Origin: Candidatus Latescibacterota bacterium
Lineage (GTDB): Bacteria > Latescibacterota > UBA2968
Assembly: GCA_965116885.1 (NCBI GenBank)
Contig: OZ220741.1
Coordinates: 3,744,001-3,808,000 of the forward strand
Direction: 5' to 3'
Length of the DNA stretch: 64,000 nt
How positions within the stretch are numbered: position 1 is the first letter of the stretch; each line of letters opens with the position of its first letter. Below the pieces are notes generated by a model, which saw only the letters and a list, made by a program, of their open reading frames with translations, was not told the origin of the DNA and did no database searches. A program made the position numbers and the translations under genes. This document shows positions 1-64,000 of this stretch, in pieces.

Positions 1-1626
1 CTGTGCGCGTTCTAACATTACAATCTGTGCGGATACTTGAAGTGCTTTGTGCATGGCGCGAACGCGCTCATAGCGCGGCTTCAAATCATCCAGCGCGAAT
101 AAATTGCGTCCGAGAATTTTCCGCGCGCGGTCGTATTCCCGCTCGGCATCTCGGTATAACCCGATAGACGCCAGTACATCCCCTTTTGGGATATGTGTCG
201 AAGGCGTATAGGATTGACCAACTGATAGGTGTTCGCCCGGTTGGGGTACTTCGATATAAGCATTTTCTGTTTTGCCCAGGACTGCATGTGCGCGCGTTGA
301 GTAATAAGAGGTGGGAAACCCCTCTGAGGCGCGTTCAATCCAGAATCGCGCTTCTGCTTTTTGTTCCAATTTTTGGTAACATTTGCCCGCCCAATAATAC
401 CCCTGATCGCGCAGATGGCTCGCAGAGGTCTGGCGCGATAGGCGCAAAAAGGCTTTGGAAGCAGCCGTGTATTGCCGTGTTTGATAAAGCGCGAATCCCG
501 CCCGCCACGCAGCCTGGTCGGCATAAGTGTTTTTGGGGTAGGCTTTTGCCAGTGCTATAAATAGTTTGCGCGCATCGCTATGACGTCCCCGTCGCTCATA
601 GGCCATGGCAGCCTGCCAGAAGGCTTCGGGTGCGGTTTTGGCGTTGGGATAGCGGCGCACAAATTCACGAAACCGCGTTGTTCCCGTTAAATCGTGCCCG
701 AGCTTAATAGCGCATCGGCCCAGGTAAAAAAGTGCTTCGGGCACATGATATACTTTGAAGGCGCGGTCAAACGCGCTTTCAGCTTTGAGATATTTTCGAC
801 TGCGATAATACACATGCCCCAGTTCGTATTGCGCTTTTCCACGCCATGTAACATCTTGAGATTCATCGATCACTTTGCGCAATAAATTGATAGCCTGTTG
901 ATATTTTCCGGCATGCATACAGGCCACACCTGCGTAAAACAGTTCTTCAACATCGCGCATATCACTCGGCGCGGGGAGCATTTTGAGAATGGCCGGATGT
1001 TTGGGATAGTTTTTGATCAATTGCAACTGCATCTCGCGCGCAGCAACAGAATCGCCCAGAGCAGTCCAGGCTCTAACCATCCCGGCCAGTGCATCGCCTT
1101 CGTGCGGACGCTTGCCAACAAGTGTTTGATAATATGCGATAGCATCTTCTGCGTTACCCCGTGCAAGCGAGGCTCGCGCGGCATTGAGTGTCGCCTGATC
1201 ACTGATCGGACTCACTGGTTTCATGTGCAGAATTTTTGCATAATAATTTTCAGCGTTTTTGGCTTGTCCCAAAGCCTCGGCGCATTGTCCCATCCAAAAG
1301 GCCACATAATCGGCAATTTCTTTGCGTGTGGTGCCTGAAGACTGCAAGATTGTTAGTGCGTCTGAGTATTTGCCCAGATTCATCAGACAAATCGCGCGTT
1401 GTAACGCGGCGGTGTGCGTATCCCAGGCATCGCGCTGGGTAGTGTCCATATTGTCGAGTGCGAATAATGCTTCGGAAAAATTTTGCTGTGCAATTAGTTC
1501 TGAAACTCGAAAAATGGGATCGCGTTGTTCCCCTATTCCCAAATATCCGACTATTACAAAAACGGCGATAAAGGGGAAGGCAAATAGCGCAGTACGGCTC
1601 ATTAATTTATTTTTTAAAAATGACAT
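1..1626 (-). CDS. TPR-repeat exported protein, probably the N-terminal part of a soluble lytic murein transglycosylase (runs off the window start)
   Basis: Not in the ORF track. Manual translation from ATG at 1626 is open to base 1 (MSFLKNKLMSRTALFAFPFIAVFVIVG...). It has an N-terminal hydrophobic segment, repeated TPR-like helices (AQYELGHVYY, ALFYLGRC, AFWQAAMAY) and YYWAGK...FPTSYY, typical of Slt N-domains. The catalytic domain would lie outside the window. Confidence 0.7.
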   Translation of the reverse strand, partial: MSFLKNKLMSRTALFAFPFIAVFVIVGYLGIGEQRDPIFRVSELIAQQNFSEALFALDNMDTTQRDAWDTHTAALQRAICLMNLGKYSDALTILQSSGTTRKEIADYVAFWMGQCAEALGQAKNAENYYAKILHMKPVSPISDQATLNAARASLARGNAEDAIAYYQTLVGKRPHEGDALAGMVRAWTALGDSVAAREMQLQLIKNYPKHPAILKMLPAPSDMRDVEELFYAGVACMHAGKYQQAINLLRKVIDESQDVTWRGKAQYELGHVYYRSRKYLKAESAFDRAFKVYHVPEALFYLGRCAIKLGHDLTGTTRFREFVRRYPNAKTAPEAFWQAAMAYERRGRHSDARKLFIALAKAYPKNTYADQAAWRAGFALYQTRQYTAASKAFLRLSRQTSASHLRDQGYYWAGKCYQKLEQKAEARFWIERASEGFPTSYYSTRAHAVLGKTENAYIEVPQPGEHLSVGQSYTPSTHIPKGDVLASIGLYRDAEREYDRARKILGRNLFALDDLKPRYERVRAMHKALQVSAQIVMLERAQ

Positions 1627-1769
1627 TGTGAAAGCCTTTGCGATGAGGTCTGAAAAAATTGTAGTCTATAATGCACGCAATGTCAAGATGCAAAAGCATC
1701 CGCAGAAAAAAACGCGAGTGAGCGGTGTACAACTGGCCGCCTGTCAGGCCAGTTCATTCGAGCGTTTTT

Positions 1770-1790
1770 CGCAGATGAACGCAGATAAAA
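1770..1790 (+). repeat. Dispersed CGCAGATGAA-type short tandem repeat copy
   Basis: cgcagatgaacgcagataaaa; the same unit recurs at 23941, 24006 (inverted), 34702, 41735 and 54255 (inverted). Confidence 0.6.
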
Positions 1791-1844
1791 ACACAGTGAT
1801 AGGCGGGGGGGCGGGGGATATTCACACTTCATTCTGGAGTTTTT

Positions 1845-3218
1845 ATGAAAGCACTTATTCTCGCGGCGGGAAAGGGTGAACGGTTTTTTCCATTTAATGT
1901 TTTTCGTCCCAAGCCGATGTTTCCAATATGCAATCGCCCGCTTTTGGCGTGGACGGTTTCGCGTCTGGTCGATGCGGGTATTACGGATATTGGCATTGTG
2001 GTGGGGCATCGAGGGGGACGAGCGCGCAATTATTTTGGCAATGGGCAGCGCTTTGGCTGTAAAATTACTTATATCGAGCAACCGCAGCCCAAAGGCACGG
2101 CGCATGCGGTGATGCTGGCGTCTGATTTTATTGGTGCTGATGATGTTCTGGTCATTTTCGGAGATGTTTTTTTTAGCGGTGATGCTGTCCCACACCTGTT
2201 AGATGTGTTTAGAGATAGAAACTGTTCTGGTGTCGCTGGTATTGTCCAGGTTGACGATCTCTCATCTCATATACGCGCACACGTCGAAAAGGATCAGAGC
2301 CTATCTTCTTACACCTATAAACCTCGCGGTGGATCGGGACAGGCACTGTCTGGTCTCTATGTTTTTAAGAATGAAATTTTGTCCGATCTGGATAATACCT
2401 CCGATTTTGTGCCGCGAACCCAATTTGGTATCTTTCCGCCTGAGGGTCAGGAAATTTGCGATGTTATCCCATTGCTCTACAGCGAAGGACGCGCGCTTGT
2501 TGCGGCCGATTTGCCCGGATCGTGGTTCGATATGGACCTGCCCTGGCATCCGAAAAATGTCGCGTTTATGGCACTTGACGAAATGGCTGATGGACTTACA
2601 GAGTCCGTTGTTGCGCCAACGGCTACGGTCGATCCCGACGCCCGCATTCGCGGTCCCATCTTTGTCGATGAGAATACCACGATTGCCCGAGATGCTTATA
2701 TTGAGGGGCCCGTCTGGATCGGGAAAGATACGCAGATATTAGAAGGCTCTCACATCGCATCTCGTACTGTGATTGGCGACCGCTGCAAAATTGGTCCTTT
2801 TGCCAAAGTATCGGGTACGGTAGATACCAACTGCCACATTACTTATTTGGGCGAGTTTGGCGGTATTATGCTGGAAGAGGGGCGCGTGACCCATCAGATT
2901 CAGCTTTCGGGTATTTTTGGCGAGCGCGCGGAAATAGGCGCGGGCACACAGGTGGGCACGCTGCGCTTTGACGATGCGGAGATCGAGGTCGAGGTTCAGG
3001 GTATTCGTCGAAAAGCACCCGGTTTTACCGGTGTGTTATTTGGAGATTACTCGCGTACGGGTATCGGTGCGATGATTATGCCCGGTCGCATTGTGGGACC
3101 ATGTGCAATGGTGGGCGCGGGCGTGGTGCTGATGAAAAACGCGCCGCCGTATAAGGCCGTGCTCGTCAAACAGGAACTCGATGTCGTTGACTGGTCGCCC
3201 AATATTTATGAGCGATGA
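1845..3218 (+). CDS. Sugar-1-phosphate nucleotidyltransferase with C-terminal hexapeptide (LbH) domain, GlmU/GCD1-like
   Basis: LAAGKGER...PKPMFP N-terminal motif, EQPQPKGTAHAV, hexapeptide repeats (IRGPIFVDENTTI, IEGPVWIGKDTQI); GGAG RBS upstream. Confidence 0.85.
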   Translation: MKALILAAGKGERFFPFNVFRPKPMFPICNRPLLAWTVSRLVDAGITDIGIVVGHRGGRARNYFGNGQRFGCKITYIEQPQPKGTAHAVMLASDFIGADDVLVIFGDVFFSGDAVPHLLDVFRDRNCSGVAGIVQVDDLSSHIRAHVEKDQSLSSYTYKPRGGSGQALSGLYVFKNEILSDLDNTSDFVPRTQFGIFPPEGQEICDVIPLLYSEGRALVAADLPGSWFDMDLPWHPKNVAFMALDEMADGLTESVVAPTATVDPDARIRGPIFVDENTTIARDAYIEGPVWIGKDTQILEGSHIASRTVIGDRCKIGPFAKVSGTVDTNCHITYLGEFGGIMLEEGRVTHQIQLSGIFGERAEIGAGTQVGTLRFDDAEIEVEVQGIRRKAPGFTGVLFGDYSRTGIGAMIMPGRIVGPCAMVGAGVVLMKNAPPYKAVLVKQELDVVDWSPNIYER

Positions 3219-3252
3219 GCGATTTTAGAGCGACGGATCGCCCGATGTTCAC

Positions 3253-3299
3253 CAAACAAATACCCCTATCTGATCATTTTGGACAGGGGTATTTGTTTG
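3253..3299. terminator. Bidirectional intrinsic terminator-like hairpin
   Basis: CAAACAAATACCCCT...AGGGGTATTTGTTTG 15-bp inverted repeat between convergent genes. Confidence 0.7.
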
Positions 3300-3365
3300 C
3301 CTGCCCGCCTATCTGCTGACAGGCACAGCAGGCGGACGTGATGGCGTGATCACAGGTCGCCTATT

Positions 3366-3563
3366 TCAATTTATCTTATTGCTCGCCTTTATTTTTTTGC
3401 CATTTTCCTCTTTCAATACAGCACGGATGGCTTCCATGTCAATATCTGGATACGCCTCTTGAATGGCTGCAAATATTTCTCTATGTCCTTCTTCTCGGCC
3501 TTCTTCTCTGGCTTGTTTCATGATGTATTGTGCAAAGGATGATTCGCGCATAATCGCATCCAT
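3366..3563 (-). CDS. Candidate in-frame internal small protein (RpnS-like, 65 aa)
   Basis: Perfect AGGAGG (3574-3569) 5 nt upstream of an in-frame ATG (3563) inside the rpn gene. Confidence 0.55.
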   Translation of the reverse strand: MDAIMRESSFAQYIMKQAREEGREEGHREIFAAIQEAYPDIDMEAIRAVLKEENGKKIKASNKIN

Positions 3564-4196
3564 AAGACCCTCCTGAGATAAAATACGACTAATCGTGGCT
3601 GGCGCATACGCTAACCCACTCAATATCGTCAACCCACCCAAAATGTCAACCTTTATTGAGTCTTCCAATGGCAAGGCTTTGGTCGCATCAATACACTCCT
3701 GTAACCACGCCTCTAAACCTGTCCCTTCAGGTTTCTTCATCAATGGTGCAAACGGAAACAAGCCCGCATGTCCTTCATTGAGAATGTGCTGTCCTTCGAT
3801 CTCGATCAGTCTGATCACGCTGTATTGGAAGATAAGATGGTGACCTGGCAGGTTTTGGATATAGTGTCCCGGATCGTTCTTTCCCGCATTGGGACGCAAG
3901 TAGATCACGCTGGAATAGATCGGCAAGTGATGCGTCTCAATGGCTCTGACTGTATAGCCAGCCATTCGGATGGGCATTGTCGGATCGGTAGTGGTTTGAA
4001 ATTCGTGATGTACCAATGCCTCTTCGCCTGCAATCTGAACTTTGATGAGGCTATCCATGTGGTGTGTTTGGGTTGTGGGTTGTTCTGTGTCGAGGATGTC
4101 GAGAAATTGGACGTCGTCTCGTTGGAGAGAGAGTTGGATGAAGTCTTGAGGGTAGGTTTGGATGAAGTGTTTTGAGATGGTGTCGTATTGGGGCAT
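3366..4196 (-). CDS. Rpn/YhgA-like PD-(D/E)XK nuclease (putative transposase family)
   Basis: YDTISKHFIQTYP, MDSL...HHEFQT (D...ExQ), MPIRMAGY, VIYL, LFPFAPL and C-terminal REEGREEG repeats. Confidence 0.8.
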   Translation of the reverse strand: MPQYDTISKHFIQTYPQDFIQLSLQRDDVQFLDILDTEQPTTQTHHMDSLIKVQIAGEEALVHHEFQTTTDPTMPIRMAGYTVRAIETHHLPIYSSVIYLRPNAGKNDPGHYIQNLPGHHLIFQYSVIRLIEIEGQHILNEGHAGLFPFAPLMKKPEGTGLEAWLQECIDATKALPLEDSIKVDILGGLTILSGLAYAPATISRILSQEGLMDAIMRESSFAQYIMKQAREEGREEGHREIFAAIQEAYPDIDMEAIRAVLKEENGKKIKASNKIN

Positions 4197-4225
4197 GTGC
4201 TTGCCTTTGGTCTGTGTGTTCCTGA

Positions 4226-4255
4226 GGCGGGTGAAAGATGTTTCGCCGCCCCTAC
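4226..4255 (-). repeat. GTAG-type REP-like palindrome
   Basis: Minus strand reads GTAGGGGCGGCGAAACATCTTTCACCCGCC; a related copy is at 34750. Confidence 0.45.
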
Positions 4256-4635
4256 ATGTAACCCTCAGACCTTATGCAAACCTTATGCCAATGACCTGGA
4301 ATTGGGCAATAAATGGCATGGACAGATGCACAACCCCCTTATTTTACTTTAGTTATTGATCACTCAAATTTAAGAATTATCTGTTGAATCGGATCAGCCT
4401 CAGTGCAAATGCGAGGCAAAAAAGTGTACATTTTGAGCGATGAGTGAGTAGAGAAGTGAAAGATATGTGTTCGAATGTAGAGCGAAAAATGTCCGCCTTT
4501 ATTGATTCATTATTGTGTTTACATAGCGCAATGGCCTATTATTTTTTTCTATGACAATCGGGGTTATTTTTATTTGTTTATCATATATTGCCCACTGTTT
4601 GGACCAGACATCTCATATCTGCATTATGAATCGCC

Positions 4636-7632
4636 ATGCCAGACGATCCCATCACATTAAACGCACGCCAGCGCGAAGCTGTCACCGCGCTGATAGGTCC
4701 CGTCCTTGTGCTGGCGGGACCGGGCACGGGAAAAACGCGGGTGTTGACCGAACGCATTGCGTATCTGGTCTCGCGGCGCGGCGTTCTTCCGGAAAATATC
4801 CTGGCGCTTACATTCACAAATAAGGCCGCGGCAGAACTGCAAATCCGCTTGTCGCGCACGTTGAGCAAAGAAACTGCGGAGGCTATTACCGCAGGTACAT
4901 TTCACAGGTTTTGTATCTCGATTTTGCGCGAGCATCGAGAAACGGTTGGGTTGCCGCCGCATTTTGGCATCGCCGATGAAGACCTTCAGCGCACGCTGAT
5001 CTATCGCGCATTTCCACGCCTGAATCCCAACGAAAGCAATTTGAATAATGTGATGCAAAATGTGAATCGCTTGAAGTGGCAACGGCGATACAAGCCACAT
5101 GTTCCGATGAAAAAAGGGGATGCTGCATTGCTCGATCAGTACGAAGCCGAGCTTAAGAAAAACCGATTGATCGATTTTGACGATCTCATATTTCTCGCGC
5201 ATGACTTGCTGCATTCGCATCGCCAGATTCTGGCGGATTACCGCGCGCAGTTTCAACATATCCTCGTCGATGAGTTTCAAGATACCGATCCGGTTCAATA
5301 CGCCCTCGTTTATTTGTTGGGCGCGGCTTATCGCAGTGTTTTTGTGGTAGCAGATGATGAGCAGTCCATTTACGGGTGGCGACATGCCAGGCCAGAACAT
5401 ATCGAACAATTTCGGGATGATTTTCTCAAAGATCGTTCGCCCATTTTCCTGGAGGAAAATTACCGATCATCTGCAGAAATTTTGCGGCTGGCGCGCGTGT
5501 TTATCGCCAAGAATGAGGTATTGTTTGAACGCAGTATCCATACCCAGAGATCGGGACGCCGCGTGCGGGGGATGGCTTTTGACACGTTTGAGGAAGAAGG
5601 GCAGTTTATTGCGGGCGATATATGGGATCGCATCCGGGAAACACCAGATCTGGTGCACCGGGATATTGCGGTGCTTTATCCGCAACACGCAATAGGCAGT
5701 GAGCTCGAGCGCATTTTTATGCGCGCCAATGTACCCTGCCTGATGGCTCATCGCAGGGGCTTGTTCGACCAGCCCGTGATCCGCCGTGCTCTGTCCGTGT
5801 TGCGCTATGCACTCGATGGCGCAAATGACGCGAGTCTCGAGTTGTTTTTGCGGCGCGAACTCGAAGCGGTGGATCCCAAGTTATACCCGGCGGTGCGGGG
5901 ATTTCAGAAACAAAAAAATATTGGGAGTTTCAAACAGGCCGCTTTTCTGTATCCTCGGACCGTTTCGGAAGAAGAGGGCGTGGATGTAGAATGCGCCCTG
6001 GGTCTGGCAGGTGTGGTACACAATGCCGTGCAAAGAGGCGCGGTCGCATCTTTGCCCCATCTGGTGGATGATATTCTGGATCAATTGAATACGTCGGAGT
6101 TGCCTTCCCTCAAAAATCATCTCGATGACATTGTAGATCCGCTCGAATTTTCGGATCTCAATATCGCACTGAATCGCGTGTTGCCTCTCTGGCGCAGTGG
6201 CGGTACCTTGTATGTGGCGTGTCGAGACGAAGTGCTGCGGCATATGCTCACAACTCTGATCCGGGATGCACTGGCGCGGCCGGGTCTTATCATACGAGAA
6301 GCAATGCCCGGCAGCCGATTGGATGTTTTATCCGATACCCTGATTTTGTCATTTGACGAAGATCCGCCCAAGACTCCCGAACACTTTTTACATTTGGGAG
6401 GCATGGCGTGTGGTGCGATGCTCGCTGCGCTCAAATTGTGTCAGGCGATCCGCTGTGTCGATTTGCCGGCGTATATGCCGGAATACACTGCATTTGCACT
6501 GGAAACCGCGGGTGACGATCCCGAGCATGCACAGATCACGGGTCTGGGGGCTGTGCGCGTGCGAGATGGGCGTGTTGTCGATACATTTTATTCGCCCGTG
6601 CGCCTGCGAGAGGACAAAGGCGAGACGCCTACATTTCAGGAAATTTATCTCGCGTTTCAGGCATTTGTCGGTATTGACATTCTGGTCGCCCACAATGGCT
6701 ATGCGTTCGATTTTCAGGTTTTGCACCGCGAAGCCCGTCGCAATGGCAGGTCTCGCATGCCCAATCCGACGGTTGATATATTGCCTATGGCGCGAAGTTA
6801 TGGCGCAATCGCTGCACGAGATCTGCGCCCTCTTTGCGAGCGGTATGATATTGCGTCAGATCCAAACGATCCGCCAGCACTTGCGCGGGCATCGGCCTTG
6901 TGTCGCGTGTTTGAAGCTATGAAGAAAGAACGCGCTTCTCGCTACCGGCGCATGACGCATGAACGCCTTTTGGATCAAGTGGCTCTGGGCTTGCTTTTTC
7001 GCGCGCGCAGTGGCGCAAGAAATACGGAGTTTTCCCGCGAAGAACACGTGCATTTCAACCTGGGAGCGCAGCGTCTTTTGGGACCGGCCAATTTGTGTAT
7101 TCGCAATCTCGTACAGCACTACCCTCGATTGGATGCCGATCGGCTGCGGGGACAGACGCGGATGTTGCTCGGCGAAGATCCTCGTCCCGATGTGCTCGCG
7201 TTGCACGCTCCCGATCAGATTCAACGCTTTCGAGACCTTTGCGAACGCCACGGTGCTGCTGCGCCATCTCTTCAGGAGGGCATTCGCAATTTGCTCGATT
7301 TTGCCGATCTCTACAAAGTCGAATTGGATACCCAGGACCGCGATGCCGTGCATTTGCTGACGTTGCACGCAGCAAAAGGGCTTGAGTTTCGAGAGGTCTA
7401 TATTTGCGGTCTCGAAGATCGCATTTTGCCCAATGCACGCGCCCTGAATAGCGCAGATTTAGCCGAACAGCGCAGGTTATTGTACGTGGGGATCACCCGC
7501 GCAATGGATCGCCTCACGCTTTCCTGCGTGCGGCATCGTCCGGGCCGAAATATGGCGCCTTCTCGATTCTGGGATGAACTCGGATTAGAACGCGAAGGGG
7601 CGGATAGACGAATTCCCGACTCTGAATCATGA
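4636..7632 (+). CDS. UvrD/PcrA-family SF1 helicase with an inserted degenerate DnaQ-like 3'-5' exonuclease domain
   Basis: AGPGTGKT, LTFTNKAA, LVDEFQD, DDEQSIYGWR, LEENYRS, TLHAAKGLEF, RLLYVGITRA; exonuclease-like segment AFALETAG...VAHNGYAFDF. Confidence 0.9.
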   Translation: MPDDPITLNARQREAVTALIGPVLVLAGPGTGKTRVLTERIAYLVSRRGVLPENILALTFTNKAAAELQIRLSRTLSKETAEAITAGTFHRFCISILREHRETVGLPPHFGIADEDLQRTLIYRAFPRLNPNESNLNNVMQNVNRLKWQRRYKPHVPMKKGDAALLDQYEAELKKNRLIDFDDLIFLAHDLLHSHRQILADYRAQFQHILVDEFQDTDPVQYALVYLLGAAYRSVFVVADDEQSIYGWRHARPEHIEQFRDDFLKDRSPIFLEENYRSSAEILRLARVFIAKNEVLFERSIHTQRSGRRVRGMAFDTFEEEGQFIAGDIWDRIRETPDLVHRDIAVLYPQHAIGSELERIFMRANVPCLMAHRRGLFDQPVIRRALSVLRYALDGANDASLELFLRRELEAVDPKLYPAVRGFQKQKNIGSFKQAAFLYPRTVSEEEGVDVECALGLAGVVHNAVQRGAVASLPHLVDDILDQLNTSELPSLKNHLDDIVDPLEFSDLNIALNRVLPLWRSGGTLYVACRDEVLRHMLTTLIRDALARPGLIIREAMPGSRLDVLSDTLILSFDEDPPKTPEHFLHLGGMACGAMLAALKLCQAIRCVDLPAYMPEYTAFALETAGDDPEHAQITGLGAVRVRDGRVVDTFYSPVRLREDKGETPTFQEIYLAFQAFVGIDILVAHNGYAFDFQVLHREARRNGRSRMPNPTVDILPMARSYGAIAARDLRPLCERYDIASDPNDPPALARASALCRVFEAMKKERASRYRRMTHERLLDQVALGLLFRARSGARNTEFSREEHVHFNLGAQRLLGPANLCIRNLVQHYPRLDADRLRGQTRMLLGEDPRPDVLALHAPDQIQRFRDLCERHGAAAPSLQEGIRNLLDFADLYKVELDTQDRDAVHLLTLHAAKGLEFREVYICGLEDRILPNARALNSADLAEQRRLLYVGITRAMDRLTLSCVRHRPGRNMAPSRFWDELGLEREGADRRIPDSES

Positions 7633-8411
7633 AAAAAGACAAAGTTTATTTTATTTCTGATGCGCATATAGGTGGGGGCAAATATATCCGTCCGCCGCGC
7701 GTTCGGGAGGATGCGCTGATCGATTTTCTACGCGCCATTCGCAAAGATGCCGAATGTCTGTATATTGTGGGCGATTTGTTCGATTTTTGGTTTGAATATC
7801 GTTCTGTCGTTCCCGCACATGGCGCGCGTGTGATCTTTGAACTCTACCACCTCGTTCAAAGTGGAACGCGCGTCATTTATCTGCCGGGCAATCACGATAG
7901 CTGGTTGGGAGACTATTTATCCGAGCAGGTGGGGGCGGAGCTTCCCGGACCTTTTTGTGACGTAGTACATCAGAATCGGCGTCTGTATGTGACACACGGC
8001 GATGTTTTTCAGCAAAATTGGAAATTTGAACTGCGGCGGCGCATTTTGAAGCATCCACTTTGTATCGCCCTGTTTCGATGGTTACATCCAGATATCGGTG
8101 CTTATCTGGCGCGTATTGTGTCGCGGTCTTCGGACACTGGCATCAAAGAAGGGACGCGAAAGACAAAGAGAACATATTTGCCTGTGTATTTTATTAAAAG
8201 CGCGGCGGAGAAATTGGCTGAGGGATTTGATTTTGTGATTTGTGGACACTATCACGCGCTGAGTGTTGAACCGATGGACGGCGGGACACTTGTTGTGTTG
8301 GGCGATTGGATGAGATACGATTCTTATGCTGTGATCGAAAATGGCGAGATTGCATTAAAGCACTGGCATACAGCACCGGAAAAACCTCTAAAAACATCGG
8401 CTAATCGCTGA
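7629..8411 (+). CDS. lpxH: UDP-2,3-diacylglucosamine diphosphatase (LpxH/LpxH2-like)
   Basis: SDAHIG, GDLFDFWFEY, GNHD, HGD, GHYH, LGDW; ATGA overlap with the helicase stop. Confidence 0.8.
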   Translation: MKKDKVYFISDAHIGGGKYIRPPRVREDALIDFLRAIRKDAECLYIVGDLFDFWFEYRSVVPAHGARVIFELYHLVQSGTRVIYLPGNHDSWLGDYLSEQVGAELPGPFCDVVHQNRRLYVTHGDVFQQNWKFELRRRILKHPLCIALFRWLHPDIGAYLARIVSRSSDTGIKEGTRKTKRTYLPVYFIKSAAEKLAEGFDFVICGHYHALSVEPMDGGTLVVLGDWMRYDSYAVIENGEIALKHWHTAPEKPLKTSANR

Positions 8412-8426
8412 TACAGGAGATTGCAA

Positions 8427-9905
8427 ATGATTTTGAGTATTGATCAGGGGACAACGGGGACTACTGCGTTGGTATTGGATTCCCAAGGGGAAATTTTGGG
8501 ACGAGGATACTCGGAGTTTCGACAAAATTTTCCGCGTCCCGGCTGGGTGTCGCACGACGCGGCGGAGATATGGGATACGACACTGAAAGTTATCGACGCA
8601 GCAATTACAGAGGCGGGGATAGATCTCTCAGAAATAAAAGGTATTGGCATTGCCAATCAGCGCGAGACGACCGTTTTATGGGATAGGAGAACGGGTGAAC
8701 CCTTACACGACGCGATTGTCTGGCAGTGCCGACGCACGGCGGATTTGTGCGCCCAATATCGCGCAGATGGCCTCGAAGATATGGTGCGTGAAAAGACGGG
8801 GTTGGTCATTGACGCTTATTTTTCGGCGAGTAAGATCGCGTGGTTACTCGACCGAGTCTATGGTCTGCGTGCGCGTGCGGAGCAGGGAGAGGTGTGTTTT
8901 GGCACTGTAGATAGTTTTTTGTTGTACAAACTCACGGGGGGGGCTGTTCACGCGACTGATTATACCAATGCATCGCGTACGATGATTTACAATATTCACA
9001 GAAGAAAGTGGGATGACGAGTTGTTGGAGATTTTTGATATCCCCGCGGGCATACTCCCCGAAGTGCGATCATCGGCTGGCGACTTTGGAACCACTGTAGA
9101 TTTGGGCATCTTGCCTGCGGGTATTCCAATAGGGGGGATTGCGGGCGATCAGCAAGCCGCGCTTTTTGGGCAACGCGGCGTTCGGGCAGGCGAGATTAAA
9201 AATACGTATGGCACGGGGTGTTTTACACTTTTTCAAACGGGTGATCGGGCGGTGCCGTCCGCGCACGGTTTGTTGACGACGCTTGCGTGTGGGCCTTCTG
9301 GACGCGTATCCCACGCGCTTGAAGGTGCAGTGTTCAGCGCGGGGGCGACGGTTCAATGGCTGCGCGATGGTTTGGGGATTATTGATACCGCCGCTGAGAC
9401 CGAGGCCTGGTCTCAGGCGATTGACGATACGGGGGGGGTGTATTTCGTTCCCGCATTTACCGGCCTGGGGGCGCCGCACTGGGATGCGGATGCGCGGGGG
9501 GTGATTGTGGGGCTTACGCGCGGCACTGGGCGCGCACATCTCGCGCGCGCGGCACTGGAGTCCATTGCCTATCAGTCCGCCGATCTCGTCCATGCGATGG
9601 TTGCCGATGCAGGGCAGTCTGTGACGAGTTTGTGCGTGGATGGGGGGGCTGTGGTGAATGATTTTTTGATGCAGTTTCAAGCGGATATTCTGGATGTACC
9701 GGTGATTCGTCCAAAGTATGTGGAGACGACCGCATTGGGGGCGGGGATGTTGGCGGGATTGGCAACGGGCGTATGGGATAATGCTGACGCGCTTGCCGAT
9801 ATTAACCCACCGCAACGCATCTTTGAGCCTGCGATGTCGCAAGATCGCCGCGAAGCATTGCTGGCAGGCTGGCACAAAGCAGTAGAGCGAACGCTGTTGG
9901 CGTAA
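8427..9905 (+). CDS. glpK: Glycerol kinase
   Basis: IDQGTTG, NQRETT, WQCRRT, TNASRT, GDQQAALFG, KNTYGTG, FVPAFTGLGAPHW; AGGAG RBS fits ATG at 8427. Confidence 0.95.
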   Translation: MILSIDQGTTGTTALVLDSQGEILGRGYSEFRQNFPRPGWVSHDAAEIWDTTLKVIDAAITEAGIDLSEIKGIGIANQRETTVLWDRRTGEPLHDAIVWQCRRTADLCAQYRADGLEDMVREKTGLVIDAYFSASKIAWLLDRVYGLRARAEQGEVCFGTVDSFLLYKLTGGAVHATDYTNASRTMIYNIHRRKWDDELLEIFDIPAGILPEVRSSAGDFGTTVDLGILPAGIPIGGIAGDQQAALFGQRGVRAGEIKNTYGTGCFTLFQTGDRAVPSAHGLLTTLACGPSGRVSHALEGAVFSAGATVQWLRDGLGIIDTAAETEAWSQAIDDTGGVYFVPAFTGLGAPHWDADARGVIVGLTRGTGRAHLARAALESIAYQSADLVHAMVADAGQSVTSLCVDGGAVVNDFLMQFQADILDVPVIRPKYVETTALGAGMLAGLATGVWDNADALADINPPQRIFEPAMSQDRREALLAGWHKAVERTLLA

Positions 9906-9917
9906 CTTATAGACTTC

Positions 9918-11078
9918 TCACTGTATTTGTTTCAAATAGGCAAGATGGGTTTGGGCGGCTTTGTTTTGAGGATCAATGGCGAGCATATCGCGGTAGTGTT
10001 GACCAGCTACCGCGATATCGTTTTTTTGTTCGGCAATGATGGCCAAGCCGTGTAGAATGCGGGTATTATTCGGACGCTGTTCTCGAATGTGATGCAGCAG
10101 TATTTCAACATCGTCAATATAGTCGGGATAATGTAGCTGTTCATTATTTTCTTGAGACAATGCCACGAGACTTAGCAACGGATTCACACTGCCTGCAACG
10201 CCGCTACCTCGACGCGGTTTGAGATCAATTTTATCCCCAATTTCGGGAAGGCCGAGAACAATGGCTTCAATCAGGGATTCAACCGCTTCATCTGATCGAT
10301 CCAGTTCAATTAAAACATTTCCTCGATTATAATGCACAGCGAGATTATCGGGAACCAGTTCAGATAGGATGTCGTAAATCCTCAGTTCCTGTTCAGAATT
10401 TTTTGTCTTGGCCAAATATTCAGCTCGATCGTAGAGTTGCTCAATTTTAGTATGATTATTATCTACGATCTCTTGCGCTTGCTTCTCAAATTCTGGATGC
10501 ACCAGCAAGACGAGTTGACCCTTTTGGTCTTGTGAAAACAAGGGTGTTTTGACTGTGTGCGAAATGTCGCCCAATTCCGAAATAATTTTGTTCAAAAACG
10601 CAGGGGATCGCGATTGAAAAATGGGTTTCCAGGTATTGAGATCATACGATACATCAACAGACCAAAATTCGAGAGATAAAAAACGCCTGAGTGTTGACTT
10701 CAATTTTTCTGTGTTATCAAAAAAAAACGACGTTGTGTAACCATCTTCTACATAGTGGTGAACGAGCCATTGACTGAATTCACGCTGAATAACCCAGGCG
10801 TCCTCCAGGCAATTGGTGATCGTGAGAATTGACCAGAGCGGAATATCCAAATGTACTTTTGCAAGTGCTTGATCAATGGTACAGGATGCACCTTCTTCAT
10901 CATTCTGAGCCAGATGGACATCGTCGATAAAGTTTTCTATGGATAATGCGCGTTTTTCTCGTTCACTTTCTGCGATCACGAGAAAAGTCTTCTGGAAATT
11001 ATCACGGTCAATCGTCAGTGTACGCACGAGTTCCCGATCGCTCATCACAGCACACTGTTGTATAATTTGATCATTCAT
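9918..11078 (-). CDS. Hypothetical protein with C-terminal TPR repeats
   Basis: 386-aa ORF; PDNLAVHYNRGNVLIEL and PNNTRILHGLAIIA...IDPQNKAAQTHL are TPR-like. Confidence 0.7.
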   Translation of the reverse strand: MNDQIIQQCAVMSDRELVRTLTIDRDNFQKTFLVIAESEREKRALSIENFIDDVHLAQNDEEGASCTIDQALAKVHLDIPLWSILTITNCLEDAWVIQREFSQWLVHHYVEDGYTTSFFFDNTEKLKSTLRRFLSLEFWSVDVSYDLNTWKPIFQSRSPAFLNKIISELGDISHTVKTPLFSQDQKGQLVLLVHPEFEKQAQEIVDNNHTKIEQLYDRAEYLAKTKNSEQELRIYDILSELVPDNLAVHYNRGNVLIELDRSDEAVESLIEAIVLGLPEIGDKIDLKPRRGSGVAGSVNPLLSLVALSQENNEQLHYPDYIDDVEILLHHIREQRPNNTRILHGLAIIAEQKNDIAVAGQHYRDMLAIDPQNKAAQTHLAYLKQIQ

Positions 11079-11086
11079 GCATAAAT

Positions 11087-11305
11087 TTACCGGTGATATT
11101 CGCGCAAAGACAAACGCTTTCGCGGTCGTTGGATACCACTGGGGTTTTCAGACACACTAACGTCATTGCGCATCTTGCGACCAATCTTGCGAATCAGATG
11201 AACCCCCCACCAGATTAGCGCTCCGATTACAGCCATCACCATCCCAATGCTGCGACCGCTGGCACTTTCCAGACTCTTGAGCAAACTGTTAATCAGATCT
11301 TCCAC
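11087..11305 (-). CDS. Small single-TM hypothetical protein
   Basis: 72 aa, fills the gap between purC and the TPR gene; one hydrophobic helix followed by a basic tail. Confidence 0.55.
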   Translation of the reverse strand: MEDLINSLLKSLESASGRSIGMVMAVIGALIWWGVHLIRKIGRKMRNDVSVSENPSGIQRPRKRLSLREYHR

Positions 11306-11320
11306 TGTTGATCGCTTCTT

Positions 11321-12286
11321 TTAAAAATACGGCGCGATATTGTTTTCGATGCGCTCGAGTATGGGCGTGTCATCCACTTCGGTCTCAAATGGTTCGCCTG
11401 TTACGCGCTCAAACAGGTCGATGTATCGCGCGGAGACCTGTGTGCGGATTTCATCATCTAATTCGGGAATATTGTCGTCGGAAATTCCCTTATCCACGAG
11501 CCAGAGGCGCAAAAATTCTTTGTCCAGGCTTTCGGGTTCTTCGCCGCGCGCATGGAGGCCTTCATAAGAGTCCAGAATCCAGTAGCGCGAGGAGTCGGGC
11601 GTGTGAATCTCATCGGCAACGGTCAGATTGCCCTCCGGGTCCAGACCCATCTCGTATTTTGTATCCACGAGAATCAATCCGCGCTGTGCAGCCAGTTCTG
11701 TGCCGCGTGCGAATAATTCCAGTGCTACTTCCTCGACTTCTGCCCATCTGTCTGCATCGACCAGGCCGCGCTCGACAATTTCCTCTGGCGAGATCGATTC
11801 GTCGTGGTCTTCTGCTTTTGTGGTCGGCGTAATAATCGCTTCCTCAAATTTTTGATTTTTCACCATGCCATCGGGCAAGTCAACGCCGCAAAATTTCCGT
11901 ACACCGTTATTGTAATTTGTCCATACCGAGGTGTCTGTACTGCCGGTCAGGTACCGCCGCACGACGATTTCGACGGGTAACATGTCGAGTTCCCGCGCAA
12001 CTGTCACATTGGGATCCGGTACGTCGAGCACCTGATTGGGCACGATATCTGCGGTCTGATCAAACCAGTATTTTGCGGTTTTGTTCAAGACCTGTCCTTT
12101 CAGAGGGATCGCACCGAGTACATGGTCAAACGCGCTTTGGCGGTCTGTGGTAATCAAGATGCGCTTGTCTTCGAGCAGATAGATGTCCCGCACTTTCCCC
12201 TTCTGGTAATGATTCGCCCAGCGGTCAAATTTTGCTTCCAGCAAACAGTTATTCAGTTGTGAACGGATTTGTGCTTGAGAGATCAT
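11321..12286 (-). CDS. purC: SAICAR synthetase
   Basis: GKVRDIY, TDRQSAFD, PVEIVVRRYLTGS, TPTTKA, LVDTKYE, DEIHTPDSSRYW, SLDKEFLR; AGGAG RBS before ATG at 12286. Confidence 0.95.
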   Translation of the reverse strand: MISQAQIRSQLNNCLLEAKFDRWANHYQKGKVRDIYLLEDKRILITTDRQSAFDHVLGAIPLKGQVLNKTAKYWFDQTADIVPNQVLDVPDPNVTVARELDMLPVEIVVRRYLTGSTDTSVWTNYNNGVRKFCGVDLPDGMVKNQKFEEAIITPTTKAEDHDESISPEEIVERGLVDADRWAEVEEVALELFARGTELAAQRGLILVDTKYEMGLDPEGNLTVADEIHTPDSSRYWILDSYEGLHARGEEPESLDKEFLRLWLVDKGISDDNIPELDDEIRTQVSARYIDLFERVTGEPFETEVDDTPILERIENNIAPYF

Positions 12287-12320
12287 GAATACACTCCTTA
12301 AAAAAATATTTATGGTTGCT

Positions 12321-14309
12321 TTAAGCTGCACGGAAATGTACGGCGTGGCCCCTTTCTGGGAACCAGATTATATCCAGCATCATTGAGAGAGCTACGCCCA
12401 GGACATAGCCGACGAGCAAACCGATGAAAAAGGGACGCGATTTGTGATAGACAGAGGGGCCGCCCACTTTGAGCATGACCAGCTTAATCAGCCAGGCGAT
12501 AAATAATGTGAAGCTGCTGGCGCGAATCAAGGGCGTTCCAGAAAGCGCGAGGCCCACCGGGTGCAGGGGCCACCACACAAACCGATGGCGCATGAAAATG
12601 AGACCGATCATCGCCAGACCGCCTATGCCGAAAAAGACCAGATTTTCGGGGTTATCCACGTAAAAGGGCGGATTGTCGGCATTCTTAACCGCGTTGGCGG
12701 AATTCCTAAAATAATTGCGCGCACTTCTGGGAATCTCTTGGACATTAAAATTAAACGCGCCTTCGTTGTAGCCCAGGTTCAAAGTGAGAAAAATGCTCGT
12801 TACAAAACTCACTGCAAAAGCCATATAAAGCGCGGCTATCAACTTGCGGCGGTTATCGGTTATGCCTTCGGACAACTTGCCTACCTGGGCGGTAGCCGGC
12901 AAAAACAAGCCCTTGGCATTTCCCGTAATCAAATTGGCAAACCGAAATGCCACATGCGTAGTGGATGGAATCCCGACATTGCCGAAAAAGGGCGCCACGT
13001 AATTCCATGCAATCCCCGGTATCTGCGTGTAGGGCATGCCCGTATCTGACAGAATTTTCGCCATTCCGATATATCCACACACACACGCCATCAGCAGCAG
13101 GGCACTGATGATGGGGTCCATGTTCATCTGCATCATCCAGATAAACAAAAACGCGAGGCCCGCAACCACGCCAACCACGGCTGCGCGATAGGATAATAGC
13201 TCATCGCGGTCATCTATGCTGTCGTCTTTGCCCAGGGCTTTCATTATCACATCTCGCAAATGTAGTCGCGCCACCCAGAACATCGAAATCACCAGTACGA
13301 CGAACGCGCCGCGCGTCTGCCATTGGTACACGCCGCGATAGGCAACGGGAACCATGGATTTATATCCCAATTTGTTGAGCCAGCCACCTTCGACAATGAA
13401 GAGGAGATCGAATATCCATAAACTGAGCAGCACATCGAGGCTGGCAAAATAGGAGAAGAAGATGGAAAACAAGCCCACCGATGCCCGTATGCGCGGAAAC
13501 TGTGGATCGATGATATGCCATCTTCCCCCGTGGATGGGGAAGCGCGGGAAATTTGGCAAGAAATAATTGATACAATTCCAGGCGATCATGCCAAATGCCA
13601 GGATGAATCCAACCCAGAACAGGCGGTTGTACATAAAGCCCGGCAATACGCGTTTGTCGCCTCCCGGTTCGGACATCATATTGATCAGGGGCGCCATGGC
13701 CGGATATGCCAGGCGTTCGTTTTGCACCCACTGTTTTCTAAAAATGACGCCTATACAGGTCAGTACCACAAATGCAGCCGTAAAAGCCATAAACCACCAG
13801 AACAGCGGCAGCACCCATATATCCCAGGGGATAGGCGCGCCTTCGGGACGGCCTTCAAAAAACCACGCGATTCCATTGCCATCATTGGTGGGGATTAAAA
13901 ATTCGGGCAGATGTGGATGTAGCAATTCGGCCCAGTTGTTGTCTTCGGTCGCATAAAAATAAGGTGCGGAAATATATCCGATCAAAAAGCCCGTACTGCC
14001 CCAGATCGGCATGGTTGCACCCACGAGACCCATCGACAAAATGGTGTGCCATTCCCCGGACTGAAGAGAGAATCGCGCAAGCCTGCCTATCACTGCTATT
14101 GCGATGAGCATGGTAATAAATACGATGAGCATGGCCATTGGAATATGCGAGAGCACCATGCGCGAGCCGTGATAATAAAATCGCACATAGACCGCAATCA
14201 CATCCAGTAGTACCACCAGGAGCAACCCCAAACCGATGGCCCGCGGCGTAATACCCCCGCGAGGGGATTGTTCGGCTTCGCGGCCAATATTTGGTACTTG
14301 TGTTGCCAT
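12321..14309 (-). CDS. Large polytopic membrane protein (DUF6785/DUF6784-like putative transporter)
   Basis: 662 aa, many TM segments, KQWVQNERLAYP and WWPLHPVG motifs; paralog at 62287. Confidence 0.7.
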   Translation of the reverse strand: MATQVPNIGREAEQSPRGGITPRAIGLGLLLVVLLDVIAVYVRFYYHGSRMVLSHIPMAMLIVFITMLIAIAVIGRLARFSLQSGEWHTILSMGLVGATMPIWGSTGFLIGYISAPYFYATEDNNWAELLHPHLPEFLIPTNDGNGIAWFFEGRPEGAPIPWDIWVLPLFWWFMAFTAAFVVLTCIGVIFRKQWVQNERLAYPAMAPLINMMSEPGGDKRVLPGFMYNRLFWVGFILAFGMIAWNCINYFLPNFPRFPIHGGRWHIIDPQFPRIRASVGLFSIFFSYFASLDVLLSLWIFDLLFIVEGGWLNKLGYKSMVPVAYRGVYQWQTRGAFVVLVISMFWVARLHLRDVIMKALGKDDSIDDRDELLSYRAAVVGVVAGLAFLFIWMMQMNMDPIISALLLMACVCGYIGMAKILSDTGMPYTQIPGIAWNYVAPFFGNVGIPSTTHVAFRFANLITGNAKGLFLPATAQVGKLSEGITDNRRKLIAALYMAFAVSFVTSIFLTLNLGYNEGAFNFNVQEIPRSARNYFRNSANAVKNADNPPFYVDNPENLVFFGIGGLAMIGLIFMRHRFVWWPLHPVGLALSGTPLIRASSFTLFIAWLIKLVMLKVGGPSVYHKSRPFFIGLLVGYVLGVALSMMLDIIWFPERGHAVHFRAA

Positions 14310-14336
14310 TCTCAGTTTTCCTCAAAAAATACGTAC

Positions 14337-15071
14337 CTACAGTGCGTGCCCGCGCAAAACCTCGCGGCATTGTCCCTCGCTATTGCCCGTCACATTATAG
14401 GCAAAGGTATTCATGCGGCGGTCTCGATGCGATGTGTTTGGTCCCGATCCGTGGATGGTCAAGGCACTGAAAAATACCCCATCGCCCGGTTCCATCGGAA
14501 CGGGTACCGCGTCTTCTCGCTCGCGATAGTGCCCCGGCAAAAATACGCCAAAACTCGTTTGTGCGCGTTCGTGTTCTTGCAGGCCCCATTTGTGGCTGCC
14601 GGGGATGAACTGAATACAACCATTTTCGTCATCTGTCCCGTCAATGGCGAGTTGGCAGTTTACCATCAAGGGCCGATTGTCTTCGCGTTTCCAATACGCG
14701 TAATCCTGATGCCAGGGTATTGCCGTTCCATCGCGTGCGGCTTTCATCAATAGCTTGCTGTGATACAGTGAGACATTCGGCCCAATCAGTGACTCAATAA
14801 TATCCAACATATCATTGCAGCGCAATGCGCGATTTAATCCCTCGCTGATTACTTCGCTGTGCATCAGCTGTCGGATGCGCCTGGGCAGGTGTTCATCCTC
14901 AAATTCTTCCCATGAGATCCCGACGCCGTCGTGTGCGTTTTCTGCCATTCGCTTGTGCAAGCCCGCAATTTCGCATTCGATATGGGAAATCTCTCCGGAG
15001 GTGATCAATCCCTTTTTCAACACATATCCATTCTGGTCGTAGAATTTTTGTTCTGCATCCGTTAGCCCCAT
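14337..15071 (-). CDS. Phytanoyl-CoA dioxygenase (PhyH) family Fe(II)/2OG enzyme
   Basis: WHQD, IPGSH, HGSGPN..R; AAGGAG RBS before ATG at 15071. Confidence 0.85.
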   Translation of the reverse strand: MGLTDAEQKFYDQNGYVLKKGLITSGEISHIECEIAGLHKRMAENAHDGVGISWEEFEDEHLPRRIRQLMHSEVISEGLNRALRCNDMLDIIESLIGPNVSLYHSKLLMKAARDGTAIPWHQDYAYWKREDNRPLMVNCQLAIDGTDDENGCIQFIPGSHKWGLQEHERAQTSFGVFLPGHYREREDAVPVPMEPGDGVFFSALTIHGSGPNTSHRDRRMNTFAYNVTGNSEGQCREVLRGHAL

Positions 15072-15178
15072 TGGACACTCCTTTGTAAGCATCTAATTTA
15101 CAAATTATGACACGCTCTTGCAAAATCATTTATATTGTATAGCGTGCAAATTAGAAATAGGGAACAGAAATAGAGAGG

Positions 15179-15206
15179 TTGACGTCTTAAATTGATGCGT
15201 TATAAT
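15179..15206 (+). promoter_or_regulatory. Sigma70-like promoter of the large operon
   Basis: TTGACG-16 nt-TATAAT, about 65 nt upstream of the 15270 start. Confidence 0.6.
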
Positions 15207-15269
15207 TATTTTTAGAGAAAAACCGCCCTTTTTTCACCGCCCAATTGGGCATTAAAATAAGGAAAACCG

Positions 15270-17423
15270 ATGAATATACGTACTATTTTTGCTTTGTTGT
15301 TTTGTAATTCCCTTTTGGGAAGTATTTCCGAGGCGTCTGATTGGACGCACTGGCGTGGTCCTATGCAAAATGGTGCTTCGCCAGAGACGGGGCTTATCTC
15401 TACATGGTCTCTGGAGGGCGAAAATCTGATCTGGCATCGCGAGTTTATCGGCAGATCGACACCGATTATTGTAAATGGTCGGGTCTATGTTATCGGGCGA
15501 ACCGGCAAAGACATAACCGAGCAGGAGCACATCGCGTGTTTTGATGCGGAAACGGGCGACCTTATTTGGGAAAAAAAGTTCAATGTCTGGCACTCAACCA
15601 TAACCTTCAATCGTTTGGGATGGTCAAGCCTGGGGGCCGATGGCGAGACCGGTAATATTTACGCCCATCTCGTCAGTGGGTTATTGCTCTGTTTTGATAC
15701 CGATGGCTATGTCCAATGGCAGCGGTCTCTAACCGAAGAATTTAACCGATTCTCCGGTTATGGCGGACGGTTGCACACACCCGTTGTCGATGGCGATCTG
15801 GTCATCATCAGCATGGGCAATCGCGGATGGGCTGGCGCACCGCCTTCTCATCGGTATGTTGCCTTTAATAAACACACGGGTGAAACCGCGTGGATGGCTC
15901 GTCCGGGAGGCGGTGGACAGGTTGATTTAACCGTTTACTCGACGCCTGTTGTCACGACAATCGACGGGCAGCGCGTGTTGATTGCCGGTAATGGCAATGG
16001 CGGCATTTTTGCCTTTAAAGTCGCAACGGGCGAAAAAGTATGGGGTTTTCCATTCAGTAAGCGCGGCATCAATACCTCGCCTGTCGTGGCTGATAATCGC
16101 GTTTATGTCGCACATAGCGAAGAAAATGTCGATAATACCTCTCTTGGTCGCGTTGCGTGTTTGGATGCGCGCACGGGCAAAGAAATCTGGCGACAAGACG
16201 GTATGACAGCGGGATATGCCTCGCCAGCGGTTCACGCGGGGCGCGTCTATGTTATAGATAATTCGGCCAATGTGCATTGTTTGGACGCCAGGACGGGAAA
16301 GCAATATTGGGAGCAAAATATCGGCACTGTGGGCAAGGGATCGCCGACATGGGCCGATGGCAAACTCTATGTTACTGAAGTCAATGGCGGCTTCCAGATT
16401 CTCAAAACGAACAATATGGATGCGGAAGTGCTCGACAAAAAGAAAATCGCTATGCCCGAAGGTGGGCATGCCGAGATCTACGGGTCTGTCGCAGTTGCGT
16501 ATCGCCGCATCTATTTTGCGACCGAAGCCGGGTTGTTTTGCCTGGGCGATAAAAACGCGCGATTTGAAGTCACATCTTCTCCTCATACAAAGCACGAAAG
16601 CGCGCCTTCGGGTGCCGAACCCGCATCTATTCTTTCGATTCCGGCTGAGGCGACCATACAACAGGGCGAGGTATTGCCCCTGCGGGCAGAGGCTTATGAC
16701 GAAAAGGGGCGCTTGATCGGCAATGCCGACGTTGAATGGTCATTGAGCGGCCTGGATGGAGAGGTGAAGAACAACCAGTTTGTACCATCCAGAGCGGGGG
16801 GGGGCTGGATCACGGCCAAACTGGGGGAATTAACCCGACAAACCTGGGTGCGCGTGGTGCCCGATGTGCCCTGGACAGAGGATTTTGAAAATGTTGAAGT
16901 CGGCACAAATCCACTGCACTGGGTGTGGGGGGGCAGGGGTTTCGTGGTGGAGGAAAAAGATGGCAATAAGGTGCTGACAAAACCACCGGCTGCACGCGGT
17001 TTAGACCGTTCAAATCTCTATGTGGCGCCGTACAAACTCAGTGGTTATACTATTCAGGCCGATCTGATGGGTACGCAAAACAAGCGGCGACGTCCCGATA
17101 TGGGGCTTGTCGCGCATCGTTATATCCTCGACCTTCAGGGCATTCACCAGCGCCTTGAAGTGCGGTCGTGGTCGTCGGATTTGCGCATGGCAAAACGCAT
17201 TGATTTCCACTGGGATATGGGGGTGTGGTACACCATGAAAATGAGAGTTGATATCGAAGGCGGCAAAGCCATCGTCCGGGGCAAAGTTTGGGAAAAAGGC
17301 GATCCCGAACCCGATGTGTGGAGTATCGAAGTTGAGGATCCCCTGCCGATAGAAGAGGGTAGCCCCGCGCTTTACGGCTATTCACCCGCCACGATTTACT
17401 ACGATAATGTGAAAGTGTGGTAA
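15270..17423 (+). CDS. Exported PQQ-like beta-propeller protein with C-terminal Ig-like and beta-sandwich domains
   Basis: Signal peptide, DWTHWRGP, repeated (C/A)xDxxTGxxxW tryptophan-docking motifs, about 270-aa C-terminal extension. Confidence 0.8.
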   Translation: MNIRTIFALLFCNSLLGSISEASDWTHWRGPMQNGASPETGLISTWSLEGENLIWHREFIGRSTPIIVNGRVYVIGRTGKDITEQEHIACFDAETGDLIWEKKFNVWHSTITFNRLGWSSLGADGETGNIYAHLVSGLLLCFDTDGYVQWQRSLTEEFNRFSGYGGRLHTPVVDGDLVIISMGNRGWAGAPPSHRYVAFNKHTGETAWMARPGGGGQVDLTVYSTPVVTTIDGQRVLIAGNGNGGIFAFKVATGEKVWGFPFSKRGINTSPVVADNRVYVAHSEENVDNTSLGRVACLDARTGKEIWRQDGMTAGYASPAVHAGRVYVIDNSANVHCLDARTGKQYWEQNIGTVGKGSPTWADGKLYVTEVNGGFQILKTNNMDAEVLDKKKIAMPEGGHAEIYGSVAVAYRRIYFATEAGLFCLGDKNARFEVTSSPHTKHESAPSGAEPASILSIPAEATIQQGEVLPLRAEAYDEKGRLIGNADVEWSLSGLDGEVKNNQFVPSRAGGGWITAKLGELTRQTWVRVVPDVPWTEDFENVEVGTNPLHWVWGGRGFVVEEKDGNKVLTKPPAARGLDRSNLYVAPYKLSGYTIQADLMGTQNKRRRPDMGLVAHRYILDLQGIHQRLEVRSWSSDLRMAKRIDFHWDMGVWYTMKMRVDIEGGKAIVRGKVWEKGDPEPDVWSIEVEDPLPIEEGSPALYGYSPATIYYDNVKVW

Positions 17424-17455
17424 TCTTTATAACCCCTTACAGATAAAGGAATAAA

Positions 17456-18883
17456 ATGAAATTGAAACGACTTTTTAGCGGATGTGTCATCGTTGGTTTA
17501 ATCGTATCGACTGGTATTGCCGAAGAGGTTATGTGGGGATTTACCCCGGATCGCAATCTCGTGTCAGACGCAAAGAATTTGCCGATGAACTGGAATGTAG
17601 AAACGGGTGAAAATATCGCCTGGAAAGCAGATCTCGGTTCGCAGTCCTACGCCGGTCCCATCAGGATTGGTGGGAAAATATTCATGGGTACAAATAACCA
17701 GATTGAGCGCAATCCCAAAATTACGGGTGACAAGGGCGTGATCATGGCTTTTCGGGAATCCGATGGAAAATTTCTCTGGCAAGCAGCGCATCCCAAGCTG
17801 CCCGCGGGGCGCGTCAATGACTGGCCACAACAGGGCATTTGCTCCACGCCTTATATTCGCGGAGATCGGATGTATTATATCTCGAATCAATGTCGCGTGG
17901 TGTGCGCAGATACAGAGGGTTTTTTGGATGGGGAAAATGACGGTCCATACACCGGGGAAGAGGATACGAGCGACATCGGTGTGGATATTATCTGGGAATA
18001 CGACATGATGGAAGAACTGGATGTGTTCCCTCACAATCTGGCGACCTGTTCGCCCGTGGGAGCGGGCAATCTCCTGTTTGTCATCACCGCCAATGGTGTT
18101 GACGAAGGTCACATCGCCATCCCTTCGCCTTTATCGCCCAGCTTTATTGCGGTCGATCTCAATACGGGGGAACTGGTATGGGAAAAAGCCTATCCGGGTG
18201 AAAGTATCTTGCACGGGCAGTGGTCCAATCCCGCTTATGGCGTTATCAATGGCAAGCCGCAGGTGATCTGCCCCGGGGGCGATGGCTGGGTTTATTCAGT
18301 GGAACCCGAGACCGGCGACCTGATCTGGAAATTTGACTGCAATCCAAAAGACGCTGTGTGGGAGTTGGGTGGGCGCGGCACGCGCAATGCGATTATTTCT
18401 ACCCCTGTTATTTACGATAACAAGGTTTTTATCGGTGTTGGGCAAGATCCGGAGCACGGCGAGGGTATTGGTCATTTGTGGGCTATTGACGCGACGGGTA
18501 CAGGAGATGTGACGGGAAGCCATGCGGTGTGGCACTTTGGCAATGAAAATTACAACCGTACCATTTCAACGGTGGGCATCAGCGATGGCCTGCTCTATGC
18601 GGCAGACCTGAGTGGGTTTGTCTATTGTCTCGATCTAAAAACCGGCACACAGCACTGGAAATACGATACATTTGCCGCGATATGGGGATCGCCTTTTGTG
18701 GCTGATGGGAAGGTGTATATCGGCGATGAAGATGGCGATGTGGCGATTTTGAAAGCTGGAACCCAATTTGAATTGATCAACGAAATCAATATGGGCAGCG
18801 CCGTATATACCACGCCTATTGCAAAAGATGGCATGCTCTATATTGGCACGCGCAATACGCTGTATGCGATTAAGGGCAAATAG
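17456..18883 (+). CDS. Exported PQQ-like beta-propeller protein
   Basis: Signal peptide; AFRESDGKFLW, AVDLNTGELVW, CLDLKTGTQHW repeats. Confidence 0.8.
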   Translation: MKLKRLFSGCVIVGLIVSTGIAEEVMWGFTPDRNLVSDAKNLPMNWNVETGENIAWKADLGSQSYAGPIRIGGKIFMGTNNQIERNPKITGDKGVIMAFRESDGKFLWQAAHPKLPAGRVNDWPQQGICSTPYIRGDRMYYISNQCRVVCADTEGFLDGENDGPYTGEEDTSDIGVDIIWEYDMMEELDVFPHNLATCSPVGAGNLLFVITANGVDEGHIAIPSPLSPSFIAVDLNTGELVWEKAYPGESILHGQWSNPAYGVINGKPQVICPGGDGWVYSVEPETGDLIWKFDCNPKDAVWELGGRGTRNAIISTPVIYDNKVFIGVGQDPEHGEGIGHLWAIDATGTGDVTGSHAVWHFGNENYNRTISTVGISDGLLYAADLSGFVYCLDLKTGTQHWKYDTFAAIWGSPFVADGKVYIGDEDGDVAILKAGTQFELINEINMGSAVYTTPIAKDGMLYIGTRNTLYAIKGK

Positions 18884-18899
18884 AAGAGGTCATTACAAT

Positions 18900-19988
18900 A
18901 TGGAAGTGTTGGCAACATCTTTTGCTGATAAGATCAAAGATGCGCGCGATACCCTCGATGCCCATGTGCGGGATATGGTCGCGTGGCATTTTAATCCCAG
19001 TACGGGATGTCCGTTCTGGCTGGAATTTGCAGCGGAACTGGATTTTGATCCTCGGCGGGAGATCGGTGGATACAGTGACTTGAAATACCTGGGACATTTC
19101 CAGGACGAATGGCTGCGCGGCGGTCCCGTGCGGCGATGGATCCCGCGGGGGAGTGAGGGACAGCGGACCTATGTATTTGAGACAGGCGGCTCAACTGGGG
19201 TTCCCAAATATCGGATCAGCCAAAACGATTTTCAGATCGACTACGAAATGTTCAGCGAGCACCTTTCTGAAGAAACATTTCCAAAGGGAGCGGACTGGTT
19301 GATGTTGGGGCCAACAGGTCCCCGGCGATTGCGTCTGGCTGTCGAATATCTCTGTCAGATTCGCGGTGGGATTTGCTTTCTCGTGGATCTCGATCCGCGA
19401 TGGGTCAACAAGCTGATCAAGCGCGGCGCGCTTCAGGAACTGGAACTCTACAAAGCGCATGTTATCGATCAGGCGCTCACTATTTTGCGCGCGAATGACA
19501 ATGTGAAGTGCATGTTCACGACTCCCAAGCTTCTCGAAGAATTGTGCGAAAAAATTTCTCTTCAAAAAGCCGGGATTAGCGGCATTTTCTGTGGCGGAAC
19601 TGAGATGAATGCACAATTCAATCGCTTTGCGCGAGAAGAGCTTATCCCGGGTGTTGATTTTGTTCCTACCTACGGCAATACCCTGATGGGACTGGCGTAT
19701 TCCAAACCGCTCGAACCCGGAGACAATTACGCGATTACTTATTATCCACCCGTGCCCCGCGCGTTTATCGAACTGGTGAATCCAAATAATCCCGATGAAG
19801 AAGTCGGTTATGACGAAGTCGGGCGCGTGATGCTGACGACGCTTACGAAAGAATTTTTTATGCCCCGCTTTCTCGAACGCGATGAGGCCGAACGCGCCAA
19901 ACCGATTGAAGCCTATCCCTGGGATGGCGTGAGAAATTTGGGTCTGTTCTCCGAGTTGCAGGAATCAGTCGTCGTTGGGGTGTATTAA
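18900..19988 (+). CDS. GriC/EhpF-like truncated ANL adenylating enzyme (arylcarboxylate reductase component)
   Basis: WHF.P.TG.PFW N-terminus, ETGGSTGVPK P-loop, DLDPRW, YGNT, ERD; only 362 aa, so it lacks the ANL C-terminal subdomain. Confidence 0.7.
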   Translation: MEVLATSFADKIKDARDTLDAHVRDMVAWHFNPSTGCPFWLEFAAELDFDPRREIGGYSDLKYLGHFQDEWLRGGPVRRWIPRGSEGQRTYVFETGGSTGVPKYRISQNDFQIDYEMFSEHLSEETFPKGADWLMLGPTGPRRLRLAVEYLCQIRGGICFLVDLDPRWVNKLIKRGALQELELYKAHVIDQALTILRANDNVKCMFTTPKLLEELCEKISLQKAGISGIFCGGTEMNAQFNRFAREELIPGVDFVPTYGNTLMGLAYSKPLEPGDNYAITYYPPVPRAFIELVNPNNPDEEVGYDEVGRVMLTTLTKEFFMPRFLERDEAERAKPIEAYPWDGVRNLGLFSELQESVVVGVY

Positions 19989-20010
19989 ATTGGGTGGATC
20001 GTTTATCCTG

Positions 20011-21150
20011 TCAGGGTAACCCCAACTCACGGCAGAAAGTAGAAAATGGCAACACGCGCGTGTTGTCTGTTGCATTGCCAAAATCCTTCGTGCCCAGATG
20101 TACCTGGTAAAATCGCGGAATATCTGTTCGTTCTCTGAAGTATCGACAGGTGGGAGAAGTACCGCACTCACCAGTTTTGCACTCGACGGCAAATTCGGCA
20201 TATCCATCGCGGAGAACGACAAAATCTACCTCGCGCTTGTCGGTATCTCGGATGAAGCGCAATTCCATGTCATGTCCTTCCGTATCTTGGACATAGTGGC
20301 AGTACTTCAGCAAGTGTCCGGCTACCATGTTCTCAAAACGGGCACCGCGGTCTGCTACGCGCGACCAGTCCCAGAAATACAGTTTCTTTTCCTTGCGTAC
20401 AGCTCTTATCCTCTTCGCTCCAAATGGTGGAATGCGATAGCACAGGTACAGCCTTTCAAAGATTGTGAGCCAGCGTTCGACGGTTTCGTAAGCCACTTGT
20501 AAGAGTTTGCTGAGGCTGTTGACCGAAAGCGGGGATCCCACGCAGGCGGGCAGGTGAGACAGTAGCAGGTCCAGCATGGATACCTCTCGCACATTTTCCA
20601 GATCGCGGAGATCTTCATAGATGACTCTTGCGGAATGCTCGCGCAGCCACCTGCGGTGAAAGCGCGTCTCCCCCCTGAGAAAAGGCTCGGGGAAACCGCC
20701 AAATCTGAGCAATTGCACCACGAGCGCGTTATCTGACTCCCGTCCGCGTTCCGTCAGTGTGAAGGGATGAAGACGGTAGTAGTGATATCGCCCCTGCAAA
20801 GAGTCGCCGCCTTTGCGGTAGTAGTCCAGCCGAGCCGAGCCGGTAACGATAAAGGAAATGGATGTCTTGTTTTTGTCGAATAATCCCTTCATTAGATTTC
20901 GCCATTGCGCATACTTGTGAATTTCATCGAAAATGATGCGGGTCTGGCCAGAAGGGAGTCTTCCCGCCAAAATATCCTCGCGATCGGCCAGTACATCCCA
21001 GTTCAGGTAGGCAGGTGACGATTCATTTTGGCTTTGTCCCAGCAGGGAGATTGCGAGTGTTGTTTTTCCAACCTGACGTGGCCCTCCGATGAATATCATC
21101 CTGTCTGCGATATCTGCTTCAATATGATCCGTGATGTAGCGGGGTTCCAT
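20011..21150 (-). CDS. AAA_14 ATPase with DUF4143/PD-(D/E)XK C-terminus
   Basis: GPRQVGKTT, IFDEIH, VTGS, GGFPE, KLYFWD, REVDF...AVECK; antisense insertion inside the operon. Confidence 0.85.
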   Translation of the reverse strand: MEPRYITDHIEADIADRMIFIGGPRQVGKTTLAISLLGQSQNESSPAYLNWDVLADREDILAGRLPSGQTRIIFDEIHKYAQWRNLMKGLFDKNKTSISFIVTGSARLDYYRKGGDSLQGRYHYYRLHPFTLTERGRESDNALVVQLLRFGGFPEPFLRGETRFHRRWLREHSARVIYEDLRDLENVREVSMLDLLLSHLPACVGSPLSVNSLSKLLQVAYETVERWLTIFERLYLCYRIPPFGAKRIRAVRKEKKLYFWDWSRVADRGARFENMVAGHLLKYCHYVQDTEGHDMELRFIRDTDKREVDFVVLRDGYAEFAVECKTGECGTSPTCRYFRERTDIPRFYQVHLGTKDFGNATDNTRVLPFSTFCRELGLP

Positions 21151-21173
21151 ACTTATCACCTTTCTCGTATGTC

Positions 21174-21237
21174 GTGAGTATTTTAGACTATACCTTAATA
21201 TACTCACGAGTATTTCAGAGTCAATGTGAAAATACTC
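21174..21237. promoter_or_regulatory. Two tandem 30-bp palindromes (GAGTAT-N18-ATACTC), putative operator
   Basis: Copies at 21176-21205 and 21208-21237, directly upstream of the AAA gene start. Confidence 0.55.
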
Positions 21238-21395
21238 TTATATCTCATTGTGCTTGCTTTTACCGGGACAAAAAGCTATTTTTTTATGCTATTCGCGAGC
21301 TAAAGCCTCACTTGGAGATGATTTAGTGGTTATATAAATTTCTTTTTTGAATGTTGCAGAGAAGCGATCATTAGTCTTTTAAAGAGGCGAAATAC

Positions 21396-22820
21396 ATGAT
21401 TCACTTACCCATTTTACGCGCGGGGGAACCGTACACGAGCTTAAGCGTTCAGGAAGTGTCGCATATTCAAACTGGCGAGCCGCTCGTTCAGGTCAGTCAG
21501 GCAAATCGGGGGCTGGTTGCGAAAGACTTAAATGCAGCGGCGGCGAACAAACGGGTGCTCGACAGGCTGAGTGTATCCGAACTCGTGGGCATAACCCGCG
21601 AAGCCGCGCGCTTATTTGCAGAAGCCGATTTGCCCATTGGCGATCATATCCAGACGCCCGATGACTATGTCAAACAGGTGTCTGGTACAACGGGTATGCC
21701 CGAGGCTCTCTGCCGCGCGAATATGGAAAAGATTCAACTCGTGTGTACGGAGATCGAAGCTATTTTAGGTGGTCTCACGCGCGGGTTAGACCTCGCTGTG
21801 TTCGATGAGGGCTGGTACAATCAGGATGGTCGCTCTCTCAGCTATATATGTCAGGCCGATGCCCTCGGGGCTATATTGCCGAGCAATTCGCCGGGAGTAC
21901 ATGCGCTTTGGGTTCCGTCTATACCGCTCAAGGTGCCCCTTGTTCTAAAACCCGGGCGCGAAGAGCCCTGGACGCCTTTTCGAATTGCACAGGCGTTTAT
22001 AGAAGCGGGGTGCCCGCCAGAAGCGTTTGGGTTCTATCCGACGGATCACGGTGGTGCCACTGAAATTTTGCTTCGCTGCGGTCGCTCCATGCTCTTTGGG
22101 GGCGGGGCGACGGTCGCGCCCTGGCTGAGCGATCCCCGCGTGGAAATCCACGGGCCTGGGCAGAGTAAGGTCATTATTGGCGAAGATGTGATAGACCGCT
22201 GGGAGGACTATCTCGACATCGCGGTTGCCTCAATTGCTGCAAATGGCGGTCGCTCTTGCATCAATGCGTCGGGCGTGTGGGTTCCCGCGCATGGTCGAGA
22301 AATTGCCGAAGCACTCGCAGAGCGATTGGCAAAAGTAGTCGGGAGACCTCTGGATGATCCGGAAGCGCAGATCGCGGCATTTACCAATCCCACATTTGCC
22401 GATCAAATTTCGACAGCGATAGACATTCATCTAAAAACTCCAGGGGCTGAAGATTTGACTGAAAAATTGCGCGGTGATCGGCTGGTCGAGATCGATAGAT
22501 TGAAATTCTTAAATCCCACGGTTGTCTGGTGCGATGATTTTGAACATCCTCTTGCAAATACCGAATATCTGTTCCCTTATGCGAGTGTGGTCGAAGTTCC
22601 GCAGTCGGAAATTCTGGACGAGATTGGACCGAGTCTCGTGGTGACAGCAATAACAGAGGACAGTGCATTTATCGACAAATTGCTCAATTCGCCCCATGTG
22701 GAAAGACTCAATGTGGGCGAGATTCCCACGCATCAGATTTCATGGGATCAACCGCACGAGGGCAATTTGTTCGAACACCTGTATCGGCAGCGCGCGCTGC
22801 AATGGGCGAAACAGGCATAG
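21396..22820 (+). CDS. GriD-like aldehyde dehydrogenase-fold protein (probable acyl-AMP reductase)
   Basis: LPSNSPG, LKPG, FGG, catalytic Cys in NGGRSCINAS, E.LFP; HGPGQSK in place of ELGGK. Confidence 0.75.
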   Translation: MIHLPILRAGEPYTSLSVQEVSHIQTGEPLVQVSQANRGLVAKDLNAAAANKRVLDRLSVSELVGITREAARLFAEADLPIGDHIQTPDDYVKQVSGTTGMPEALCRANMEKIQLVCTEIEAILGGLTRGLDLAVFDEGWYNQDGRSLSYICQADALGAILPSNSPGVHALWVPSIPLKVPLVLKPGREEPWTPFRIAQAFIEAGCPPEAFGFYPTDHGGATEILLRCGRSMLFGGGATVAPWLSDPRVEIHGPGQSKVIIGEDVIDRWEDYLDIAVASIAANGGRSCINASGVWVPAHGREIAEALAERLAKVVGRPLDDPEAQIAAFTNPTFADQISTAIDIHLKTPGAEDLTEKLRGDRLVEIDRLKFLNPTVVWCDDFEHPLANTEYLFPYASVVEVPQSEILDEIGPSLVVTAITEDSAFIDKLLNSPHVERLNVGEIPTHQISWDQPHEGNLFEHLYRQRALQWAKQA

Positions 22821-22823
22821 GAG

Positions 22824-23939
22824 ATGAAAGCATTTGATTTTTATCCCACTACACGCGTGGTGTTTGGGGAGGGCACGCTCGCGCAGTTGGGGAAACTATC
22901 AGAAAAATTGGGCGGTAGCCGTATTCTTTTTGTGACCGATCCAGGGATTGTAAGTGCCGGGCTTGCAGACCGTGCGATTGCGGTGCTTCAGCGCGCTTCC
23001 CTGGATTTTTTTGTATTTGATGGTGTGGATGAAAATCCCACGACCGCGCACATTGGGGCCGGTGTCGCGTTCGCAAAATCGCGTGGAAATATTGATTTGA
23101 TCGTCGGTATGGGTGGGGGGAGCGCGATGGATTGCGCTAAGGGAATCAATTTTATCCTGACCAACGGCGGTCAGATGGAAGATTATTGGGGTATGGGCCA
23201 TGCGGTAAAACCCATGTTGCCTTCTATCGGGATTCCAACGACTGCGGGTACAGGGAGTGAAGCACAGTCCTACGCGCTTATTTCCGATGCAAAAACGCAT
23301 GTCAAGATGGCCTACGGCGATCTGAAAGCGCGATTTCGAAGTGTTATTCTCGATCCGTCACTGGTCGAAAGTGTGCCGAAAAAAGTCGCAGCAGCAGCGG
23401 GTATAGACGCCATTGCACACGCTATCGAAAGTTATGTTTGCACGCGCCGGAATGCCATTTCTATGATGTTCTCGCAAAAGGCGTGGCAATTGCTTTCATC
23501 GAGTTTTGAAAGCGTGCTGAAGGATGCTTCCGATAGCGAGGCGAGGGGAAAAATGCTTTTGGGGGCGCACTTTGCCGGCGCGGCTGTTGAGAATGCCATG
23601 TTGGGTGCCGCACATGCGTGTGCCAATCCATTGACCGCGCATTTTGGTATTACACATGGTGTTGCTGTGGCACTTATGCTACCCGCTGTCGTCCAATTTA
23701 ATGGAGAAACCGCAGGCACGCGCTATCGTGGACTTGGATCCGATGTTGATGAACTCGTCGAGAAGGTCGTTTTTCTGAAAGAATGTGCAAATCTGCCTTT
23801 TCAACTGCGCGACCTCGGTGTAGCACATGACAGCCTCCCAACACTGGCAAAAGATGCAACTGAACAATGGACAGGTACGTTTAATCCGAGACCTGTGGAT
23901 GAAGATGATTTTTTTGTCCTTTACGAATCTGTGTATTGA
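22824..23939 (+). CDS. Iron-containing alcohol dehydrogenase
   Basis: GGGSAMD, IPTTAGTGSE, DAIAHAIE, AHACAN, HGVA, NPR. Confidence 0.9.
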   Translation: MKAFDFYPTTRVVFGEGTLAQLGKLSEKLGGSRILFVTDPGIVSAGLADRAIAVLQRASLDFFVFDGVDENPTTAHIGAGVAFAKSRGNIDLIVGMGGGSAMDCAKGINFILTNGGQMEDYWGMGHAVKPMLPSIGIPTTAGTGSEAQSYALISDAKTHVKMAYGDLKARFRSVILDPSLVESVPKKVAAAAGIDAIAHAIESYVCTRRNAISMMFSQKAWQLLSSSFESVLKDASDSEARGKMLLGAHFAGAAVENAMLGAAHACANPLTAHFGITHGVAVALMLPAVVQFNGETAGTRYRGLGSDVDELVEKVVFLKECANLPFQLRDLGVAHDSLPTLAKDATEQWTGTFNPRPVDEDDFFVLYESVY

Positions 23940-23940
23940 T

Positions 23941-24023
23941 CCGCAGATGGGCGCAGATGGAAGGCTTTTATGCACACACATGATGAAACAGGTAACAACG
24001 TAACCCTCTGTGTTCATCTGTGT
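23941..24023. repeat. Inverted pair of CGCAGATG-type repeats (mini-element) at a gene junction
   Basis: ccgcagatgggcgcagatgg (23941-23960) and ctctgtgttcatctgtgt (24006-24023, inverted). Confidence 0.5.
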
Positions 24024-25127
24024 AAAACGCTCAAATTATTCGCTGTCTTCTTTTTGGGTTTATTTTTCATTCCCGTCCAGGCAGAAGAATGGAGCCGATT
24101 TCGCGGGGATGCACAATCTACGGGTGTTGCAAATAGCAGCCTGCCCGCTGAACTGGATGTGTTGTGGACAGCGCAAGTCGAAATAGGGATTGAATCCACC
24201 GCCGCAATTTGGCAAGACGCGGTGTATGTGGGCGGGTTGGATGAAAAGCTGTATGCTTTTGATTTTGATAGCGGTGCGATCAAGTGGACGTATGTGGCTA
24301 CGGGTGAGATCAAATCATCGCCACTGGTTTTTGAAAAAACCGTGTTTTTCGGCGATGGCAATGGCGTTTTTCACGCTGTTGATGCACAAACAGGTAATGC
24401 ATTGTGGACGTTTCAAACGGATGGGGAGATTATCTCGTCGGCAAATGCAACCGGGGGGCGCATCCTGTTTGGGTCTTATGATCAGTTCTTATATTGCCTC
24501 GCGCCGGACGATGGGTCTTTGTTGTGGAAGATAGAAACGGATGGTTATGTTCACGGCATGCCAGCTATCGCACAAGCGCATACGCTGATCGCGGGGTGTG
24601 ATGGCCTTTTGCGCGTTATCGATATTGCCAGCGGAAAAGAGCAATCGCAAATTGAACTCGGTGCTTATGTGGGTGCCAGCGCAGCCGTTCATCAGACGCG
24701 GGCTTATGTGGGGACTTATGAAAGCCAGGTCTTGTGCCTTGACTTAACGGCAAAAGAAATTGTCTGGCGATACGAACATCCGCAGCGAAAATTGCCCTAT
24801 TTTGCATCGCCATCCATAACTCCTGAGCGGGTTATTGTTGCAGGGCGCGACAAAATGGTTCACGCGCTTGATCCCGATACGGGCGATGTTTTGTGGACTT
24901 ACACGTCCCGATCCCGATTTGAAGCATCTCCGGTTGTGGTGGGTGATCGCGTTTTTGCAGGGACCTCAGGTGGCAAAATCGTGGCATTAAATATCGAGAC
25001 CAGTGAACTCGATTGGGAATTTGTGACCGGATCGGAATTTGTTGCCTCGCCCAGTGTGGCGCGCGAGCGACTGATTATTGGCACGACAGACGGCACGTTA
25101 TATTGTTTTGGAAAGGCGGAAGAATGA
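23970..25127 (+). CDS. Exported PQQ-like (BamB-fold) beta-propeller protein
   Basis: Signal peptide, WSRFRGD, regular AxDxxxGxxxW repeats with SSP motifs. Start uncertain. Confidence 0.8.
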   Translation: MHTHDETGNNVTLCVHLCKTLKLFAVFFLGLFFIPVQAEEWSRFRGDAQSTGVANSSLPAELDVLWTAQVEIGIESTAAIWQDAVYVGGLDEKLYAFDFDSGAIKWTYVATGEIKSSPLVFEKTVFFGDGNGVFHAVDAQTGNALWTFQTDGEIISSANATGGRILFGSYDQFLYCLAPDDGSLLWKIETDGYVHGMPAIAQAHTLIAGCDGLLRVIDIASGKEQSQIELGAYVGASAAVHQTRAYVGTYESQVLCLDLTAKEIVWRYEHPQRKLPYFASPSITPERVIVAGRDKMVHALDPDTGDVLWTYTSRSRFEASPVVVGDRVFAGTSGGKIVALNIETSELDWEFVTGSEFVASPSVARERLIIGTTDGTLYCFGKAEE

Positions 25128-26470
25128 GCGAGCAAATCCAGATTCCAGAGCCAGCAACGACCCGTAAAGTGTGGAAGGAAACAGATGTTGGAAGCGTGTT
25201 TGTTTCCAATTATCCGCCTTACTCTTTCTGGCGCGACGAAAACACAGTAGAGATTGAAGAGATGTTGCACGCATCCGATTCGGGGGATAGAGAAACACCT
25301 CTGGGCCTTTATATGCATATCCCATTTTGCCGAAAGCGGTGCAAGTTCTGTTATTTTCGGGTTTATACAGATCGCAATAGTGCTGAAATTCAAACGTATT
25401 TAGATGCTTTGGCAAAAGAGGTGGAAACGTATAGTACCTTGCCGCGTGTTGCAGGTAGAAAATTGAACTTTGTTTATTTTGGCGGTGGTACGCCGTCTTA
25501 TATTAGTGTCAAACACTTAAAGGCTCTGGTTGACAGGGTCAAGGCTGTGATGCCGTGGGATGATGCGGAAGAGGTGGCATTTGAGTGCGAGCCGGGCACG
25601 CTTTCACAGTCCAAAGTTGAGGCTGTTCGGGAAATTGGCGTCACGCGCTTGAGCCTGGGTTTGGAGAACTTAAACGACGATATTTTACGGGAGAATGGTC
25701 GCGCACATGTCAGCAAAGAAATTTACAGGGCTATGCCCTGGGTCAAGGCGCAGGAATTTGCACAGGTCAATGTGGATTTAATCTCCGGTATGGTTGGGGA
25801 ATCGTGGGAGACATGGCGAGATACAGTGCAGGGCACCATTGATCTCGATGCGGATAGCGTTACTATCTATCAGATGGAATTGCCGTTTAATACGACGTAT
25901 TCAAAAGCCATACGCGATGGAGGAGGTTTGCCGGTCGCAGATTGGGCTACCAAGCGCGCGTGGCACAATTATGCGATTGAAGAGTTTGCCAAAGCGGGTT
26001 ATGAGACATCGAGTGCTTATACGCTGGTAAAAAAAGGTCGTCTGAATAAATTCGTCTATCGAGATGCCCTTTGGCGCAGCGCGGATCTCATCGGTACGGG
26101 TGTGGCTTCTTTTTCACATGTGGGTGGTATGCATTTTCAAAACCAGACGCATTGGGATCCCTATATCGAAACTGTTGGAAAAGGGCAACTGCCGATCAAT
26201 CGATCTTTTGTGCCAACAAAAGAAGAGCGACTGATTAGAGAGATGATTTTACAACTCAAGCTGGGACGAATTGAAACAGCGTATTTCCAGAATAAATTTG
26301 GTGTCAATATTCTGCGCCAATTTGGTGAAGCCTATCAAAAACTCAGGGATTACGAGATGCTGGATTTCGATTCGCAAAGTATCACTCTGAGCCGGGAGGG
26401 GCTTTTGCGCGTTGATCAATTGTTACCCGAATTTTACCACGAGAAATATCGCAATTCGCGTTATACCTGA
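25124..26470 (+). CDS. HemN-like radical SAM enzyme (class C methyltransferase/HemW-like clade; probably not true HemN)
   Basis: YMHIPFCRKRCKFCYF, YFGGGTPS, RLSLG, NVDLISG; ATGA overlap with the upstream stop. Confidence 0.85.
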   Translation: MSEQIQIPEPATTRKVWKETDVGSVFVSNYPPYSFWRDENTVEIEEMLHASDSGDRETPLGLYMHIPFCRKRCKFCYFRVYTDRNSAEIQTYLDALAKEVETYSTLPRVAGRKLNFVYFGGGTPSYISVKHLKALVDRVKAVMPWDDAEEVAFECEPGTLSQSKVEAVREIGVTRLSLGLENLNDDILRENGRAHVSKEIYRAMPWVKAQEFAQVNVDLISGMVGESWETWRDTVQGTIDLDADSVTIYQMELPFNTTYSKAIRDGGGLPVADWATKRAWHNYAIEEFAKAGYETSSAYTLVKKGRLNKFVYRDALWRSADLIGTGVASFSHVGGMHFQNQTHWDPYIETVGKGQLPINRSFVPTKEERLIREMILQLKLGRIETAYFQNKFGVNILRQFGEAYQKLRDYEMLDFDSQSITLSREGLLRVDQLLPEFYHEKYRNSRYT

Positions 26471-26495
26471 GCGAACACTAAGCTATGGAGGATTT

Positions 26496-27737
26496 ATGAA
26501 ATACAGGTATTATTTTTTGCTCGCTGTTGTGCTGTGCTTTTCTTCCGCACACGCGGATTGGCCCCAGTGGTTGGGTCCCAACCGGACGGGTATTTCTTCT
26601 GAAACGGGATTGTTGACAACCTGGGCAACTGATGGGCCAACGGTTGTGTGGGAAAAAGAACTCGGTGAGGGGTTTTCCGGCATTTCGGTCGTAGATGGGC
26701 GAGTCTATACGATGTTTTCTGCTGGTGAAGACGAATTTGTCATTTGTCTGAAAGAAAAAACTGGTGAGGAAATCTGGCGTTTCAAGACAGGTGCCAAATT
26801 TTATGAGCGGCAGGGTGGGAATGGCCCCCGTTCTCAGCCAACTGTAGATGGCGAGCGGGTTTTTGTGCTCAGTGCCGAAGGCTGGTTGTACGCGCTCAAT
26901 GCAAAAGATGGGAAAAAACAGTGGCTGGTCGATCTTTACGATGGGCTGGGCAGTCGCGTGCCAAAATTCGGGTTTTCGACGTCGCCGCTGGTCGAAGGCG
27001 ATTTGTTGCTTTTAGAGGTGGGCACACGGCAGGGGACGTTTATCGCTTTGGATAAGACCAATGGCGCTGTCAAGTGGGCGTCTCAACGAGACATCGTGTC
27101 TTATTCATCGCCCATTGCTGCAGATATTGCGGGTATTCGCCAGGTGGTTTTTGTTTCGGGCGAAGCCGCAGTTGGGCTTTCTCCTGCGGATGGCTCGCTT
27201 TACTGGCGATTTCCTTGGCACACATCTTATGATCTGAATGTTGCCACGCCAATTTTAGTGCCTCCAGATCGCATATTTATCTCTTCGGGTTATGACCACG
27301 GGGCAGCCCTGTTGCAAATATCCCAGGAGGGAGACGGTTTGAGCGTTAAAAAGGTGTGGGAAAGCCGCGGCATGAAAAACCATTTTGGCACATCGCTCCT
27401 GATCGGCGATTATATCTACGGTTTTGACAATGCGATTTTGAAATGTATTGAAGCAGAGACGGGTAAAGAACAGTGGAGACGCCGGGGATATGGTAAAGGA
27501 ACGCTTATTTATGCCGATGGACAGTTGATCATTTTGAGCGATAAAGGCAAACTCGCATTGGCAGATGCATCGCCCCTGAATTTTAGTGAAAAAGTCAGTG
27601 CACAGGTGCTTTCGGGCAAATGCTGGACACCACCAACACTTGCCAATGGGAAAATTTTTGTGCGCGATATGCACAAGATTGTATGCATGGATGTATCAGG
27701 TCCACAGGCGAAATCTGCGGACACGGAGAGCGAGTAA
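26496..27737 (+). CDS. Exported PQQ-like beta-propeller protein
   Basis: GGAGG RBS, signal peptide, DWPQWLGP, GPRSQP, YSSP, CWTPP. Confidence 0.85.
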   Translation: MKYRYYFLLAVVLCFSSAHADWPQWLGPNRTGISSETGLLTTWATDGPTVVWEKELGEGFSGISVVDGRVYTMFSAGEDEFVICLKEKTGEEIWRFKTGAKFYERQGGNGPRSQPTVDGERVFVLSAEGWLYALNAKDGKKQWLVDLYDGLGSRVPKFGFSTSPLVEGDLLLLEVGTRQGTFIALDKTNGAVKWASQRDIVSYSSPIAADIAGIRQVVFVSGEAAVGLSPADGSLYWRFPWHTSYDLNVATPILVPPDRIFISSGYDHGAALLQISQEGDGLSVKKVWESRGMKNHFGTSLLIGDYIYGFDNAILKCIEAETGKEQWRRRGYGKGTLIYADGQLIILSDKGKLALADASPLNFSEKVSAQVLSGKCWTPPTLANGKIFVRDMHKIVCMDVSGPQAKSADTESE

Positions 27738-27782
27738 TAGTCGGAAAAGGCCGGGGGGCAACCGATAACCGGAGAGGTCACG

Positions 27783-29915
27783 ATGCGTTATTTTCAACAG
27801 GTTTTAATTTTTATCTGTATTCTGGGCCTGACGGGTAATCCTATTTTTGCGCAAAATACAGAAGAGGAGGAAAAGAAGGAAGAGGAAGAACTGCCCGTTT
27901 ATGCGGGGGAAGAGATTGTGGTGACGGAGAGCAAGGAAAAAGTGCCTACGGTGAGCACTATCGCGTCGAAGGTTCCCATTCCAATCCGCTTGACTCCGGC
28001 GAGTATCGGTGTGGTCAATCACGGGTTGTTCCAGCACCAGAGTGGCGTGGTTTTGGGGGATGCGCTGCGAAATGTAAGCGGGGTCAATATTCAGACCGTA
28101 TTTGGCGTGACGGATTTTTTCGTCATTCGCGGGTTCGATTCGCTTTCCAGCGGGTTGGTGCTCACCGATGGCGCATCTGAGCCGGAAGCCACATTTTACA
28201 ATCTTTACAATCTGGAGCGCGTGGAGGTACTCAAGGGACCAGGCGCATTTTTATACGGCGGCAATCCGCTTTCTGGATCGGTGAATCTGAGTCGCAAACA
28301 ACCGATTTTTACAAATGCGCTCCAGGTCGGGGGTTCTTACGGTCCTTACAATACGATTCGAGGAACCGCAGATGCTAATTGGGCAGATATCGATCAGGGT
28401 GTTGCCTTGCGCGTCAATGCACTGCGACAGGTTTCTGATAGCTATCGAGACGATAAAGACAGCGGTTTGTGGGCTGTGAATCCCGCGGCGACATGGCGGC
28501 CCAGTGACAGAACCACAGTGACTGCCAATTTTGAATATGTCACCAGCAGATACAAATCGGATGCGGGCCTTCCTATTATCAATGAGGCGGTCGCAGATGT
28601 GCCGCGCACACAATCGTATCAATCGCCTTTTGATGCGTCAGATCAAGATATTTATCGGGCGCGCGTCGATCTTCACTCTCGCTTGTCGAGACAGGTCACG
28701 CTTCGCAATAAGTTTTATTATACCGATTTTTCATGGGTGTCTCAGGGCACGTTGTTCAGCGGCATTTTTCCCAATGCTCAGGGAAGTCTGGACATTCTGC
28801 GTTCACTTGTTCTGTTGGATGACCGCCAGAAAGTGTTGGGCAATCAGTTTGAGTTTTTATCCACATTCCGCACGGGGCATGTAGAGCACACGCTGCTTAC
28901 CGGACTGGAGTTGATGCAGTGGAAAGACAAATTTACCTTAGATGTGGCTGCTTTGCCCAATATCGATGTGTTCAATCCCGTAGAGACCGCGAGCACGAGC
29001 CAACCTCATTTTATTATTCCAGGGCAATCGCAGGGGGCGGATTCAAAAAGTCTCGTTGTCGCGCCCTATGTCGTGAATCGCATTGTCTTTTGTCCATGCT
29101 ATGAGGCATTTGTAGGTGTGCGATATGACCGCATTGATTACAATGATCCCCTGACTTCCACCTCTCGCGATTACAACAAATTGAGTCCTATGGCTGGTAT
29201 GGTGTTTTCGCTTAAGGAGGACCTCTCATTTTACGCCAATGTGGGTAAAGCATTTGCGCCTCCTTCCAGCCTGGTCGCAGGCCCGCGAGAGACCGAAGAG
29301 AGTTTTCAGATGGAAGTGGGCGCGAAAAAATTCCTGGTGGACGACCGTCTGCACGCGAGTCTCGCTGTTTATCATCTGGCAAAAAGTAATATCGGAATTC
29401 CCGATGCGACGGGTGTCACACAGCAAGATGGTGATCAACGGTCTCGCGGTGTTGAGGCCGAGGTGATGATGCGCCCAGTGAGAAATTGGCACACATTTTT
29501 GTCCTACTCATTTTCCAATGCGACACTCACCCGCTTTGCCGAGTTTGTTCCCGTGTTCACGCAGACGGGTATCACATACCAGCTTATGGATCGTTCGGGA
29601 AATAGGGCGGCTTTTTCGCCACGCCATATTTTTAATGTGTGGACGGCGAGAGGATTTGACAACGGGTTGGAATTTGGGATTGGGGCGCGCTATGTCACCA
29701 ACCAGTTTATTGCTGCAGACAATCAATTTCAAATTGGGGATGTATTGACGCTGGATGCATCCGCGTCTTATACGTACAGGCAGATGAAATTTCGCATCAA
29801 TGCGAAAAATTTGACCAATCGGGAATACGAAACGCAGGGTAGCCTCGGCGCCCCCACCTCAGTTATTCCGGCCAATCCATTTGGCCTGTACTGTGCTTTT
29901 GAAGTCAATATTTAA
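27783..29915 (+). CDS. TonB-dependent outer-membrane receptor
   Basis: Signal peptide, TonB box EEIVVT, plug motifs IRGF and ERVEVLKGPGAFLYG, NLTN..Y, amphipathic C-terminal strand. Confidence 0.9.
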   Translation: MRYFQQVLIFICILGLTGNPIFAQNTEEEEKKEEEELPVYAGEEIVVTESKEKVPTVSTIASKVPIPIRLTPASIGVVNHGLFQHQSGVVLGDALRNVSGVNIQTVFGVTDFFVIRGFDSLSSGLVLTDGASEPEATFYNLYNLERVEVLKGPGAFLYGGNPLSGSVNLSRKQPIFTNALQVGGSYGPYNTIRGTADANWADIDQGVALRVNALRQVSDSYRDDKDSGLWAVNPAATWRPSDRTTVTANFEYVTSRYKSDAGLPIINEAVADVPRTQSYQSPFDASDQDIYRARVDLHSRLSRQVTLRNKFYYTDFSWVSQGTLFSGIFPNAQGSLDILRSLVLLDDRQKVLGNQFEFLSTFRTGHVEHTLLTGLELMQWKDKFTLDVAALPNIDVFNPVETASTSQPHFIIPGQSQGADSKSLVVAPYVVNRIVFCPCYEAFVGVRYDRIDYNDPLTSTSRDYNKLSPMAGMVFSLKEDLSFYANVGKAFAPPSSLVAGPRETEESFQMEVGAKKFLVDDRLHASLAVYHLAKSNIGIPDATGVTQQDGDQRSRGVEAEVMMRPVRNWHTFLSYSFSNATLTRFAEFVPVFTQTGITYQLMDRSGNRAAFSPRHIFNVWTARGFDNGLEFGIGARYVTNQFIAADNQFQIGDVLTLDASASYTYRQMKFRINAKNLTNREYETQGSLGAPTSVIPANPFGLYCAFEVNI

Positions 29916-29918
29916 ACT

Positions 29919-31190
29919 ATGCCTGACTTTACTACAGATCGAAATGCGCTCTGGCAGCGGCAGTTGAAGCGGTTGCGAGGTATGCTGTCTTCAGTGCTGA
30001 AAGGCAATGATTTTTATCGCAATAAGTTGAATCGGGTGGGGATTTATCGGCCCGAGGATATTCAGACGCGCGATGATTACAGGTTGTTGCCCTTCACGAC
30101 TAAAGCTGAATTATCGGCCGACCAGATGGCGTATCCACCTTATGGCAGCAACGTGACTTTTCCGCCAGATCACTATATCCGCGTCCATCAAACATCGGGG
30201 ACTACGGGAGATCCTTTGAACTGGTTGGATACGGCAGAGAGTTGGGATTGGTTTGCGCGTTGCTGGACTTATGTGTATCGCGGAGCGGGTGTGACGGCAA
30301 ATGACAGACTGTTTTTTGCCTTTTCCTTTGGCCCTTTTATCGGATTCTGGACCGGGCATGAGAGCGCGCGTTTAATGGGTGCGATGTCTATCTCTGGGGG
30401 GTCCATGTCGTCGATTCAGCGTTTGCAAGCGATTCGGGATCATGGGGTTACTGTTCTGATCTGTACGCCGACGTATGCCCTGCATCTGGCAGAGGTGGCA
30501 GAGGCAGAAGGTATAGATATTGCAGGCGGGAGTATTCAGACTGCGATTCACGCGGGCGAACCCGGCGCGGGATTGCCTGCGACCAGACGGCGCATTGAGG
30601 AGGCCTGGGGAGCGCGTTGTTATGACCACGCAGGAGCGACTGAGGTGGGGGCGTGGGGATTTGAATGTGCGTTTCGAGATGGCATGCATATCAACGAGGC
30701 AGAATTTATTTGCGAAGTGATCGATCCCGATACAGGTGAACAAGCGAGAGAGGGGGAGTTGGTGCTTACCAATTTGGGACGCGCTGGTATGCCCGTTATT
30801 CGCTATCGCACGGGAGATCGCGTAAAGCTGCATGCGGGAATATGTGATTGCGGTTCGAGTTTCTCTCGTCTCGAAGGGGGCGTGATTGGACGTATCGACG
30901 ATGCGTTGATTGTCCGCGGCGTCAATTTTTATCCCAGCGCGATTGAAAATATCGTGCGGGAGTTTCCCGAAGTGACAGAGTTTGCAGTGGATATCTACCG
31001 ACAACGCGAAATGGATGATATGCAAATTCGCATCGAATTAAATGGCGGAGAGCCAGGGGCAATTTCCGATGCGATAGGTAGAGAGGTACGACATATTCTG
31101 GGCATACGCGCCGGCGTTCAAACCGTGCCGCACAATACTTTGCCGAGATTTGAACTGAAAGCGAGACGGTTTACGGATCATCGAGTTTAA
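29919..31190 (+). CDS. Phenylacetate-CoA ligase (PaaK)-family aryl-CoA ligase
   Basis: LPFTTK, HQTSGTTG, AGEPG, DHAGATE, IRYRTGD, GRIDD, RGVN.YP. Confidence 0.85.
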   Translation: MPDFTTDRNALWQRQLKRLRGMLSSVLKGNDFYRNKLNRVGIYRPEDIQTRDDYRLLPFTTKAELSADQMAYPPYGSNVTFPPDHYIRVHQTSGTTGDPLNWLDTAESWDWFARCWTYVYRGAGVTANDRLFFAFSFGPFIGFWTGHESARLMGAMSISGGSMSSIQRLQAIRDHGVTVLICTPTYALHLAEVAEAEGIDIAGGSIQTAIHAGEPGAGLPATRRRIEEAWGARCYDHAGATEVGAWGFECAFRDGMHINEAEFICEVIDPDTGEQAREGELVLTNLGRAGMPVIRYRTGDRVKLHAGICDCGSSFSRLEGGVIGRIDDALIVRGVNFYPSAIENIVREFPEVTEFAVDIYRQREMDDMQIRIELNGGEPGAISDAIGREVRHILGIRAGVQTVPHNTLPRFELKARRFTDHRV

Positions 31191-31209
31191 TTTAATAGAA
31201 AGCGTTTCT

Positions 31210-32469
31210 ATGATTTCAAATCACTACGATGTCATTGTCATTGGTGGAGGACCTGCGGGAAGCACGACAGCCGCGCTGGTCGCTGAATACGGTCACCGCG
31301 TGCTGCTGCTGGAGCGGGAGGAATTTCCCAGATTTCAGATCGGTGAGTCCCTGATGCCGGGTACGTACTGGTCATTCAAACGACTTGGGTTGCTGGATAA
31401 GCTAAAAAAAAGTGAGTTTGTCAAAAAGTACAGCGTTCAGTTTTTCAGCGGATCGGGAAAAGGCTCTGCGCCATTTTATTTTCATTTACACGATCCCCAC
31501 GAAAGTTCTATCACATATCAGGTGTTGCGCAGTGAATTTGATCTTATGATGATGGATAATGCCCGTGAGAAAGGTGCTAAAGTCGAGCAGGGGGCGAGTG
31601 TGCATCAGGTGCATTTTTCCGGGGATAGAGCAACGGGTGTGCAGGTAAGATACCGCGATGGACAGATCAGTGATATATCTGCCAGTGTTATCGTAGATGC
31701 GACGGGGCGAAGCGCGCTTATTTCGAGAAGGCTAAAGACCAAGACGATCGAGCCAGAGCTAAAAAAGGCGTCTATTTTCACGCACTACAAAGGCGCGTTC
31801 CGCGATGAGGGTATTGATGAGGGTGCAACGCTGATTTTACATACGCAAGATAAGGACTCCTGGTTCTGGTACATCCCGCTGGCAGACGATGTGGTCAGCG
31901 TGGGTGTTGTTGGGGGATTGGATTATCTGCTACAAAACCGCAAGAGAACCCCCCAGGAAATTTTTGAAGAGGAGTTGACAAAGTGTATCCGCATGGAAGA
32001 ACGGCTCGCAGGGGCCGAGCAGTTGTTTCCGATGAAAGTCACGCAGGATTTTTCATACCGATCCAATACTGTCGCGGGTGAGGGATGGGTGCTGGTGGGC
32101 GATGCGTTTGGTTTTATCGATCCCGTTTATTCTTCGGGTGTGTTCCTCGCGCTCAAATCGGGCGAGATGGCCGCCGATGCAATCCACGAGGCCATTAAAA
32201 AGCGCGATTTCTCGGGTGAACAACTCGGCAAATGGGGGCCAGAATTTCTTCCGGGCATGGAGGCGATTCGCAAATTGGTCTATGCTTTTTATACCAAAGA
32301 TTTCAGTTTTGCCAGGTTTTTAAAATCGCATCCAGAATGTATAGATGGCGTTATCAATATATTAAAAGGCAATGTCTATCGCGAGGATGTCACCCCTATT
32401 TTTGAGCCTATGGGGCAAATGTGCGATCTGCCCGAGACTGTGGAACACTACGCTGAGGTATCTGCTTAA
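31210..32469 (+). CDS. Flavin-dependent halogenase-like oxidoreductase
   Basis: GGGPAG, FQIGESLMP, conserved Lys region FVKKYS, WFWYIP (WxWxIP), GDAFGFIDPVYSSG. Confidence 0.8.
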   Translation: MISNHYDVIVIGGGPAGSTTAALVAEYGHRVLLLEREEFPRFQIGESLMPGTYWSFKRLGLLDKLKKSEFVKKYSVQFFSGSGKGSAPFYFHLHDPHESSITYQVLRSEFDLMMMDNAREKGAKVEQGASVHQVHFSGDRATGVQVRYRDGQISDISASVIVDATGRSALISRRLKTKTIEPELKKASIFTHYKGAFRDEGIDEGATLILHTQDKDSWFWYIPLADDVVSVGVVGGLDYLLQNRKRTPQEIFEEELTKCIRMEERLAGAEQLFPMKVTQDFSYRSNTVAGEGWVLVGDAFGFIDPVYSSGVFLALKSGEMAADAIHEAIKKRDFSGEQLGKWGPEFLPGMEAIRKLVYAFYTKDFSFARFLKSHPECIDGVINILKGNVYREDVTPIFEPMGQMCDLPETVEHYAEVSA

Positions 32470-32484
32470 ACGGGATTGCTGTAT

Positions 32485-33786
32485 ATGCGAATTGCTTATA
32501 TTGCCGCTGGTGCGGCGGGCATGTATTGTGGCAGTTGTATTCACGACAATGCGCTGGCCTCTGCGCTTCAGCGCAAGGGGATAGATTTCGCGCTTATTCC
32601 GACGTACACGCCTCTGCGTACCGATGAACCGGGCGCGAGTATCGATCGGGTTTTTTATGGCGGCATCAATGTTTATCTCCAGCAGAAAATGGGTATTTTT
32701 CGGCACACGCCCTCTTTTGTCGATAGATTATTGAATAGCCGAATACTGCTCAATAGTCTCGCCCGTTTTAGCGGATCAACGCGCGCTGAAGACCTCGGCA
32801 CGCTCACAGTTTCGGTTTTAGAAGGGGAAGAAGGCGCGCAAAAAAAAGAACTCGCAAAGCTGGTGCGCTGGTTGAAAGAGGACTTTCGACCAGACCTCGT
32901 GCAATTGACCAATTCGATGTTTTTGGGCATGGCGAGAGAAATGAAACGGGAACTCGGTATTCCCGTTTTGTGTTCTCTGCAAGGCGAAGATATTTTTCTC
33001 GAAGGATTGATAGAACCCTACAAATCGGACGCGCGGCAGTGCTTACGAGATAGAGCAAAAGATGTCGATGGATTTGTAGCCACTTGTGATTATTATGCCG
33101 ATTTTATGGCAGATTATCTCGATGTGCCGCGCAATCGGATTCACGTTGCGCCTTTGGGTATCAAATTAGACGGACATGGAGAAAGCGGTGTAAAGCCGGA
33201 CCCATTGCCTTTTGCGATAGGTTATCTCGCCCGAATATGTCCCGAGAAAGGGTTGCATGCGCTGGTAGATGCGTTTCATCAACTGGCTGAGCAAGTCGGT
33301 AAGGAGAATGTAAAACTCAGCGTTGCCGGTTATCTCGGACAAAGAGACGCGCCGTATTTTCAGCACGTATGCGAACAAATCGCATCCCGGGGACTTTCCG
33401 ATGTTTTTGATTATCGCGGGGAAGTCAATCGGGAAGAAAAAATTGCATTTCTGAATAGCATCCATATCTTATCTGTGCCCACGCCTTATAAAGAACCCAA
33501 GGGGCTATCGCTGCTCGAAGCTATGGCCAATGGCGTTCCCGTTGTTCAGCCCCGGCACGGTATTTTTCCGGAATGGATCGAAAAAACGGGTGGGGGAATT
33601 CTGGTAGAGCCAGATTCTTCAGAGGCATTGGCGGCAGGGTTGCTGCGGATGATGAATGACGCAGAGGGGCGAGAGGCGATGGGGCAAAAAGGGAAAGAAG
33701 CAGTGCATCAAAATTTTAGCGACGACGATATGGCGGAAGCAACACTGTCGGTATATCGCCGGTATGTGACGGATTCAAAAACTTAA
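32485..33786 (+). CDS. GT4-family glycosyltransferase with N-terminal CxxC
   Basis: RICPEKG, EPKGLSLLEAMANGVPVV (Ex7E), N-terminal GMYCGSCIHD. Confidence 0.85.
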   Translation: MRIAYIAAGAAGMYCGSCIHDNALASALQRKGIDFALIPTYTPLRTDEPGASIDRVFYGGINVYLQQKMGIFRHTPSFVDRLLNSRILLNSLARFSGSTRAEDLGTLTVSVLEGEEGAQKKELAKLVRWLKEDFRPDLVQLTNSMFLGMAREMKRELGIPVLCSLQGEDIFLEGLIEPYKSDARQCLRDRAKDVDGFVATCDYYADFMADYLDVPRNRIHVAPLGIKLDGHGESGVKPDPLPFAIGYLARICPEKGLHALVDAFHQLAEQVGKENVKLSVAGYLGQRDAPYFQHVCEQIASRGLSDVFDYRGEVNREEKIAFLNSIHILSVPTPYKEPKGLSLLEAMANGVPVVQPRHGIFPEWIEKTGGGILVEPDSSEALAAGLLRMMNDAEGREAMGQKGKEAVHQNFSDDDMAEATLSVYRRYVTDSKT

Positions 33787-33799
33787 TACAGGAGGGCAA

Positions 33800-34291
33800 A
33801 TGCCGACTTCATCTACTGGACTTACGTGGTTGATTTTTGCGTTGTTGACTGTGGGATCGTGGGGTTTGTACGGGATTTTTCTGCACACCGGGCAGATCGC
33901 GATGGGCGATCCCGAAAATGGGCGCTATAAGGCATTTCTGTTTGTGGGTATTGCCTATCTTGTGACGGCTGTTATTGGATCTCTCATCGTGCTGGCGATC
34001 AACGGATCGGACTGGACATTTCCGACAAAGGGACTGACATGGTCACTGTTGGCTGGTACTGTGGGGGCTATTGGCGCGTTTGGTGTGCTCCTCGCCTTTG
34101 GCGCAAAGGGGACGCCACCCGTGGTTATGTCCATTGTTTTTGCCGGCGCGCCTATGGTCAATGCTATCGTCTCTCTCATTATGCATCCGCCAGCCGGTGG
34201 ATGGGGTGGTTTGAACTGGCAATTTGTGCTGGGTATTATATTGGCCGCACTGGGGGGGTGCCTGGTGACCTTATTTAAACCATCGTCTTGA
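33800..34291 (+). CDS. Small DMT/EamA-like membrane protein
   Basis: 163 aa, about 5 Gly-rich TM helices, WG.YG motif; AGGAGG RBS. Confidence 0.65.
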   Translation: MPTSSTGLTWLIFALLTVGSWGLYGIFLHTGQIAMGDPENGRYKAFLFVGIAYLVTAVIGSLIVLAINGSDWTFPTKGLTWSLLAGTVGAIGAFGVLLAFGAKGTPPVVMSIVFAGAPMVNAIVSLIMHPPAGGWGGLNWQFVLGIILAALGGCLVTLFKPSS

Positions 34292-34300
34292 TTGAGCACT

Positions 34301-34738
34301 ATGCACAGTGAATTTCACACCACTCGCAGGGTAGAATTTTCCGATACGGACATGGCCGGGATTGTACACTTTTCCCGGTTTTTTGTCTTTATGGAAGCTG
34401 TCGAGCACGCTTTCTTGCGCTCGTTGGGGACGAGTGTTTCAACAGAATGGGATGGAAATAAAATCGGATGGCCGAGGTTGGAAGCAACATGTACATATCT
34501 CAGTCCAGCCGTATTTGAAGATGTGCTGGATATTCATCTGAAAGTGATACGCAAAGGCACAAAATCCCTGACCTATCGGTTTGATTTTTCCCGCGGGGAG
34601 ACGGCTATTGCCCGCGGAGAGTTGAGTACGGTATGTTGTATATGCAATCCCGGTGAAAAAATCAGGTCCATTCCGATACCAGATTTTATTGCAGATCAGA
34701 TCGCGGATGAAGCAGATGGCGCAGATAGACGCGGATGA
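34301..34738 (+). CDS. Hot-dog acyl-CoA thioesterase (4HBT/YbgC family)
   Basis: RVEFSDTDMAGIVHFS...E motif. Confidence 0.85.
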   Translation: MHSEFHTTRRVEFSDTDMAGIVHFSRFFVFMEAVEHAFLRSLGTSVSTEWDGNKIGWPRLEATCTYLSPAVFEDVLDIHLKVIRKGTKSLTYRFDFSRGETAIARGELSTVCCICNPGEKIRSIPIPDFIADQIADEADGADRRG

Positions 34739-34775
34739 AGATCGAGAATGTAGGGGCGAGGGCCCTGGCCCGCCC
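34702..34775 (+). repeat. CGCAGATG-type repeats followed by a GTAG REP-like palindrome
   Basis: cgcggatgaagcagatggcgcagatagacgcggatgaa forms the thioesterase C-terminus; gtaggggcgagggccctggcccgccc at 34750-34775. Confidence 0.5.
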
Positions 34776-34795
34776 GAATATTTAAGAGGTCACAA

Positions 34796-35449
34796 ATGGC
34801 ATTAAAAGTTGAAAATCTTACCAAACACTTTGGCGATGTAAATGTTCTGCGGGATATATCTTTTGAAATGGCGGCGGGGCAATCGCTGAGTGTTATGGGG
34901 CCTTCGGGGTCGGGGAAGAGTACCCTGTTGCATGTGCTGGGAACGCTGGACCAACCATCTGAGGGCAGTCTCGAGATTGAGGGGCAGGATCCCTTCGCAT
35001 TATCTGAAATCGAACTCGCGCGGTTTAGAAATCAGGGAATTGGATTTGTGTTTCAAGAGCACCATCTTTTGCCGCAATACTCGGTTCTGGAGAATGTTTT
35101 GATTCCAACGCTGGCATTTAGAAATGGCGATGCGCGAGACCGCGCCCGAGAGATTATTGATCGCGTGGGTTTGTCACATCGCATTGATCACAGGCCCGCT
35201 GAATTATCTGGCGGCGAGCGACAGCGCACAGCTGTTGCGCGTGCGCTCATCAATTCCCCGGCATTGCTTTTGTGCGATGAACCAACGGGTAGCTTGGATG
35301 GGGCGCGGGCAGAGGAAATAGCCGATTTGCTATTTGAATTGCACAAGCGGGAAAATAATATCCTGATCTGCGCGACGCACAGTACGGCGCTTGCCCATCG
35401 CTTTGAGCGGCGTTTTGATCTGCGGGGGGGAACGTGCGTCGAAGTCTGA
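34796..35449 (+). CDS. ABC transporter ATP-binding subunit, LolD/MacB-like
   Basis: GPSGSGKST, FRN..IGFVFQ, LSGGERQR, DEPTG. Confidence 0.9.
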   Translation: MALKVENLTKHFGDVNVLRDISFEMAAGQSLSVMGPSGSGKSTLLHVLGTLDQPSEGSLEIEGQDPFALSEIELARFRNQGIGFVFQEHHLLPQYSVLENVLIPTLAFRNGDARDRAREIIDRVGLSHRIDHRPAELSGGERQRTAVARALINSPALLLCDEPTGSLDGARAEEIADLLFELHKRENNILICATHSTALAHRFERRFDLRGGTCVEV

Positions 35450-38400
35450 TCTACTTCTGGCGGATTAATCTGGCTGTTGCGCTCGGCGTGGCTGTGGCGA
35501 CAGCTGTGCTGACGGGTGCTTTGATTGTGGGCGATTCCGTGCGCGGTAGCTTGCGGGATTTGTCACTGAGTCGTCTGGGCAAAATTGACCACGCCCTGGT
35601 ATCCGAGCGATTTTTCCGCGAGAGTCTGGAACGCGACCTCGAGCGTGAACTCGGCGCTCAGGGTGTTGTATCGGCTATTAGCCTGAGCGGAACGGCTGTT
35701 CATGCGGGATCGAATACGCGGGCTTCTCGCGTTCAAATTCAGGGTATTGATAATCGCTTTGCAAATCTTTTTGATCAAATATTGCCCGAGTTGACGATCG
35801 GGGGAATATTTCCATCGGTTGTCGTCAACGAATCCCTCCAAAAAGAACTCAATGCACAGATTGGCGATGCTATTCTGCTGTCTTTTGAACAATCAGATGA
35901 TATTCACCGCGAATCGCTATTTGGACGTGCTGATGGTGCAGTTCAGACAATTCGACTGACGCTCGCAGGCGTGCTTCCCGATAGGGGAATGGGGCGCTTT
36001 GGCCTTTTCGCTCGCCAGAACGTTCCGCTCAATGCATATCTGTCGCTGCCGGTTTTGCAAAAAGCGTTGGGTCAAAGAGGCCGCGTGAATACATTGCTGG
36101 TGTCGGGTGGTCCAGATACAGGTGTTCAGGAAGCTCTTTCCCGCGTTGCAATACCGGATGATCTCGGCATTGTCATCCGCCCTGAAGCAGATTATTTCGC
36201 TATTGAGAGCACGCAGTTTATTCTCAAATCCCATATTGCAGAGACTATTCAAAAAGTATCTACTGAATTAAACGCGCCCCACATGTCCATTCTCACCTAT
36301 CTGGCGAATATCACACAGGTCGGAGAGAGAGAACTGCCCTATTCCACAATTTCTGCGCTGGATGTTGGGAATCTGGGGACCTTTCAGGTTGTAGATGGAT
36401 CACTACAACTCGGGGAAGATGGTATTTTGCTGAATACATGGGCGGCTGGGGATTTGAACGCACGGGTTGGCGATGAAGTGAAAGTGGCCTATTACGAAGT
36501 CGCGCCTGGAGAAAAACTCCTGACCCGTTGGGCAACATTCCAACTCAAGGGGATTGTGGCAATGGCGGGATTGGGCGCAGATGAAAAGTTGTCTCCCGAT
36601 TATCCGGGCCTGGGGGATGCAAATAATATGGCAGACTGGGAAGCGCCTTTTCCCATAGATTTGAGTCGTGTTCGCCCGAAAGATGAAGATTATTGGGATA
36701 CCTATCGCGACGCACCCAAAGCCTTTGTGTCTGCTGCGAGTGGGCAGCGATTGTGGCAAAGTCGATTTGGCGTATTAACCGCTGTACGCATTGGAGCTAT
36801 TGCGGGAGAGGATATCGCAACAACAGCGAAGCGATTTGAGGATCGCTTGCTGAAAAACATTGCGCCCGAATCGGTTGGTCTGACATTTCAGCCCGTCAAA
36901 CAGCAGGGTCTGACCGCTTCTGCGGGGGCGACGGACTTTAGCGGGCTGTTTATTGCATTCAGTCAATTCCTGATTATTTCTGCAGCTCTTCTGGTTGGTT
37001 TGTTATTTCGTCTGAGTGTGGAGCAGCGAGGCAGGGAAGTCGGGATGCGGATGGTGTCGGGATATACGGGAAAAAAAATCCGCCGACTCTTTAGCCGTGA
37101 GGGCCTTGTGCTGGCCGGTGTGGGCGGTATTACAGGGCTGATAGGCGGTATTTTCTATGCCTATCTGATTATGGTGGGGTTGCGTACTTATTGGGTGGGG
37201 GCGGTTGGAACGTCTGATCTCTCGCTTCACATCCACACATCAAGTCTGTTGTTGGGATATGCCATTTCACTGATTGTGATCCTGCTGGCAATCTGGCTCA
37301 CGCTCCGCCGTTTGGGCAATATTTCTGTTCGCGCATTGTTATCGGGTATTACGGAAGTCGTGCGCACAAGGCCGCGTACAAAATGGTATGCCCTGGGCAG
37401 CCTCGTCCTCGCCGCGCTCAGTCTGGGGGGGGCTGCGACGGTGGATCCATCAACGGGTACAGGTTTGTTTTTTGTTAGTGGCGCGCTGTGGATGGTTTCG
37501 GGATTGTGCTTTCTCTCGCTCTGGTTCAGGCGCGGGCATCGCTCTGTGAGAGAAGGTATTATTGGGATGGGGGTGCAAAATAGCAAGCGGCAGCCCGCGC
37601 GAAGTTTGTTGTGCGCCTCACTCATCGGTTGTGCGTGTTTTGTCATTGTTGCAGTAGGCGCAAATAGGCGAACTGATTTGACTCAAAATATCGCGCAGGA
37701 CAAAGCCTCTGGCACGGGTGGCTTTGCCCTCATCGCCGAAGTTGATGTGCCGATTTATCGGGATTTCAATTCAAAAGACGGGCAATTTGAACTCGGGTTC
37801 TCGCAAGCAGATGCAGAACTTTTGAATCAGGCACGGTTTATTCCGATGCGCGTTTTGCCGGGTGAAGATGCGAGTTGTCTCAATCTTTACAAGCCCGAAA
37901 GCCCGCGTGTTTTGGGCGTTCCCGTAGCTCTGCGTCAGCGAGGTGGATTTTCATTTCAGCAAACGAGTACCGAAGCGGAAAATCCCTGGACTCTATTATC
38001 CGAGGATTTGGGCGCGGATGTGATTCCGGCAATTGGGGATTACAATTCGGCTATGTGGATTTTGCACAAGCAATTGGGCGATGATATTGAGGTTCAGAAT
38101 GAAATAGGGGAAACTGTCAGGCTGAGATTGGTGGGCTTGTTAAAGACGAGTATTTTTCAAAGTGAATTGCTGATTTCCGAAGACAATTTTTTGCGGCACT
38201 TTCCCGATCAGAGTGGGTATGGTGCTTTTCTCGTTGAAACGCAACAACCCATTCAGCTTACTGCGCTTTTGGAAAGCCGATTAAAAGATATTGGGTTAGA
38301 CGCCGTATCCACAGCGCAAAAACTCGCGCATTTTCAGGAGGTCGAAAATACGTATCTCTCCACCTTTCAGACACTGGGGGGATTGGGCCTGCTGTTGGGG

Positions 38401-38733
38401 ACGCTCGGATTGGGAATCGTCCTGTTGAGAAATGTTATTGAAAGACGCGGTGAATTGGCGGTTCTTCGCGCCTTTGGATTTCGCCGCGCTGTGCTGTCGC
38501 GCATGTTGCTCGCGGAGAATGGTTTTTTAATGCTTGTGGGCCTGGCTATCGGCAGCGTCTCCGCGCTTATTGCCGTAGCGCCCCATGTCATGAGCTATGG
38601 TGCGTTAATTCCCTGGGGATCGCTTGCTCTCACGCTTGTCATTATATACGGTGCGGGTCTCATAGCAAGTGCGATAGCCGTTTTCTATGCCCTGCGAGCA
38701 CCTTTATTGCCTGCGTTGAAACAGGAGGCGTGA
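35434..38733 (+). CDS. Duplicated FtsX/MacB-type ABC permease
   Basis: 1099 aa, two large periplasmic domains, EQRGREVG and ERRGELAVLRAFGF motifs; overlaps the ATPase stop. Confidence 0.85.
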   Translation: MRRSLIYFWRINLAVALGVAVATAVLTGALIVGDSVRGSLRDLSLSRLGKIDHALVSERFFRESLERDLERELGAQGVVSAISLSGTAVHAGSNTRASRVQIQGIDNRFANLFDQILPELTIGGIFPSVVVNESLQKELNAQIGDAILLSFEQSDDIHRESLFGRADGAVQTIRLTLAGVLPDRGMGRFGLFARQNVPLNAYLSLPVLQKALGQRGRVNTLLVSGGPDTGVQEALSRVAIPDDLGIVIRPEADYFAIESTQFILKSHIAETIQKVSTELNAPHMSILTYLANITQVGERELPYSTISALDVGNLGTFQVVDGSLQLGEDGILLNTWAAGDLNARVGDEVKVAYYEVAPGEKLLTRWATFQLKGIVAMAGLGADEKLSPDYPGLGDANNMADWEAPFPIDLSRVRPKDEDYWDTYRDAPKAFVSAASGQRLWQSRFGVLTAVRIGAIAGEDIATTAKRFEDRLLKNIAPESVGLTFQPVKQQGLTASAGATDFSGLFIAFSQFLIISAALLVGLLFRLSVEQRGREVGMRMVSGYTGKKIRRLFSREGLVLAGVGGITGLIGGIFYAYLIMVGLRTYWVGAVGTSDLSLHIHTSSLLLGYAISLIVILLAIWLTLRRLGNISVRALLSGITEVVRTRPRTKWYALGSLVLAALSLGGAATVDPSTGTGLFFVSGALWMVSGLCFLSLWFRRGHRSVREGIIGMGVQNSKRQPARSLLCASLIGCACFVIVAVGANRRTDLTQNIAQDKASGTGGFALIAEVDVPIYRDFNSKDGQFELGFSQADAELLNQARFIPMRVLPGEDASCLNLYKPESPRVLGVPVALRQRGGFSFQQTSTEAENPWTLLSEDLGADVIPAIGDYNSAMWILHKQLGDDIEVQNEIGETVRLRLVGLLKTSIFQSELLISEDNFLRHFPDQSGYGAFLVETQQPIQLTALLESRLKDIGLDAVSTAQKLAHFQEVENTYLSTFQTLGGLGLLLGTLGLGIVLLRNVIERRGELAVLRAFGFRRAVLSRMLLAENGFLMLVGLAIGSVSALIAVAPHVMSYGALIPWGSLALTLVIIYGAGLIASAIAVFYALRAPLLPALKQEA

Positions 38734-38739
38734 AGCGCG

Positions 38740-40275
38740 TTAATTTATCTTTTTGAGTGTGAGTTCATAGCACGCCGCTTCCCGATCATTTCGCACGAGA
38801 AGATAAGGTGCGGCAAGTGTGGGAGCGTTCCAGGTGTGGCTGTTTAGAGCAGGGAAGCGCGCGCGTTCATTGTGTTCATCTGGCGAGGCATCGACGAGGA
38901 CGACATCGCCCGATTCGGTTTGGATGAGCAAGAGATCATCTACCAGAATGAGTTGCCCGTGGCCATAGCGCCCTCGCTTCCATTTTCGCTGTCCGTCTGC
39001 CAGATCCAAACACACGAGGACACCATCGTCCAGTCCGTAAATATATCCGTCTTTATAGACCATATTGGCAAATTTGGCTTTGAGACGAGGGCTTTTCCAT
39101 ATCCGTTCGGTAGTAAATTCATCCCGCCTATTTTTTCCAATTTGGATCAATTCACTGCCAATGCCGTAACCTGTTGATACAAAGATGCTGTCTCCGGGCA
39201 GTGGAATAGGTTGGGCAACGTGTTGCGTCATCCCACCAGTCCAGGGATATTCCCATAGCAACTTGCCGGAAATTGGATCGTGACCCGCAACTTGTCCCCT
39301 GTTAAAAATGAGTATTTGATCCATTCCCGCTATGGAGACCAGGCTGGGTGAGCTATGCCCTGCTCTTGCACGGCCACCTCCCCAAACAATAGCACCGGTT
39401 TCTTTGTCATAAGCCATTAGAGATTGCTCGTTTCGTCCGCCTGGACTCACGATTACTTTGTCGTCTAAAATGAGAGGCGAACCGCTCATGCCCCATTCTT
39501 TAACACGCGCATCGGTTTCTTTCACAGTATCGCGCGACCAGATTTCTCGACCGGTTTCCAAATCGAGACAGGTGAGGATGCCGGTTGCGCCAAAAGAATA
39601 AACGCGATTGCCCGATATGGTTGGCGTGGCTCGCGGACCAATTCCGGCAATCGCGGTTTCATATCGTGCGCGCGCGCTGTGACGCCATTTCTCTTTTCCG
39701 GTTAAGAGATCGTAACAAGCTATGGTTTCGTCTTCGCCTTTTTGCTCTTGAGTCACGGCAGAGCGTCCAACAACGGCAAAGGCGGAATAGGCTTGACCAA
39801 CGGGTACGCGCCAGAGTAATTTGGGGGGATGCTGGCTCCAATCAGATTCCAGTTTTATTCCATTGAGGATGGCGTTGCGATGTGGACCCAAAAATTGAGG
39901 ATAATCTATATCGGGACTGCCCGAAGATTGTCTCGCCACGGATATCGATGTAACAGAAGACCAGCGCCACTCTATCTTGGGAGCCAAATCGCCCGTAAAA
40001 CCGCGAATTTGAAATAATGAAACTGTCAGGATGATCAGGAGTATAAGAATACTTAGACCCCGCAGGCGGATTTTTCGACTCGCTCGGGAAAAAGCAAAGA
40101 ACCAGAGACAGAGCAAAATGGAGCCGACTGAGCAGACGAGTATCGTCGGCATAACCTGCATCTGGCGGTTGGGCCTTTCGGGAATCCAGATCGCCGATAA
40201 TACAATGACCACCAGTACACCGATAGCAATAGCGGGCCACCAGCGAATGGATTTGGGATAAAGAGGAGCAGGCAT
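38740..40275 (-). CDS. Membrane-anchored PQQ-like beta-propeller protein
   Basis: Three N-terminal TM helices, then YPQFLGP, GPRATP, HSSP, TWNAP; similar to the 26496 protein. Confidence 0.8.
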   Translation of the reverse strand: MPAPLYPKSIRWWPAIAIGVLVVIVLSAIWIPERPNRQMQVMPTILVCSVGSILLCLWFFAFSRASRKIRLRGLSILILLIILTVSLFQIRGFTGDLAPKIEWRWSSVTSISVARQSSGSPDIDYPQFLGPHRNAILNGIKLESDWSQHPPKLLWRVPVGQAYSAFAVVGRSAVTQEQKGEDETIACYDLLTGKEKWRHSARARYETAIAGIGPRATPTISGNRVYSFGATGILTCLDLETGREIWSRDTVKETDARVKEWGMSGSPLILDDKVIVSPGGRNEQSLMAYDKETGAIVWGGGRARAGHSSPSLVSIAGMDQILIFNRGQVAGHDPISGKLLWEYPWTGGMTQHVAQPIPLPGDSIFVSTGYGIGSELIQIGKNRRDEFTTERIWKSPRLKAKFANMVYKDGYIYGLDDGVLVCLDLADGQRKWKRGRYGHGQLILVDDLLLIQTESGDVVLVDASPDEHNERARFPALNSHTWNAPTLAAPYLLVRNDREAACYELTLKKIN

Positions 40276-40348
40276 AAAAATTCCTTTTTTTATTGTGAAA
40301 TGTCAGTCCGCCAAACCTCTATCTCCAACGTAAAAAAAAAAGAAAGGT

Positions 40349-40377
40349 TTGACAACCCCTCATTAAACAGATATTTT
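40349..40377 (+). promoter_or_regulatory. Sigma70-like promoter
   Basis: TTGACA-17 nt-TATTTT upstream of the 40423 start. Confidence 0.45.
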
Positions 40378-40422
40378 GCATTTCTGAATTGCAAAATGTC
40401 ATCTTACAGAAAGGAGTTTGTG

Positions 40423-41733
40423 ATGAAGAAATGGCTTTGGGTTTTAATGGGTTTTTGTCTCATTCCGATTCTGGTTCAGGCAAAACACCATGCGGCGAAG
40501 GAAACACAGAATTGGCCCCACCTGCGAGGACCGAATGCAAATGGACTCGTGGATAAGGGCAATCCCCCTGTGGAATGGAGCGAAGATACCAATATCCGTT
40601 GGAAAGTAAAAATTCCAGGTACGGGTCACGCCACGCCTATTATATGGGGTGATAAAATTTTTGTTCAGACTGCGGTTAAGACCGACAAAACCGTAGAAGT
40701 TGCCCAGACAGCCAGAAAGCCTTTACCCACTCATATCTATCATTTTAAGCTACTTGCACTGGATCGCAAAAGTGGCGATGTGGTGTGGGAAAAGACCGTG
40801 CGCGAGGCGCTACCCCACGAAGGCACCCATAAAACGGCTAATTATGCTTCCACATCGGGTGTTACGGATGGCGAACATCTGTACGCATTTTTCGGTTCAT
40901 GGGGCTTGTATTGCTTTGATTTCGACGGCAATTTGAAATGGGATAAGGACTTTGGCGATATGAGAGTTGCGGGTTCTTTTGGAGAAGGTTCATCGCCGAC
41001 GATTCACGGCAATACGCTGATTATTAACTGGGACCACCAGGGCGCTTCGTTTATTGTCGCGCTGGACAAACGCACGGGTGAGGAAATCTGGCGCAAGGCG
41101 CGACGGGAAAGAACGACGTGGACCACACCGATCGTTGTCGAACACAAGGGTACGCAACAGATTATTGTGGGCGCGAGCGGAAAGACCCGAAGTTACGATC
41201 TAAAAACTGGTGATGTGTTATGGGAATGCGCGGGACTGGGTACAAATGTCATTCCCACCGCCGTCTATGCCGATGGCATCGTCTATGTCACAAGCGGTCA
41301 TAGACAGCCGGCCATGCAGGCGATTTCACTCGATAAAGCCAAAGGCGAAATTACAGGTACAGATGCCGTGCTGTGGACAGTTAATGATAATACCCCTTAT
41401 GTTTCTTCGCCTCTTCTTTCTGGCAACAATATCTACAGCACGAAAAATACCAGAAATATTTTAGCCTGTTACAATGCCAAAACAGGCGAAACAGTTTTTG
41501 GTCCTGCGCGACTCCAGGGTATAAATCGCATATATGCCCCACTGGTTGGTACAAGTGATCGCGTGTATATCGCCGGGCTGGCTGGCACGACTTATGTGAT
41601 CAAGAATGGCAGCGAATTTGAAGTGCTCGCAAAAAATAAACTCGACGAAGGTACCGGTGCATCTCCCATTATCGCGGGCGATGAGTTGTATTTGCGCGGC
41701 ACCGAACACCTGTATTGTATTGCGGCAAATTGA
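40423..41733 (+). CDS. Exported PQQ-like beta-propeller protein
   Basis: AAGGAG RBS, signal peptide, NWPHLRGP, FGEGSSP, WTTP, YVSSP. Confidence 0.85.
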   Translation: MKKWLWVLMGFCLIPILVQAKHHAAKETQNWPHLRGPNANGLVDKGNPPVEWSEDTNIRWKVKIPGTGHATPIIWGDKIFVQTAVKTDKTVEVAQTARKPLPTHIYHFKLLALDRKSGDVVWEKTVREALPHEGTHKTANYASTSGVTDGEHLYAFFGSWGLYCFDFDGNLKWDKDFGDMRVAGSFGEGSSPTIHGNTLIINWDHQGASFIVALDKRTGEEIWRKARRERTTWTTPIVVEHKGTQQIIVGASGKTRSYDLKTGDVLWECAGLGTNVIPTAVYADGIVYVTSGHRQPAMQAISLDKAKGEITGTDAVLWTVNDNTPYVSSPLLSGNNIYSTKNTRNILACYNAKTGETVFGPARLQGINRIYAPLVGTSDRVYIAGLAGTTYVIKNGSEFEVLAKNKLDEGTGASPIIAGDELYLRGTEHLYCIAAN

Positions 41734-41734
41734 T

Positions 41735-41772
41735 CGCGGATGAAAAGGATGGCGCGGATTTCGCGGATTAAA
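41735..41772 (+). repeat. CGCGGAT-type short tandem repeat immediately after the stop codon
   Basis: cgcggatgaaaaggatggcgcggatttcgcggattaaa. Confidence 0.5.
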
Positions 41773-41819
41773 TCTGCCATAGCTGGAGCGTCCGATTTGT
41801 AAACTTTGAAAGGATTGGT

Positions 41820-42779
41820 ATGCAGCGCAACGCATTTCAAGTCGTAATCATCTTCGCGGTAGCCCTGTTCATCGGATGCGGCGCGCCTCAGGATCGAGAG
41901 GATAAATTTCTCAGCGTGGGCACTGCGCCGCCCGGTGGTGCGTTTTTTGTCGTGGGTGGCGCGATTGCCCAGGTTGTCAACGATCACATGCCCTGGGAGG
42001 TTTCTGCCGAGGCCACCAAAGGTACCCAAGAGAATATTCGCCGCCTTTCGAGTGGAGAATTGGATTTTGCGCTGGCCAATGCCGCGATTTCCTATTTTGC
42101 CGTGCGCGGGGAAGGCGCGTGGGGAGAGAAACAAAATATCAATGCGGTTATGACATTGGCACCGAATGTCGCGCTTTTTATCGCGCCACAAAGCGCGGGT
42201 GTCAATGGCTTGGGCGATCTCAAGGGCAAGCGCGTCGTCGTTGGGCCAGCGGGCGCGGGGTTTGAGTATTTCTTAAGACCCATCCTGAACGCGCACGGCG
42301 TTACGTATGACGATTTTACACCGCTTCACAATACGCAGGCGGGAACGGTTGATATGCTCGCCGACGGATCGGCTGCTGCGGCTTTTTTAGGGGGCGCAGT
42401 GCCCACGGCCTCGATCACTCAGGCCAGCGCGTCTCAGAATATTTATTTTATTCCATACGATGAATCGGCCAAACAAAGTCTTTTTGAGAGTTATCCCTTC
42501 TTTTTTGCCGCAACGATTCCCGCCAATACGTACCGGGGGCAAGCAGAAGATTTTGCCGGGATGAATGTCGGTTCTATGCATCTCATCACGCGGGCGAGTT
42601 TGAGCGAGGATACGGTTTACAATTTTACCAAAACGCTCTATGAACGCCGCGCGGAAGTCGTAAAAAAACACCCGGCAGGCAGGGCGATAAATCCCAAAAA
42701 TATCGTTCGGGACACGGGTACGCCTTTTCATCCGGGTGCGATAAAATACTTCAAAGAAATTGGTATCTGGCAGGATTAA
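41820..42779 (+). CDS. TAXI-family TRAP solute-binding lipoprotein
   Basis: Lipobox-like FIGC, GTAPPGG.F, T.GT.EN, PFHPGA..YFKE. Confidence 0.9.
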   Translation: MQRNAFQVVIIFAVALFIGCGAPQDREDKFLSVGTAPPGGAFFVVGGAIAQVVNDHMPWEVSAEATKGTQENIRRLSSGELDFALANAAISYFAVRGEGAWGEKQNINAVMTLAPNVALFIAPQSAGVNGLGDLKGKRVVVGPAGAGFEYFLRPILNAHGVTYDDFTPLHNTQAGTVDMLADGSAAAAFLGGAVPTASITQASASQNIYFIPYDESAKQSLFESYPFFFAATIPANTYRGQAEDFAGMNVGSMHLITRASLSEDTVYNFTKTLYERRAEVVKKHPAGRAINPKNIVRDTGTPFHPGAIKYFKEIGIWQD

Positions 42780-42805
42780 ATGGTTTTGAAAATTAGTCGG
42801 GCTCT

Positions 42806-44692
42806 ATGACGCGCCTTTATTCCCACCTGTTTCGCATTCTCTCCGCGCTACTCGGTCTTTTTATTCTGGTCGAAGTCAATCATCCACAACTCTCACCACA
42901 AGCCCAGCTATCGGTTTTTGCCTTGCTGGGCTTGAGTCTTGTTTTTCTCAAATATCCGATTCACTCCAACAAATCCCTCCAGATCCTCGATCTCTTTTTT
43001 GTACTGGCTGTCGTTTTCTGTTTTGGTTATGTCCTGACCCAGACTGAATCCCTCTTTCAGTCCTACTGGCTCAATGGTCAATCTCTGGGCAATCGCGCGG
43101 GACTCGAACACGCGCTCGATCACGTTGTTGGGCTCATCGGGCTTATCCTGGTTCTGGAAGCTACCCGCCGCGCCATTGGTCTCACCCTGCCCTTGCTCGC
43201 ACTCGCCTTTCTGGTTTATGCCGCTTATGGATATATCCTGCCCGATTGGCTCTTTCCCCACCGCGGATATAACTGGGAGCGCATTGTCTCTCAGACCTAT
43301 CTCCACTCCCAGGGCGTTTTTGGCATCGCGCTGAAGGTGATGTTCACCTACGTTTTTCTTTTTGTACTTTTTGGCACTGTGCTCGAAGAGACCGGTGCCA
43401 CGGGATATATTCTGAATACGGCTCGGCGCATTTTTCGCAATAGTACCGGTGGTCCAGCCAAAGTGGCTGTTATTTCTTCGGGTATGATGGGGTCTCTTTC
43501 GGGCAGTGCTGTGGCCAATACAGCGACCACTGGCACGTTCACTATTCCGCTGATGCGCTCAACGGGTTTTCGTCCAACTGTGGCTGGCGGCATTGAAGCC
43601 GCAGCGAGTTCGGGCGGTGCGCTCGTTCCGCCGATTATGGGGGCGGGGGCATATATGATGCTTGAGATCGTCGAACCGGCTGTCACGTATTTGGAGATCA
43701 TCAAAGCCGCTCTTATTCCGGCGATCCTCTATTACGCGGCTCTTTTGCTGATTGTCCATTTTCACGCCAAACGCATTGGTGCGTCTGCAGGCGATGGAGA
43801 TGTTCAGGAACGGCCTCCCAGACCCCGTGGCCTGGTATTTCTCGTCGCTTTCATCACACTTATTGTATTTCTCATTTTGGGATATACGCCTTTTCGCGCC
43901 GTGAGTATCGCCCTGCTCTTTGTTCTCATTGTCGGTGCGTTTAGCTCCACAACGCGCGTTGGGCCTCGCGCTATGATCCGCGCATTGGAAAAGGCCGCAC
44001 ACGGCGGTGTTTCGCTGATTGCGGCGGCTTCATGTGTGGGTATTATTATCGGCGTTGTGACGCTCACGGGTATTGGCACAAAACTTCCGAGCACTTTGTT
44101 GCCACTGGCGCAAAATAATATCATTCTGGCTTTGATTCTCCTTATGATCTCCACTATCATCCTGGGCATGGGGTTGCCTTCGGCTGTGTGTTATCTGCTC
44201 ATGGCGACGCTGGTGGGACCTGTTCTGAGCGATCTCGGCATTGTGCCACTGAGCGCGCATCTGTTTATTTTTTATTTTGGTATGATGTCTATGGTTACGC
44301 CTCCGGTCGCCTTGGCTGCGTACACGGCTGCCGCGATTGCAAAGGCGAGTATTATGCAAACAGGTGTCACGGCTTTCCGCTTTGCCCTTGTGGGTTTCGC
44401 TTTGCCTTATGCCTTTGTTCTGCATCCAGAAATTTTGCTTTTATCTTCTGATGTTTTCGCTATAGTCGCCAATATCCTCGTTGTCCTGCTCGGCATTTTA
44501 CCCCTATCGGCCGCGGCGGCCGGGCATGCTTTTGCCCCTTTGCCCACTTATCAGCGCGTTCTTTTACTCGCCGCAGCCCTTCTCTTATTCCTCACGCCAT
44601 CGGGGGATGCCCGCCTTTATTTGCAGGGTATCGCACTGCTCATCGCCGGTGTCATCGCAGTCTCAAATTATCGGTCTGCTCATCAGGACTGA
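42806..44692 (+). CDS. TRAP transporter 4TM/12TM fused permease
   Basis: GGPAKVAV, SGSAVAN, PPIMGAGA, GMGLP, TPPVALAA. Confidence 0.9.
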   Translation: MTRLYSHLFRILSALLGLFILVEVNHPQLSPQAQLSVFALLGLSLVFLKYPIHSNKSLQILDLFFVLAVVFCFGYVLTQTESLFQSYWLNGQSLGNRAGLEHALDHVVGLIGLILVLEATRRAIGLTLPLLALAFLVYAAYGYILPDWLFPHRGYNWERIVSQTYLHSQGVFGIALKVMFTYVFLFVLFGTVLEETGATGYILNTARRIFRNSTGGPAKVAVISSGMMGSLSGSAVANTATTGTFTIPLMRSTGFRPTVAGGIEAAASSGGALVPPIMGAGAYMMLEIVEPAVTYLEIIKAALIPAILYYAALLLIVHFHAKRIGASAGDGDVQERPPRPRGLVFLVAFITLIVFLILGYTPFRAVSIALLFVLIVGAFSSTTRVGPRAMIRALEKAAHGGVSLIAAASCVGIIIGVVTLTGIGTKLPSTLLPLAQNNIILALILLMISTIILGMGLPSAVCYLLMATLVGPVLSDLGIVPLSAHLFIFYFGMMSMVTPPVALAAYTAAAIAKASIMQTGVTAFRFALVGFALPYAFVLHPEILLLSSDVFAIVANILVVLLGILPLSAAAAGHAFAPLPTYQRVLLLAAALLLFLTPSGDARLYLQGIALLIAGVIAVSNYRSAHQD

Positions 44693-46950
44693 ATGGTCAA
44701 ATCTTCTGATCCGGATGATAGAGAGAGAACGGTGCATTCATCGGGAGACAGATTGATTTGCGCCGTTGTATTTCCCGCAGAAAGTGCGATTTGATTTTCT
44801 GATGCAGTTATTGAAAAGTCGGGAGCACGCTCTCCGGGACCTCGGACAGAGAAAATCGCGGCAATCCGACAGCGTTTTACGCGATCTGTTTCTGCTGTAA
44901 AATGCCATCGCTTTTCCGGCAATTCTTTATCGAGGGTTGGATAGCCTTTATCTGGCGGTACGGGCCATTCATTTGTCTGGCTGAGGCGAAGATCTGTTGA
45001 TCCAAAAAGCTGACCTTTTAATGATGCGCCCTTGCGGTTGGAGGTGACAGTCGTCGCATCGAGATCAAACTTTTCGAATGCGTGTAGCAACCACTGGAAT
45101 GTCGATGCTTCGGGGGCTTCCAATTCATCGATGAGAATTGTGATCGACGGACGGATCATCACGAGATGTCGCCTGTATCGGTTCAACCGGTCTCCGTAAG
45201 CGTTTTCCGCTTCGCCACAGACATATCCAAACGGATCTGTGGTCTTAAAATCGATAATTTCGCCGCCGCGGTTGCCATCCCGGTTGATCGCTCCTTCGCC
45301 ATTGACGAGAACGCAGTTATGTGAAATCGAGTGCTGTGCGTATTCGTTGTGAAATGGCGTGCCGTGATGCGGAAAGCGAAGACCTCCGGCGCAGATTAAA
45401 GCGCGTCCGCCTTTCATTATCGCAAAATCATTCTGGCTCGCATGACCGTGGCTTACGCCGCCAAAGGGCGATGAGCGGAAGAGTACCATAAAATCACTAT
45501 CCGGATGTTCGATATCGCTGTGCAATGCGCCCCAGCCAACGCCCCGAAAGACGCGGTCTTGCGGAATCGAATCCTCTTCTGGCGAGATGGGCTTATCTTC
45601 GAGGAGAATGCCGGGGAAGGGATCGATCTCTGCGGGCTGACCTTCAGGGTCGCGCACCTGATTCGCCCAGGCACGCAGCCGATGATTTTGCAATCTGAGG
45701 CCGTGAAATTGAAGAAAGGTCCTGGCCTGCGAGGCGCGGACGGGTTGATCTTCGGTGTCGCCAAATGGCATAAGCTCGCCAACTGGAGAAACGACGTAAT
45801 AAAAAAACCACGGCATGTTCTGATAATAGGATTTGAGCCATATATCGTGTCCGGTCGCCAGTTTCCAGGCGTGAAAGGGCATTGCGTCCCGCGAGTTATA
45901 AGACAGGCCATAGGGGACACCCTGTGCCCAGCCACCTTCATGTCCTGCCCAATGGGGAAAATTCGTGGCAATAAGTTTAAGTGCGTATTCCGCCCATGAA
46001 GGCGCGCGTTCATCTTCTGCACATGCAATGGCGTGTTCGAGCAAAAAGCCCGGCAGGCGACCATTGTGGCTCTCTTCGGGCGTGAATGTGTAATCGTGTT
46101 TCTCCAGCCTGCGAATCATCTGGTCCGCTCGCGCACCGAGCATGCGCGCGACGAGTTCCCGTTCGTCTTCGGTGAAAATATCGTAGATCCAGTCATAGAC
46201 TTCTGCGCCCGCCCTGAGCAATCCGAGGCCGACTTCGTCACCATAAGGCGCGAGAATAGAGGATATGCCCTCCACATCCCACTGCGCGGCGTCAACAATA
46301 AATCGCCGTGCGGCTTCGCCATATCGCTTTTCTCCAGTGAGCAAATAAAAGAGGGCGAGTGTTCGCATGCCACCATCGTGATATTTACGCATGGTTCCGA
46401 AACACTCGACATAAGCCAGCCTGCGTTCGGCAGGATCTTCAATTTGATCGTATGTTGGCTCTGGCGGTAGTTCGAGTGTGAGTGCGTGGTCAGCGTCTTT
46501 TTTCAATGCTCCGAATGCTTCGGATCGGGTGGATGTTAGCGAGCGTCGCACATCTTTTAGGTCAGATGCCAGAAAGAAGAGCCGCGGGCGTTCTTTTGGG
46601 ACATTTGCCAGCAGTGTAGCGGCGTCTGGGTGAGGTTGTTTGGCAGCGCAATCAGAAATTTCAAAAGATTGGCATTTTGAGCGCGTTTGAACCGCGCCAT
46701 TTACAATGGCCTGTACATGCCAATCGTAAACTCCAGGCGCAAAAACGCGATCTGGATGGTGTATGGGATCGGAGAGCAGGGGAGATTCGTAGTAGGGTTT
46801 TCCTTCGCGTGTGACAATTACGCGATATTGACAGGTGCCCCGGTCAGCGGCCCGCCACCAGCTAAAGCCGGGGGGTGAGAGTGTGAGTGTTTCACCGTCA
46901 AGTGGATGGATATAATTGGATCGTGGCGGACGAATGGATGGAAAGTTCAT
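44683..46950 (-). CDS. DUF4962/heparinase II/III-like oligosaccharide lyase
   Basis: P.FSW N-terminus, RPRLF, ESHN, GGWAQG..Y, PFGD, SHGHASQN, HN..LVNG; no signal peptide. Confidence 0.75.
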   Translation of the reverse strand: MNFPSIRPPRSNYIHPLDGETLTLSPPGFSWWRAADRGTCQYRVIVTREGKPYYESPLLSDPIHHPDRVFAPGVYDWHVQAIVNGAVQTRSKCQSFEISDCAAKQPHPDAATLLANVPKERPRLFFLASDLKDVRRSLTSTRSEAFGALKKDADHALTLELPPEPTYDQIEDPAERRLAYVECFGTMRKYHDGGMRTLALFYLLTGEKRYGEAARRFIVDAAQWDVEGISSILAPYGDEVGLGLLRAGAEVYDWIYDIFTEDERELVARMLGARADQMIRRLEKHDYTFTPEESHNGRLPGFLLEHAIACAEDERAPSWAEYALKLIATNFPHWAGHEGGWAQGVPYGLSYNSRDAMPFHAWKLATGHDIWLKSYYQNMPWFFYYVVSPVGELMPFGDTEDQPVRASQARTFLQFHGLRLQNHRLRAWANQVRDPEGQPAEIDPFPGILLEDKPISPEEDSIPQDRVFRGVGWGALHSDIEHPDSDFMVLFRSSPFGGVSHGHASQNDFAIMKGGRALICAGGLRFPHHGTPFHNEYAQHSISHNCVLVNGEGAINRDGNRGGEIIDFKTTDPFGYVCGEAENAYGDRLNRYRRHLVMIRPSITILIDELEAPEASTFQWLLHAFEKFDLDATTVTSNRKGASLKGQLFGSTDLRLSQTNEWPVPPDKGYPTLDKELPEKRWHFTAETDRVKRCRIAAIFSVRGPGERAPDFSITASENQIALSAGNTTAQINLSPDECTVLSLSSGSEDLTIQS

Positions 46951-46968
46951 ATTTGAGTCCTTTCTATT

Positions 46969-48129
46969 TTAAGACCACAATTCCGTGCTGTCAGGCAGGT
47001 GTTTTAATATTTCTTCTTCGTCTAATTCGATGCCCAGTCCGGGACCTTCTGGCACGGTGATGTATCCATTTTGTATCGGATTTTTGATATTTAACATGGT
47101 TGACCAGAGTGGGATATTGGCCGAGTGATATTCCAGAGCCAGGAAATTGGGTATGGTGGAACAGATGTGTACGGCGGCTATGCCGGCTACTGTGCTCGCC
47201 ATATAATGCGGTGCGATTGACATGTGATACATTTCTGCCAGTTCTGCGATGCGCCGCGTTTCTATGGCGCCACCACTGCGCGGTATGTCGGGTTCGAGCA
47301 AGTCGCACGCGCCCTTTTCCATGAGTTCTCGAAATAGCTTCGCGCCGTAAAAGATTTCGCCAGTGCAAATCGGCGTTTCTGTTTGCATACAAATTTTTGC
47401 CAGGGCATCTACGTTACCCCATTCCCATCGGATCGGGTCTTCCAACCACAATAAGTCGAGATGCTCTACGTCTTTGCATATCCGCAAACCATCAATGGCG
47501 TTAAACGATCCGTGCAGATCTATCGACAAATCTATATACGGCCCAATCGCGTCACGCAATGCTTCAATGGTCGTTACGATATGTTCGTGTTGTCGCCGTC
47601 CGACAGATCGGTCATACATATCCATTTTCCAGGGGTTGGGAACATCCAGATCGAATTTTAGGGCTGTAAATCCTTGGGCAACGCGCTCTTTTGCCCGCGC
47701 TACATAGCTCGATGTTTCATATACGGGGTCTAATTCACCCGATGCCCGGACTTCATCCCAGCGTCGATTATAGTCTTCTGGCGTCCAGTACGCGCCCGAA
47801 TGGCAATCGCAATACATCCGCACTTTGTCGCGTAGCTTTCCTCCCAGGAGGTCGCACATCGGTACGCCCAGTGCTTTGCCTTTAATATCCCAGAGTGCGA
47901 TTTCTACGCCCGCGCCCATACCCTGCATGCGCCACAGGTGATCGTGATGCAATTGGTTCACGTTGGTCGGGTCTTTTCCGATGAGCGTATTTTTCAGTTG
48001 ATCAACCGATTGTCCTCCGCGCCATTCACCCAACCCTTCGATACCTTCATCGGTGATAATTTTCAATAACGACCAGTGCCGGCAGGCAGCCCCCAAAGAG
48101 GGTGTTTTTTTTATATCTACGATTTTCAT
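46969..48129 (-). CDS. Mandelate racemase/enolase-superfamily sugar-acid dehydratase
   Basis: TDEGIEG.GE, IALWDIKGK, KFD, D.H, WLEDP, TGE, APH, PGLGIEL. Confidence 0.85.
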   Translation of the reverse strand: MKIVDIKKTPSLGAACRHWSLLKIITDEGIEGLGEWRGGQSVDQLKNTLIGKDPTNVNQLHHDHLWRMQGMGAGVEIALWDIKGKALGVPMCDLLGGKLRDKVRMYCDCHSGAYWTPEDYNRRWDEVRASGELDPVYETSSYVARAKERVAQGFTALKFDLDVPNPWKMDMYDRSVGRRQHEHIVTTIEALRDAIGPYIDLSIDLHGSFNAIDGLRICKDVEHLDLLWLEDPIRWEWGNVDALAKICMQTETPICTGEIFYGAKLFRELMEKGACDLLEPDIPRSGGAIETRRIAELAEMYHMSIAPHYMASTVAGIAAVHICSTIPNFLALEYHSANIPLWSTMLNIKNPIQNGYITVPEGPGLGIELDEEEILKHLPDSTELWS

Positions 48130-48142
48130 GTTACCTCCTAAC

Positions 48143-49537
48143 TCAGTATCCCCAGATCCGCTTTTTCGGTCGCTCCATTTCGATCAGCCTTTTGATCAAT
48201 AGATGCCGATGTTCTATCAGCGCATTGTTGGAGTTTTGCGATACATCGCGGTATTCGCCCCATTCGGCGTTGAGGTCGTAGAGAAATTCTCGCCCATCGT
48301 CATGTGCGATATAGCGATAGCTGTCAGAACGAATCATTTTCCAGCCCGTGGCTTCCATCAATGCCACGGCTTTGTCCGGGGTTTCCCCGCCGCAGAAAAC
48401 GGGATATAGCGATTGGCCCTGTAAATGGGATGGGGTGGGTACCCCGCAGGCTTCGAGCAAGGTGGGGAGTACATCGACGCCTTCGACGATGTTTGATACG
48501 CGATGTCCGCCTTTTTTCCCAGGGATGTGTATCAGAAGGGGGACGCGACTCACGCAATCGTGCCCCGGATAGCCTTTGCCATAGCGCAAGTGTTCGCCCA
48601 GCCATTCGCCGTGATCGGATGTGAAGATTACGATTGTTTCATCTGCAATGTCCAATTCATCCAGTGCGTCTAACATGCGGCCCACATGGTGATCGACTTC
48701 GCTGACCATGCCGTAATATCCCTGTCGCGCGAGGCGAAGCTCGCGGTCGCCGTAGTGATTTTCATTGCGTTTTTCATCGGCTTCTGGCGGGAAGGATGGC
48801 AAGGTCATTTGATCGGGGTCGTACAGGTCCAGAAAACGCTGCGGTGCAACCCAGGGTGAATGCGGGGAGTAAATTCCCGCGATGCACAAAAATGGGCTGC
48901 CTTCACGCGCGCGTTCTGCCATGTATTGAATTGATCGGTTCGCCACCCACGCGGTGTGTGTGTATTCATCTTTTCCGCGAAAGGGGATGGGGTGTTTGGG
49001 GAATCGCTCATCGGGATGATGCACACCGTCTTTTACGCCCATCATCTGGTGCCAGCGCTCTGATAATGGCGGCAATCCGAGGCTCAAATGGTCGAGTTGG
49101 TCCGGCGCCTCCATGCGTACCCAGGCGCGATATGCATCCTCGTAACACCCGGGTTCGTCGCTGATTTCCAGATGGTCAAATCCATAATCGGGATGTACTT
49201 CGCGGTGGTCCCGATTGGCGTGTGGCAAAAAGTGCAATTTGCCGATGTTTGCGGAGTGATATCCCGAATTGTGCAGCAATTTGGGCAATGTCACAAAGTC
49301 TTCGGGCACGGGTACACCCATATGCGTAATGCCGAGTGTGGAGGGATATTGTCCGGTCAAAAAACTCACCCGACTGGGCATGCACACGGGGTTCTGGACA
49401 AAGTAGTGGTCGAAGTTTATGCCCTCGTTTGCCAGACGATCCAGATTTGGCGTCTGGATATCGGTGTTCCCATTCACCCCCAGGGCATCCCACCGCTGTT
49501 GATCGGTGTAAATCAATAAGATATTCGGTCTCTTCAT
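48143..49537 (-). CDS. Sulfatase (S1, Cys-type)
   Basis: PNIL..TDQQR, CMPSR, GKLH, PHSP, SDHGE. Confidence 0.9.
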   Translation of the reverse strand: MKRPNILLIYTDQQRWDALGVNGNTDIQTPNLDRLANEGINFDHYFVQNPVCMPSRVSFLTGQYPSTLGITHMGVPVPEDFVTLPKLLHNSGYHSANIGKLHFLPHANRDHREVHPDYGFDHLEISDEPGCYEDAYRAWVRMEAPDQLDHLSLGLPPLSERWHQMMGVKDGVHHPDERFPKHPIPFRGKDEYTHTAWVANRSIQYMAERAREGSPFLCIAGIYSPHSPWVAPQRFLDLYDPDQMTLPSFPPEADEKRNENHYGDRELRLARQGYYGMVSEVDHHVGRMLDALDELDIADETIVIFTSDHGEWLGEHLRYGKGYPGHDCVSRVPLLIHIPGKKGGHRVSNIVEGVDVLPTLLEACGVPTPSHLQGQSLYPVFCGGETPDKAVALMEATGWKMIRSDSYRYIAHDDGREFLYDLNAEWGEYRDVSQNSNNALIEHRHLLIKRLIEMERPKKRIWGY

Positions 49538-49680
49538 GTTGTTCCTTTCTTTTGTGTGATAAGGTCGTCCATAATACCCAAATTTGCCGCTAAAATCCAC
49601 TGCCTTTTCCCTTGACACATCGCCCTTTTAATGCGACTTTGACGGACCTTTGGTGCCATATATAAACTGTGGGATTGAGT

Positions 49681-51090
49681 ATGAAAAAAATGATGCACGT
49701 TCTTATTGTGGTAACTTGTTTAACGGGATCTGTTTGGACGTCAGATACGGTTGACCTGGTGGTGTTGCATATCAATGATACACACGGAAAATTGTCTTCC
49801 TACGATTTGGGAGGGCACAATATTGGAGGGATAGGCCGTTTGTCAACGCTGGTAAAGCAGATTCGCGCAGAAAGTCCCGGGCGCGTTCTGCTTTTGCACG
49901 CGGGTGATATTTTTTCGCGTGGAGAGCCTGTGGTGATTTATACGGGGGGGTATGTGAATCTGTTGGCATTTGAAAAAATGGGCTTTGATGCCATTACACC
50001 GGGCAATGGTGAGTTTTATTTTGGGATTGAGAATCTAAAGCGACAGACTTCGCGCGTATCGACCCCTTTTGTTCACGCGAATGTGACGTATAAGCATCAC
50101 GATGGACCGATTTTTCCACCGTATTTGATCAAAGAAGTTCAAGGCGTGAAAGTAGGGATTTTGGGCCTTGGTCTCATTCGCCCCTGGCATCAGTCGTCTC
50201 AGATGCTGAGGTTGCATGACGCAGTAGAGACGGCGAAGCAATACATGCCAGAATTGCGCCCAAAGGTCGATTTTTTGATCGCATTGACACATATTGGCGT
50301 CAAGAACGACAGTTTGTTGGCTGCGGCTGTACCCGAATTGGATTTGATTGTGGGAGGGGATACTCACACGCGGTTAAATACGCCTTCGCGTATCGCACGG
50401 GCAAATGGGAATGGGAGTGTGTCTATAGTGCAAGCGCGGCATTATTACCAGTTTTTAGGGCGTGTGGATGTGCAATTGCAAAAGGCGGCGCATGGCTATC
50501 GGGTGATGGAGTTGAATGGAAAATTGTTGCCTCTTAAGGAGGCTATTGCGCGCGATGCAGAGATTGAAGCACTCATCGATGAATACACTAAGCCCTTAAA
50601 TGAGGTGATTTGTCGAACGGAACGCGACTTGTCCAATGCGCGAGATAGCAGGTCGGCATTGGGTGATCTGGTGGGGCAAGCGGTGTTAGATCAAACGCGG
50701 GCCGATGTTGCGATTCTGGAACGCAATGGGGATACGCACGGTGTTGCCGCGGGCGATGTTTTTTTGAACGATATTTATCGGCTGCGACAATACAGACCGC
50801 CCGTAATGCTCACACGCCTTTCGCGGGATCAGATCCAGGCGGTTCTCGGGGCGCGGATGTATCTGACAGCGGGCTGTTCATTTGATCGCGAGGATCAAAC
50901 TATCGCAAATCTGAAGATAGGGGCAAAGCCCGATTCTGCGGGTACCTATCTCGTTGCGATAGAGAGACAGGTCGCATTTCGCCATTTTTTCCGCGATGCC
51001 GCATCCGATTCTGTTGCATTTGATTTTACAGGTCAGCGTGTGGATACGGCATTGGAGCGGTATTTGCGCGATGTGAAAGTAATTCGCTAA
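49681..51090 (+). CDS. Exported 5'-nucleotidase/2',3'-cyclic phosphodiesterase-like metallophosphoesterase with a divergent active site
   Basis: Signal peptide, HINDTHG, AGD, GNGEF, LTHIG, GGDTH, C-terminal 5'-NT-like domain. Confidence 0.75.
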   Translation: MKKMMHVLIVVTCLTGSVWTSDTVDLVVLHINDTHGKLSSYDLGGHNIGGIGRLSTLVKQIRAESPGRVLLLHAGDIFSRGEPVVIYTGGYVNLLAFEKMGFDAITPGNGEFYFGIENLKRQTSRVSTPFVHANVTYKHHDGPIFPPYLIKEVQGVKVGILGLGLIRPWHQSSQMLRLHDAVETAKQYMPELRPKVDFLIALTHIGVKNDSLLAAAVPELDLIVGGDTHTRLNTPSRIARANGNGSVSIVQARHYYQFLGRVDVQLQKAAHGYRVMELNGKLLPLKEAIARDAEIEALIDEYTKPLNEVICRTERDLSNARDSRSALGDLVGQAVLDQTRADVAILERNGDTHGVAAGDVFLNDIYRLRQYRPPVMLTRLSRDQIQAVLGARMYLTAGCSFDREDQTIANLKIGAKPDSAGTYLVAIERQVAFRHFFRDAASDSVAFDFTGQRVDTALERYLRDVKVIR

Positions 51091-51132
51091 GGCTTTTGGC
51101 CCCCTTCTATTCACTGATTTCAGGAGATTGTA

Positions 51133-52422
51133 ATGCATTATAAAACACCGATTACCGATGTTCAGATTGAAGCCAATTTCGAGCACGCCGCCGAACAGTA
51201 CGCCGCTTTTGGCGTGGATGTTGAACGGGCTGTGGATAGAGCACTCGAAGTGCCGATCTCGCTCCATTGCTGGCAGGGTGACGATGTGGCGGGTTTTGAA
51301 GTCAAAGATGAGGCTGTTGAAGGCGGCGGCATTATGGCTACGGGCAATTATCCCGGTCGCGCGCGCAATGGGGATGAGCTTCGCCGAGACCTGAAAAAAG
51401 TGGTTGATCTGTTGCCTGGTCCACACAGAGCGAATATCCACGCCTCTTATGGTGATACGGGTGGCAAAGTCGTCGATCGCGATGCCCTGAAGCCGGAGCA
51501 CTTTGCGAGTTGGGTGGATTGGGCAAAGGCATACGATATCGGTATTGATTTTAATCCCACTTATTTTGCACATCCTAAGGCGAATGATGGCTTTACCCTG
51601 AGCCATCCCGATACAGGTATTCGCGATTTTTGGATCCAACACGGTATTGCGAGCCGCCGCATTTCTGAAGCCATTGGGAAAGCGCTGGGGGATGAAGTTG
51701 TCAACAATCACTGGATTCCCGATGGTGCCAAAGACCATCCCGCTGATCGGTGGACGCCTCGCGAGCGTCTGGTGGAGGCATTGGATACTGTTTTTGACGA
51801 TGGCCTGGGCATAGGTCCCGAATGCGTTGATGCGGTTGAAGGCAAGCTCTTTGGCCTGGGTATGGAGGATTATACGGTTGGGTCCAATGATTTTTATGCC
51901 AATTATGCGTTGACCCGGGGTGTACTTCTCTGTCTCGATATGGGGCATTTTCATCCGACTGAGTCGATTGCCGACAAGCTTTCAGCGCATTTTGCTTTCC
52001 ACGACAAGTTGCTCATCCATACGAGCCGTCCCATTCGCTGGGACTCGGATCACGTCGTTCTATTTAGCGATGACGTGCGCCATGTTTTTCTGGAACTCGC
52101 CCGCCACAATGCGATTGACCGCATGTATCTCGCGCTCGATTTCTTCGATGCGAGCATCAATCGCATTGCAGCTTATGTTATTGGTACGCGCGCCACGCGC
52201 AAAGCCCTTCTCTATGGCCTCGTTGATCCTACCGACCGCCTGCGCCAACTCGAAGCCGAAGGTAAGCTCGCGCAAAAACTCGCGCTGATGGAAGATATGA
52301 AGACGATGCCATTTTCCGCCGTGTGGGATATGTGCTGCCTCAAAGCCAATGTGCCTATCGGTGCTTCCTGGCTCGATGAGATAGAGGCTTATGAGCGCGA
52401 TGTGTTGTCGCAACGCGACTAG
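51133..52422 (+). CDS. rhaA: L-rhamnose isomerase
   Basis: SLHCWQGDDV.GFE, TGNYPG.AR, DFNPT.F.H, WIPDG.KD, DAVE.KLFG, D.GHFHPTE, RWDSDHV, DFFDASINR. Confidence 0.95.
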   Translation: MHYKTPITDVQIEANFEHAAEQYAAFGVDVERAVDRALEVPISLHCWQGDDVAGFEVKDEAVEGGGIMATGNYPGRARNGDELRRDLKKVVDLLPGPHRANIHASYGDTGGKVVDRDALKPEHFASWVDWAKAYDIGIDFNPTYFAHPKANDGFTLSHPDTGIRDFWIQHGIASRRISEAIGKALGDEVVNNHWIPDGAKDHPADRWTPRERLVEALDTVFDDGLGIGPECVDAVEGKLFGLGMEDYTVGSNDFYANYALTRGVLLCLDMGHFHPTESIADKLSAHFAFHDKLLIHTSRPIRWDSDHVVLFSDDVRHVFLELARHNAIDRMYLALDFFDASINRIAAYVIGTRATRKALLYGLVDPTDRLRQLEAEGKLAQKLALMEDMKTMPFSAVWDMCCLKANVPIGASWLDEIEAYERDVLSQRD

Positions 52423-52435
52423 GGAACCGGATGTA

Positions 52436-52469
52436 AAAACGCCCGTCAGAGTGCTCTGGCGGGCGTTTT
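52436..52469. terminator. Bidirectional intrinsic terminator
   Basis: AAAACGCCCGTCAGAG-TG-CTCTGGCGGGCGTTTT between convergent genes. Confidence 0.8.
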
Positions 52470-52493
52470 GTTATGTGTAGATGAATCAGTCTC

Positions 52494-53339
52494 TCAAATC
52501 GTCAATGTTACGAAATCTTTTTTTACTATCTCTTTTTCATGCGTATAGGATTGTGTCTCGAGAAGCTCTCGCGTTTCGGGTGAAAGCCGCGCCAGTACTG
52601 AATCGGGGTATTCGCGGATTTGTCGGTGATATTGCGGGCGGTATCTGAGAATAAAGAAACGGCGATCCCGATCCTTGGGTTGCCAGGCCATTGCCCCATG
52701 TGTCATCAATTCTGTGGTTACGACAATATCGCCAGCACGGGCTGTGATATTTGCCACGCCGAGGGGCACATCTTTTTCAATCCACCCGTCGTTGAACACA
52801 TCAGGAGGTCGCTTAAAATCGCTTTTGTGCGATCCCGGCACGAGCAGCAATCCGCCATCTCCGGGCAAGACATCTGTGAGATAGATAAACACCACCAGGT
52901 CGTCGCAATAAATTTTCCCATCGTCACAGCTATATCGACAACTATAGGGACCAAAACTCTCGCGCGAACAATGCAAGCGATGGACGGGGTCTTTAGCCGT
53001 ATTGATCCGCACTTCACCGCTGTTTAGCCTCGGTCGTCGCCCAGATACTTCCAGTACAATGGGCCAGAATGAACGGTGAAAGACCAACGCTTCCAGTACT
53101 TTGTCAAAAGCAAAAGCGTATTTGAATTGTGTGCGATTTTTGTCAAATAATGAGGTTGAACGCCCAAATCCTTCGGGTAGTTCATCCTCTGAGGCATTTA
53201 CATACCGATTTATAGCCTGTTGTGCGGCTTTTAGTTCTGTTCGTTTAAGTGCTTGTTCCAGGTGCAGATATCCCATCATATCAAATAAATAGCGCTGTGC
53301 ATCTGTCATCATGATGATCTCCTGTCTTTTGTCATCCAT
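52494..53339 (-). CDS. PhyH-like Fe(II)/2OG enzyme with atypical HxS motif
   Basis: YLFD..GYL, LTDV..GDGG...VPGSHK, AGD......HG, RR; LHCS where HxD is expected. Confidence 0.75.
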   Translation of the reverse strand: MDDKRQEIIMMTDAQRYLFDMMGYLHLEQALKRTELKAAQQAINRYVNASEDELPEGFGRSTSLFDKNRTQFKYAFAFDKVLEALVFHRSFWPIVLEVSGRRPRLNSGEVRINTAKDPVHRLHCSRESFGPYSCRYSCDDGKIYCDDLVVFIYLTDVLPGDGGLLLVPGSHKSDFKRPPDVFNDGWIEKDVPLGVANITARAGDIVVTTELMTHGAMAWQPKDRDRRFFILRYRPQYHRQIREYPDSVLARLSPETRELLETQSYTHEKEIVKKDFVTLTI

Positions 53340-54159
53340 AAGCGCCGTGGTCTAAGAATCCGACGAGGCGTCTGAGTCTATCGTTTGCCTTGCGATAGAT
53401 ATGCTCGGGCATGGTGTAGTTCATAAAGGGATAGTATTTGTGGCCAATGAGCCGCCTGCCATAGGTAATTTGCGTGATGTAGCGGCTGCGATTGCTCTGA
53501 TTTGGTCCACCCCTGTGCCAGACTTGATTGTTGAACATGATGACGCTACCGGCTTTGCCGAGGTTGTAATGCACTTTGTCCTGCCATTTTTCCCATGCAA
53601 CCTGGCTTTCACCAATGAGATGTGAGCCTGGAATGACTTCTGTACCACCGTGTTCGATTTTCGTGACATCGGTGAGATAATAATTGCAGGTGAATACGAG
53701 TACGGGAAGGTGGATGTTTGTCGGTGGCTTGCCATCGGTGACAACATAATGCGGGGCGTCGTCCTGATGCCAGGTGGTGAGGCCGCCGCCGGGGGGTGTG
53801 ATAAAGGAGTTGTTGTGTATAACGTGACAATTTTCGGCAACGAGGGCTTCGGCAAAGCTGACGATGGGTTCGAGGTCAAACAGGTTGAGGTTGGCCTGGC
53901 TGTGCTCGAACATGCGATGGCACAGGCGGTGGCTGGATTTGCTGCTTTGTGGGTTGAGCTTGCCATTGGGGTCTTTGTCCCGGCTGGTAAAATGCGAGAG
54001 AGACCAGTCGAGATCCGCTTTGAGTTGTGCGATGTGTTCTTCTTTTAAGACATCTTCGAGAAATAGAAATCCGTCTCTGTTAAATTGTTCTACCCATTCG
54101 GAGATTTGATCTGCATCGAGTGGATAGTTGGATTCAAAGCGCTGATTTTGTGGTTTCAT
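53332..54159 (-). CDS. PhyH-family Fe(II)/2OG dioxygenase
   Basis: WHQD, PGSH, WHRGGPN.S..R; GGAGG RBS before ATG at 54159. Confidence 0.85.
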   Translation of the reverse strand: MKPQNQRFESNYPLDADQISEWVEQFNRDGFLFLEDVLKEEHIAQLKADLDWSLSHFTSRDKDPNGKLNPQSSKSSHRLCHRMFEHSQANLNLFDLEPIVSFAEALVAENCHVIHNNSFITPPGGGLTTWHQDDAPHYVVTDGKPPTNIHLPVLVFTCNYYLTDVTKIEHGGTEVIPGSHLIGESQVAWEKWQDKVHYNLGKAGSVIMFNNQVWHRGGPNQSNRSRYITQITYGRRLIGHKYYPFMNYTMPEHIYRKANDRLRRLVGFLDHGAYG

Positions 54160-54254
54160 AATGGCCTCCAAAGGAAGTGAGAAGCAAGGAGTGAGAAGGC
54201 CACCCCATACCGCCAAAAAGGCTGGTGCTTCATCACACTTCACAATCCCTCTTT

Positions 54255-54284
54255 TTCATCTGCGTTCATCTGCGTTCATCTGCG
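54255..54284 (-). repeat. (CGCAGATGAA)x3 perfect tandem repeat
   Basis: TTCATCTGCG three times on the + strand; it encodes the last residues (QMNADERR) and the stop of the 54256 gene. Confidence 0.75.
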
Positions 54285-56316
54285 GATACTTTTCGCCTAT
54301 TACTACCAAAATTGGCAAGCCATCCCGTATTTCTATTTGGGCGTCGCGAGACACTGTTTCGGTTTCTCCGGTGCATAGATGATAGATGCGAACAGGGCTG
54401 ATGTCGAGTGAAAATTCAAGGGTGTCGAGATCGAAAATATCTTGGGCAGGTAGTACGAGAGCGAGTTGGCGATTGGTGTTGTTGAGATACAGGACACGGT
54501 TGTTTTCGCATATTTGTTCGGCGGGATCTGTAAAGGTGGTGTCGTGAACGGGACTGTTGAGGAGTGTGTTCAGACAACGCAGGGTGTGAAAGGGAGGACG
54601 GGGGTTGCAGAGGGTGTCGAGCAATCCATGTGTGACATCCATTGTGCGGTCAAAGTCGGTGAGTGGATCGACAAAGAGACGTGCGCCTGGCAGGCGGACA
54701 ATGGCAAATGTGGCTTCGGCAATTCGGCGGGCATTGGTGCTGTCGTTCTGCGCGTCTAATTCGAGGGATATGTCGATGTAGCCGATATTCGAGTATTTGC
54801 GTTCGCTCAGGGATTGGATATAAGTCCAGGGCGATTGGTTGGGCGGTACGCGGCTGAGTACGCGCTGCAGGTGCATATCGGCATTTTGAAGGGTCGCATT
54901 CAGGTTTTCGAGTTCGTCGAGTTGATAACCCATTCGGGTTCGCAGGTGTTGTTTGCCGTGTACGCGTTCGTTGGGGATGATGGGACAAATCGAGAGTTCT
55001 GCGAGTTCTGCACATCGATTGAGTGTTTCGCAAACTTCATCGGATGATAGCGAAGGATCAGATATCTGAATTTCCCAGTTCTGTATGAGATCGAGGTTGG
55101 CTTTGATGTGTTCGGGCAATGAGGCGATGCGCGGTTCGAGGAATGTGGCAATGGGCGTTATCCCTTCGGCACAGAGCATTTCGAGGCGTGTGCGCTGAAA
55201 GGGGTCGCGCAGGTCGCGCCAGGGAAAGCGCACAAATTTGGTGCCGAGTTCTATGCAGGCAAAAAGATGCTGGTCATTGCGCACTTTTTGACGTATGACA
55301 GAGGGATAGGCGATTGGGAGTTCCGCAATGGGCGTGATGGGGTGGCGAAGGGTGAGCCCAACGGGGGAAGACAGAGTGGCGGATGTGCAGGTGACGAGGC
55401 GGTCGCGGGCAGGGCGTTTTGTTTCGCCTTTTGTGCGGATGAAGTGGATGTCGGTGTGTTCGGCGCGTATGCGGAGGAGATAAAATCCCAGCTTGCCCGT
55501 GTCGTCTCGCCCCTGTTCGGGTGGCGGCGCACTGGCATAGAGATGACCGAATCCCGGGCGCGTAAAGGATGTGGAAGGGGTGATGAAATAGCGCGTTTTT
55601 CCAATTTTGTCATAAAAGGGATAGTGTACGTGTGCAGCGAAGAGGCGTTCGATTCCGTATTTTTCAATCAGTGCGAGGAGGCGGTCTCGATCTGGCGGGC
55701 TGATATTGTCGTAGTGTCCCAATCCCGGTTCATTTTTATCCCCAAGATACAAGGGCAGGTGAAAGAAGAGAAAGAGCCGCTGATTTTTATGTTTTTCAAG
55801 GTCGGATTCAAACCATTCCCACTGGTCGTCTGCTTCGGGGATTTTTGAGTTGAGGATCTGGGAATTGAGCACGATAAAATGACAATCGTCGCGGTCAAAA
55901 CTGTACCAGGAAGGTCCAAAGAGTTCGTGGAAGAATGCGAGCGATTCCGCGGTTGCCGCATGGGTGGGCATGGTGGGGTCAGCTTTGTCGCCGATATCGT
56001 GATTGCCAGCGACATAGTGGGGAGAAATATTACAGGCGCGTATCTGATCGCGCGCTTCGAACATCGCGCGTTTGAAGTCCGGTGTTCCGGGATATTCCTG
56101 GACGAGGTCGCCCATGTGGATGACAAAGTCCGCCCCTATATCTGATACCTGTTGCAGGGCAATGCCAGCACGCTGGGTTTGCACGCGGCGCGATTCAAAT
56201 TCGAGGGGGCGGTCGCCAACGTCAATCATGTAATGCGTGTCGGCGATGACCACGTATTCAAATTGAGCGGGGGGGAGGTGGGTTTTGTCGAAGATTATTC
56301 TTTTTCTGCTTTCCAT
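54256..56316 (-). CDS. Calcineurin-like metallophosphoesterase with a large uncharacterised C-terminal domain
   Basis: DTH, GD, GNHD, H.P, AHVH in the N-terminal ~290 aa. Confidence 0.75.
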   Translation of the reverse strand: MESRKRIIFDKTHLPPAQFEYVVIADTHYMIDVGDRPLEFESRRVQTQRAGIALQQVSDIGADFVIHMGDLVQEYPGTPDFKRAMFEARDQIRACNISPHYVAGNHDIGDKADPTMPTHAATAESLAFFHELFGPSWYSFDRDDCHFIVLNSQILNSKIPEADDQWEWFESDLEKHKNQRLFLFFHLPLYLGDKNEPGLGHYDNISPPDRDRLLALIEKYGIERLFAAHVHYPFYDKIGKTRYFITPSTSFTRPGFGHLYASAPPPEQGRDDTGKLGFYLLRIRAEHTDIHFIRTKGETKRPARDRLVTCTSATLSSPVGLTLRHPITPIAELPIAYPSVIRQKVRNDQHLFACIELGTKFVRFPWRDLRDPFQRTRLEMLCAEGITPIATFLEPRIASLPEHIKANLDLIQNWEIQISDPSLSSDEVCETLNRCAELAELSICPIIPNERVHGKQHLRTRMGYQLDELENLNATLQNADMHLQRVLSRVPPNQSPWTYIQSLSERKYSNIGYIDISLELDAQNDSTNARRIAEATFAIVRLPGARLFVDPLTDFDRTMDVTHGLLDTLCNPRPPFHTLRCLNTLLNSPVHDTTFTDPAEQICENNRVLYLNNTNRQLALVLPAQDIFDLDTLEFSLDISPVRIYHLCTGETETVSRDAQIEIRDGLPILVVIGEKYPQMNADERR

Positions 56317-56720
56317 TCGGCGATTTTTTCATCGGCTTTGCGACGCAGTTCGCGGCCCTTGTCCGGGGTGGGGTCTTCGATGAGGCCATAGACCTGGCGG
56401 CCTTCGTGATCTTCGGGTAAGTATTCTGTAATGGGCATGCCTTCAGGGGTGACAAAGAGCAGGCAGTGACAGTATTTGAAAATTTTCATTTCGTCACAGG
56501 CACAGACCCATTCGCGGCTGCGTTCGAGTTCGGCCTTTTTGTCGGGATAAAAGTTGCAGGGGCAAAGCGGACGGCCCAGTTCGTCGATGTTTTCTGCAAG
56601 ACCGCAGATGACTGTGTCGGCGACTTCCCGGGTCGGATGCGGCGATGTCCCGGTTTTTTCCCAGTATTTTTCCGTGTATATCTGCATTCTTTTGAGGCTT
56701 TTTTCTGTGGGTTCTGACAT
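56295..56720 (-). CDS. Ferredoxin:thioredoxin reductase catalytic (beta) subunit-like protein
   Basis: G.PLCPC...CAC...CHCLLF [4Fe-4S]/disulfide motif set. Confidence 0.85.
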   Translation of the reverse strand: MSEPTEKSLKRMQIYTEKYWEKTGTSPHPTREVADTVICGLAENIDELGRPLCPCNFYPDKKAELERSREWVCACDEMKIFKYCHCLLFVTPEGMPITEYLPEDHEGRQVYGLIEDPTPDKGRELRRKADEKIAEWKAEKE

Positions 56721-56766
56721 GGCGATACCGATCCTTTCTTTCTAGCACATCTTAACATAAGAAGTG

Positions 56767-57990
56767 TTAGACAATGCATGCTTGTTCAAGCATGGAGTGA
56801 TCTCTCAACGCACGCAGAAAGATTCCACGTGCTCCGTTTATATCTCGATCCATTTGTTGACCATCTTTACTCACCACCGTCTTGCGTCCTCCAAGATTTG
56901 CTATCACTTCACCTGTCCAACTCACTGTCTTGGACGTGTAGGCTTCATTGACAATCAGCACACGCTTGTTGTTCTGCCACGCTTTCCACTGGAGAAAAAT
57001 CTTAAAACGGTGGTGCGCCCAGGTCAGCATACTTCGCACAGACTTTGAACGTATCCTACGCTTCGATCTTTGTATCATATCTGATACATTGAAGGACGGC
57101 AATAAGATCAGATCAAAGTTATCGACAAGCCATCTGGCACACTGATGATGCAACTCATCAACAAGATTGCGAATGCGGCTTCGCATACGTCTTTGTGCAT
57201 GGCGCATACGCTTTTTGCGATAGGATAACTTTTCTCGTTTTGTCCTGCTGATCAAGTTGTCAAGGTGGTGACACATACGAACAATATGACCAAAGTCATT
57301 CTCACCAACCTTGCCACAATTGGTCGGGCTAAAGAAGGTCTGAAAACTCCGTATCCCTGGATCGAGTGCCACCACACGTCCTTGGGTCTCGGTTGCATTG
57401 CGATGGACTTTTTGGGGGACACACAGATAGTAGGCATCTCGTATTTTGACAAGACGACTATCAAAACATTCTTCTGGCAAAGACTCTGACAGTTTTAACA
57501 CGCCAAGTATGGTATGATAAACTCCTTTCTCGCTTATGGTTGACTTGGTGATATAGCAACTCTGTATCGGATGTTTCCTGCTTCTGAAACGCAACTTGGC
57601 GTAGCTCTCGCTATTCTTGCGTTCCTTGTTATATCTGATCACGGCTTTGCAAGACAAGCAGGCCTCCTTGACAGCATTGCGTTTGATCTGGTATGGCACA
57701 GACAAAAACCGCTCTGGAATAACACATGCCTTAATGATGTGCCACATTTTGATGTAATTCGGATAAGGAGCCGCTTCTCCTGTCAGCACTTCTACTGTCT
57801 GGTTGTAGAACCACCGTGCAGCATCCAGCCATACACGGATGATTTGACGCTGATTATTCACTGGATAAACTCTAATCTTCTTTGATTGCCTGTCTGTACC
57901 TTCGTAGTCCGTGCAGGCGACGAGAGAACGTATAGAGGATGGGCAAAATATCTTGTGTGAGTTCCGCTTTGGGGCTTGCACTTGGGTCAT
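56767..57990 (-). CDS. tnpB: IS607 TnpB, Fanzor2-like (rearranged RuvC) RNA-guided nuclease
   Basis: KKIRVYP, ARWFYN, VALDPGIRSF, ILLPSF, VNEAYTSKT, MDRDINGARGI. The frame is open up to 58263, so the true start is uncertain. Confidence 0.85.
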   Translation of the reverse strand: MTQVQAPKRNSHKIFCPSSIRSLVACTDYEGTDRQSKKIRVYPVNNQRQIIRVWLDAARWFYNQTVEVLTGEAAPYPNYIKMWHIIKACVIPERFLSVPYQIKRNAVKEACLSCKAVIRYNKERKNSESYAKLRFRSRKHPIQSCYITKSTISEKGVYHTILGVLKLSESLPEECFDSRLVKIRDAYYLCVPQKVHRNATETQGRVVALDPGIRSFQTFFSPTNCGKVGENDFGHIVRMCHHLDNLISRTKREKLSYRKKRMRHAQRRMRSRIRNLVDELHHQCARWLVDNFDLILLPSFNVSDMIQRSKRRIRSKSVRSMLTWAHHRFKIFLQWKAWQNNKRVLIVNEAYTSKTVSWTGEVIANLGGRKTVVSKDGQQMDRDINGARGIFLRALRDHSMLEQACIV

Positions 57991-58360
57991 TGAGAACCAG
58001 AACCTCGTTCCCGTTTTGCTGTGCCATCCATTCGATGAGTTCAAAGCCAAATCTTGCAAGGCGGTCTTTGTTGGCAACCACAATCTGGAGCTTTTCTCCG
58101 CGATGTAGTCGTTCCAGTAACTTGAGGAGTCCTTTTCGCTTGTAGTTGAGTCTGCCGCTAGTGTCTCTGACAATTTCCGATCCTTTGAATTGCTCTTGCA
58201 TTGACGAAATTTGTTTTTTAAGGTCGTCTTTTTGGTTTTTGATACTAACTCGGCAGTAGCCAAACAACGGTCGCGTCACTTGCTCGGCGCAAGAAGTCAT
58301 CGACAGCCTAACGGCTATACCCACCCTCCGTACGAAAAGTCTTTATGCATCCCAACGTTG
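57872..58360 (-). pseudogene. tnpA: IS607 TnpA serine recombinase, disrupted
   Basis: YCRVS..QKDDL..Q, SGRLNYKRKGL, KDRLARFGFELI, SRRLHGLR. The upstream frame IKTFRTEGGYSR*AVDDFLRRASDATVV has a TAG at 58310-58308 and needs a frameshift near 58262 to join. Confidence 0.75.
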
Positions 58361-58390
58361 CCACTTTTTGTTACTTTGCATCACCTTCAG

Positions 58391-58432
58391 ATTTTTCAAA
58401 TGTGTTGTGGACTTACAACATGGTTGAAAAAT
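58391..58432. other. Imperfect hairpin (terminator or IS left-end structure)
   Basis: ATTTTTCAA..TGTTGT...ACAACA..TTGAAAAAT. Confidence 0.4.
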
Positions 58433-58437
58433 GGGCA

Positions 58438-59742
58438 TCATTCCCACTGCTTTCCCCATAACTTCTGTGCAATCTCCGCGACATTCAATTGATCGATGTC
58501 GTCTCCAATAACTTTTCGCAAATTCTCATACCGAGTACTCTGCATACCACCGCGCGACGACTTGACATATTGAGTCTCATTGAGTGCTCCACAGAAGTAG
58601 AGTTGCCCAGGTGCATTGTCCCAGCCGAGTAACGCCTTTGTGTCTTTGAGACTTTCGATGATTTTGTTGTCGTACTCATCGGTATCTCGCCCTTCCATCA
58701 ACGTCTTTTTTAGATTTACCCCGTCATATTTAATATCAAAAATACTATCAATCTCCAAAATTGCCCGTACGGCCTTGTCTTTGTATAACCCCAAAAACCG
58801 ATGCCTCTTGCTATAACGACGATCTGATGGACAAAAGTAAACGCCGTATTTTTTGTTTATCTCAAGGCTGTTACCACAAGGTACCATTCTCATAAGATAT
58901 TTCGATGGATCGAAGGATTGCGCTTGGACAGCGAATTGCCTGTTGAGATAATCCATAGATTTTCGAAGTTCTGCTCTCGCATCGCCCGGGGGGATGCTGC
59001 ATTCAAAACCGCAGTAGTAATCGTAACCGATGTCGGACAGTGATTTGAGGGGGGGACCAAAATCCGTGTGACCATAGCCCGGCAAAATGCGATTGCTGTC
59101 GGCCAGATGTACATTGGCGATGTGTTTATCCCCTGCGCGGATGGCGTCGGCGAGGTCGGCTTCCTCGATGCTCATGTGGAAGAGATCAGCCATGGTGGCG
59201 ATAGATGGGCTGCCCACTGCTTCGCAGATTTCAACGCCCTGAGCAACTGTGCAGGGCCACCACTGTTCGTAGCGGTTCAGGGGTTCGATGATCAGAAGAC
59301 TGTCGCACGCTTCGGCATGCGGTGCGATGTCTCGTTTGAGAATTTCGATGAGGAGATCTTTTTCAAGTGCAGATGTGCTGTACAGGGGAGAAAGATCGGG
59401 AATGCGTTGCCCACCGCCCATTTTGATGCCGATGAGCGGTGGGAATATCACGCCTACACCGCCGACTTCAGCACACAGGGTGAGGGCGTCGTTAATGGAT
59501 TTTACGGCTGTGCGGCGTTCTTCGGGACGTGCGTCGAGCAGGCGATTGCCGCCCCGGGCAGAGCAAATATTGGGCACGATACCCGTCGCGTCTGACGCTG
59601 CTTTGATCTCATCTGCAAAATCTGCGGTGCTGCTATTGGTGATTTCTATGCCGGAAAATCCGAGTTCTTTGAGGGTCTGGAATTTCTCCATCAGGGTGTT
59701 GCCAGGGGCCATGGGTTCGCGAAGAGAATATTTGATGGTCAT
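58438..59742 (-). CDS. Sugar-phosphate isomerase/epimerase (xylose isomerase-like TIM barrel) fused to an unrelated C-terminal domain
   Basis: IEPLNRYE, DLFHM.IEE, VHLADSNR..PG.GH.DF, GFE; about 165 extra residues after YLNRQF. Confidence 0.8.
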   Translation of the reverse strand: MTIKYSLREPMAPGNTLMEKFQTLKELGFSGIEITNSSTADFADEIKAASDATGIVPNICSARGGNRLLDARPEERRTAVKSINDALTLCAEVGGVGVIFPPLIGIKMGGGQRIPDLSPLYSTSALEKDLLIEILKRDIAPHAEACDSLLIIEPLNRYEQWWPCTVAQGVEICEAVGSPSIATMADLFHMSIEEADLADAIRAGDKHIANVHLADSNRILPGYGHTDFGPPLKSLSDIGYDYYCGFECSIPPGDARAELRKSMDYLNRQFAVQAQSFDPSKYLMRMVPCGNSLEINKKYGVYFCPSDRRYSKRHRFLGLYKDKAVRAILEIDSIFDIKYDGVNLKKTLMEGRDTDEYDNKIIESLKDTKALLGWDNAPGQLYFCGALNETQYVKSSRGGMQSTRYENLRKVIGDDIDQLNVAEIAQKLWGKQWE

Positions 59743-59827
59743 AATCAGTTCCGATATGGATTGGGAATTTATGAAAACGCCTACAGACAATATACCGCCT
59801 TATGGATAAAAGGCAAGGTCAGGACGA

Positions 59828-61210
59828 CTATGCTCTCGCGGCTTCCCAACCTTTTTTCAGCACTTTCTCGAGTTCGCTCACTGTTTCGGCATAGCGGACA
59901 TCTTCTGCGGCATTGATGTTTTCCGCCGCATCTTCCCGATGGTCGTAAAGTTCGCGTGCCTTTACCTCTCCTGTATCTCTCGATTGCCATTCTGTGTAGC
60001 GGAAGTCGTCTGTCTTGATGGTGTAGCCCATCACGCCCGAGCGTGGATACTGGCTGAAGGCCGCCTGTTTCCATGTTCTATCTGGATCTTCCATCAAGGG
60101 GACAAAGCTCTGGCCTTCGAGATGATCGGGCAACGGCAGATCGCACAGGTCGCATAGCGATGGGTACATATCGACGAATTCCGTAAGACCGGATGCCTTT
60201 GCGCCCTGCTTGCCGCGTTCTGGCGAGCGGATGATCATTGGGGCGTGTGTATCGATGTCGAAGTTTGTGTGCTTGCACCAGCTGCCGTGTTCGCCGAGTT
60301 TCCAGCCGTGATCTCCCCACAGGATTACAACTGTGTTGTCTTTGAGGCCGAGCCGTTCGATTTCGTCGAGCACGCGACCGACCTGCGCGTCCATATACGA
60401 GACACACGCGCAGTAGCCGTGGACCAGTGTGCGCGATAGGTCCTCGGGTATCGGTCCCTCCTTGGGCATCCCAAAGTAGCCGCGCAGTTCTCCGAATTCA
60501 GTCAGGGAATACTCGGTGACGTTCTCCGGTGCGCTGGTATTCAGGGCGAGTGGCAATGCTTCCCGATCATAACGGTCCCAGTGATGCTTGGGGGCATTGA
60601 AGGGCAGATGGGGTTTGTGAAAGCCCACGGCGAGGAAGAAAGGTTGATCGTGCAATTCGTTGAGGGTTTTGATGGCGTGATCGGCGTCCTTGCCATCGTG
60701 ATAGGCGTCATCGGGCACATCCGCGGCCTCGAAAGCCGGTCCCATACCCCGTCGCGTGGATCCTGTAGCAGCAATTTGTGCATCTGTTCGTTCGATTACT
60801 TCCATCGCTTCATCCGTCAGGTAGCCCCGTCCCTTCCAATCACCTGTTGAGACATGCGGTTCGGTCGTCCATCCTCGCAGATCATCGCTTCGATGGTGAT
60901 AGATTTTTCCGATGGATCGCGTCTCATAGCCGTGCTGCTTGAAGTGCTGTGGTAGCGAGAGTACATCGGGCATGACGGACCGCAAGGGGGTTTGTAGATC
61001 GTATATCGTTGTCGTATCCGGGCGACAGCCGCTCAGAACACTCGCCCGAGAAGGCGCGCATACGGCTTGCTGGCAGTAGGCTCGCTCGAATAGGACGCCC
61101 TCTGCGGCCAATTGGTCGATGTTCGGCGACTGTACGAAATCCTGACCATAACAACCGAGTTGAGGGCGCAGATCATCTACGGCGATGAAGAGTACGTTCA
61201 TTTTTTTCAC
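59828..61210 (-). CDS. Sulfatase (iduronate-2-sulfatase-like S1)
   Basis: NVLFIAVDDLRP, CAPSRAS, GKIYH, GFHKPHLPF, WGDHGW.LGEH..W.K; GGAGG RBS before GTG. Confidence 0.9.
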   Translation of the reverse strand: MKKMNVLFIAVDDLRPQLGCYGQDFVQSPNIDQLAAEGVLFERAYCQQAVCAPSRASVLSGCRPDTTTIYDLQTPLRSVMPDVLSLPQHFKQHGYETRSIGKIYHHRSDDLRGWTTEPHVSTGDWKGRGYLTDEAMEVIERTDAQIAATGSTRRGMGPAFEAADVPDDAYHDGKDADHAIKTLNELHDQPFFLAVGFHKPHLPFNAPKHHWDRYDREALPLALNTSAPENVTEYSLTEFGELRGYFGMPKEGPIPEDLSRTLVHGYCACVSYMDAQVGRVLDEIERLGLKDNTVVILWGDHGWKLGEHGSWCKHTNFDIDTHAPMIIRSPERGKQGAKASGLTEFVDMYPSLCDLCDLPLPDHLEGQSFVPLMEDPDRTWKQAAFSQYPRSGVMGYTIKTDDFRYTEWQSRDTGEVKARELYDHREDAAENINAAEDVRYAETVSELEKVLKKGWEAARA

Positions 61211-61310
61211 ATTTCCTCCCAGAGGCATTGGATTTTTCGTTTTTATTTCGGAGACGCAGAGCAATATAAGGGCTGGAGTGTGAAAATCAAGCCACACAAC
61301 AGATCAAATG

Positions 61311-61340
61311 TTGACAAGACGAGTCTTGTGATGTCATATT
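61311..61340 (+). promoter_or_regulatory. Sigma70-like promoter with overlapping palindromic operator
   Basis: TTGACA at 61311, CATATT at 61335; ACAAGAC-GA-GTCTTGT palindrome at 61314-61329. Confidence 0.45.
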
Positions 61341-61375
61341 ACGGGCAGGTGGTTAGGCCAAACAAGGAGGGTATT

Positions 61376-62278
61376 ATGGCGCAGGATACTGTACGAGAGG
61401 TCGCGACGAGCACGGTTCCCCATAGAGTCCTGGGCAAGACCGGGGAGCGGGTGCCCATTCTGGGATATGGATCTGCCCCCGGTGGGATGGGGCTTTCAGA
61501 TGAGGACGCCATTGCGCTTTGCCATAAGGTGATTGATCTGGGGGTGACGTATATCGATACGGCGCCCGGATATGGTCGGGCGCATGTTCAACTGGGGCAG
61601 GTGATGGCGGAGCGGCGAGATGAGGTGTTTTTGGTGACCAAGACAGCGGCGGATGAAGCGGAACAAGCTCTGAAGATATTGGAGAATGGGCTGAAAGATT
61701 TGCAGACGGATCACGTGGATCTGGTTTACGTGCATTCGATGGGCCGTAGAGATGTAGATCGGGTGCTGGCTCCCGATGGTACGCTGGCAGGGTTGCGGGA
61801 AGCCCGGCGGCGGGGTTGGACGCGATTTATTGGGGTGACAGCGCACAATGCACCCTGGAGGACCGCCCGCGTATTGCGGGAGGCGGATATAGATGTGGTG
61901 ATGCTCGCCATAAATCTCGCGGATCGCTATACTTATAATTTTGAGAATGAGGTGTTGCCTCTGGCGTATGAGCAGAATGTGGGTGTGGCGGCGATGAAGG
62001 TTTACGGCGGGGCGCAGGGAATGACGTATCAAACACCCAGGACTTCGGCTTTGGCTGCGCATGGGCCACACGATCACGAGTTGGCGCTGCGTTACGCGCT
62101 GGGATTGCCCGGCGTTTGCACAGCCGTGATCGGCATGTTTTCGGAGGCAGAGCTTGTGCAGAATCTGGAATGGGCGCGGCGATTTACGCCGCTGAATGCA
62201 GCGGATGGTATTGCTCTTGAGGCTCTTGGTCGAGAGATTGCGGCGGAATGGGGACCGCATTACGGTGCAGTGGAGTAG
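61376..62278 (+). CDS. Aldo/keto reductase
   Basis: R.LGKTG, IDTAPGYG, LVTK, L.TD.VDL...H, IGVT.H, AMK; AGGAGG RBS. Confidence 0.9.
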   Translation: MAQDTVREVATSTVPHRVLGKTGERVPILGYGSAPGGMGLSDEDAIALCHKVIDLGVTYIDTAPGYGRAHVQLGQVMAERRDEVFLVTKTAADEAEQALKILENGLKDLQTDHVDLVYVHSMGRRDVDRVLAPDGTLAGLREARRRGWTRFIGVTAHNAPWRTARVLREADIDVVMLAINLADRYTYNFENEVLPLAYEQNVGVAAMKVYGGAQGMTYQTPRTSALAAHGPHDHELALRYALGLPGVCTAVIGMFSEAELVQNLEWARRFTPLNAADGIALEALGREIAAEWGPHYGAVE

Positions 62279-62286
62279 TGTGAAAA

Positions 62287-64000
62287 ATGGCTGAAATCAA
62301 AAGGAAACTCTTCCCATCATCGGAGTTGGCCGAGGATAGCTTGCGCTGGACCGTCGTGGTGCTTTTCTCGGTCACATTGGTTTTTGCCTGTGTTGCCGCA
62401 ACGTTTTTAGAGTTCAAATCTCGTTCTGCACATATGGCGATGGCGAATCTGCCTCTGGCGGTGTTGTTGCCCTTTGTGGCATGGCTTCTGGTGAATGCTT
62501 TTTTGAAGCGGTTCGCGCCCCGCTTGTCCATGACTTCTGCAGAGTTGAGGCTGGCGTTGAGTATGCTCTGGGTAGGCGGATCGTTTGCAGGGTATAACTG
62601 GATTACACAGTGGGTTGGTGCGATGGCGGCGCCGAGATATTATGCGTCGCCCGAGAACCGGTGGCAGGAGTTGATTTTTGACTATTTGCCCTGGTGGATG
62701 TTTCCTTCGAATTTTCCCGGGGTAACGGAGGGATTTTTTCTGGGCCTGGAGGAAGGTGCGACAGTGCCGTGGGGGGCGTGGATAGCCCCTGTGTTTTGGG
62801 CAATGTCCGCCGGGTTGGCGATGACGGCTATTGGGCTGGGTTTGACGGCGGTGTTCCAGAAGCAGTGGGTTCGGCACGAACGGCTGACGTATCCCCTGGC
62901 GCAGGTTCCGCTCAATTTGACGGAAGGGTTCGACGGCAAGCGCGGCTGGCCTCCGTTTATGCGGAACTGGCTGTTCTGGGTGGGGTTTGTCGTGGCTGCT
63001 CTCCCATTGTTGTGGAATCTGATCGAATACTGGACGCCGGGTTTTCCCAGACTGGCGATTTTTGACCCTTATTACGGTCCAAGGGGTCCCAGGGGCGCTG
63101 CATTGTCGCGTTATTTGCAGCCGTTCTCTTATCGGCTTTTGCCTCCTGTGCTGGGGTTCACATTTTTGTGCGATTTGAATATCTTGTTCAGTATCTGGTC
63201 TTTGTGGCTGGCGGGGCAGGCGGGACTTTACGGAATGTCCAGGGTTGGATTTTCCGTAGGGTTGGCCGGGCAAGAGGCTAAGCCCACTGCAATTTTGGGC
63301 TTGTTTACCCATGGCGTGAGCATGGGGCTGGCGATCTGGGCGATTTGGGTTGCTCGCGGTCATCTGAGAAAGGTTTTTCGGCAGGTGTTACGCCCGCCCA
63401 TAAGCGGGGAAGCGGAAACTGCGATTTTGTCTCCCCGATTAGCCGTTTTTGGGATTTTGGGTGGTGGTATTTATATGGTTTTCTGGCTGTACAGCGCGGG
63501 TTATAGCGCGGGGATTGGGCTGGCCTGGCTGTTGCTTTTCTGGGCGAGTATTCTGGTGGTGATGAAGTTTTTGGCGGCGAGTGGGTTTGCGTATTTGTTT
63601 CCGAGTTTCGGTACGTCGATTCTGGATATAACAGTGGGTGCCAGTCGGATGCAAGACGCCACGCAGGTGGGGCTTCGGCTGGTGAACTGGCGTTTACTGG
63701 CTGGTTGGCGTTTGCCGGCAGCATTGCCCCATGTGGAACGCCTGGTGAGGCCGGCGAAGCGGGTTGGATGGGTGGTAATTGGGAGCTTGATGCTGGGGAT
63801 GCTATCGGCAATTCTCTACACGGTTTCCATCTGCTATGAATCGGGGGGGAGTACTTTCCGCACCTGGTCTCTGGTAGGTGCTCCGGTAGGGATGTACGAG
63901 GGGATTGCCAAGGCGGTTGCAGAAACGAATCCGACTGTGACCGATCCGGGAAAAATTGGTGTGTGGGTTCTGGGCGGTGTGGTTGCGGGCGTTATTCAGG
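62287..64000 (+). CDS. Large polytopic membrane protein (paralog of 12321-14309), runs off the window end
   Basis: Not in the ORF track. Manual translation gives MAEIKRKLFP...MAMANLPLAV...YYASPENRW...KQWVRHERLTYPLAQVP. Confidence 0.75.
   Translation, partial: MAEIKRKLFPSSELAEDSLRWTVVVLFSVTLVFACVAATFLEFKSRSAHMAMANLPLAVLLPFVAWLLVNAFLKRFAPRLSMTSAELRLALSMLWVGGSFAGYNWITQWVGAMAAPRYYASPENRWQELIFDYLPWWMFPSNFPGVTEGFFLGLEEGATVPWGAWIAPVFWAMSAGLAMTAIGLGLTAVFQKQWVRHERLTYPLAQVPLNLTEGFDGKRGWPPFMRNWLFWVGFVVAALPLLWNLIEYWTPGFPRLAIFDPYYGPRGPRGAALSRYLQPFSYRLLPPVLGFTFLCDLNILFSIWSLWLAGQAGLYGMSRVGFSVGLAGQEAKPTAILGLFTHGVSMGLAIWAIWVARGHLRKVFRQVLRPPISGEAETAILSPRLAVFGILGGGIYMVFWLYSAGYSAGIGLAWLLLFWASILVVMKFLAASGFAYLFPSFGTSILDITVGASRMQDATQVGLRLVNWRLLAGWRLPAALPHVERLVRPAKRVGWVVIGSLMLGMLSAILYTVSICYESGGSTFRTWSLVGAPVGMYEGIAKAVAETNPTVTDPGKIGVWVLGGVVAGVIQ

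Follow-up and report, generated by a model that had tools for sequence, protein, structure and literature searches.

A putative modular orphan aryl-acid pathway with propeller proteins in a Latescibacterota genome

The 64,000-nucleotide window analysed here, from the genome of a Candidatus Latescibacterota bacterium, holds a real, operon-like locus that is assembled from modules. Judged from sequence comparison, its conserved core comprises the propeller genes prop2, prop3 and mostly prop4, a stand-alone EhpF-like adenylase with an aldehyde dehydrogenase (ALDH)-like partner, an iron-containing alcohol dehydrogenase (Fe-ADH), a radical SAM enzyme and a TonB-dependent receptor; a PaaK-type ligase, a short halogenase, a DMT-like permease and a hot-dog thioesterase appear to be lineage additions, with GT4 glycosyltransferase and MacB-type exporter genes as their neighbours. 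We read the locus as a modular orphan aryl- or heteroaryl-acid pathway whose product would be a small metabolite, metallophore-like or a signal, that is secreted and then re-imported, and we give this reading a probability of about 0.4. We do not read the product as a protein-bound cofactor.

As the original prediction had it, the open reading frame listing and translations place 16 genes on the + strand from 15270 to 38733 (coordinates below refer to this strand unless marked otherwise), broken by one antisense AAA_14/DUF4143 ATPase gene (20011-21207, − strand; Pfam). Six PQQ_2 propeller genes are found, four interleaved with the enzymes and two flanking the end of the run, at 38740-40275 (− strand) and 40300-41733. 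Positive gaps total 507 of the 26464 bases of the region and the widest is 188 bases. The small gaps and overlaps predicted at four junctions are real: those at 22820/22824, 29915/29919 and 35434/35449 were confirmed in the sequence, and at 25124/25127 the stop of prop3 and the start of the radical SAM gene overlap as ATGA, a pair that we predict to be translationally coupled. The AAA_14/DUF4143 gene, complete in 12 of 21 related loci, reduced to fragments in one (L017) and absent from the other eight, is an insertion outside the pathway; its junction carries other inserts or nothing in the remaining loci. The promoter proposed at 15179 is a sigma-70-like match (TTGACG-16-TATAAT, 11/12; 15179-15206) upstream of prop1, in the 177-base gap between a divergent PhyH gene and prop1. 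It is the best-scoring site in its region, but it is a consensus match only, and the 17 promoter-like sites in all are no excess over the shuffle mean of 15.2. No Rfam family, riboswitches included, matched at E up to 1, and no Fur-box-like site in the leaders scored above 11/19, with 289 such matches window-wide.

A comparison of loci found gene order kept in the 21 related loci (some partial; 19 reach past the receptor) down to 62% radical SAM identity, and the linkage is therefore non-random. These loci stop short of prop5 and prop6, and the linkage counts cover the genes up to there. The EhpF-like gene is found in 19 of the 21, both absences being contig ends, and the ALDH-like gene likewise in 19. 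In two loci (L011 and L019) they adjoin directly, 62 and 93 bases apart. The prop3 gene stands immediately 5′ of the radical SAM gene in 21/21 loci, and in as many the receptor gene, in some loci partial, lies downstream of the radical SAM gene and adjoins either it or prop4. Upstream, prop2 precedes the EhpF-like gene by 16-98 bases in relatives and by 195 in L021, a locus in which no ALDH-like gene separates the EhpF-like from the Fe-ADH gene and which retains prop2 and prop3. A predicted dispensable gene is prop4, missing from four of the 21 (L007, L009, L018 and L019) and doubled in L021. All 11 genes tested against L014 are under purifying selection (dN/dS 0.04-0.16; 0.042 for the EhpF-like and 0.040 for the radical SAM gene). 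Several junctions accept insertions across loci. The claim of a single 16-gene pathway is not borne out for the whole run: among the 19 loci that reach past the receptor, the halogenase is absent from four (L015, L016, L017 and L021) and the PaaK-like gene from two (L016 and L021), and L021 also lacks the thioesterase gene.

In more distant relatives, too, genes for the EhpF-like protein, the radical SAM enzyme and the receptor share contigs; KSB1, Calditrichota, Poribacteria, Acidobacteriota and Gemmatimonadota are among the named sources. The match lists share ten contigs for radical SAM and EhpF-like genes, ten for receptor and radical SAM genes and six for receptor and EhpF-like genes; contigs were paired by equal size of the longest contig, a procedure open to chance pairings when these are short, and the disagreement between sources makes the pairings at 3419 and 8233 doubtful. 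Shared contigs in other lineages span 12-65 kb, a single one of 25,357 bases carries all three genes, and in KSB1 a pair of cluster-gene accession numbers lies 7 apart in four assemblies. Across the named phyla, identity among the matches listed is 72-78% for the EhpF-like protein and 63-70% for the radical SAM enzyme, conservation that far exceeds what specialised metabolism usually shows and that we count against our own reading.

The EhpF/GriC-type adenylase (18900-19988; PDB EhpF 3l2k, E = 6.6e-43) aligns over residues 17-348 with residues 19-351 of the 366 in EhpF and is predicted to be half of a two-component carboxylate reductase. Its partner, a GriD/EhpG-like member of the ALDH superfamily (21396-22820; PF00171 E = 3e-14), is only distantly ALDH-like (53 bits, Pfam); its catalytic Cys288 is nearly invariant among 39 sequences, and a His is aligned where ALDHs carry their general-base Glu. 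The EhpF match (rounded, E = 7e-43) and the nearly invariant Cys bear out the reductase that the original prediction had assigned to the GriC/GriD-EhpF type. Like GriC/GriD (grixazone) and EhpF/EhpG (D-alanylgriseoluteic acid), the locus pairs a stand-alone adenylase of ~360 aa, aligned over nearly the full EhpF length, with an ALDH-superfamily protein that retains the catalytic Cys; unlike in those systems, the surrounding genes encode propellers, a TonB receptor and a radical SAM enzyme, and phenazine or 3,4-AHBA genes are absent. A Streptomyces cluster and a Halalkalicoccus plasmid also carry pairs of EhpF-like and ALDH genes, in records named “AMP-binding protein”, “arylcarboxylate reductase” and “phenazine biosynthesis protein”, but the window adenylase is only 32-37% identical to these homologues, whereas identity is at least 72% in 120/120 of its best database clusters. 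It sits in a very tight clade of its own (42 rows, SH-aLRT 98), set off by a long branch. The Fe-ADH (22824-23939; PF00465 E = 4.5e-46, PF25137 E = 1.3e-35) shares 44% identity with the Fe-ADH half of the fusion protein P0384, and the nearest representatives of the ALDH-like protein are such fusions: P0384 (872 aa) and P0394 (856 aa) join the two domains in AdhE order, and a third, P0386 (625 aa), has a truncated Fe-ADH domain. In contrast to AdhE, the window carries two genes, and its ALDH-like protein is partnered with an adenylase instead of acyl-CoA use. According to the searchable part of one source, GriC forms an acyl-AMP that GriD then reduces (PMC10179220).

The HemN-family radical SAM enzyme (25124-26470) scores 185.5 bits against HutW, 183.5 against HemN, 171.3 against STM4012 and 169.1 against HemW, under every family cut-off (400 bits for HutW), and appears to be an orthologue of no named subfamily. 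In the PDB it matches HemN (E = 1.6e-31; residues 56-431) and NocN (E = 2.2e-25; residues 52-252). With HemN, NocN/NosN and ChuW/HutW it shares a radical SAM core, a HemN_C domain and an N-terminal extension; its cluster motif, CRKRCKFCYF, differs from the CxxxCxxCxC of HemN in having Phe for the fourth Cys. Apart from HemN and the class C methyltransferases, it belongs to a large clade of its own, in which over 120 clusters reach at least 63% identity, across phyla. The TonB-dependent receptor (27783-29915) exceeds the cut-off of the siderophore class (TIGR01783, 235.7 against 223.5 bits), and its best PDB matches are 5nec, 5fok, FhuA, CntO, FoxA and Fiu.

Among the genes downstream, the accessory PaaK-family aryl-acid ligase (29919-31190; PDB 4r1l E = 1.7e-56) scores 254.7 and 221 bits against PaaK models, under their cut-offs. 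The accessory short halogenase (31210-32469; PDB 8zop E = 5.6e-67, PltA E = 4e-55) bears out the predicted WxWxIP flavin enzyme: it has the motifs GGGPAGS, WFWYIP and GDAFGFIDP, and one of its Lys residues lines up with the Lys of KKF/RKY in halogenases. A description of 8zop, its best structural relative, was not found in the searchable literature. At 419 aa, with GxGxxG, WxWxIP, GDAxxFxDP and the aligned Lys, it resembles PltA, Mpy16 and Bmp2 (E = 4e-55, 7.3e-54 and 7.4e-46 for 5dbj, 5buk and 5bva, the last two of which we take to be Mpy16 and Bmp2). Halogenases of this type act on carrier-protein-bound pyrroles, whereas a carrier protein gene is absent here (19 proteins, Pfam). The GT4 glycosyltransferase (32485-33786; PF00534 E = 8.8e-30) has a 60% identical copy in L021, followed there by an adjoining partial ABC ATPase gene, also at 60% identity. 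An accessory 163-aa membrane protein (33800-34291), without a Pfam match, is probably a half-size EamA/DMT permease; the lead, and only a lead, is an Atlas feature score of 0.97 to clusters named “putative EamA domain-containing protein” and “DMT permease”. It is 90-99% identical in relatives and missing from some. The accessory 4HBT/YbgC-type hot-dog thioesterase (34301-34738; PF13279 E = 1e-10) reaches 55.3 bits against TIGR00051, under the 68.7 cut-off. The predicted LolD/FtsX families were found as a LolD/MacB-type ABC ATPase (34796-35449; TIGR02211 241.9 bits, under the 307.75 cut-off) and a duplicated FtsX/MacB-type permease of 1099 aa (35434-38733; PF02687 in two stretches, PF12704). 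Indeed, profile and PDB searches recovered all the enzyme families originally called (adenylase, ALDH-like, Fe-ADH, HemN-like, PaaK-like, GT4, 4HBT and others). The predicted absence of a PKS, NRPS or terpene core also stands among the 19 region proteins, in which Pfam and profile models likewise turned up neither a scaffold-forming enzyme nor a carrier protein nor a flavin reductase.

Of the 19 region proteins, 6 carry PQQ_2 domains (Pfam), as against 0 of 25 scanned elsewhere in the window (one-sided Fisher p = 0.0038). The six propellers are old paralogues, since they are only 21-34% identical to one another. The first, the secreted, BamB-type prop1 (15270-17423; PF13360 E = 6.5e-38), has a signal-peptide-like N-terminus and a C-terminal extension of ~290 aa, and a Pfam search with its C-terminal 307 aa gave no match. 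The secreted prop2 (17456-18883; PF13360 E = 2.8e-23) is the most conserved of the six, with 69.5% identity over residues 289-475 to a partial gene in L021. A secreted, symmetric 8-bladed propeller is prop3 (23970-25127; PF13570 202.7 bits, PF13360 151 bits), whose neighbours in the PDB are BamB and PQQ_3 propellers, both designed and archaeal. The secreted prop4 (26496-27737; PF13360 E = 5e-44) is 34% identical to prop5 (38740-40275, − strand; PF13360 E = 1.1e-37), which is convergent to the operon and membrane-anchored, with hydrophobic N-terminal segments; prop6 (40300-41733; PF13360 E = 9.5e-23) is secreted. “PQQ-like”, the original term, reflects Pfam naming: the propellers are BamB-sized and fail quinoprotein models, with 32-80 bits against a PQQ dehydrogenase cut-off of 480. 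The core propellers prop2, prop3 and usually prop4 are predicted to be secreted, cofactor-less and 8-bladed.

We infer each chemical step of the following mechanism. The PaaK-like ligase would put an aryl or heteroaryl carboxylic acid onto CoA, optional ring halogenation of the thioester-bound acid would follow, and the thioesterase would release it. The EhpF-like protein would then adenylate the free acid for transfer to Cys288 of the ALDH-like protein and reduction to the aldehyde, which the Fe-ADH would convert to the alcohol. The radical SAM enzyme may C-methylate the compound or decarboxylate a side chain, and GT4 may add a sugar to the alcohol or phenol. The product would leave through the ABC system, and the TonB receptor would re-import it, its metal complex or a precursor, to be handled in the periplasm by the propellers. 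This load-halogenate-release and acid-to-aldehyde-to-alcohol logic, taken over from the original prediction, is still the most economical chemistry, and the ALDH-like/Fe-ADH fusions add support. The succession of GT4 and ABC ATPase genes in L021 and the receptor score above the siderophore-receptor cut-off count for our reading as a whole; the lack of the ALDH-like gene in L021, the absence of scaffold enzyme, carrier protein and flavin reductase, and the loss of a metal ligand on carboxylate reduction count against it.

The interleaving of genes for secreted proteins with that for a TonB receptor resembles a utilisation locus, which we count against our own reading. A rival that we consider unlikely holds that an aromatic, heteroaromatic or tetrapyrrole carboxylate from outside the cell enters through the receptor, that periplasmic propellers bind or process it and that the cytoplasmic reductase, Fe-ADH and radical SAM enzyme convert it to a form that the cell needs, with halogenase, GT4 and ABC genes as unrelated add-ons. 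Such a locus requires no scaffold enzyme, would explain the position of the receptor in the core of all 21 loci, and suits the strong cross-phylum conservation. Moreover, an SSF symporter gene follows the receptor in L021, another (30% identity, E = 3e-57) precedes the Halalkalicoccus EhpF-like and ALDH pair, and a TAXI-TRAP importer (41820-44692) abuts the cluster, all of which we also count against the secreted metabolite. In anaerobic haem use (ChuW/HutW), HemN-family enzymes stand beside TonB receptors, and HutW is the top NCBIfam match of the radical SAM enzyme, but at a score far under its cut-off and on par with that of HemN. The cost of acid reduction in ATP, NAD(P)H and SAM is not catabolic, the core has no conserved inner-membrane importer, and GT4 and the exporter are still linked in L021. 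The negative riboswitch and Fur-box searches tell against import and against our preferred reading alike.

The original prediction took all 16 genes as one pathway to a new redox cofactor or ligand for the co-encoded propellers, by analogy with mycofactocin or with PQQ/CTQ maturation. Propeller genes are indeed interleaved with the enzymes, under purifying selection, retained as prop2 and prop3 even in L021 and, for prop3, translationally coupled to that of the radical SAM enzyme. Two CTQ maturases, QhpG (136.6 bits) and LodB (123.2 bits), are also among the matches of the flavoenzyme. The QhpG score is, however, under its cut-off of 240 and far under the 226-bit halogenase match, the enzymes are cytoplasmic whereas the propellers are secreted, and the locus can do without its halogenase, PaaK-like, thioesterase and prop4 genes. 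A precursor peptide has no room (by eye, no ORF in the 188-base gap exceeds 7 codons), the radical SAM enzyme is of the HemN family and not SPASM, the glycosyltransferase belongs to GT4, and the matches listed for the region proteins include no Mft model. With the propellers failing quinoprotein models, support for a mycofactocin-like or PQQ-like cofactor was not found, nor was evidence linking the product to the propellers, and this reading is very improbable. We hold it just as improbable that the run is a chance one with no functional unit, an expanded propeller family beside unrelated enzymes in a gene-dense genome. The age of the paralogues, the tolerated insertions and a GC3 similar to that of the flanks would fit this, as would PQQ repeats among the repeat (“eukaryote-like”) proteins noted in the accessible text on sponge-associated Latescibacterota genomes (PMC12993501), but the persistence of gene order, the shared contigs elsewhere, the propeller enrichment and the overlapping start and stop codons speak against it. 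Of the overall original interpretation, the family calls, linkage and chemistry logic have thus survived, and the indivisible unit, mycofactocin analogy and propeller cofactor have not.

Loci for small aromatic-acid metallophores such as PDTC and quinolobactin likewise have a TonB receptor together with an AMP-ligase and tailoring enzymes but no NRPS or PKS genes, and use a heteroaromatic carboxylic acid from primary metabolism. The window cluster differs in that sulfur-transfer genes and, in its leaders, an iron-regulation signal were not found, and in that it is predicted to reduce the carboxylate. The description “undescribed” holds only with a qualification: a class of halogenase and AMP-binding clusters, the “Halo_AMP pseudoclass” of sponge metagenomes, appears in a preprint (Loureiro et al., 2026; bioRxiv 10.64898/2026.08.03.742642). 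Its accessible part treats clusters of halogenase and AMP-ligase with PQQ-like, TonB, radical SAM, glycosyltransferase and thioesterase genes as biosynthetic, and reports 20 groups, 9% of the families in Latescibacterota and no MIBiG match. As far as that part goes, a flavin halogenase adjoins a PaaK-like AMP ligase in both, and PQQ-like domains, TonB transporters, radical SAM, glycosyltransferase, thioesterase and ABC genes, frequent there, are present here. The group that the preprint examines in detail, CC A, is acidobacterial and contains P450s, of which the window cluster has none, and halogenase and ligase form the core of the class in the preprint, whereas here they belong to the dispensable part.

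The region from 15179 to 41733 proved to be organized as the original prediction had described it. ORF listing and translation gave 16 plus-strand genes between 15270 and 38733 with a single antisense gene (20011-21207) among them, and beyond this run we found a convergent propeller gene (38740-40275) followed by another (40300-41733). The starts of the genes for the EhpF-like adenylase (18900), the radical SAM enzyme (25124), the fourth propeller, prop4 (26496), and the GT4 glycosyltransferase (32485) were adjusted, whereupon the apparent long overlaps disappeared and the gene junctions originally quoted were recovered. Positive intergenic space comprises 507 of 26,464 bases, with a maximum gap of 188 bases. 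Six of the 19 proteins encoded in the region are PQQ_2 propellers, as opposed to none of the 25 proteins scanned elsewhere in the window (Fisher p = 0.0038). The single promoter proposed at 15179 was borne out only in part: the site is the best sigma-70-like match of the region (11/12), but the region's 17 such matches do not exceed the number found in shuffled sequences (mean 15.2). Between 14000 and 43000, Rfam gave no match with an E-value of 1 or less, and the best match to a Fur box in the leaders was 11/19, a weak piece of evidence as the Fur motif of this phylum may differ. Neither GC nor GC3 gives an island signal, and the composition shows no recent transfer into the source genome.

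A genome scan by exact peptide words yielded 21 related loci, to which the window proteins were compared by tblastn. Twenty of these are close relatives that bear the title Latescibacterota or Latescibacteria and have radical SAM identities of 81-98%; the most distant, L021, is titled Deferribacteres (62% identity). In all 21 loci the third propeller gene, prop3, is found directly 5′ of the radical SAM gene, abutting or overlapping it in 17, and the TonB-dependent receptor gene is found downstream, partial at contig ends. The prop4 gene lies between these two genes in 17/21 loci and is present in two copies in L021. The EhpF-like gene (18900-19988) is found in 19/21 loci, with both misses at contig ends, and its reductase partner, the ALDH-like gene (21396-22820), is also found in 19/21, being absent at one contig end and from L021, where the Fe-ADH gene (22824-23939 in the window) directly follows the EhpF-like gene. 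From these counts, the core consists of prop2, the EhpF-like, ALDH-like and Fe-ADH genes, prop3, the radical SAM gene, usually prop4, and the receptor gene. Among the 19 loci that extend past the receptor, the PaaK-like ligase gene is found in 17, the GT4 gene in 16 and the halogenase gene in 15; the GT4 and ABC genes are loosely attached, and the PaaK-like, halogenase, small permease and thioesterase genes are accessory. Beyond the receptor, the locus goes on to PPDK and ParAB genes in L016, to sulfatases in L017 and to a decayed TnpB-like stretch in L015. All 11 genes compared between the window and locus L014 show purifying selection (dN/dS 0.04-0.16), which is strongest on the EhpF-like and radical SAM genes. 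The comparison shows that the propellers are tied to a conserved trio, the EhpF-like adenylase, the HemN-family radical SAM enzyme and the siderophore-class receptor, and not to the halogenase.

An insertion hotspot separates the EhpF-like from the ALDH-like gene (19989-21395 in the window) and is occupied in the window by the antisense gene, which encodes an AAA_14/DUF4143 protein. Of the 18 loci having both genes, L011 and L019 have an empty junction, with gaps of 62 and 93 bases, nine carry an AAA_14/DUF4143 gene alone, one retains only its remnants, and six hold 3.6-5.7 kb of other genes, joined by the AAA_14 gene in L002 and L006. The inserts include two transglutaminase-like DUF3857 proteins (L003:2072-6354 and L015:2229-6326) and a DDE transposase with an LDL-receptor-repeat/EF-hand protein (L016:2722-6317). 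The gene order in L021 is prop2, EhpF-like, Fe-ADH, prop3, radical SAM, a secreted protein, two copies of prop4, receptor, SSF symporter, a PD-(D/E)XK gene, GT4 and ABC ATPase. The secreted protein (L021:6059-6862, 267 residues) has a weak DUF6503/LolA-like signal and no counterpart in the window. L014 also carries an extra gene between the radical SAM gene and prop4, unrelated to that of L021 and with no Pfam match; judged from its sequence, we take it to be a mobile-element nuclease. TnpB/Cas12f-like ORFs or remnants are found at 56767-58263 on the minus strand of the window, at L014:6951-7811 and at about 18000-18400 in L015. The occurrence of such ORFs or remnants in or beside the relatives' cluster suggests a locus reshaped by elements of the IS200/IS605 type.

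The trio is co-located well beyond the clade of the window, with match names from several phyla. The EhpF-like protein has homologs in at least 120 clusters, all listed at 72-89% identity, with names that include KSB1, Calditrichia and Poribacteria, and the radical SAM enzyme in at least 120 clusters, all listed at 63-97%, with names that include Latescibacteria, Poribacteria and KSB1. Receptor homologs drop to 49-69% identity and include the names Gemmatimonadetes, Acidobacteria and Vicinamibacteria. This wider synteny rests on accession numbers and on "longest contig" values matched across the three lists, of which ten are common to the radical SAM and EhpF-like lists (e.g., 25357, 43541, 65075, 181960), ten to the receptor and radical SAM lists (e.g., 6189, 12559, 22725, 59650) and six to the receptor and EhpF-like lists (e.g., 17695, 24740, 137657); short matches can arise by chance, and the different sources of 3419 and 8233 make these two values doubtful. 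Cluster look-up placed the EhpF-like, radical SAM and receptor genes together on one 25,357-base contig and the receptor and radical SAM genes on one 45,204-base contig, and in each of four KSB1 assemblies the pair of NCBI accession numbers differs by 7. In the EhpF-like tree, 42 sequences form a single tight clade on a long branch off the Streptomyces and Halalkalicoccus homologs. In the radical SAM tree, sequences with the same phylum name (Latescibacteria, Poribacteria) are split among different well-supported clades, and identity within phyla (67%) is about equal to that between phyla (63-66%), the labels being few. This scattering of names would be compatible with gene transfer between phyla or with old paralogy.

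The 362-residue EhpF-like protein aligns with EhpF in the PDB (E = 6.6e-43) over residues 17-348 versus 19-351 of 366, and it has the stand-alone, C-terminally short form of an EhpF-type adenylase. It matched no NCBIfam model, and in the protein atlas it fell only into generic "AMP-binding" clusters. The ALDH-like protein is a distant member of the ALDH superfamily (53 bits) in which Cys288 is nearly invariant across 39 homologs. At the position of the ALDH glutamate, which has a hydrolytic role, it possesses a histidine, a substitution that fits a reductive enzyme. This superfamily partner with its catalytic cysteine directly adjoins the EhpF-like gene in L011 and L019, and inserts separate the two genes elsewhere. 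In grixazone biosynthesis, as described in PMC10179220, GriC forms an acyl-AMP that GriD then reduces to the aldehyde, and PMC3175449 places EhpF among the steps converting phenazine-1,6-dicarboxylate. The EhpF-like/ALDH-like pair is predicted to reduce an aryl acid to its aldehyde at the expense of ATP and NAD(P)H.

The ALDH-like family is small, numbering 1795 representatives when E is at most 0.001 and 327 when it is at most 1e-30. The database proteins P0384 (872 residues, 49% identical) and P0394 (856 residues), which are among those closest to the ALDH-like protein, are fused to an Fe-ADH domain, and that of P0384 is 44% identical to the Fe-ADH of the window, a protein clear at the family level that reaches no equivalog cut-off. 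Such a Rosetta-stone link backs two successive reductions. The analysis as a whole indicates acid-to-alcohol reduction as the central chemistry. P0384, P0394 and P0386 have an AdhE-like layout within a family whose members otherwise have an adenylase as partner. In plasmid records, an EhpF-like and ALDH pair is found within a chorismate/aminobenzoate-type cluster in Streptomyces and behind an SSF symporter in Halalkalicoccus, the latter symporter being 30% identical to that of L021.

The radical SAM enzyme is a HemN-family member with a HemN_C domain, and it falls into no named subfamily. It scores 185.5 bits against the NCBIfam model for HutW (cut-off 400), 183.5 against HemN (324.95) and 169.1 against HemW (205.4), thus falling below the HemN, HemW and ChuW/HutW equivalog thresholds. 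It can be aligned both to HemN and to NocN, a class C methyltransferase, and differs from HemN in that the fourth cysteine is replaced by phenylalanine.

The receptor scores above the siderophore-receptor cut-off (TIGR01783, 235.7 versus 223.5 bits) and its nearest structures in the PDB are receptors for siderophores and metallophores. No NRPS or IucA/IucC domain of a metallophore synthetase was found among the 19 proteins. An assignment as PqqU was rejected (32.8 bits against a cut-off of 1200); PqqU-type PQQ scavenging is noted for 14 Latescibacterota genomes in PMC12124388. A TAXI-family TRAP transporter (41820-44692), consisting of a binding protein and a fused permease that both score above their NCBIfam cut-offs, lies on the same strand directly after the last propeller gene, prop6, and could serve the cluster by importing carboxylates across the inner membrane.

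The flavoenzyme is a short halogenase whose best solved relatives are 8zop (E = 5.6e-67), of which we found no description in the literature, and PltA (E = 4e-55). It contains the motifs GGGPAGS, WFWYIP and GDAFGFIDP, and its K73 aligns with the lysine of KKF/RKY in 8zop, PltA and 5buk, which we take to be catalytic. Its predicted activity would be the halide-dependent halogenation of a substrate, and family searches found neither a carrier protein nor a flavin reductase in the cluster. A match to FlxY (166 bits) raised a flexirubin/aryl-polyene reading, which was rejected because no ketosynthase or ACP is present. The PaaK-like ligase, GT4, hot-dog thioesterase, LolD-like ATPase and 1099-residue double FtsX permease are all clear at the family level, none reaching an equivalog cut-off; for a 163-residue membrane protein with no Pfam match, language-model features alone show a likeness to half-size EamA/DMT permeases.

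The PaaK-like gene adjoins the halogenase gene with a gap of 19 bases. Clusters of the Halo_AMP type are defined by a halogenase and an AMP-binding enzyme (bioRxiv 10.64898/2026.08.03.742642), and the locus accordingly holds an FADH2-dependent halogenase together with an AMP-binding enzyme in one cluster. That preprint counts 840 such clusters with no MIBiG match, in which PQQ-like domains, TonB transporters and rSAM, GT, TE and ABC genes are frequent, and gives BagE, YtkN, Bmp2 and BrtI as best matches. The locus is an orphan halogenase and ligase cluster on an EhpF/GriC-type reductase. What is new is the strongly conserved core, propellers included, co-located well beyond the window's clade, and our literature search found no paper describing a core of propeller, carboxylate reductase, radical SAM enzyme and receptor. 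The trio provides a short gene set for substrate finding and sets the core apart from the likely tailoring genes.

All six propellers (prop1-prop6) possess a signal peptide or membrane anchor, and pairwise identity among them is only 21-34%. They score 32.4-79.5 bits against the PQQ dehydrogenase model TIGR03075 (cut-off 480), are BamB-like in size (385-511 residues, or 717 with an extension) and have BamB and symmetric PQQ_3 scaffolds as solved neighbors; "PQQ-like" is therefore a name and no evidence of a cofactor. Latescibacterota, Poribacteria and related phyla carry a great expansion of propellers of the BamB/PQQ_2 type, which to our knowledge have no assigned function. PMC12993501 lists PQQ repeats with the eukaryote-like proteins of sponge Latescibacterota.

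The proposal that the locus makes a new redox cofactor or propeller ligand, drawn by analogy to mycofactocin loci, failed the tests that define mycofactocin, PQQ enzymes and CTQ maturation, and we consider it very unlikely. Read by eye, the gaps hold ORFs of at most 7 codons and no mycofactocin-type precursor peptide; the radical SAM enzyme is of the HemN family, with no SPASM/twitch maturase and RRE partner found; and no Mft model is among the NCBIfam matches listed (for three proteins, the best 25). A QhpG-type reading of the flavoenzyme was rejected (136.6 bits, under the cut-off of 240), and of the quinohemoprotein amine dehydrogenase maturation set we found neither a SPASM QhpD nor a small ORF for the Cys/Trp-rich subunit. 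Overall, the original interpretation was supported in part. A grouping of these genes by pure chance is contradicted by the synteny and is highly improbable.

Our best reading, to which we give a probability of roughly 0.4, is a modular small-molecule pathway, every chemical step of which we infer. In the window's lineage, the PaaK-like ligase, halogenase and thioesterase would load, halogenate and release an aryl acid; the core would convert acid to aldehyde and then alcohol; and the radical SAM enzyme would modify the molecule, which may then be glycosylated and exported via the GT4 and ABC system. The receptor would re-import the product, either as such or as a metal complex, or else the precursor, and the propellers would work in the periplasm. 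If the product is a metallophore, a signal or a salvaged cofactor, this would account for so widespread a gene neighborhood in uncultured marine and sediment bacteria. The main weak points of this pathway are the missing source of the scaffold, the lack of an ALDH-like gene in L021, a conservation that is very high for specialized metabolism, and the utilization-like layout of a receptor with secreted proteins. Because of these points, its chief rival is the uptake and remodeling of an exogenous acid, an explanation we regard as rather unlikely. We think it a long shot that the core is an unrecognized pathway common to several Gram-negative phyla, perhaps through gene transfer, that imports or recycles an aromatic, heteroaromatic or tetrapyrrole carboxylate and yields a reduced, radical-SAM-modified alcohol bound by the periplasmic propellers as ligand or cofactor; if true, it would provide the first small-molecule partner for the "empty" BamB/PQQ_2-type propellers.

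Several other features of the window were observed. Three PhyH-family Fe/2-oxoglutarate dioxygenase genes lie on the minus strand at 14337-15092, 52494-53339 and 53332-54243. The first lies divergently to the operon promoter region; it recurs at the same position in L011 and, in part, in L017, and its matches to hydroxylase and "chlorinating enzyme" models are weak and sub-threshold. Two large DUF6785 membrane proteins are encoded at 12321-14309 on the minus strand, with an additional DUF6784 domain, and at 62287-63999 on the plus strand. The stretch 44683-61297 is a polysaccharide-use neighborhood with a heparinase II/III-like gene, two sulfatases, metallophosphoesterases, a mandelate racemase-like enzyme and an L-rhamnose isomerase. 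A UvrD-type helicase of 998 residues (4636-7632) is interrupted, between its helicase domains, by an exonuclease domain of the RNase_T type.

Follow-up and report, generated by a model that had tools for sequence, protein, structure and literature searches.

A zinc-finger-less TnpB of the pro-Fanzor/Fanzor2 lineage in a decaying IS607 element of a Latescibacterota symbiont, with a predicted Fanzor2-type N-terminal domain read in a second frame over tnpA

Fanzors are eukaryotic RNA-guided nucleases under development as compact genome editors. A review (PMC13565253) ties Fanzor2s to IS607-type elements, and one of these proteins, ApmFz2 (Acanthamoeba polyphaga mimivirus L79; PDB 9B0L), has a solved structure, for which PMC11832414 describes the catalytic triad D324/E467/D501, a GGG TAM, and an N-terminal domain (NTD) that touches the target DNA, the RuvC domain and the pseudoknot of the guide RNA. 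The bacterial source of Fanzors was previously placed in a narrow, zinc-finger-bearing clade, the pro-Fanzors, termed mostly or exclusively cyanobacterial in PMC10711439 (NAR 2023). The search pattern given there required CxxC...CxxC, so that zinc-finger-less proteins could not be found by it; the words "N-terminal," "overlap," "extension" and "frame" are absent from the main text of that paper. In the TnpB2 group, represented by TvTnpB, the canonical RuvC-II Glu is changed to Pro/Gly and a compensating Glu lies about 45 residues away, and TvTnpB is described as an active RNA-guided nuclease without collateral cleavage (PMC10530073, Sci Adv 2023, whose main text lacks the words "zinc" and "ZnF"). 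Among canonical systems, ISXfa1 (PMC10711439) and ISFba1 (PDB 8IAZ, PMC11061315) belong to the same IS607 family as the element described below and use a serine recombinase TnpA, and ISDra2 TnpB (PDB 8H1J, 8EXA) provides a reference for the WED/REC/RuvC/TNB core.

Here, we analyzed a 64,000-nucleotide stretch of DNA (the window) from the chromosome of a Latescibacterota sponge symbiont, the genome of which consists of one contig of 5.56 Mb and is 98% complete. The minus-strand open reading frame (ORF) 56767..58263 is the tnpB of an IS607-family insertion sequence; its features are listed in Table 1, with residue numbers that follow the 498-amino-acid (aa) numbering of this ORF. Two Pfam profiles matched the protein above their cut-offs, PF07282 (49.6; cut-off, 26.3) and PF12323 (23.1; cut-off, 21), including Cas12f1-like_TNB and HTH_OrfB_IS605 in the match list, and two further profiles scored below theirs, PF01385 (23.0; cut-off, 30.5) and NCBIfam NF040570 guided_TnpB (93.9; cut-off, 100).

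Table 1. Coordinates of the tnpB locus and its neighboring features within the window
Feature	Position	Strand	Remarks
tnpB open frame	56767..58263	(-)	498 codons, TTG 58263 to TAA 56767-56769; pro-Fanzor-type TnpB without zinc finger
N-terminal extension, residues 1-126	57886..58263	(-)	+1 frame over tnpA remnant; matches Fanzor2 NTD (RuvC-R and thumb)
Canonical TnpB core (WED/REC/RuvC/TNB), residues 127-498	56770..57885	(-)	
RuvC-I Asp D301, ALDPG (DPG motif)	57361..57363	(-)	aligns with ApmFz2 D324
Pro389 at canonical RuvC-II Glu site, ILLPSF	57097..57099	(-)	
Alternative RuvC-II Glu E440, VNEAYTSKT	56944..56946	(-)	aligns with ApmFz2 E467
RuvC-III Asp D474, DRDING	56842..56844	(-)	aligns with ApmFz2 D501
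Degenerate zinc ribbon	56863..56925	(-)	ligand positions read V447, T450, S465, D467
tnpA remnant, IS607 serine recombinase, catalytic domain only	57872..58362	(-)	stop and 1-bp insertion
Right end GGATCGG	56728..56734	(-)	A-rich run before it; conserved across the family
Candidate guide-RNA (omegaRNA) 3' scaffold	56728..56826	(-)	overlaps tnpB end; 5' limit may reach ~56950
Candidate omegaRNA 5' arm; 3' arm	56798-56802; 56730-56734	(-)	within candidate scaffold
Candidate omegaRNA hairpin 1	~56776-56794	(-)	within candidate scaffold; motif UGCAUUG also present
Candidate omegaRNA terminal hairpin across stop codon	~56741-56775	(-)	A-rich run between hairpin and 3' arm
Would-be guide flank TATCGCCATGTCAGAACCCA	56708..56727	(-)	placed according to PMC10711439

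An initial annotation had read in this frame the motifs DPG, ILLPSF, VNEAYTSKT and DRDING and no CxxC pairs, and this reading was confirmed. The spacing E-x6-[first ligand position] (E440-AYTSKT-V447) is identical to that of the pro-Fanzor pattern as published in PMC10711439, indicating that the motif arrangement is not due to chance. In alignments A2 and A4, E440 does not vary. A motif census was based on a single HMM alignment, made without de-replication, of 350 near-full-length sequences, namely, 344 ingroup members and 6 canonical TnpBs of the same genome. Glutamate occupied the canonical site in 0/344 ingroup sequences and the alternative site in 342/344. The same genome holds 8 further, more distant TnpB-like matches (22-27% identity to the window TnpB), and the 6 of them included in the census all carry DVG and four Cys, with Glu in the canonical place and Pro where the alternative Glu would be; with open frames of 377-379 aa, these matches are too short for a 125-residue extension of the kind described below. 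The TnpBs of ISXfa1 and ISFba1 presumably carry the canonical Glu as well.

The protein was then compared with solved structures. Its best match among PDB sequences was 9b0l_P, the mimivirus TnpB-like protein L79, i.e., ApmFz2 (phmmer E value, 1.7e-21), versus E values of 0.014 or higher for every canonical TnpB/Cas12f chain. Foldseek ranked the structures similarly (9b0l, 9.9e-23; ISDra2 TnpB 8h1j, 1.4e-14) when given the AlphaFold2 (AF2) model of the window TnpB (pLDDT, 80.9; pTM, 0.78), and VIA-align superposed 418 residues of it, model 46-491 on chain 53-518 of 9b0l, with a Z score of 28.8. ISDra2 TnpB and the more distant TnpB-like matches of the same genome share the WED/REC/RuvC/TNB core (Z, 25.6-26.1 for ISDra2 TnpB) along with Pfam HTH_OrfB_IS605 and Cas12f1-like_TNB, and ISFba1 TnpB has the same nuclease fold (8iaz; Z, 23.3). 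In the phmmer sequence alignment, D301/E440/D474 align with D324/E467/D501 of ApmFz2. Our view of the D-E-D geometry rests on this alignment to a solved Fanzor2 structure, which would place the alternative Glu in the active site rather than outside it.

In trees of family sequences and canonical TnpBs, the window protein fell inside the DPG/alternative-Glu clade, together with zinc-finger-bearing members, with a support of 100 against the canonical TnpBs of its own genome. Together with the motif census and the PDB matches, the trees support what had been proposed for this gene, namely, membership in the IS607-linked lineage with DPG and a relocated Glu that is related to Fanzor2, and the protein groups apart from canonical TnpBs. 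Judged from its sequence, the window TnpB belongs to the lineage with DPG and a RuvC-II Glu about 50 residues downstream (pro-Fanzor/TnpB2/Fanzor2). It shares with the pro-Fanzors of PMC10711439 the DPG motif, a Glu placed six residues ahead of the first ligand position and an IS607 TnpA partner, along with the right-end guide RNA and the fixed flanking dinucleotide expected from that description; to TvTnpB it is likened by description. With ApmFz2 it has in common DPG and a Glu located six residues ahead of the zinc-ribbon position (PMC11832414). The two proteins differ in that they are only 20-22% identical, that ApmFz2 keeps a zinc-bound ZnF while all four ligands are replaced in the window protein, and that the NTD of the latter overlies tnpA in a second frame. 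Moreover, Fanzor2s belong to eukaryotic or eukaryotic-virus hosts, and the window gene resides on a bacterial chromosome.

Nor is the host cyanobacterial, as those of pro-Fanzors mostly or exclusively are according to PMC10711439. That it is a Latescibacterota bacterium, in line with the non-cyanobacterial host proposed earlier, is borne out by the flank of a locus in a Latescibacterota MAG (L009), which is 93% identical to the window genome over ~3 kb. The family was present in 5/168 Latescibacterota genomes, all of one genus, and sister genomes hold multicopy, recently moved elements. Named carriers of relatives include Moorena, Dapis, Aphanothece, Halothece and Hydrocoleum.

The absence of the zinc finger from the window protein holds up, and the sibling copy in the same genome has the four ligand positions likewise replaced. 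Its being peculiar to this gene does not: at most one of the four zinc ligands was found in 264/344 sampled family sequences, cyanobacterial ones among them. The window protein does not carry the CxxC...CxxC that the pattern of PMC10711439, as published, demands. In a FastTree phylogeny of 181 rows, a clade of 113 members, 112 of them zinc-finger-less, received an SH-like support of 95; an IQ-TREE phylogeny (LG+C20) of 68 rows gave a clade of 37 (36 zinc-finger-less) with an SH-aLRT of 99, which nests in a four-cysteine grade; a giant-virus MAG copy is basal. At the level of sequence, zinc-finger loss thus marks a large derived subclade, among whose members are copies from cyanobacteria and phages. 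This subclade has swapped the four zinc-binding cysteines yet kept the beta-ribbon: in the window protein, a beta ribbon is still modeled with confidence at the degenerate site (pLDDT, 90-93), and Cas12f1-like_TNB continues to match. The loss could impair activity; in the literature searched, we found no activity test of any zinc-finger-less member. We also found there no mention of zinc-finger loss in most members of the lineage, although the supplements of PMC10691335, which lay outside the search, map zinc-finger loss on the TnpB tree and may bear on this point.

We noticed that the window protein is considerably longer than canonical TnpBs at its N terminus. The AF2 model predicts disorder for residues 1-46, comparable to the disordered tail 1-53 of ApmFz2, followed by a helix spanning 52-60 (YWND...LWLPT) and a strand spanning 92-96 (WFS), and the NTD elements are modeled with confidence. 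About 125 N-terminal residues match the Fanzor2 NTD and, among the structures listed by VIA-align, no other: model 46-121 superposes on 53-130 of the 9b0l chain, whereas the other 49 matches listed align from model residue 82 or later, TnpB and Cas12f entries from 118-127 and the canonical IS607 TnpB structures, which thus have no NTD, only from 124. In sequence, phmmer aligned query residues 62-162 (from WLPT) with L79 residues 68-169 (from WIPT). As in Fanzor2s, a structured NTD (RuvC-R and thumb) is therefore predicted to precede the TnpB core. Five positions, W50, L61, S88, W89 and F90, are nearly invariant among 71 sequences.

This extension lies over tnpA. At all 69 loci with a near-full-length tnpA, tnpB was in the +1 frame of tnpA. 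In intact elements, tnpB has ~510-550 codons, the first 125-150 of which overlap the 3' part of tnpA in its +1 frame. The overlap evolves under an omega of 0.30 in the TnpB frame versus 0.62 in the TnpA frame. Codon identity of tnpA was ~0.23 in alignment columns 0-69 versus 0.28-0.43 in columns 70-149, and it was 0.40-0.41 in columns 180-199 and 0.23-0.25 in columns 150-179, which likewise lie within the overlap; synonymous-site constraint thus rises only modestly across the overlap.

Such an open frame might be an artefact of conserved tnpA, the real TnpB being a protein of ~370-407 aa that starts at M92 (57990) or close to KKIRVYP, in keeping with the size assumed by the initial annotation. 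Short versions of 383-420 aa are indeed annotated by NCBI in the cyanobacterial relatives P0075, P0088, P0102, P0114 and P0115, the N-terminal conservation partly echoes TnpA motifs (KKTTL corresponds to QKDDL read in the +1 frame, and LWLPTKT to IVVAHKD), and the synonymous-site signal is modest. Nevertheless, we consider this very unlikely in view of three observations. Over the last 125 tnpA codons, the +1 frame was stop-free in 38/41 nonredundant loci, versus 0.52 expected, with a mean of 0.10 stops versus 4.43 in synonymous shuffles; the +2 frame was stop-free in 0/41 loci, and the first 60 tnpA codons were stop-free in the +1 frame in 3/41. The extension aligns, in sequence and in fold, with the cryo-EM-resolved NTD of ApmFz2 (WLPT at 62 with WIPT at 68). 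Finally, the near-invariant Trp residues of the NTD require fixed synonymous positions in tnpA. The earlier description of a compact nuclease of ~400 aa is thus replaced by that of a family protein of ~500-550 aa with a Fanzor2-type NTD overprinted on tnpA. We lean toward the view that the Fanzor2 NTD was present already in bacterial and phage IS607 pro-Fanzors, overprinted on the 3' two-thirds of tnpA and perhaps born so, and that a zinc-finger-less branch was spread by phages to distant hosts. In the literature searched, there was no mention of a Fanzor2 NTD that predates eukaryotic viruses or is dual-coded with a transposase.

Two ideas on the N-terminal region were abandoned. The basic disordered tail was considered as a ready nuclear-localization signal, given 11 K+R among 46 residues in the window protein. 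In 71 long homologues, the K+R fraction of the tail was 0.143 versus 0.173 in the remaining protein, and the idea was dropped since there is no general enrichment. Two "TnpA-TnpB fusion" proteins, P0005 and P0055, were considered as programmed fusions and rejected, because their frames hop at different points; we take them to be indel products or assembly errors.

The tnpA of the window copy is decayed. It carries an in-frame TAG (58308-58310) and a 1-bp insertion at 58260/58261, and ORF 57872..58324 is a chimera of a TnpB-frame N terminus and the TnpA catalytic domain, which matches NCBIfam transpos_IS607 (NF033518) with 129 bits (cut-off, 110) at profile positions 50-186 of 187. The pairing of a MerR-type HTH with a serine-recombinase catalytic domain, typical of an IS607 TnpA, is not found in the window copy. 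The sibling (L002) has it, in an undamaged TnpA of 210 aa that contains MerR HTH and resolvase domains. The IS607 association claimed for the gene is borne out by this TnpA and by the profile match. The sibling, at G000:C1:1.363 Mb, is intact and 90% identical, its tnpB frame encodes 518 aa, and it is probably an active, autonomous copy; dN/dS between the two genomic copies is 0.17 (dS, 0.31; 407 codons).

Homology to the sibling starts in the window copy only at ~58362. A possible left end seen by eye, GAGATTGCACAGAAGT versus GAGGTTGTACAAAGT, scored 15 in local alignment versus 16.6 +/- 2.4 in shuffles; being no better than shuffles, it was rejected, and the copy was treated as 5'-truncated. 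The 1-bp insertion also cuts off the native start and N terminus of tnpB (~21 codons in the sibling). From its sequence, then, the window copy is an immobile remnant that has lost its left end, the beginning of tnpA and the tnpB start, and what is left of tnpA is a pseudogene. Still intact are the 498-codon frame, its catalytic triad, the guide-RNA region and the right end.

Does such a copy still function? It may be a working nuclease-guide module that guards its insertion site against loss, with translation from TTG 58263 or another start, perhaps via read-through from the co-oriented upstream ORF 58438..59790. The unbroken frame with D301/E440/D474 in place and the low dN/dS argue against the copy being already dead; within the overlap, the TnpB frame has a lower omega than that of TnpA, the RNA elements and the right end are preserved, and the missing N-terminal part falls in the predicted disordered region. 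Portions of tnpB and the junction at the right end are covered by RNA-library contigs of 95-99% similarity, but these differ by 1-5% from the window copy and do not prove its transcription. On the other hand, the native start has been removed, no obvious ribosome-binding site was seen before TTG 58263 in the sequence, the 5' region of the element, where its promoter presumably lay, is missing, and the low dN/dS mostly reflects history before the decay. We regard a working module as possible yet doubtful. The window copy itself is an ordinary decaying remnant that probably no longer makes a full-length working nuclease, and the label "probably active" given to it earlier is thus doubtful.

The element ends were defined from copies and junctions. 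Copy-to-copy homology ends at GGATCGG, a type of end motif found in dozens of loci, and its terminal GG is presumed to be the IS607 crossover dinucleotide: GG occurs at the left junction in 13 loci and at the right junction in dozens. Metatranscriptome contigs of two studies join the last 91-101 nt of the element to other flanks exactly at 56728/56726. An empty allele, ...CTGGA-GG-TATACGCCATG, was found in contigs of two studies, and comparison of the empty CTGGA-GG-TATA with the occupied ATC-GG-TAT shows recombination at matching dinucleotides without target-site duplication, as in IS607 elements. No match to the left flank of this allele was found in the window at up to 3 mismatches, and the genome gave one at chance level. 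Purines occupied positions -1 and -2 before GG at 13/13 left junctions, and these purine-purine-GG junctions resemble the G-rich TAM of ApmFz2 as given in PMC11832414.

The right end also contains a candidate guide RNA. A 5-bp long-range helix was paired in 92.8% of cells versus 77.5% in shuffles (0/500 as high), with 17 cells changed on both sides versus 6.5 in shuffles; slid controls were 14-41% paired, and the window copy forms 4/5 of these pairs (A56798 is opposite G56734). The 251-nt 3' region did not fold better than shuffles (z, -1.18), and a crude 5-nt complement search gave a weak signal (49/62 loci versus 31/62 in the control). An Rfam search of 56300-58700 on both strands (E <= 1) gave no match, so the candidate is not a RAGATH-18-type or other curated RNA; RAGATH-18 reRNA, located downstream of tnpB in PMC11061315, is not found at the window locus, and ISFba1 reRNA lies outside the ORF (PMC11061315), in contrast to the window candidate, which overlaps the coding end. 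The RNA-library contigs, which cannot show strand, ends or true transcription, leave parts of tnpB uncovered, and two of them stop near 56818-56826, which hints weakly at an RNA 5' end.

By analogy with experiments on ISXfa1, TvTnpB and ApmFz2, the tnpB 3' end up to ...GGATCGG would be transcribed as the guide-RNA scaffold, with the flanking DNA as the guide. The nuclease-RNA complex would then cut the empty donor or target site, probably at purine-purine-GG followed by a guide match, and repair after the cut would restore the element. Because it reads TC-GG, the occupied site would be spared.

The would-be guide at 56708-56727 spans the ATG (56718-56720) of the neighboring ferredoxin-thioredoxin reductase beta gene. 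This position, together with a frame kept in an immobile copy, would suit host domestication, e.g., as a guide-RNA-directed regulator of that gene, and domesticated TnpBs of the repressor type (TldR) are described in 10.1101/2023.11.30.569447. We find domestication most improbable here: the triad is intact, unlike that of the nuclease-dead TldR repressors in the same source, the site is polymorphic, with an empty allele in sponge metatranscriptome contigs of two studies, the family is confined to just 5 of the 168 phylum genomes while sister genomes hold recently moved copies, and the guide position is a simple outcome of the landing site.

Taken together, these data make it likely that the ORF is, as a whole, the tnpB of an IS607 element of the pro-Fanzor/Fanzor2 lineage that lacks the zinc finger, has its NTD overprinted on tnpA, would work through a guide-RNA mechanism and is present here as a decaying copy. 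They suggest that the lineage is wider than a cyanobacterial clade, extending to phages, a giant-virus MAG and one Latescibacterota genus that took up several distinct lineages. That most sampled members are zinc-finger-less suggests either that the fold can do without zinc binding or that this is a functionally different branch; if true, a zinc-independent nuclease with Fanzor2 architecture occurs in nature. The results also suggest that the Fanzor2 NTD is older than the move into eukaryotic viruses, and that it is dual-coded with a transposase in a rare, long (125-150 codons) and conserved overlap in a bacterial mobile element. Such an overlap would constrain the evolution or separation of tnpA and tnpB; if true, it ties the fates of transposase and nuclease, and any indel would lead to frame-hopping fusions like those in the window and in metagenomes.

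The tnpB ORF carries the motifs ALDPG, ILLPSF, VNEAYTSKT and DRDING, and the residues V, T, S and D stand at its four zinc-ligand positions; the initial annotation had thus read the motifs (DPG, ILLPSF, VNEAYTSKT, DRDING, CxxC pairs replaced) correctly. Pfam matched Cas12f1-like_TNB at 49.6 bits (cut-off 26.3) and HTH_OrfB_IS605 at 23.1 (cut-off 21), OrfB_IS605 remained sub-threshold, and NCBIfam guided_TnpB scored 93.9, slightly below its cut-off of 100. The sole strong sequence match in the PDB was 9b0l_P (E 1.7e-21), the mimivirus "TnpB-like protein L79", i.e., the Fanzor2 of Acanthamoeba polyphaga mimivirus (ApmFz2), with canonical TnpB and Cas12f chains at E values of at least 0.014. The 498-aa frame was modelled with AlphaFold2 from a 71-sequence alignment (pLDDT 80.9, pTM 0.78). 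Foldseek ranked 9b0l at the top (E 9.9e-23) and ISDra2 TnpB (8h1j) behind it (1.4e-14). VIA-align superposed model residues 46-491 onto residues 53-518 of 9b0l (Z 28.8, 418 residues), whereas the ISDra2, ISFba1 and Cas12f structures aligned only from model residue ~122 onward. The likeness to ApmFz2 includes the Fanzor2 N-terminal domain (NTD; RuvC-R and thumb), both in sequence (WLPT 62 versus WIPT 68) and in fold. The window TnpB is not a compact protein of ~400 aa, as had been proposed, but has a Fanzor2-like architecture of ~500 residues. HMMER paired D301, E440 and D474 of the window TnpB with D324, E467 and D501 of L79, which PMC11832414 describes as the catalytic triad of ApmFz2, its Glu shifted by 50 residues. 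By this homology, E440 would lie in the active site rather than outside it.

A word-indexed search returned 3364 homologues at E <= 0.001. Among the best 120 (47-91% identity), none of the 116 readable NEAYTSKT segments contained the four cysteines, the segment pattern having missed P0068, P0089, P0094 and P0105; the named close homologues are cyanobacterial (Moorena, Dapis, Aphanothece, Halothece and Hydrocoleum). Searching cluster representatives exhaustively with phmmer yielded 5997 matches at E <= 0.001, 903 of them at E <= 1e-30, and CxxC...CxxC was present in more distant ones (~33-40% identity). For a motif census, 350 near-full-length sequences, not de-replicated, were aligned on one HMM, comprising 344 ingroup members and six canonical TnpBs of the window's genome. 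The canonical RuvC-II site held Glu in 0/344 ingroup sequences (Pro in 341, Gly in 2, Leu in 1), and the alternative site held Glu in 342/344. At most one zinc ligand was kept in 264 of the 344, two in 1, and three or four in 79. The six canonical TnpBs were the mirror image, with DVG, Glu at the canonical site, Pro at the alternative site and four Cys.

Trees were rooted on these canonical TnpBs. FastTree (181 rows under 75% identity) gave a clade of 113 rows, 112 of them zinc-finger-less (SH-like support 95), and IQ-TREE (68 subsampled rows, LG+C20+F+G4) one of 37 rows, 36 of them zinc-finger-less (SH-aLRT 99). Both trees gather the zinc-finger-less sequences into essentially one clade inside a four-cysteine grade; in each, the giant-virus MAG copy L087 is basal and the zinc-finger label needs at least three changes, the exceptions being P0196/P0200 and P0145. 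The latter, with four cysteines, DMG in RuvC-I, Gly at the old Glu site and an odd amino-acid composition, is nested in this clade by FastTree and IQ-TREE alike and may be recombinant or misplaced. Census, trees and the 9b0l match place the gene in the pro-Fanzor lineage of bacterial TnpBs, as initially called, and not among canonical TnpBs; zinc-finger loss is a trait of the family, not a peculiarity of this gene. Two giant-virus MAG contigs (L082, L084) bear Fanzor2-like ORFs in which the N-terminal part is only short and the REC region contains a Cys-rich insertion; their alignment to the family profile starts only at position 278.

The canonical TnpB start (KKIRVYP) corresponds to residue ~127 of the 498-aa frame, and most homologues predicted by gene finders are 480-550 aa long. 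Their N-terminal parts are alignable, sharing the motifs PYW(N/S), LWLPT and SWFS, with W50, L61, S88, W89 and F90 almost invariant in 71 sequences. The TnpB frame was open for at least 87 codons upstream of the canonical start in 79 of 82 loci, and in all 69 loci where tnpA was near-full-length it was the +1 frame relative to tnpA. Across the final 125 codons of tnpA, this frame was stop-free in 38 of 41 non-redundant loci (0.52 loci expected), with a mean of 0.10 stops versus 4.43 in synonymous-codon shuffles. The +2-frame control was stop-free in 0/41 (8.0 stops observed, 8.8 expected), and in the first 60 tnpA codons +1-frame stops were not depleted (2.73 versus 1.92). Synonymous codon identity along tnpA showed only a modest increase in the overlap, where omega between the window copy and its sibling L002 was lower for the TnpB frame (0.30) than for the TnpA frame (0.62). 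The front domain of TnpB is overprinted on tnpA. No mention of an NTD or a tnpA overlap in bacterial pro-Fanzors was found in the available parts of PMC10711439 (main text and preprint), PMC10530073 and a 2026 review, or by keyword searches. Four metagenome gene calls (P0005, P0055, P0043 and P0072) are apparent TnpA-TnpB fusions of 515-577 aa. A programmed fusion is disfavoured because they change between the two frames at differing points, P0072 twice; indels or assembly errors within the dual-coded region are the probable cause.

The window's genome (G000), a single contig of 5.56 Mb, holds a second tnpB copy, L002, whose protein is 90% identical. In this intact sibling element TnpA is full (210 aa, with MerR-type HTH and resolvase domains), and the junctions are AATAGA/GGTTGTACAAAG on the left and GGATCGG at the right end. 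When the two copies were aligned, DNA homology began only at ~58362 and stopped at ...GAAAGGATCGG (56728), 8 nt ahead of the ATG of the next gene (ferredoxin-thioredoxin reductase beta chain). Upstream of 58362, local alignment to the left end was no better than shuffles (15 versus 16.6 +/- 2.4), and thus the window copy is without a left end and without the start of tnpA. Relative to L002 and more distant relatives, its tnpA frame carries a TAG at 58308-58310 and a 1-bp insertion at 58260/58261, the very start of the listed tnpB frame. L002 TnpB begins M..SMTSCAEQVT.PLF; the equivalent window sequence now reads into the TnpA catalytic domain, in an ORF that overlaps tnpB and covers only positions 50-186 of the 187 in the IS607 transposase profile. 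The native tnpB start is gone and the TTG at 58263 remains; the missing part falls in a tail (residues 1-46) predicted to be disordered. Between the two tnpB copies, dN/dS was 0.17 and dS 0.31 over 407 aligned codons. The window copy is a decaying, immobile remnant; its nuclease activity, earlier held to be probable, is doubtful, and L002 is the better candidate for experiments.

Coordinates of the elements, ORFs and neighbouring features
Feature	Coordinates	Strand	Remarks
tnpB ORF	56767..58263	minus	498 codons, start TTG, stop TAA
Chimeric 150-aa ORF	57872..58324	minus	TnpB-frame N-terminus and TnpA catalytic domain without HTH, joined by the 1-bp insertion
TIM-barrel ORF	58438-59790	minus	xylose-isomerase-like, 450 aa, adjoins element
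L002 sibling element	G000:C1:1361748-1365968; element ~L002:1003-2764		TnpB frame open 518-524 codons
L002 tnpB	C1:1363248-1364468
Solo 3' end	L009:2999-3153		155 nt, guide-RNA region and right end
DNA-polymerase-family ORFs	L017:635-1252; L017:4056-5021		IMG/VR contig, element between them
Large terminase gene	L086:4488-6053		IMG/VR contig, adjoins element

Eight more distant TnpB-like matches on the same contig (L003-L008 and two more) have open frames of 377-379 aa and 22-27% identity; six of these eight are the canonical TnpBs that entered the census and rooted the trees. The TIM-barrel ORF looks like a gene fusion beside the element: of 20 further genomes in the genus, 16 have a best match (86-94% identity) that stops at query residue 284-291, and residues 286-450 are low in GC (0.44-0.45), lack a Pfam match and have a counterpart elsewhere or as a neighbour (61% in G087).

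At its right end the element has an A-rich run and then (G/T)ATCGG. This end is common to loci from phages, giant-virus MAGs and the same genus, and directly after it the flanks diverge. RNAalifold detected a long-range 5-bp helix across 25 loci, pairing GAUNN in the (L)GD(T/H)P codons ~70 nt upstream with NNAUC directly 5' of the terminal GG. Two pairs covary (AU 15, CG 5, UG 3 and CG 11, GC 6, AU 3), and 92.8% of the helix cells were paired versus 77.5% in shuffles (0/500 as high) and 14-41% in slid controls. Inspection of the alignment by eye showed a UGCAUUG motif and two sequence-variable hairpins between the arms; only four of the five helix pairs form in the window copy. The 251-nt fold was no better than shuffles, and Rfam gave no match around the window element. 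At 13 left junctions (five phage, L002, six same-genus and the window's empty allele), purines preceded GG at -1 and -2 in all 13, and TC precedes GG at the right end. The TAM of ApmFz2 is GGG (PMC11832414), and in ISXfa1 the fixed flanking nucleotide is part of the scaffold (PMC10711439). From these together with the junctions, we infer a target motif of purine-purine-GG, and the occupied site, with TC before GG, would be spared from cutting. A solo element 3' end (L009) in the Latescibacterota MAG JAJEDY010000021.1 is 87-89% identical to both G000 copies and adjoins DNA 93% identical to G000:C1:3037408-3040384, where G000 lacks the fragment.

Sixteen public runs from RNA libraries contained 5-16% of the sampled words; their labels are sponge, marine or unspecified metagenome, or a coded organism name. 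Contigs of four were examined. In two studies (X1, X2), contigs follow the window over 56500-56724, beyond which their sequence is unrelated; they are the empty allele, ...CTGGA-GG-TATACGCCATG. A 1-nt indel near position 4 of the guide (guide region 56708-56727) sets this allele apart from the occupied flank. Speculatively, a mismatch in the seed at this point might allow the empty site to evade cutting by this element's guide. In contigs of two studies (X2, X7), the last 91-101 nt of the element, 95-99% alike, are joined to other flanks, with the break at 56728/56726. Thus, the right boundary is fixed and the insertion is polymorphic; the contigs are no proof of transcription.

A search of genome contigs with a single protein gave one match, a fragment in a Candidatus Latescibacterota MAG whose flank is 93% identical to G000 over ~3 kb. 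In IMG/VR, 278 stretches encode relatives of the TnpB, and the element lies between two DNA-polymerase-family ORFs on one phage contig and beside a large terminase gene on another. At 11 IMG/VR loci, 9 of 22 flanking ORFs matched PHROGs, large terminase and DNA polymerase parts among them, which makes phages plausible carriers of the family. At E <= 1e-40, the family was present in 5 of 168 genomes of the phylum, all of the window's genus (4/20 other genomes of that genus; 0/147 across 48 other genera). Over near-full-length matches the same-genus copies are only 48-54% identical, with two partial matches at 61-62%, and two sister genomes harbour multiple near-identical copies, inserted at distinct sites. 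Such a distribution is consistent with repeated horizontal acquisition together with recent mobility.
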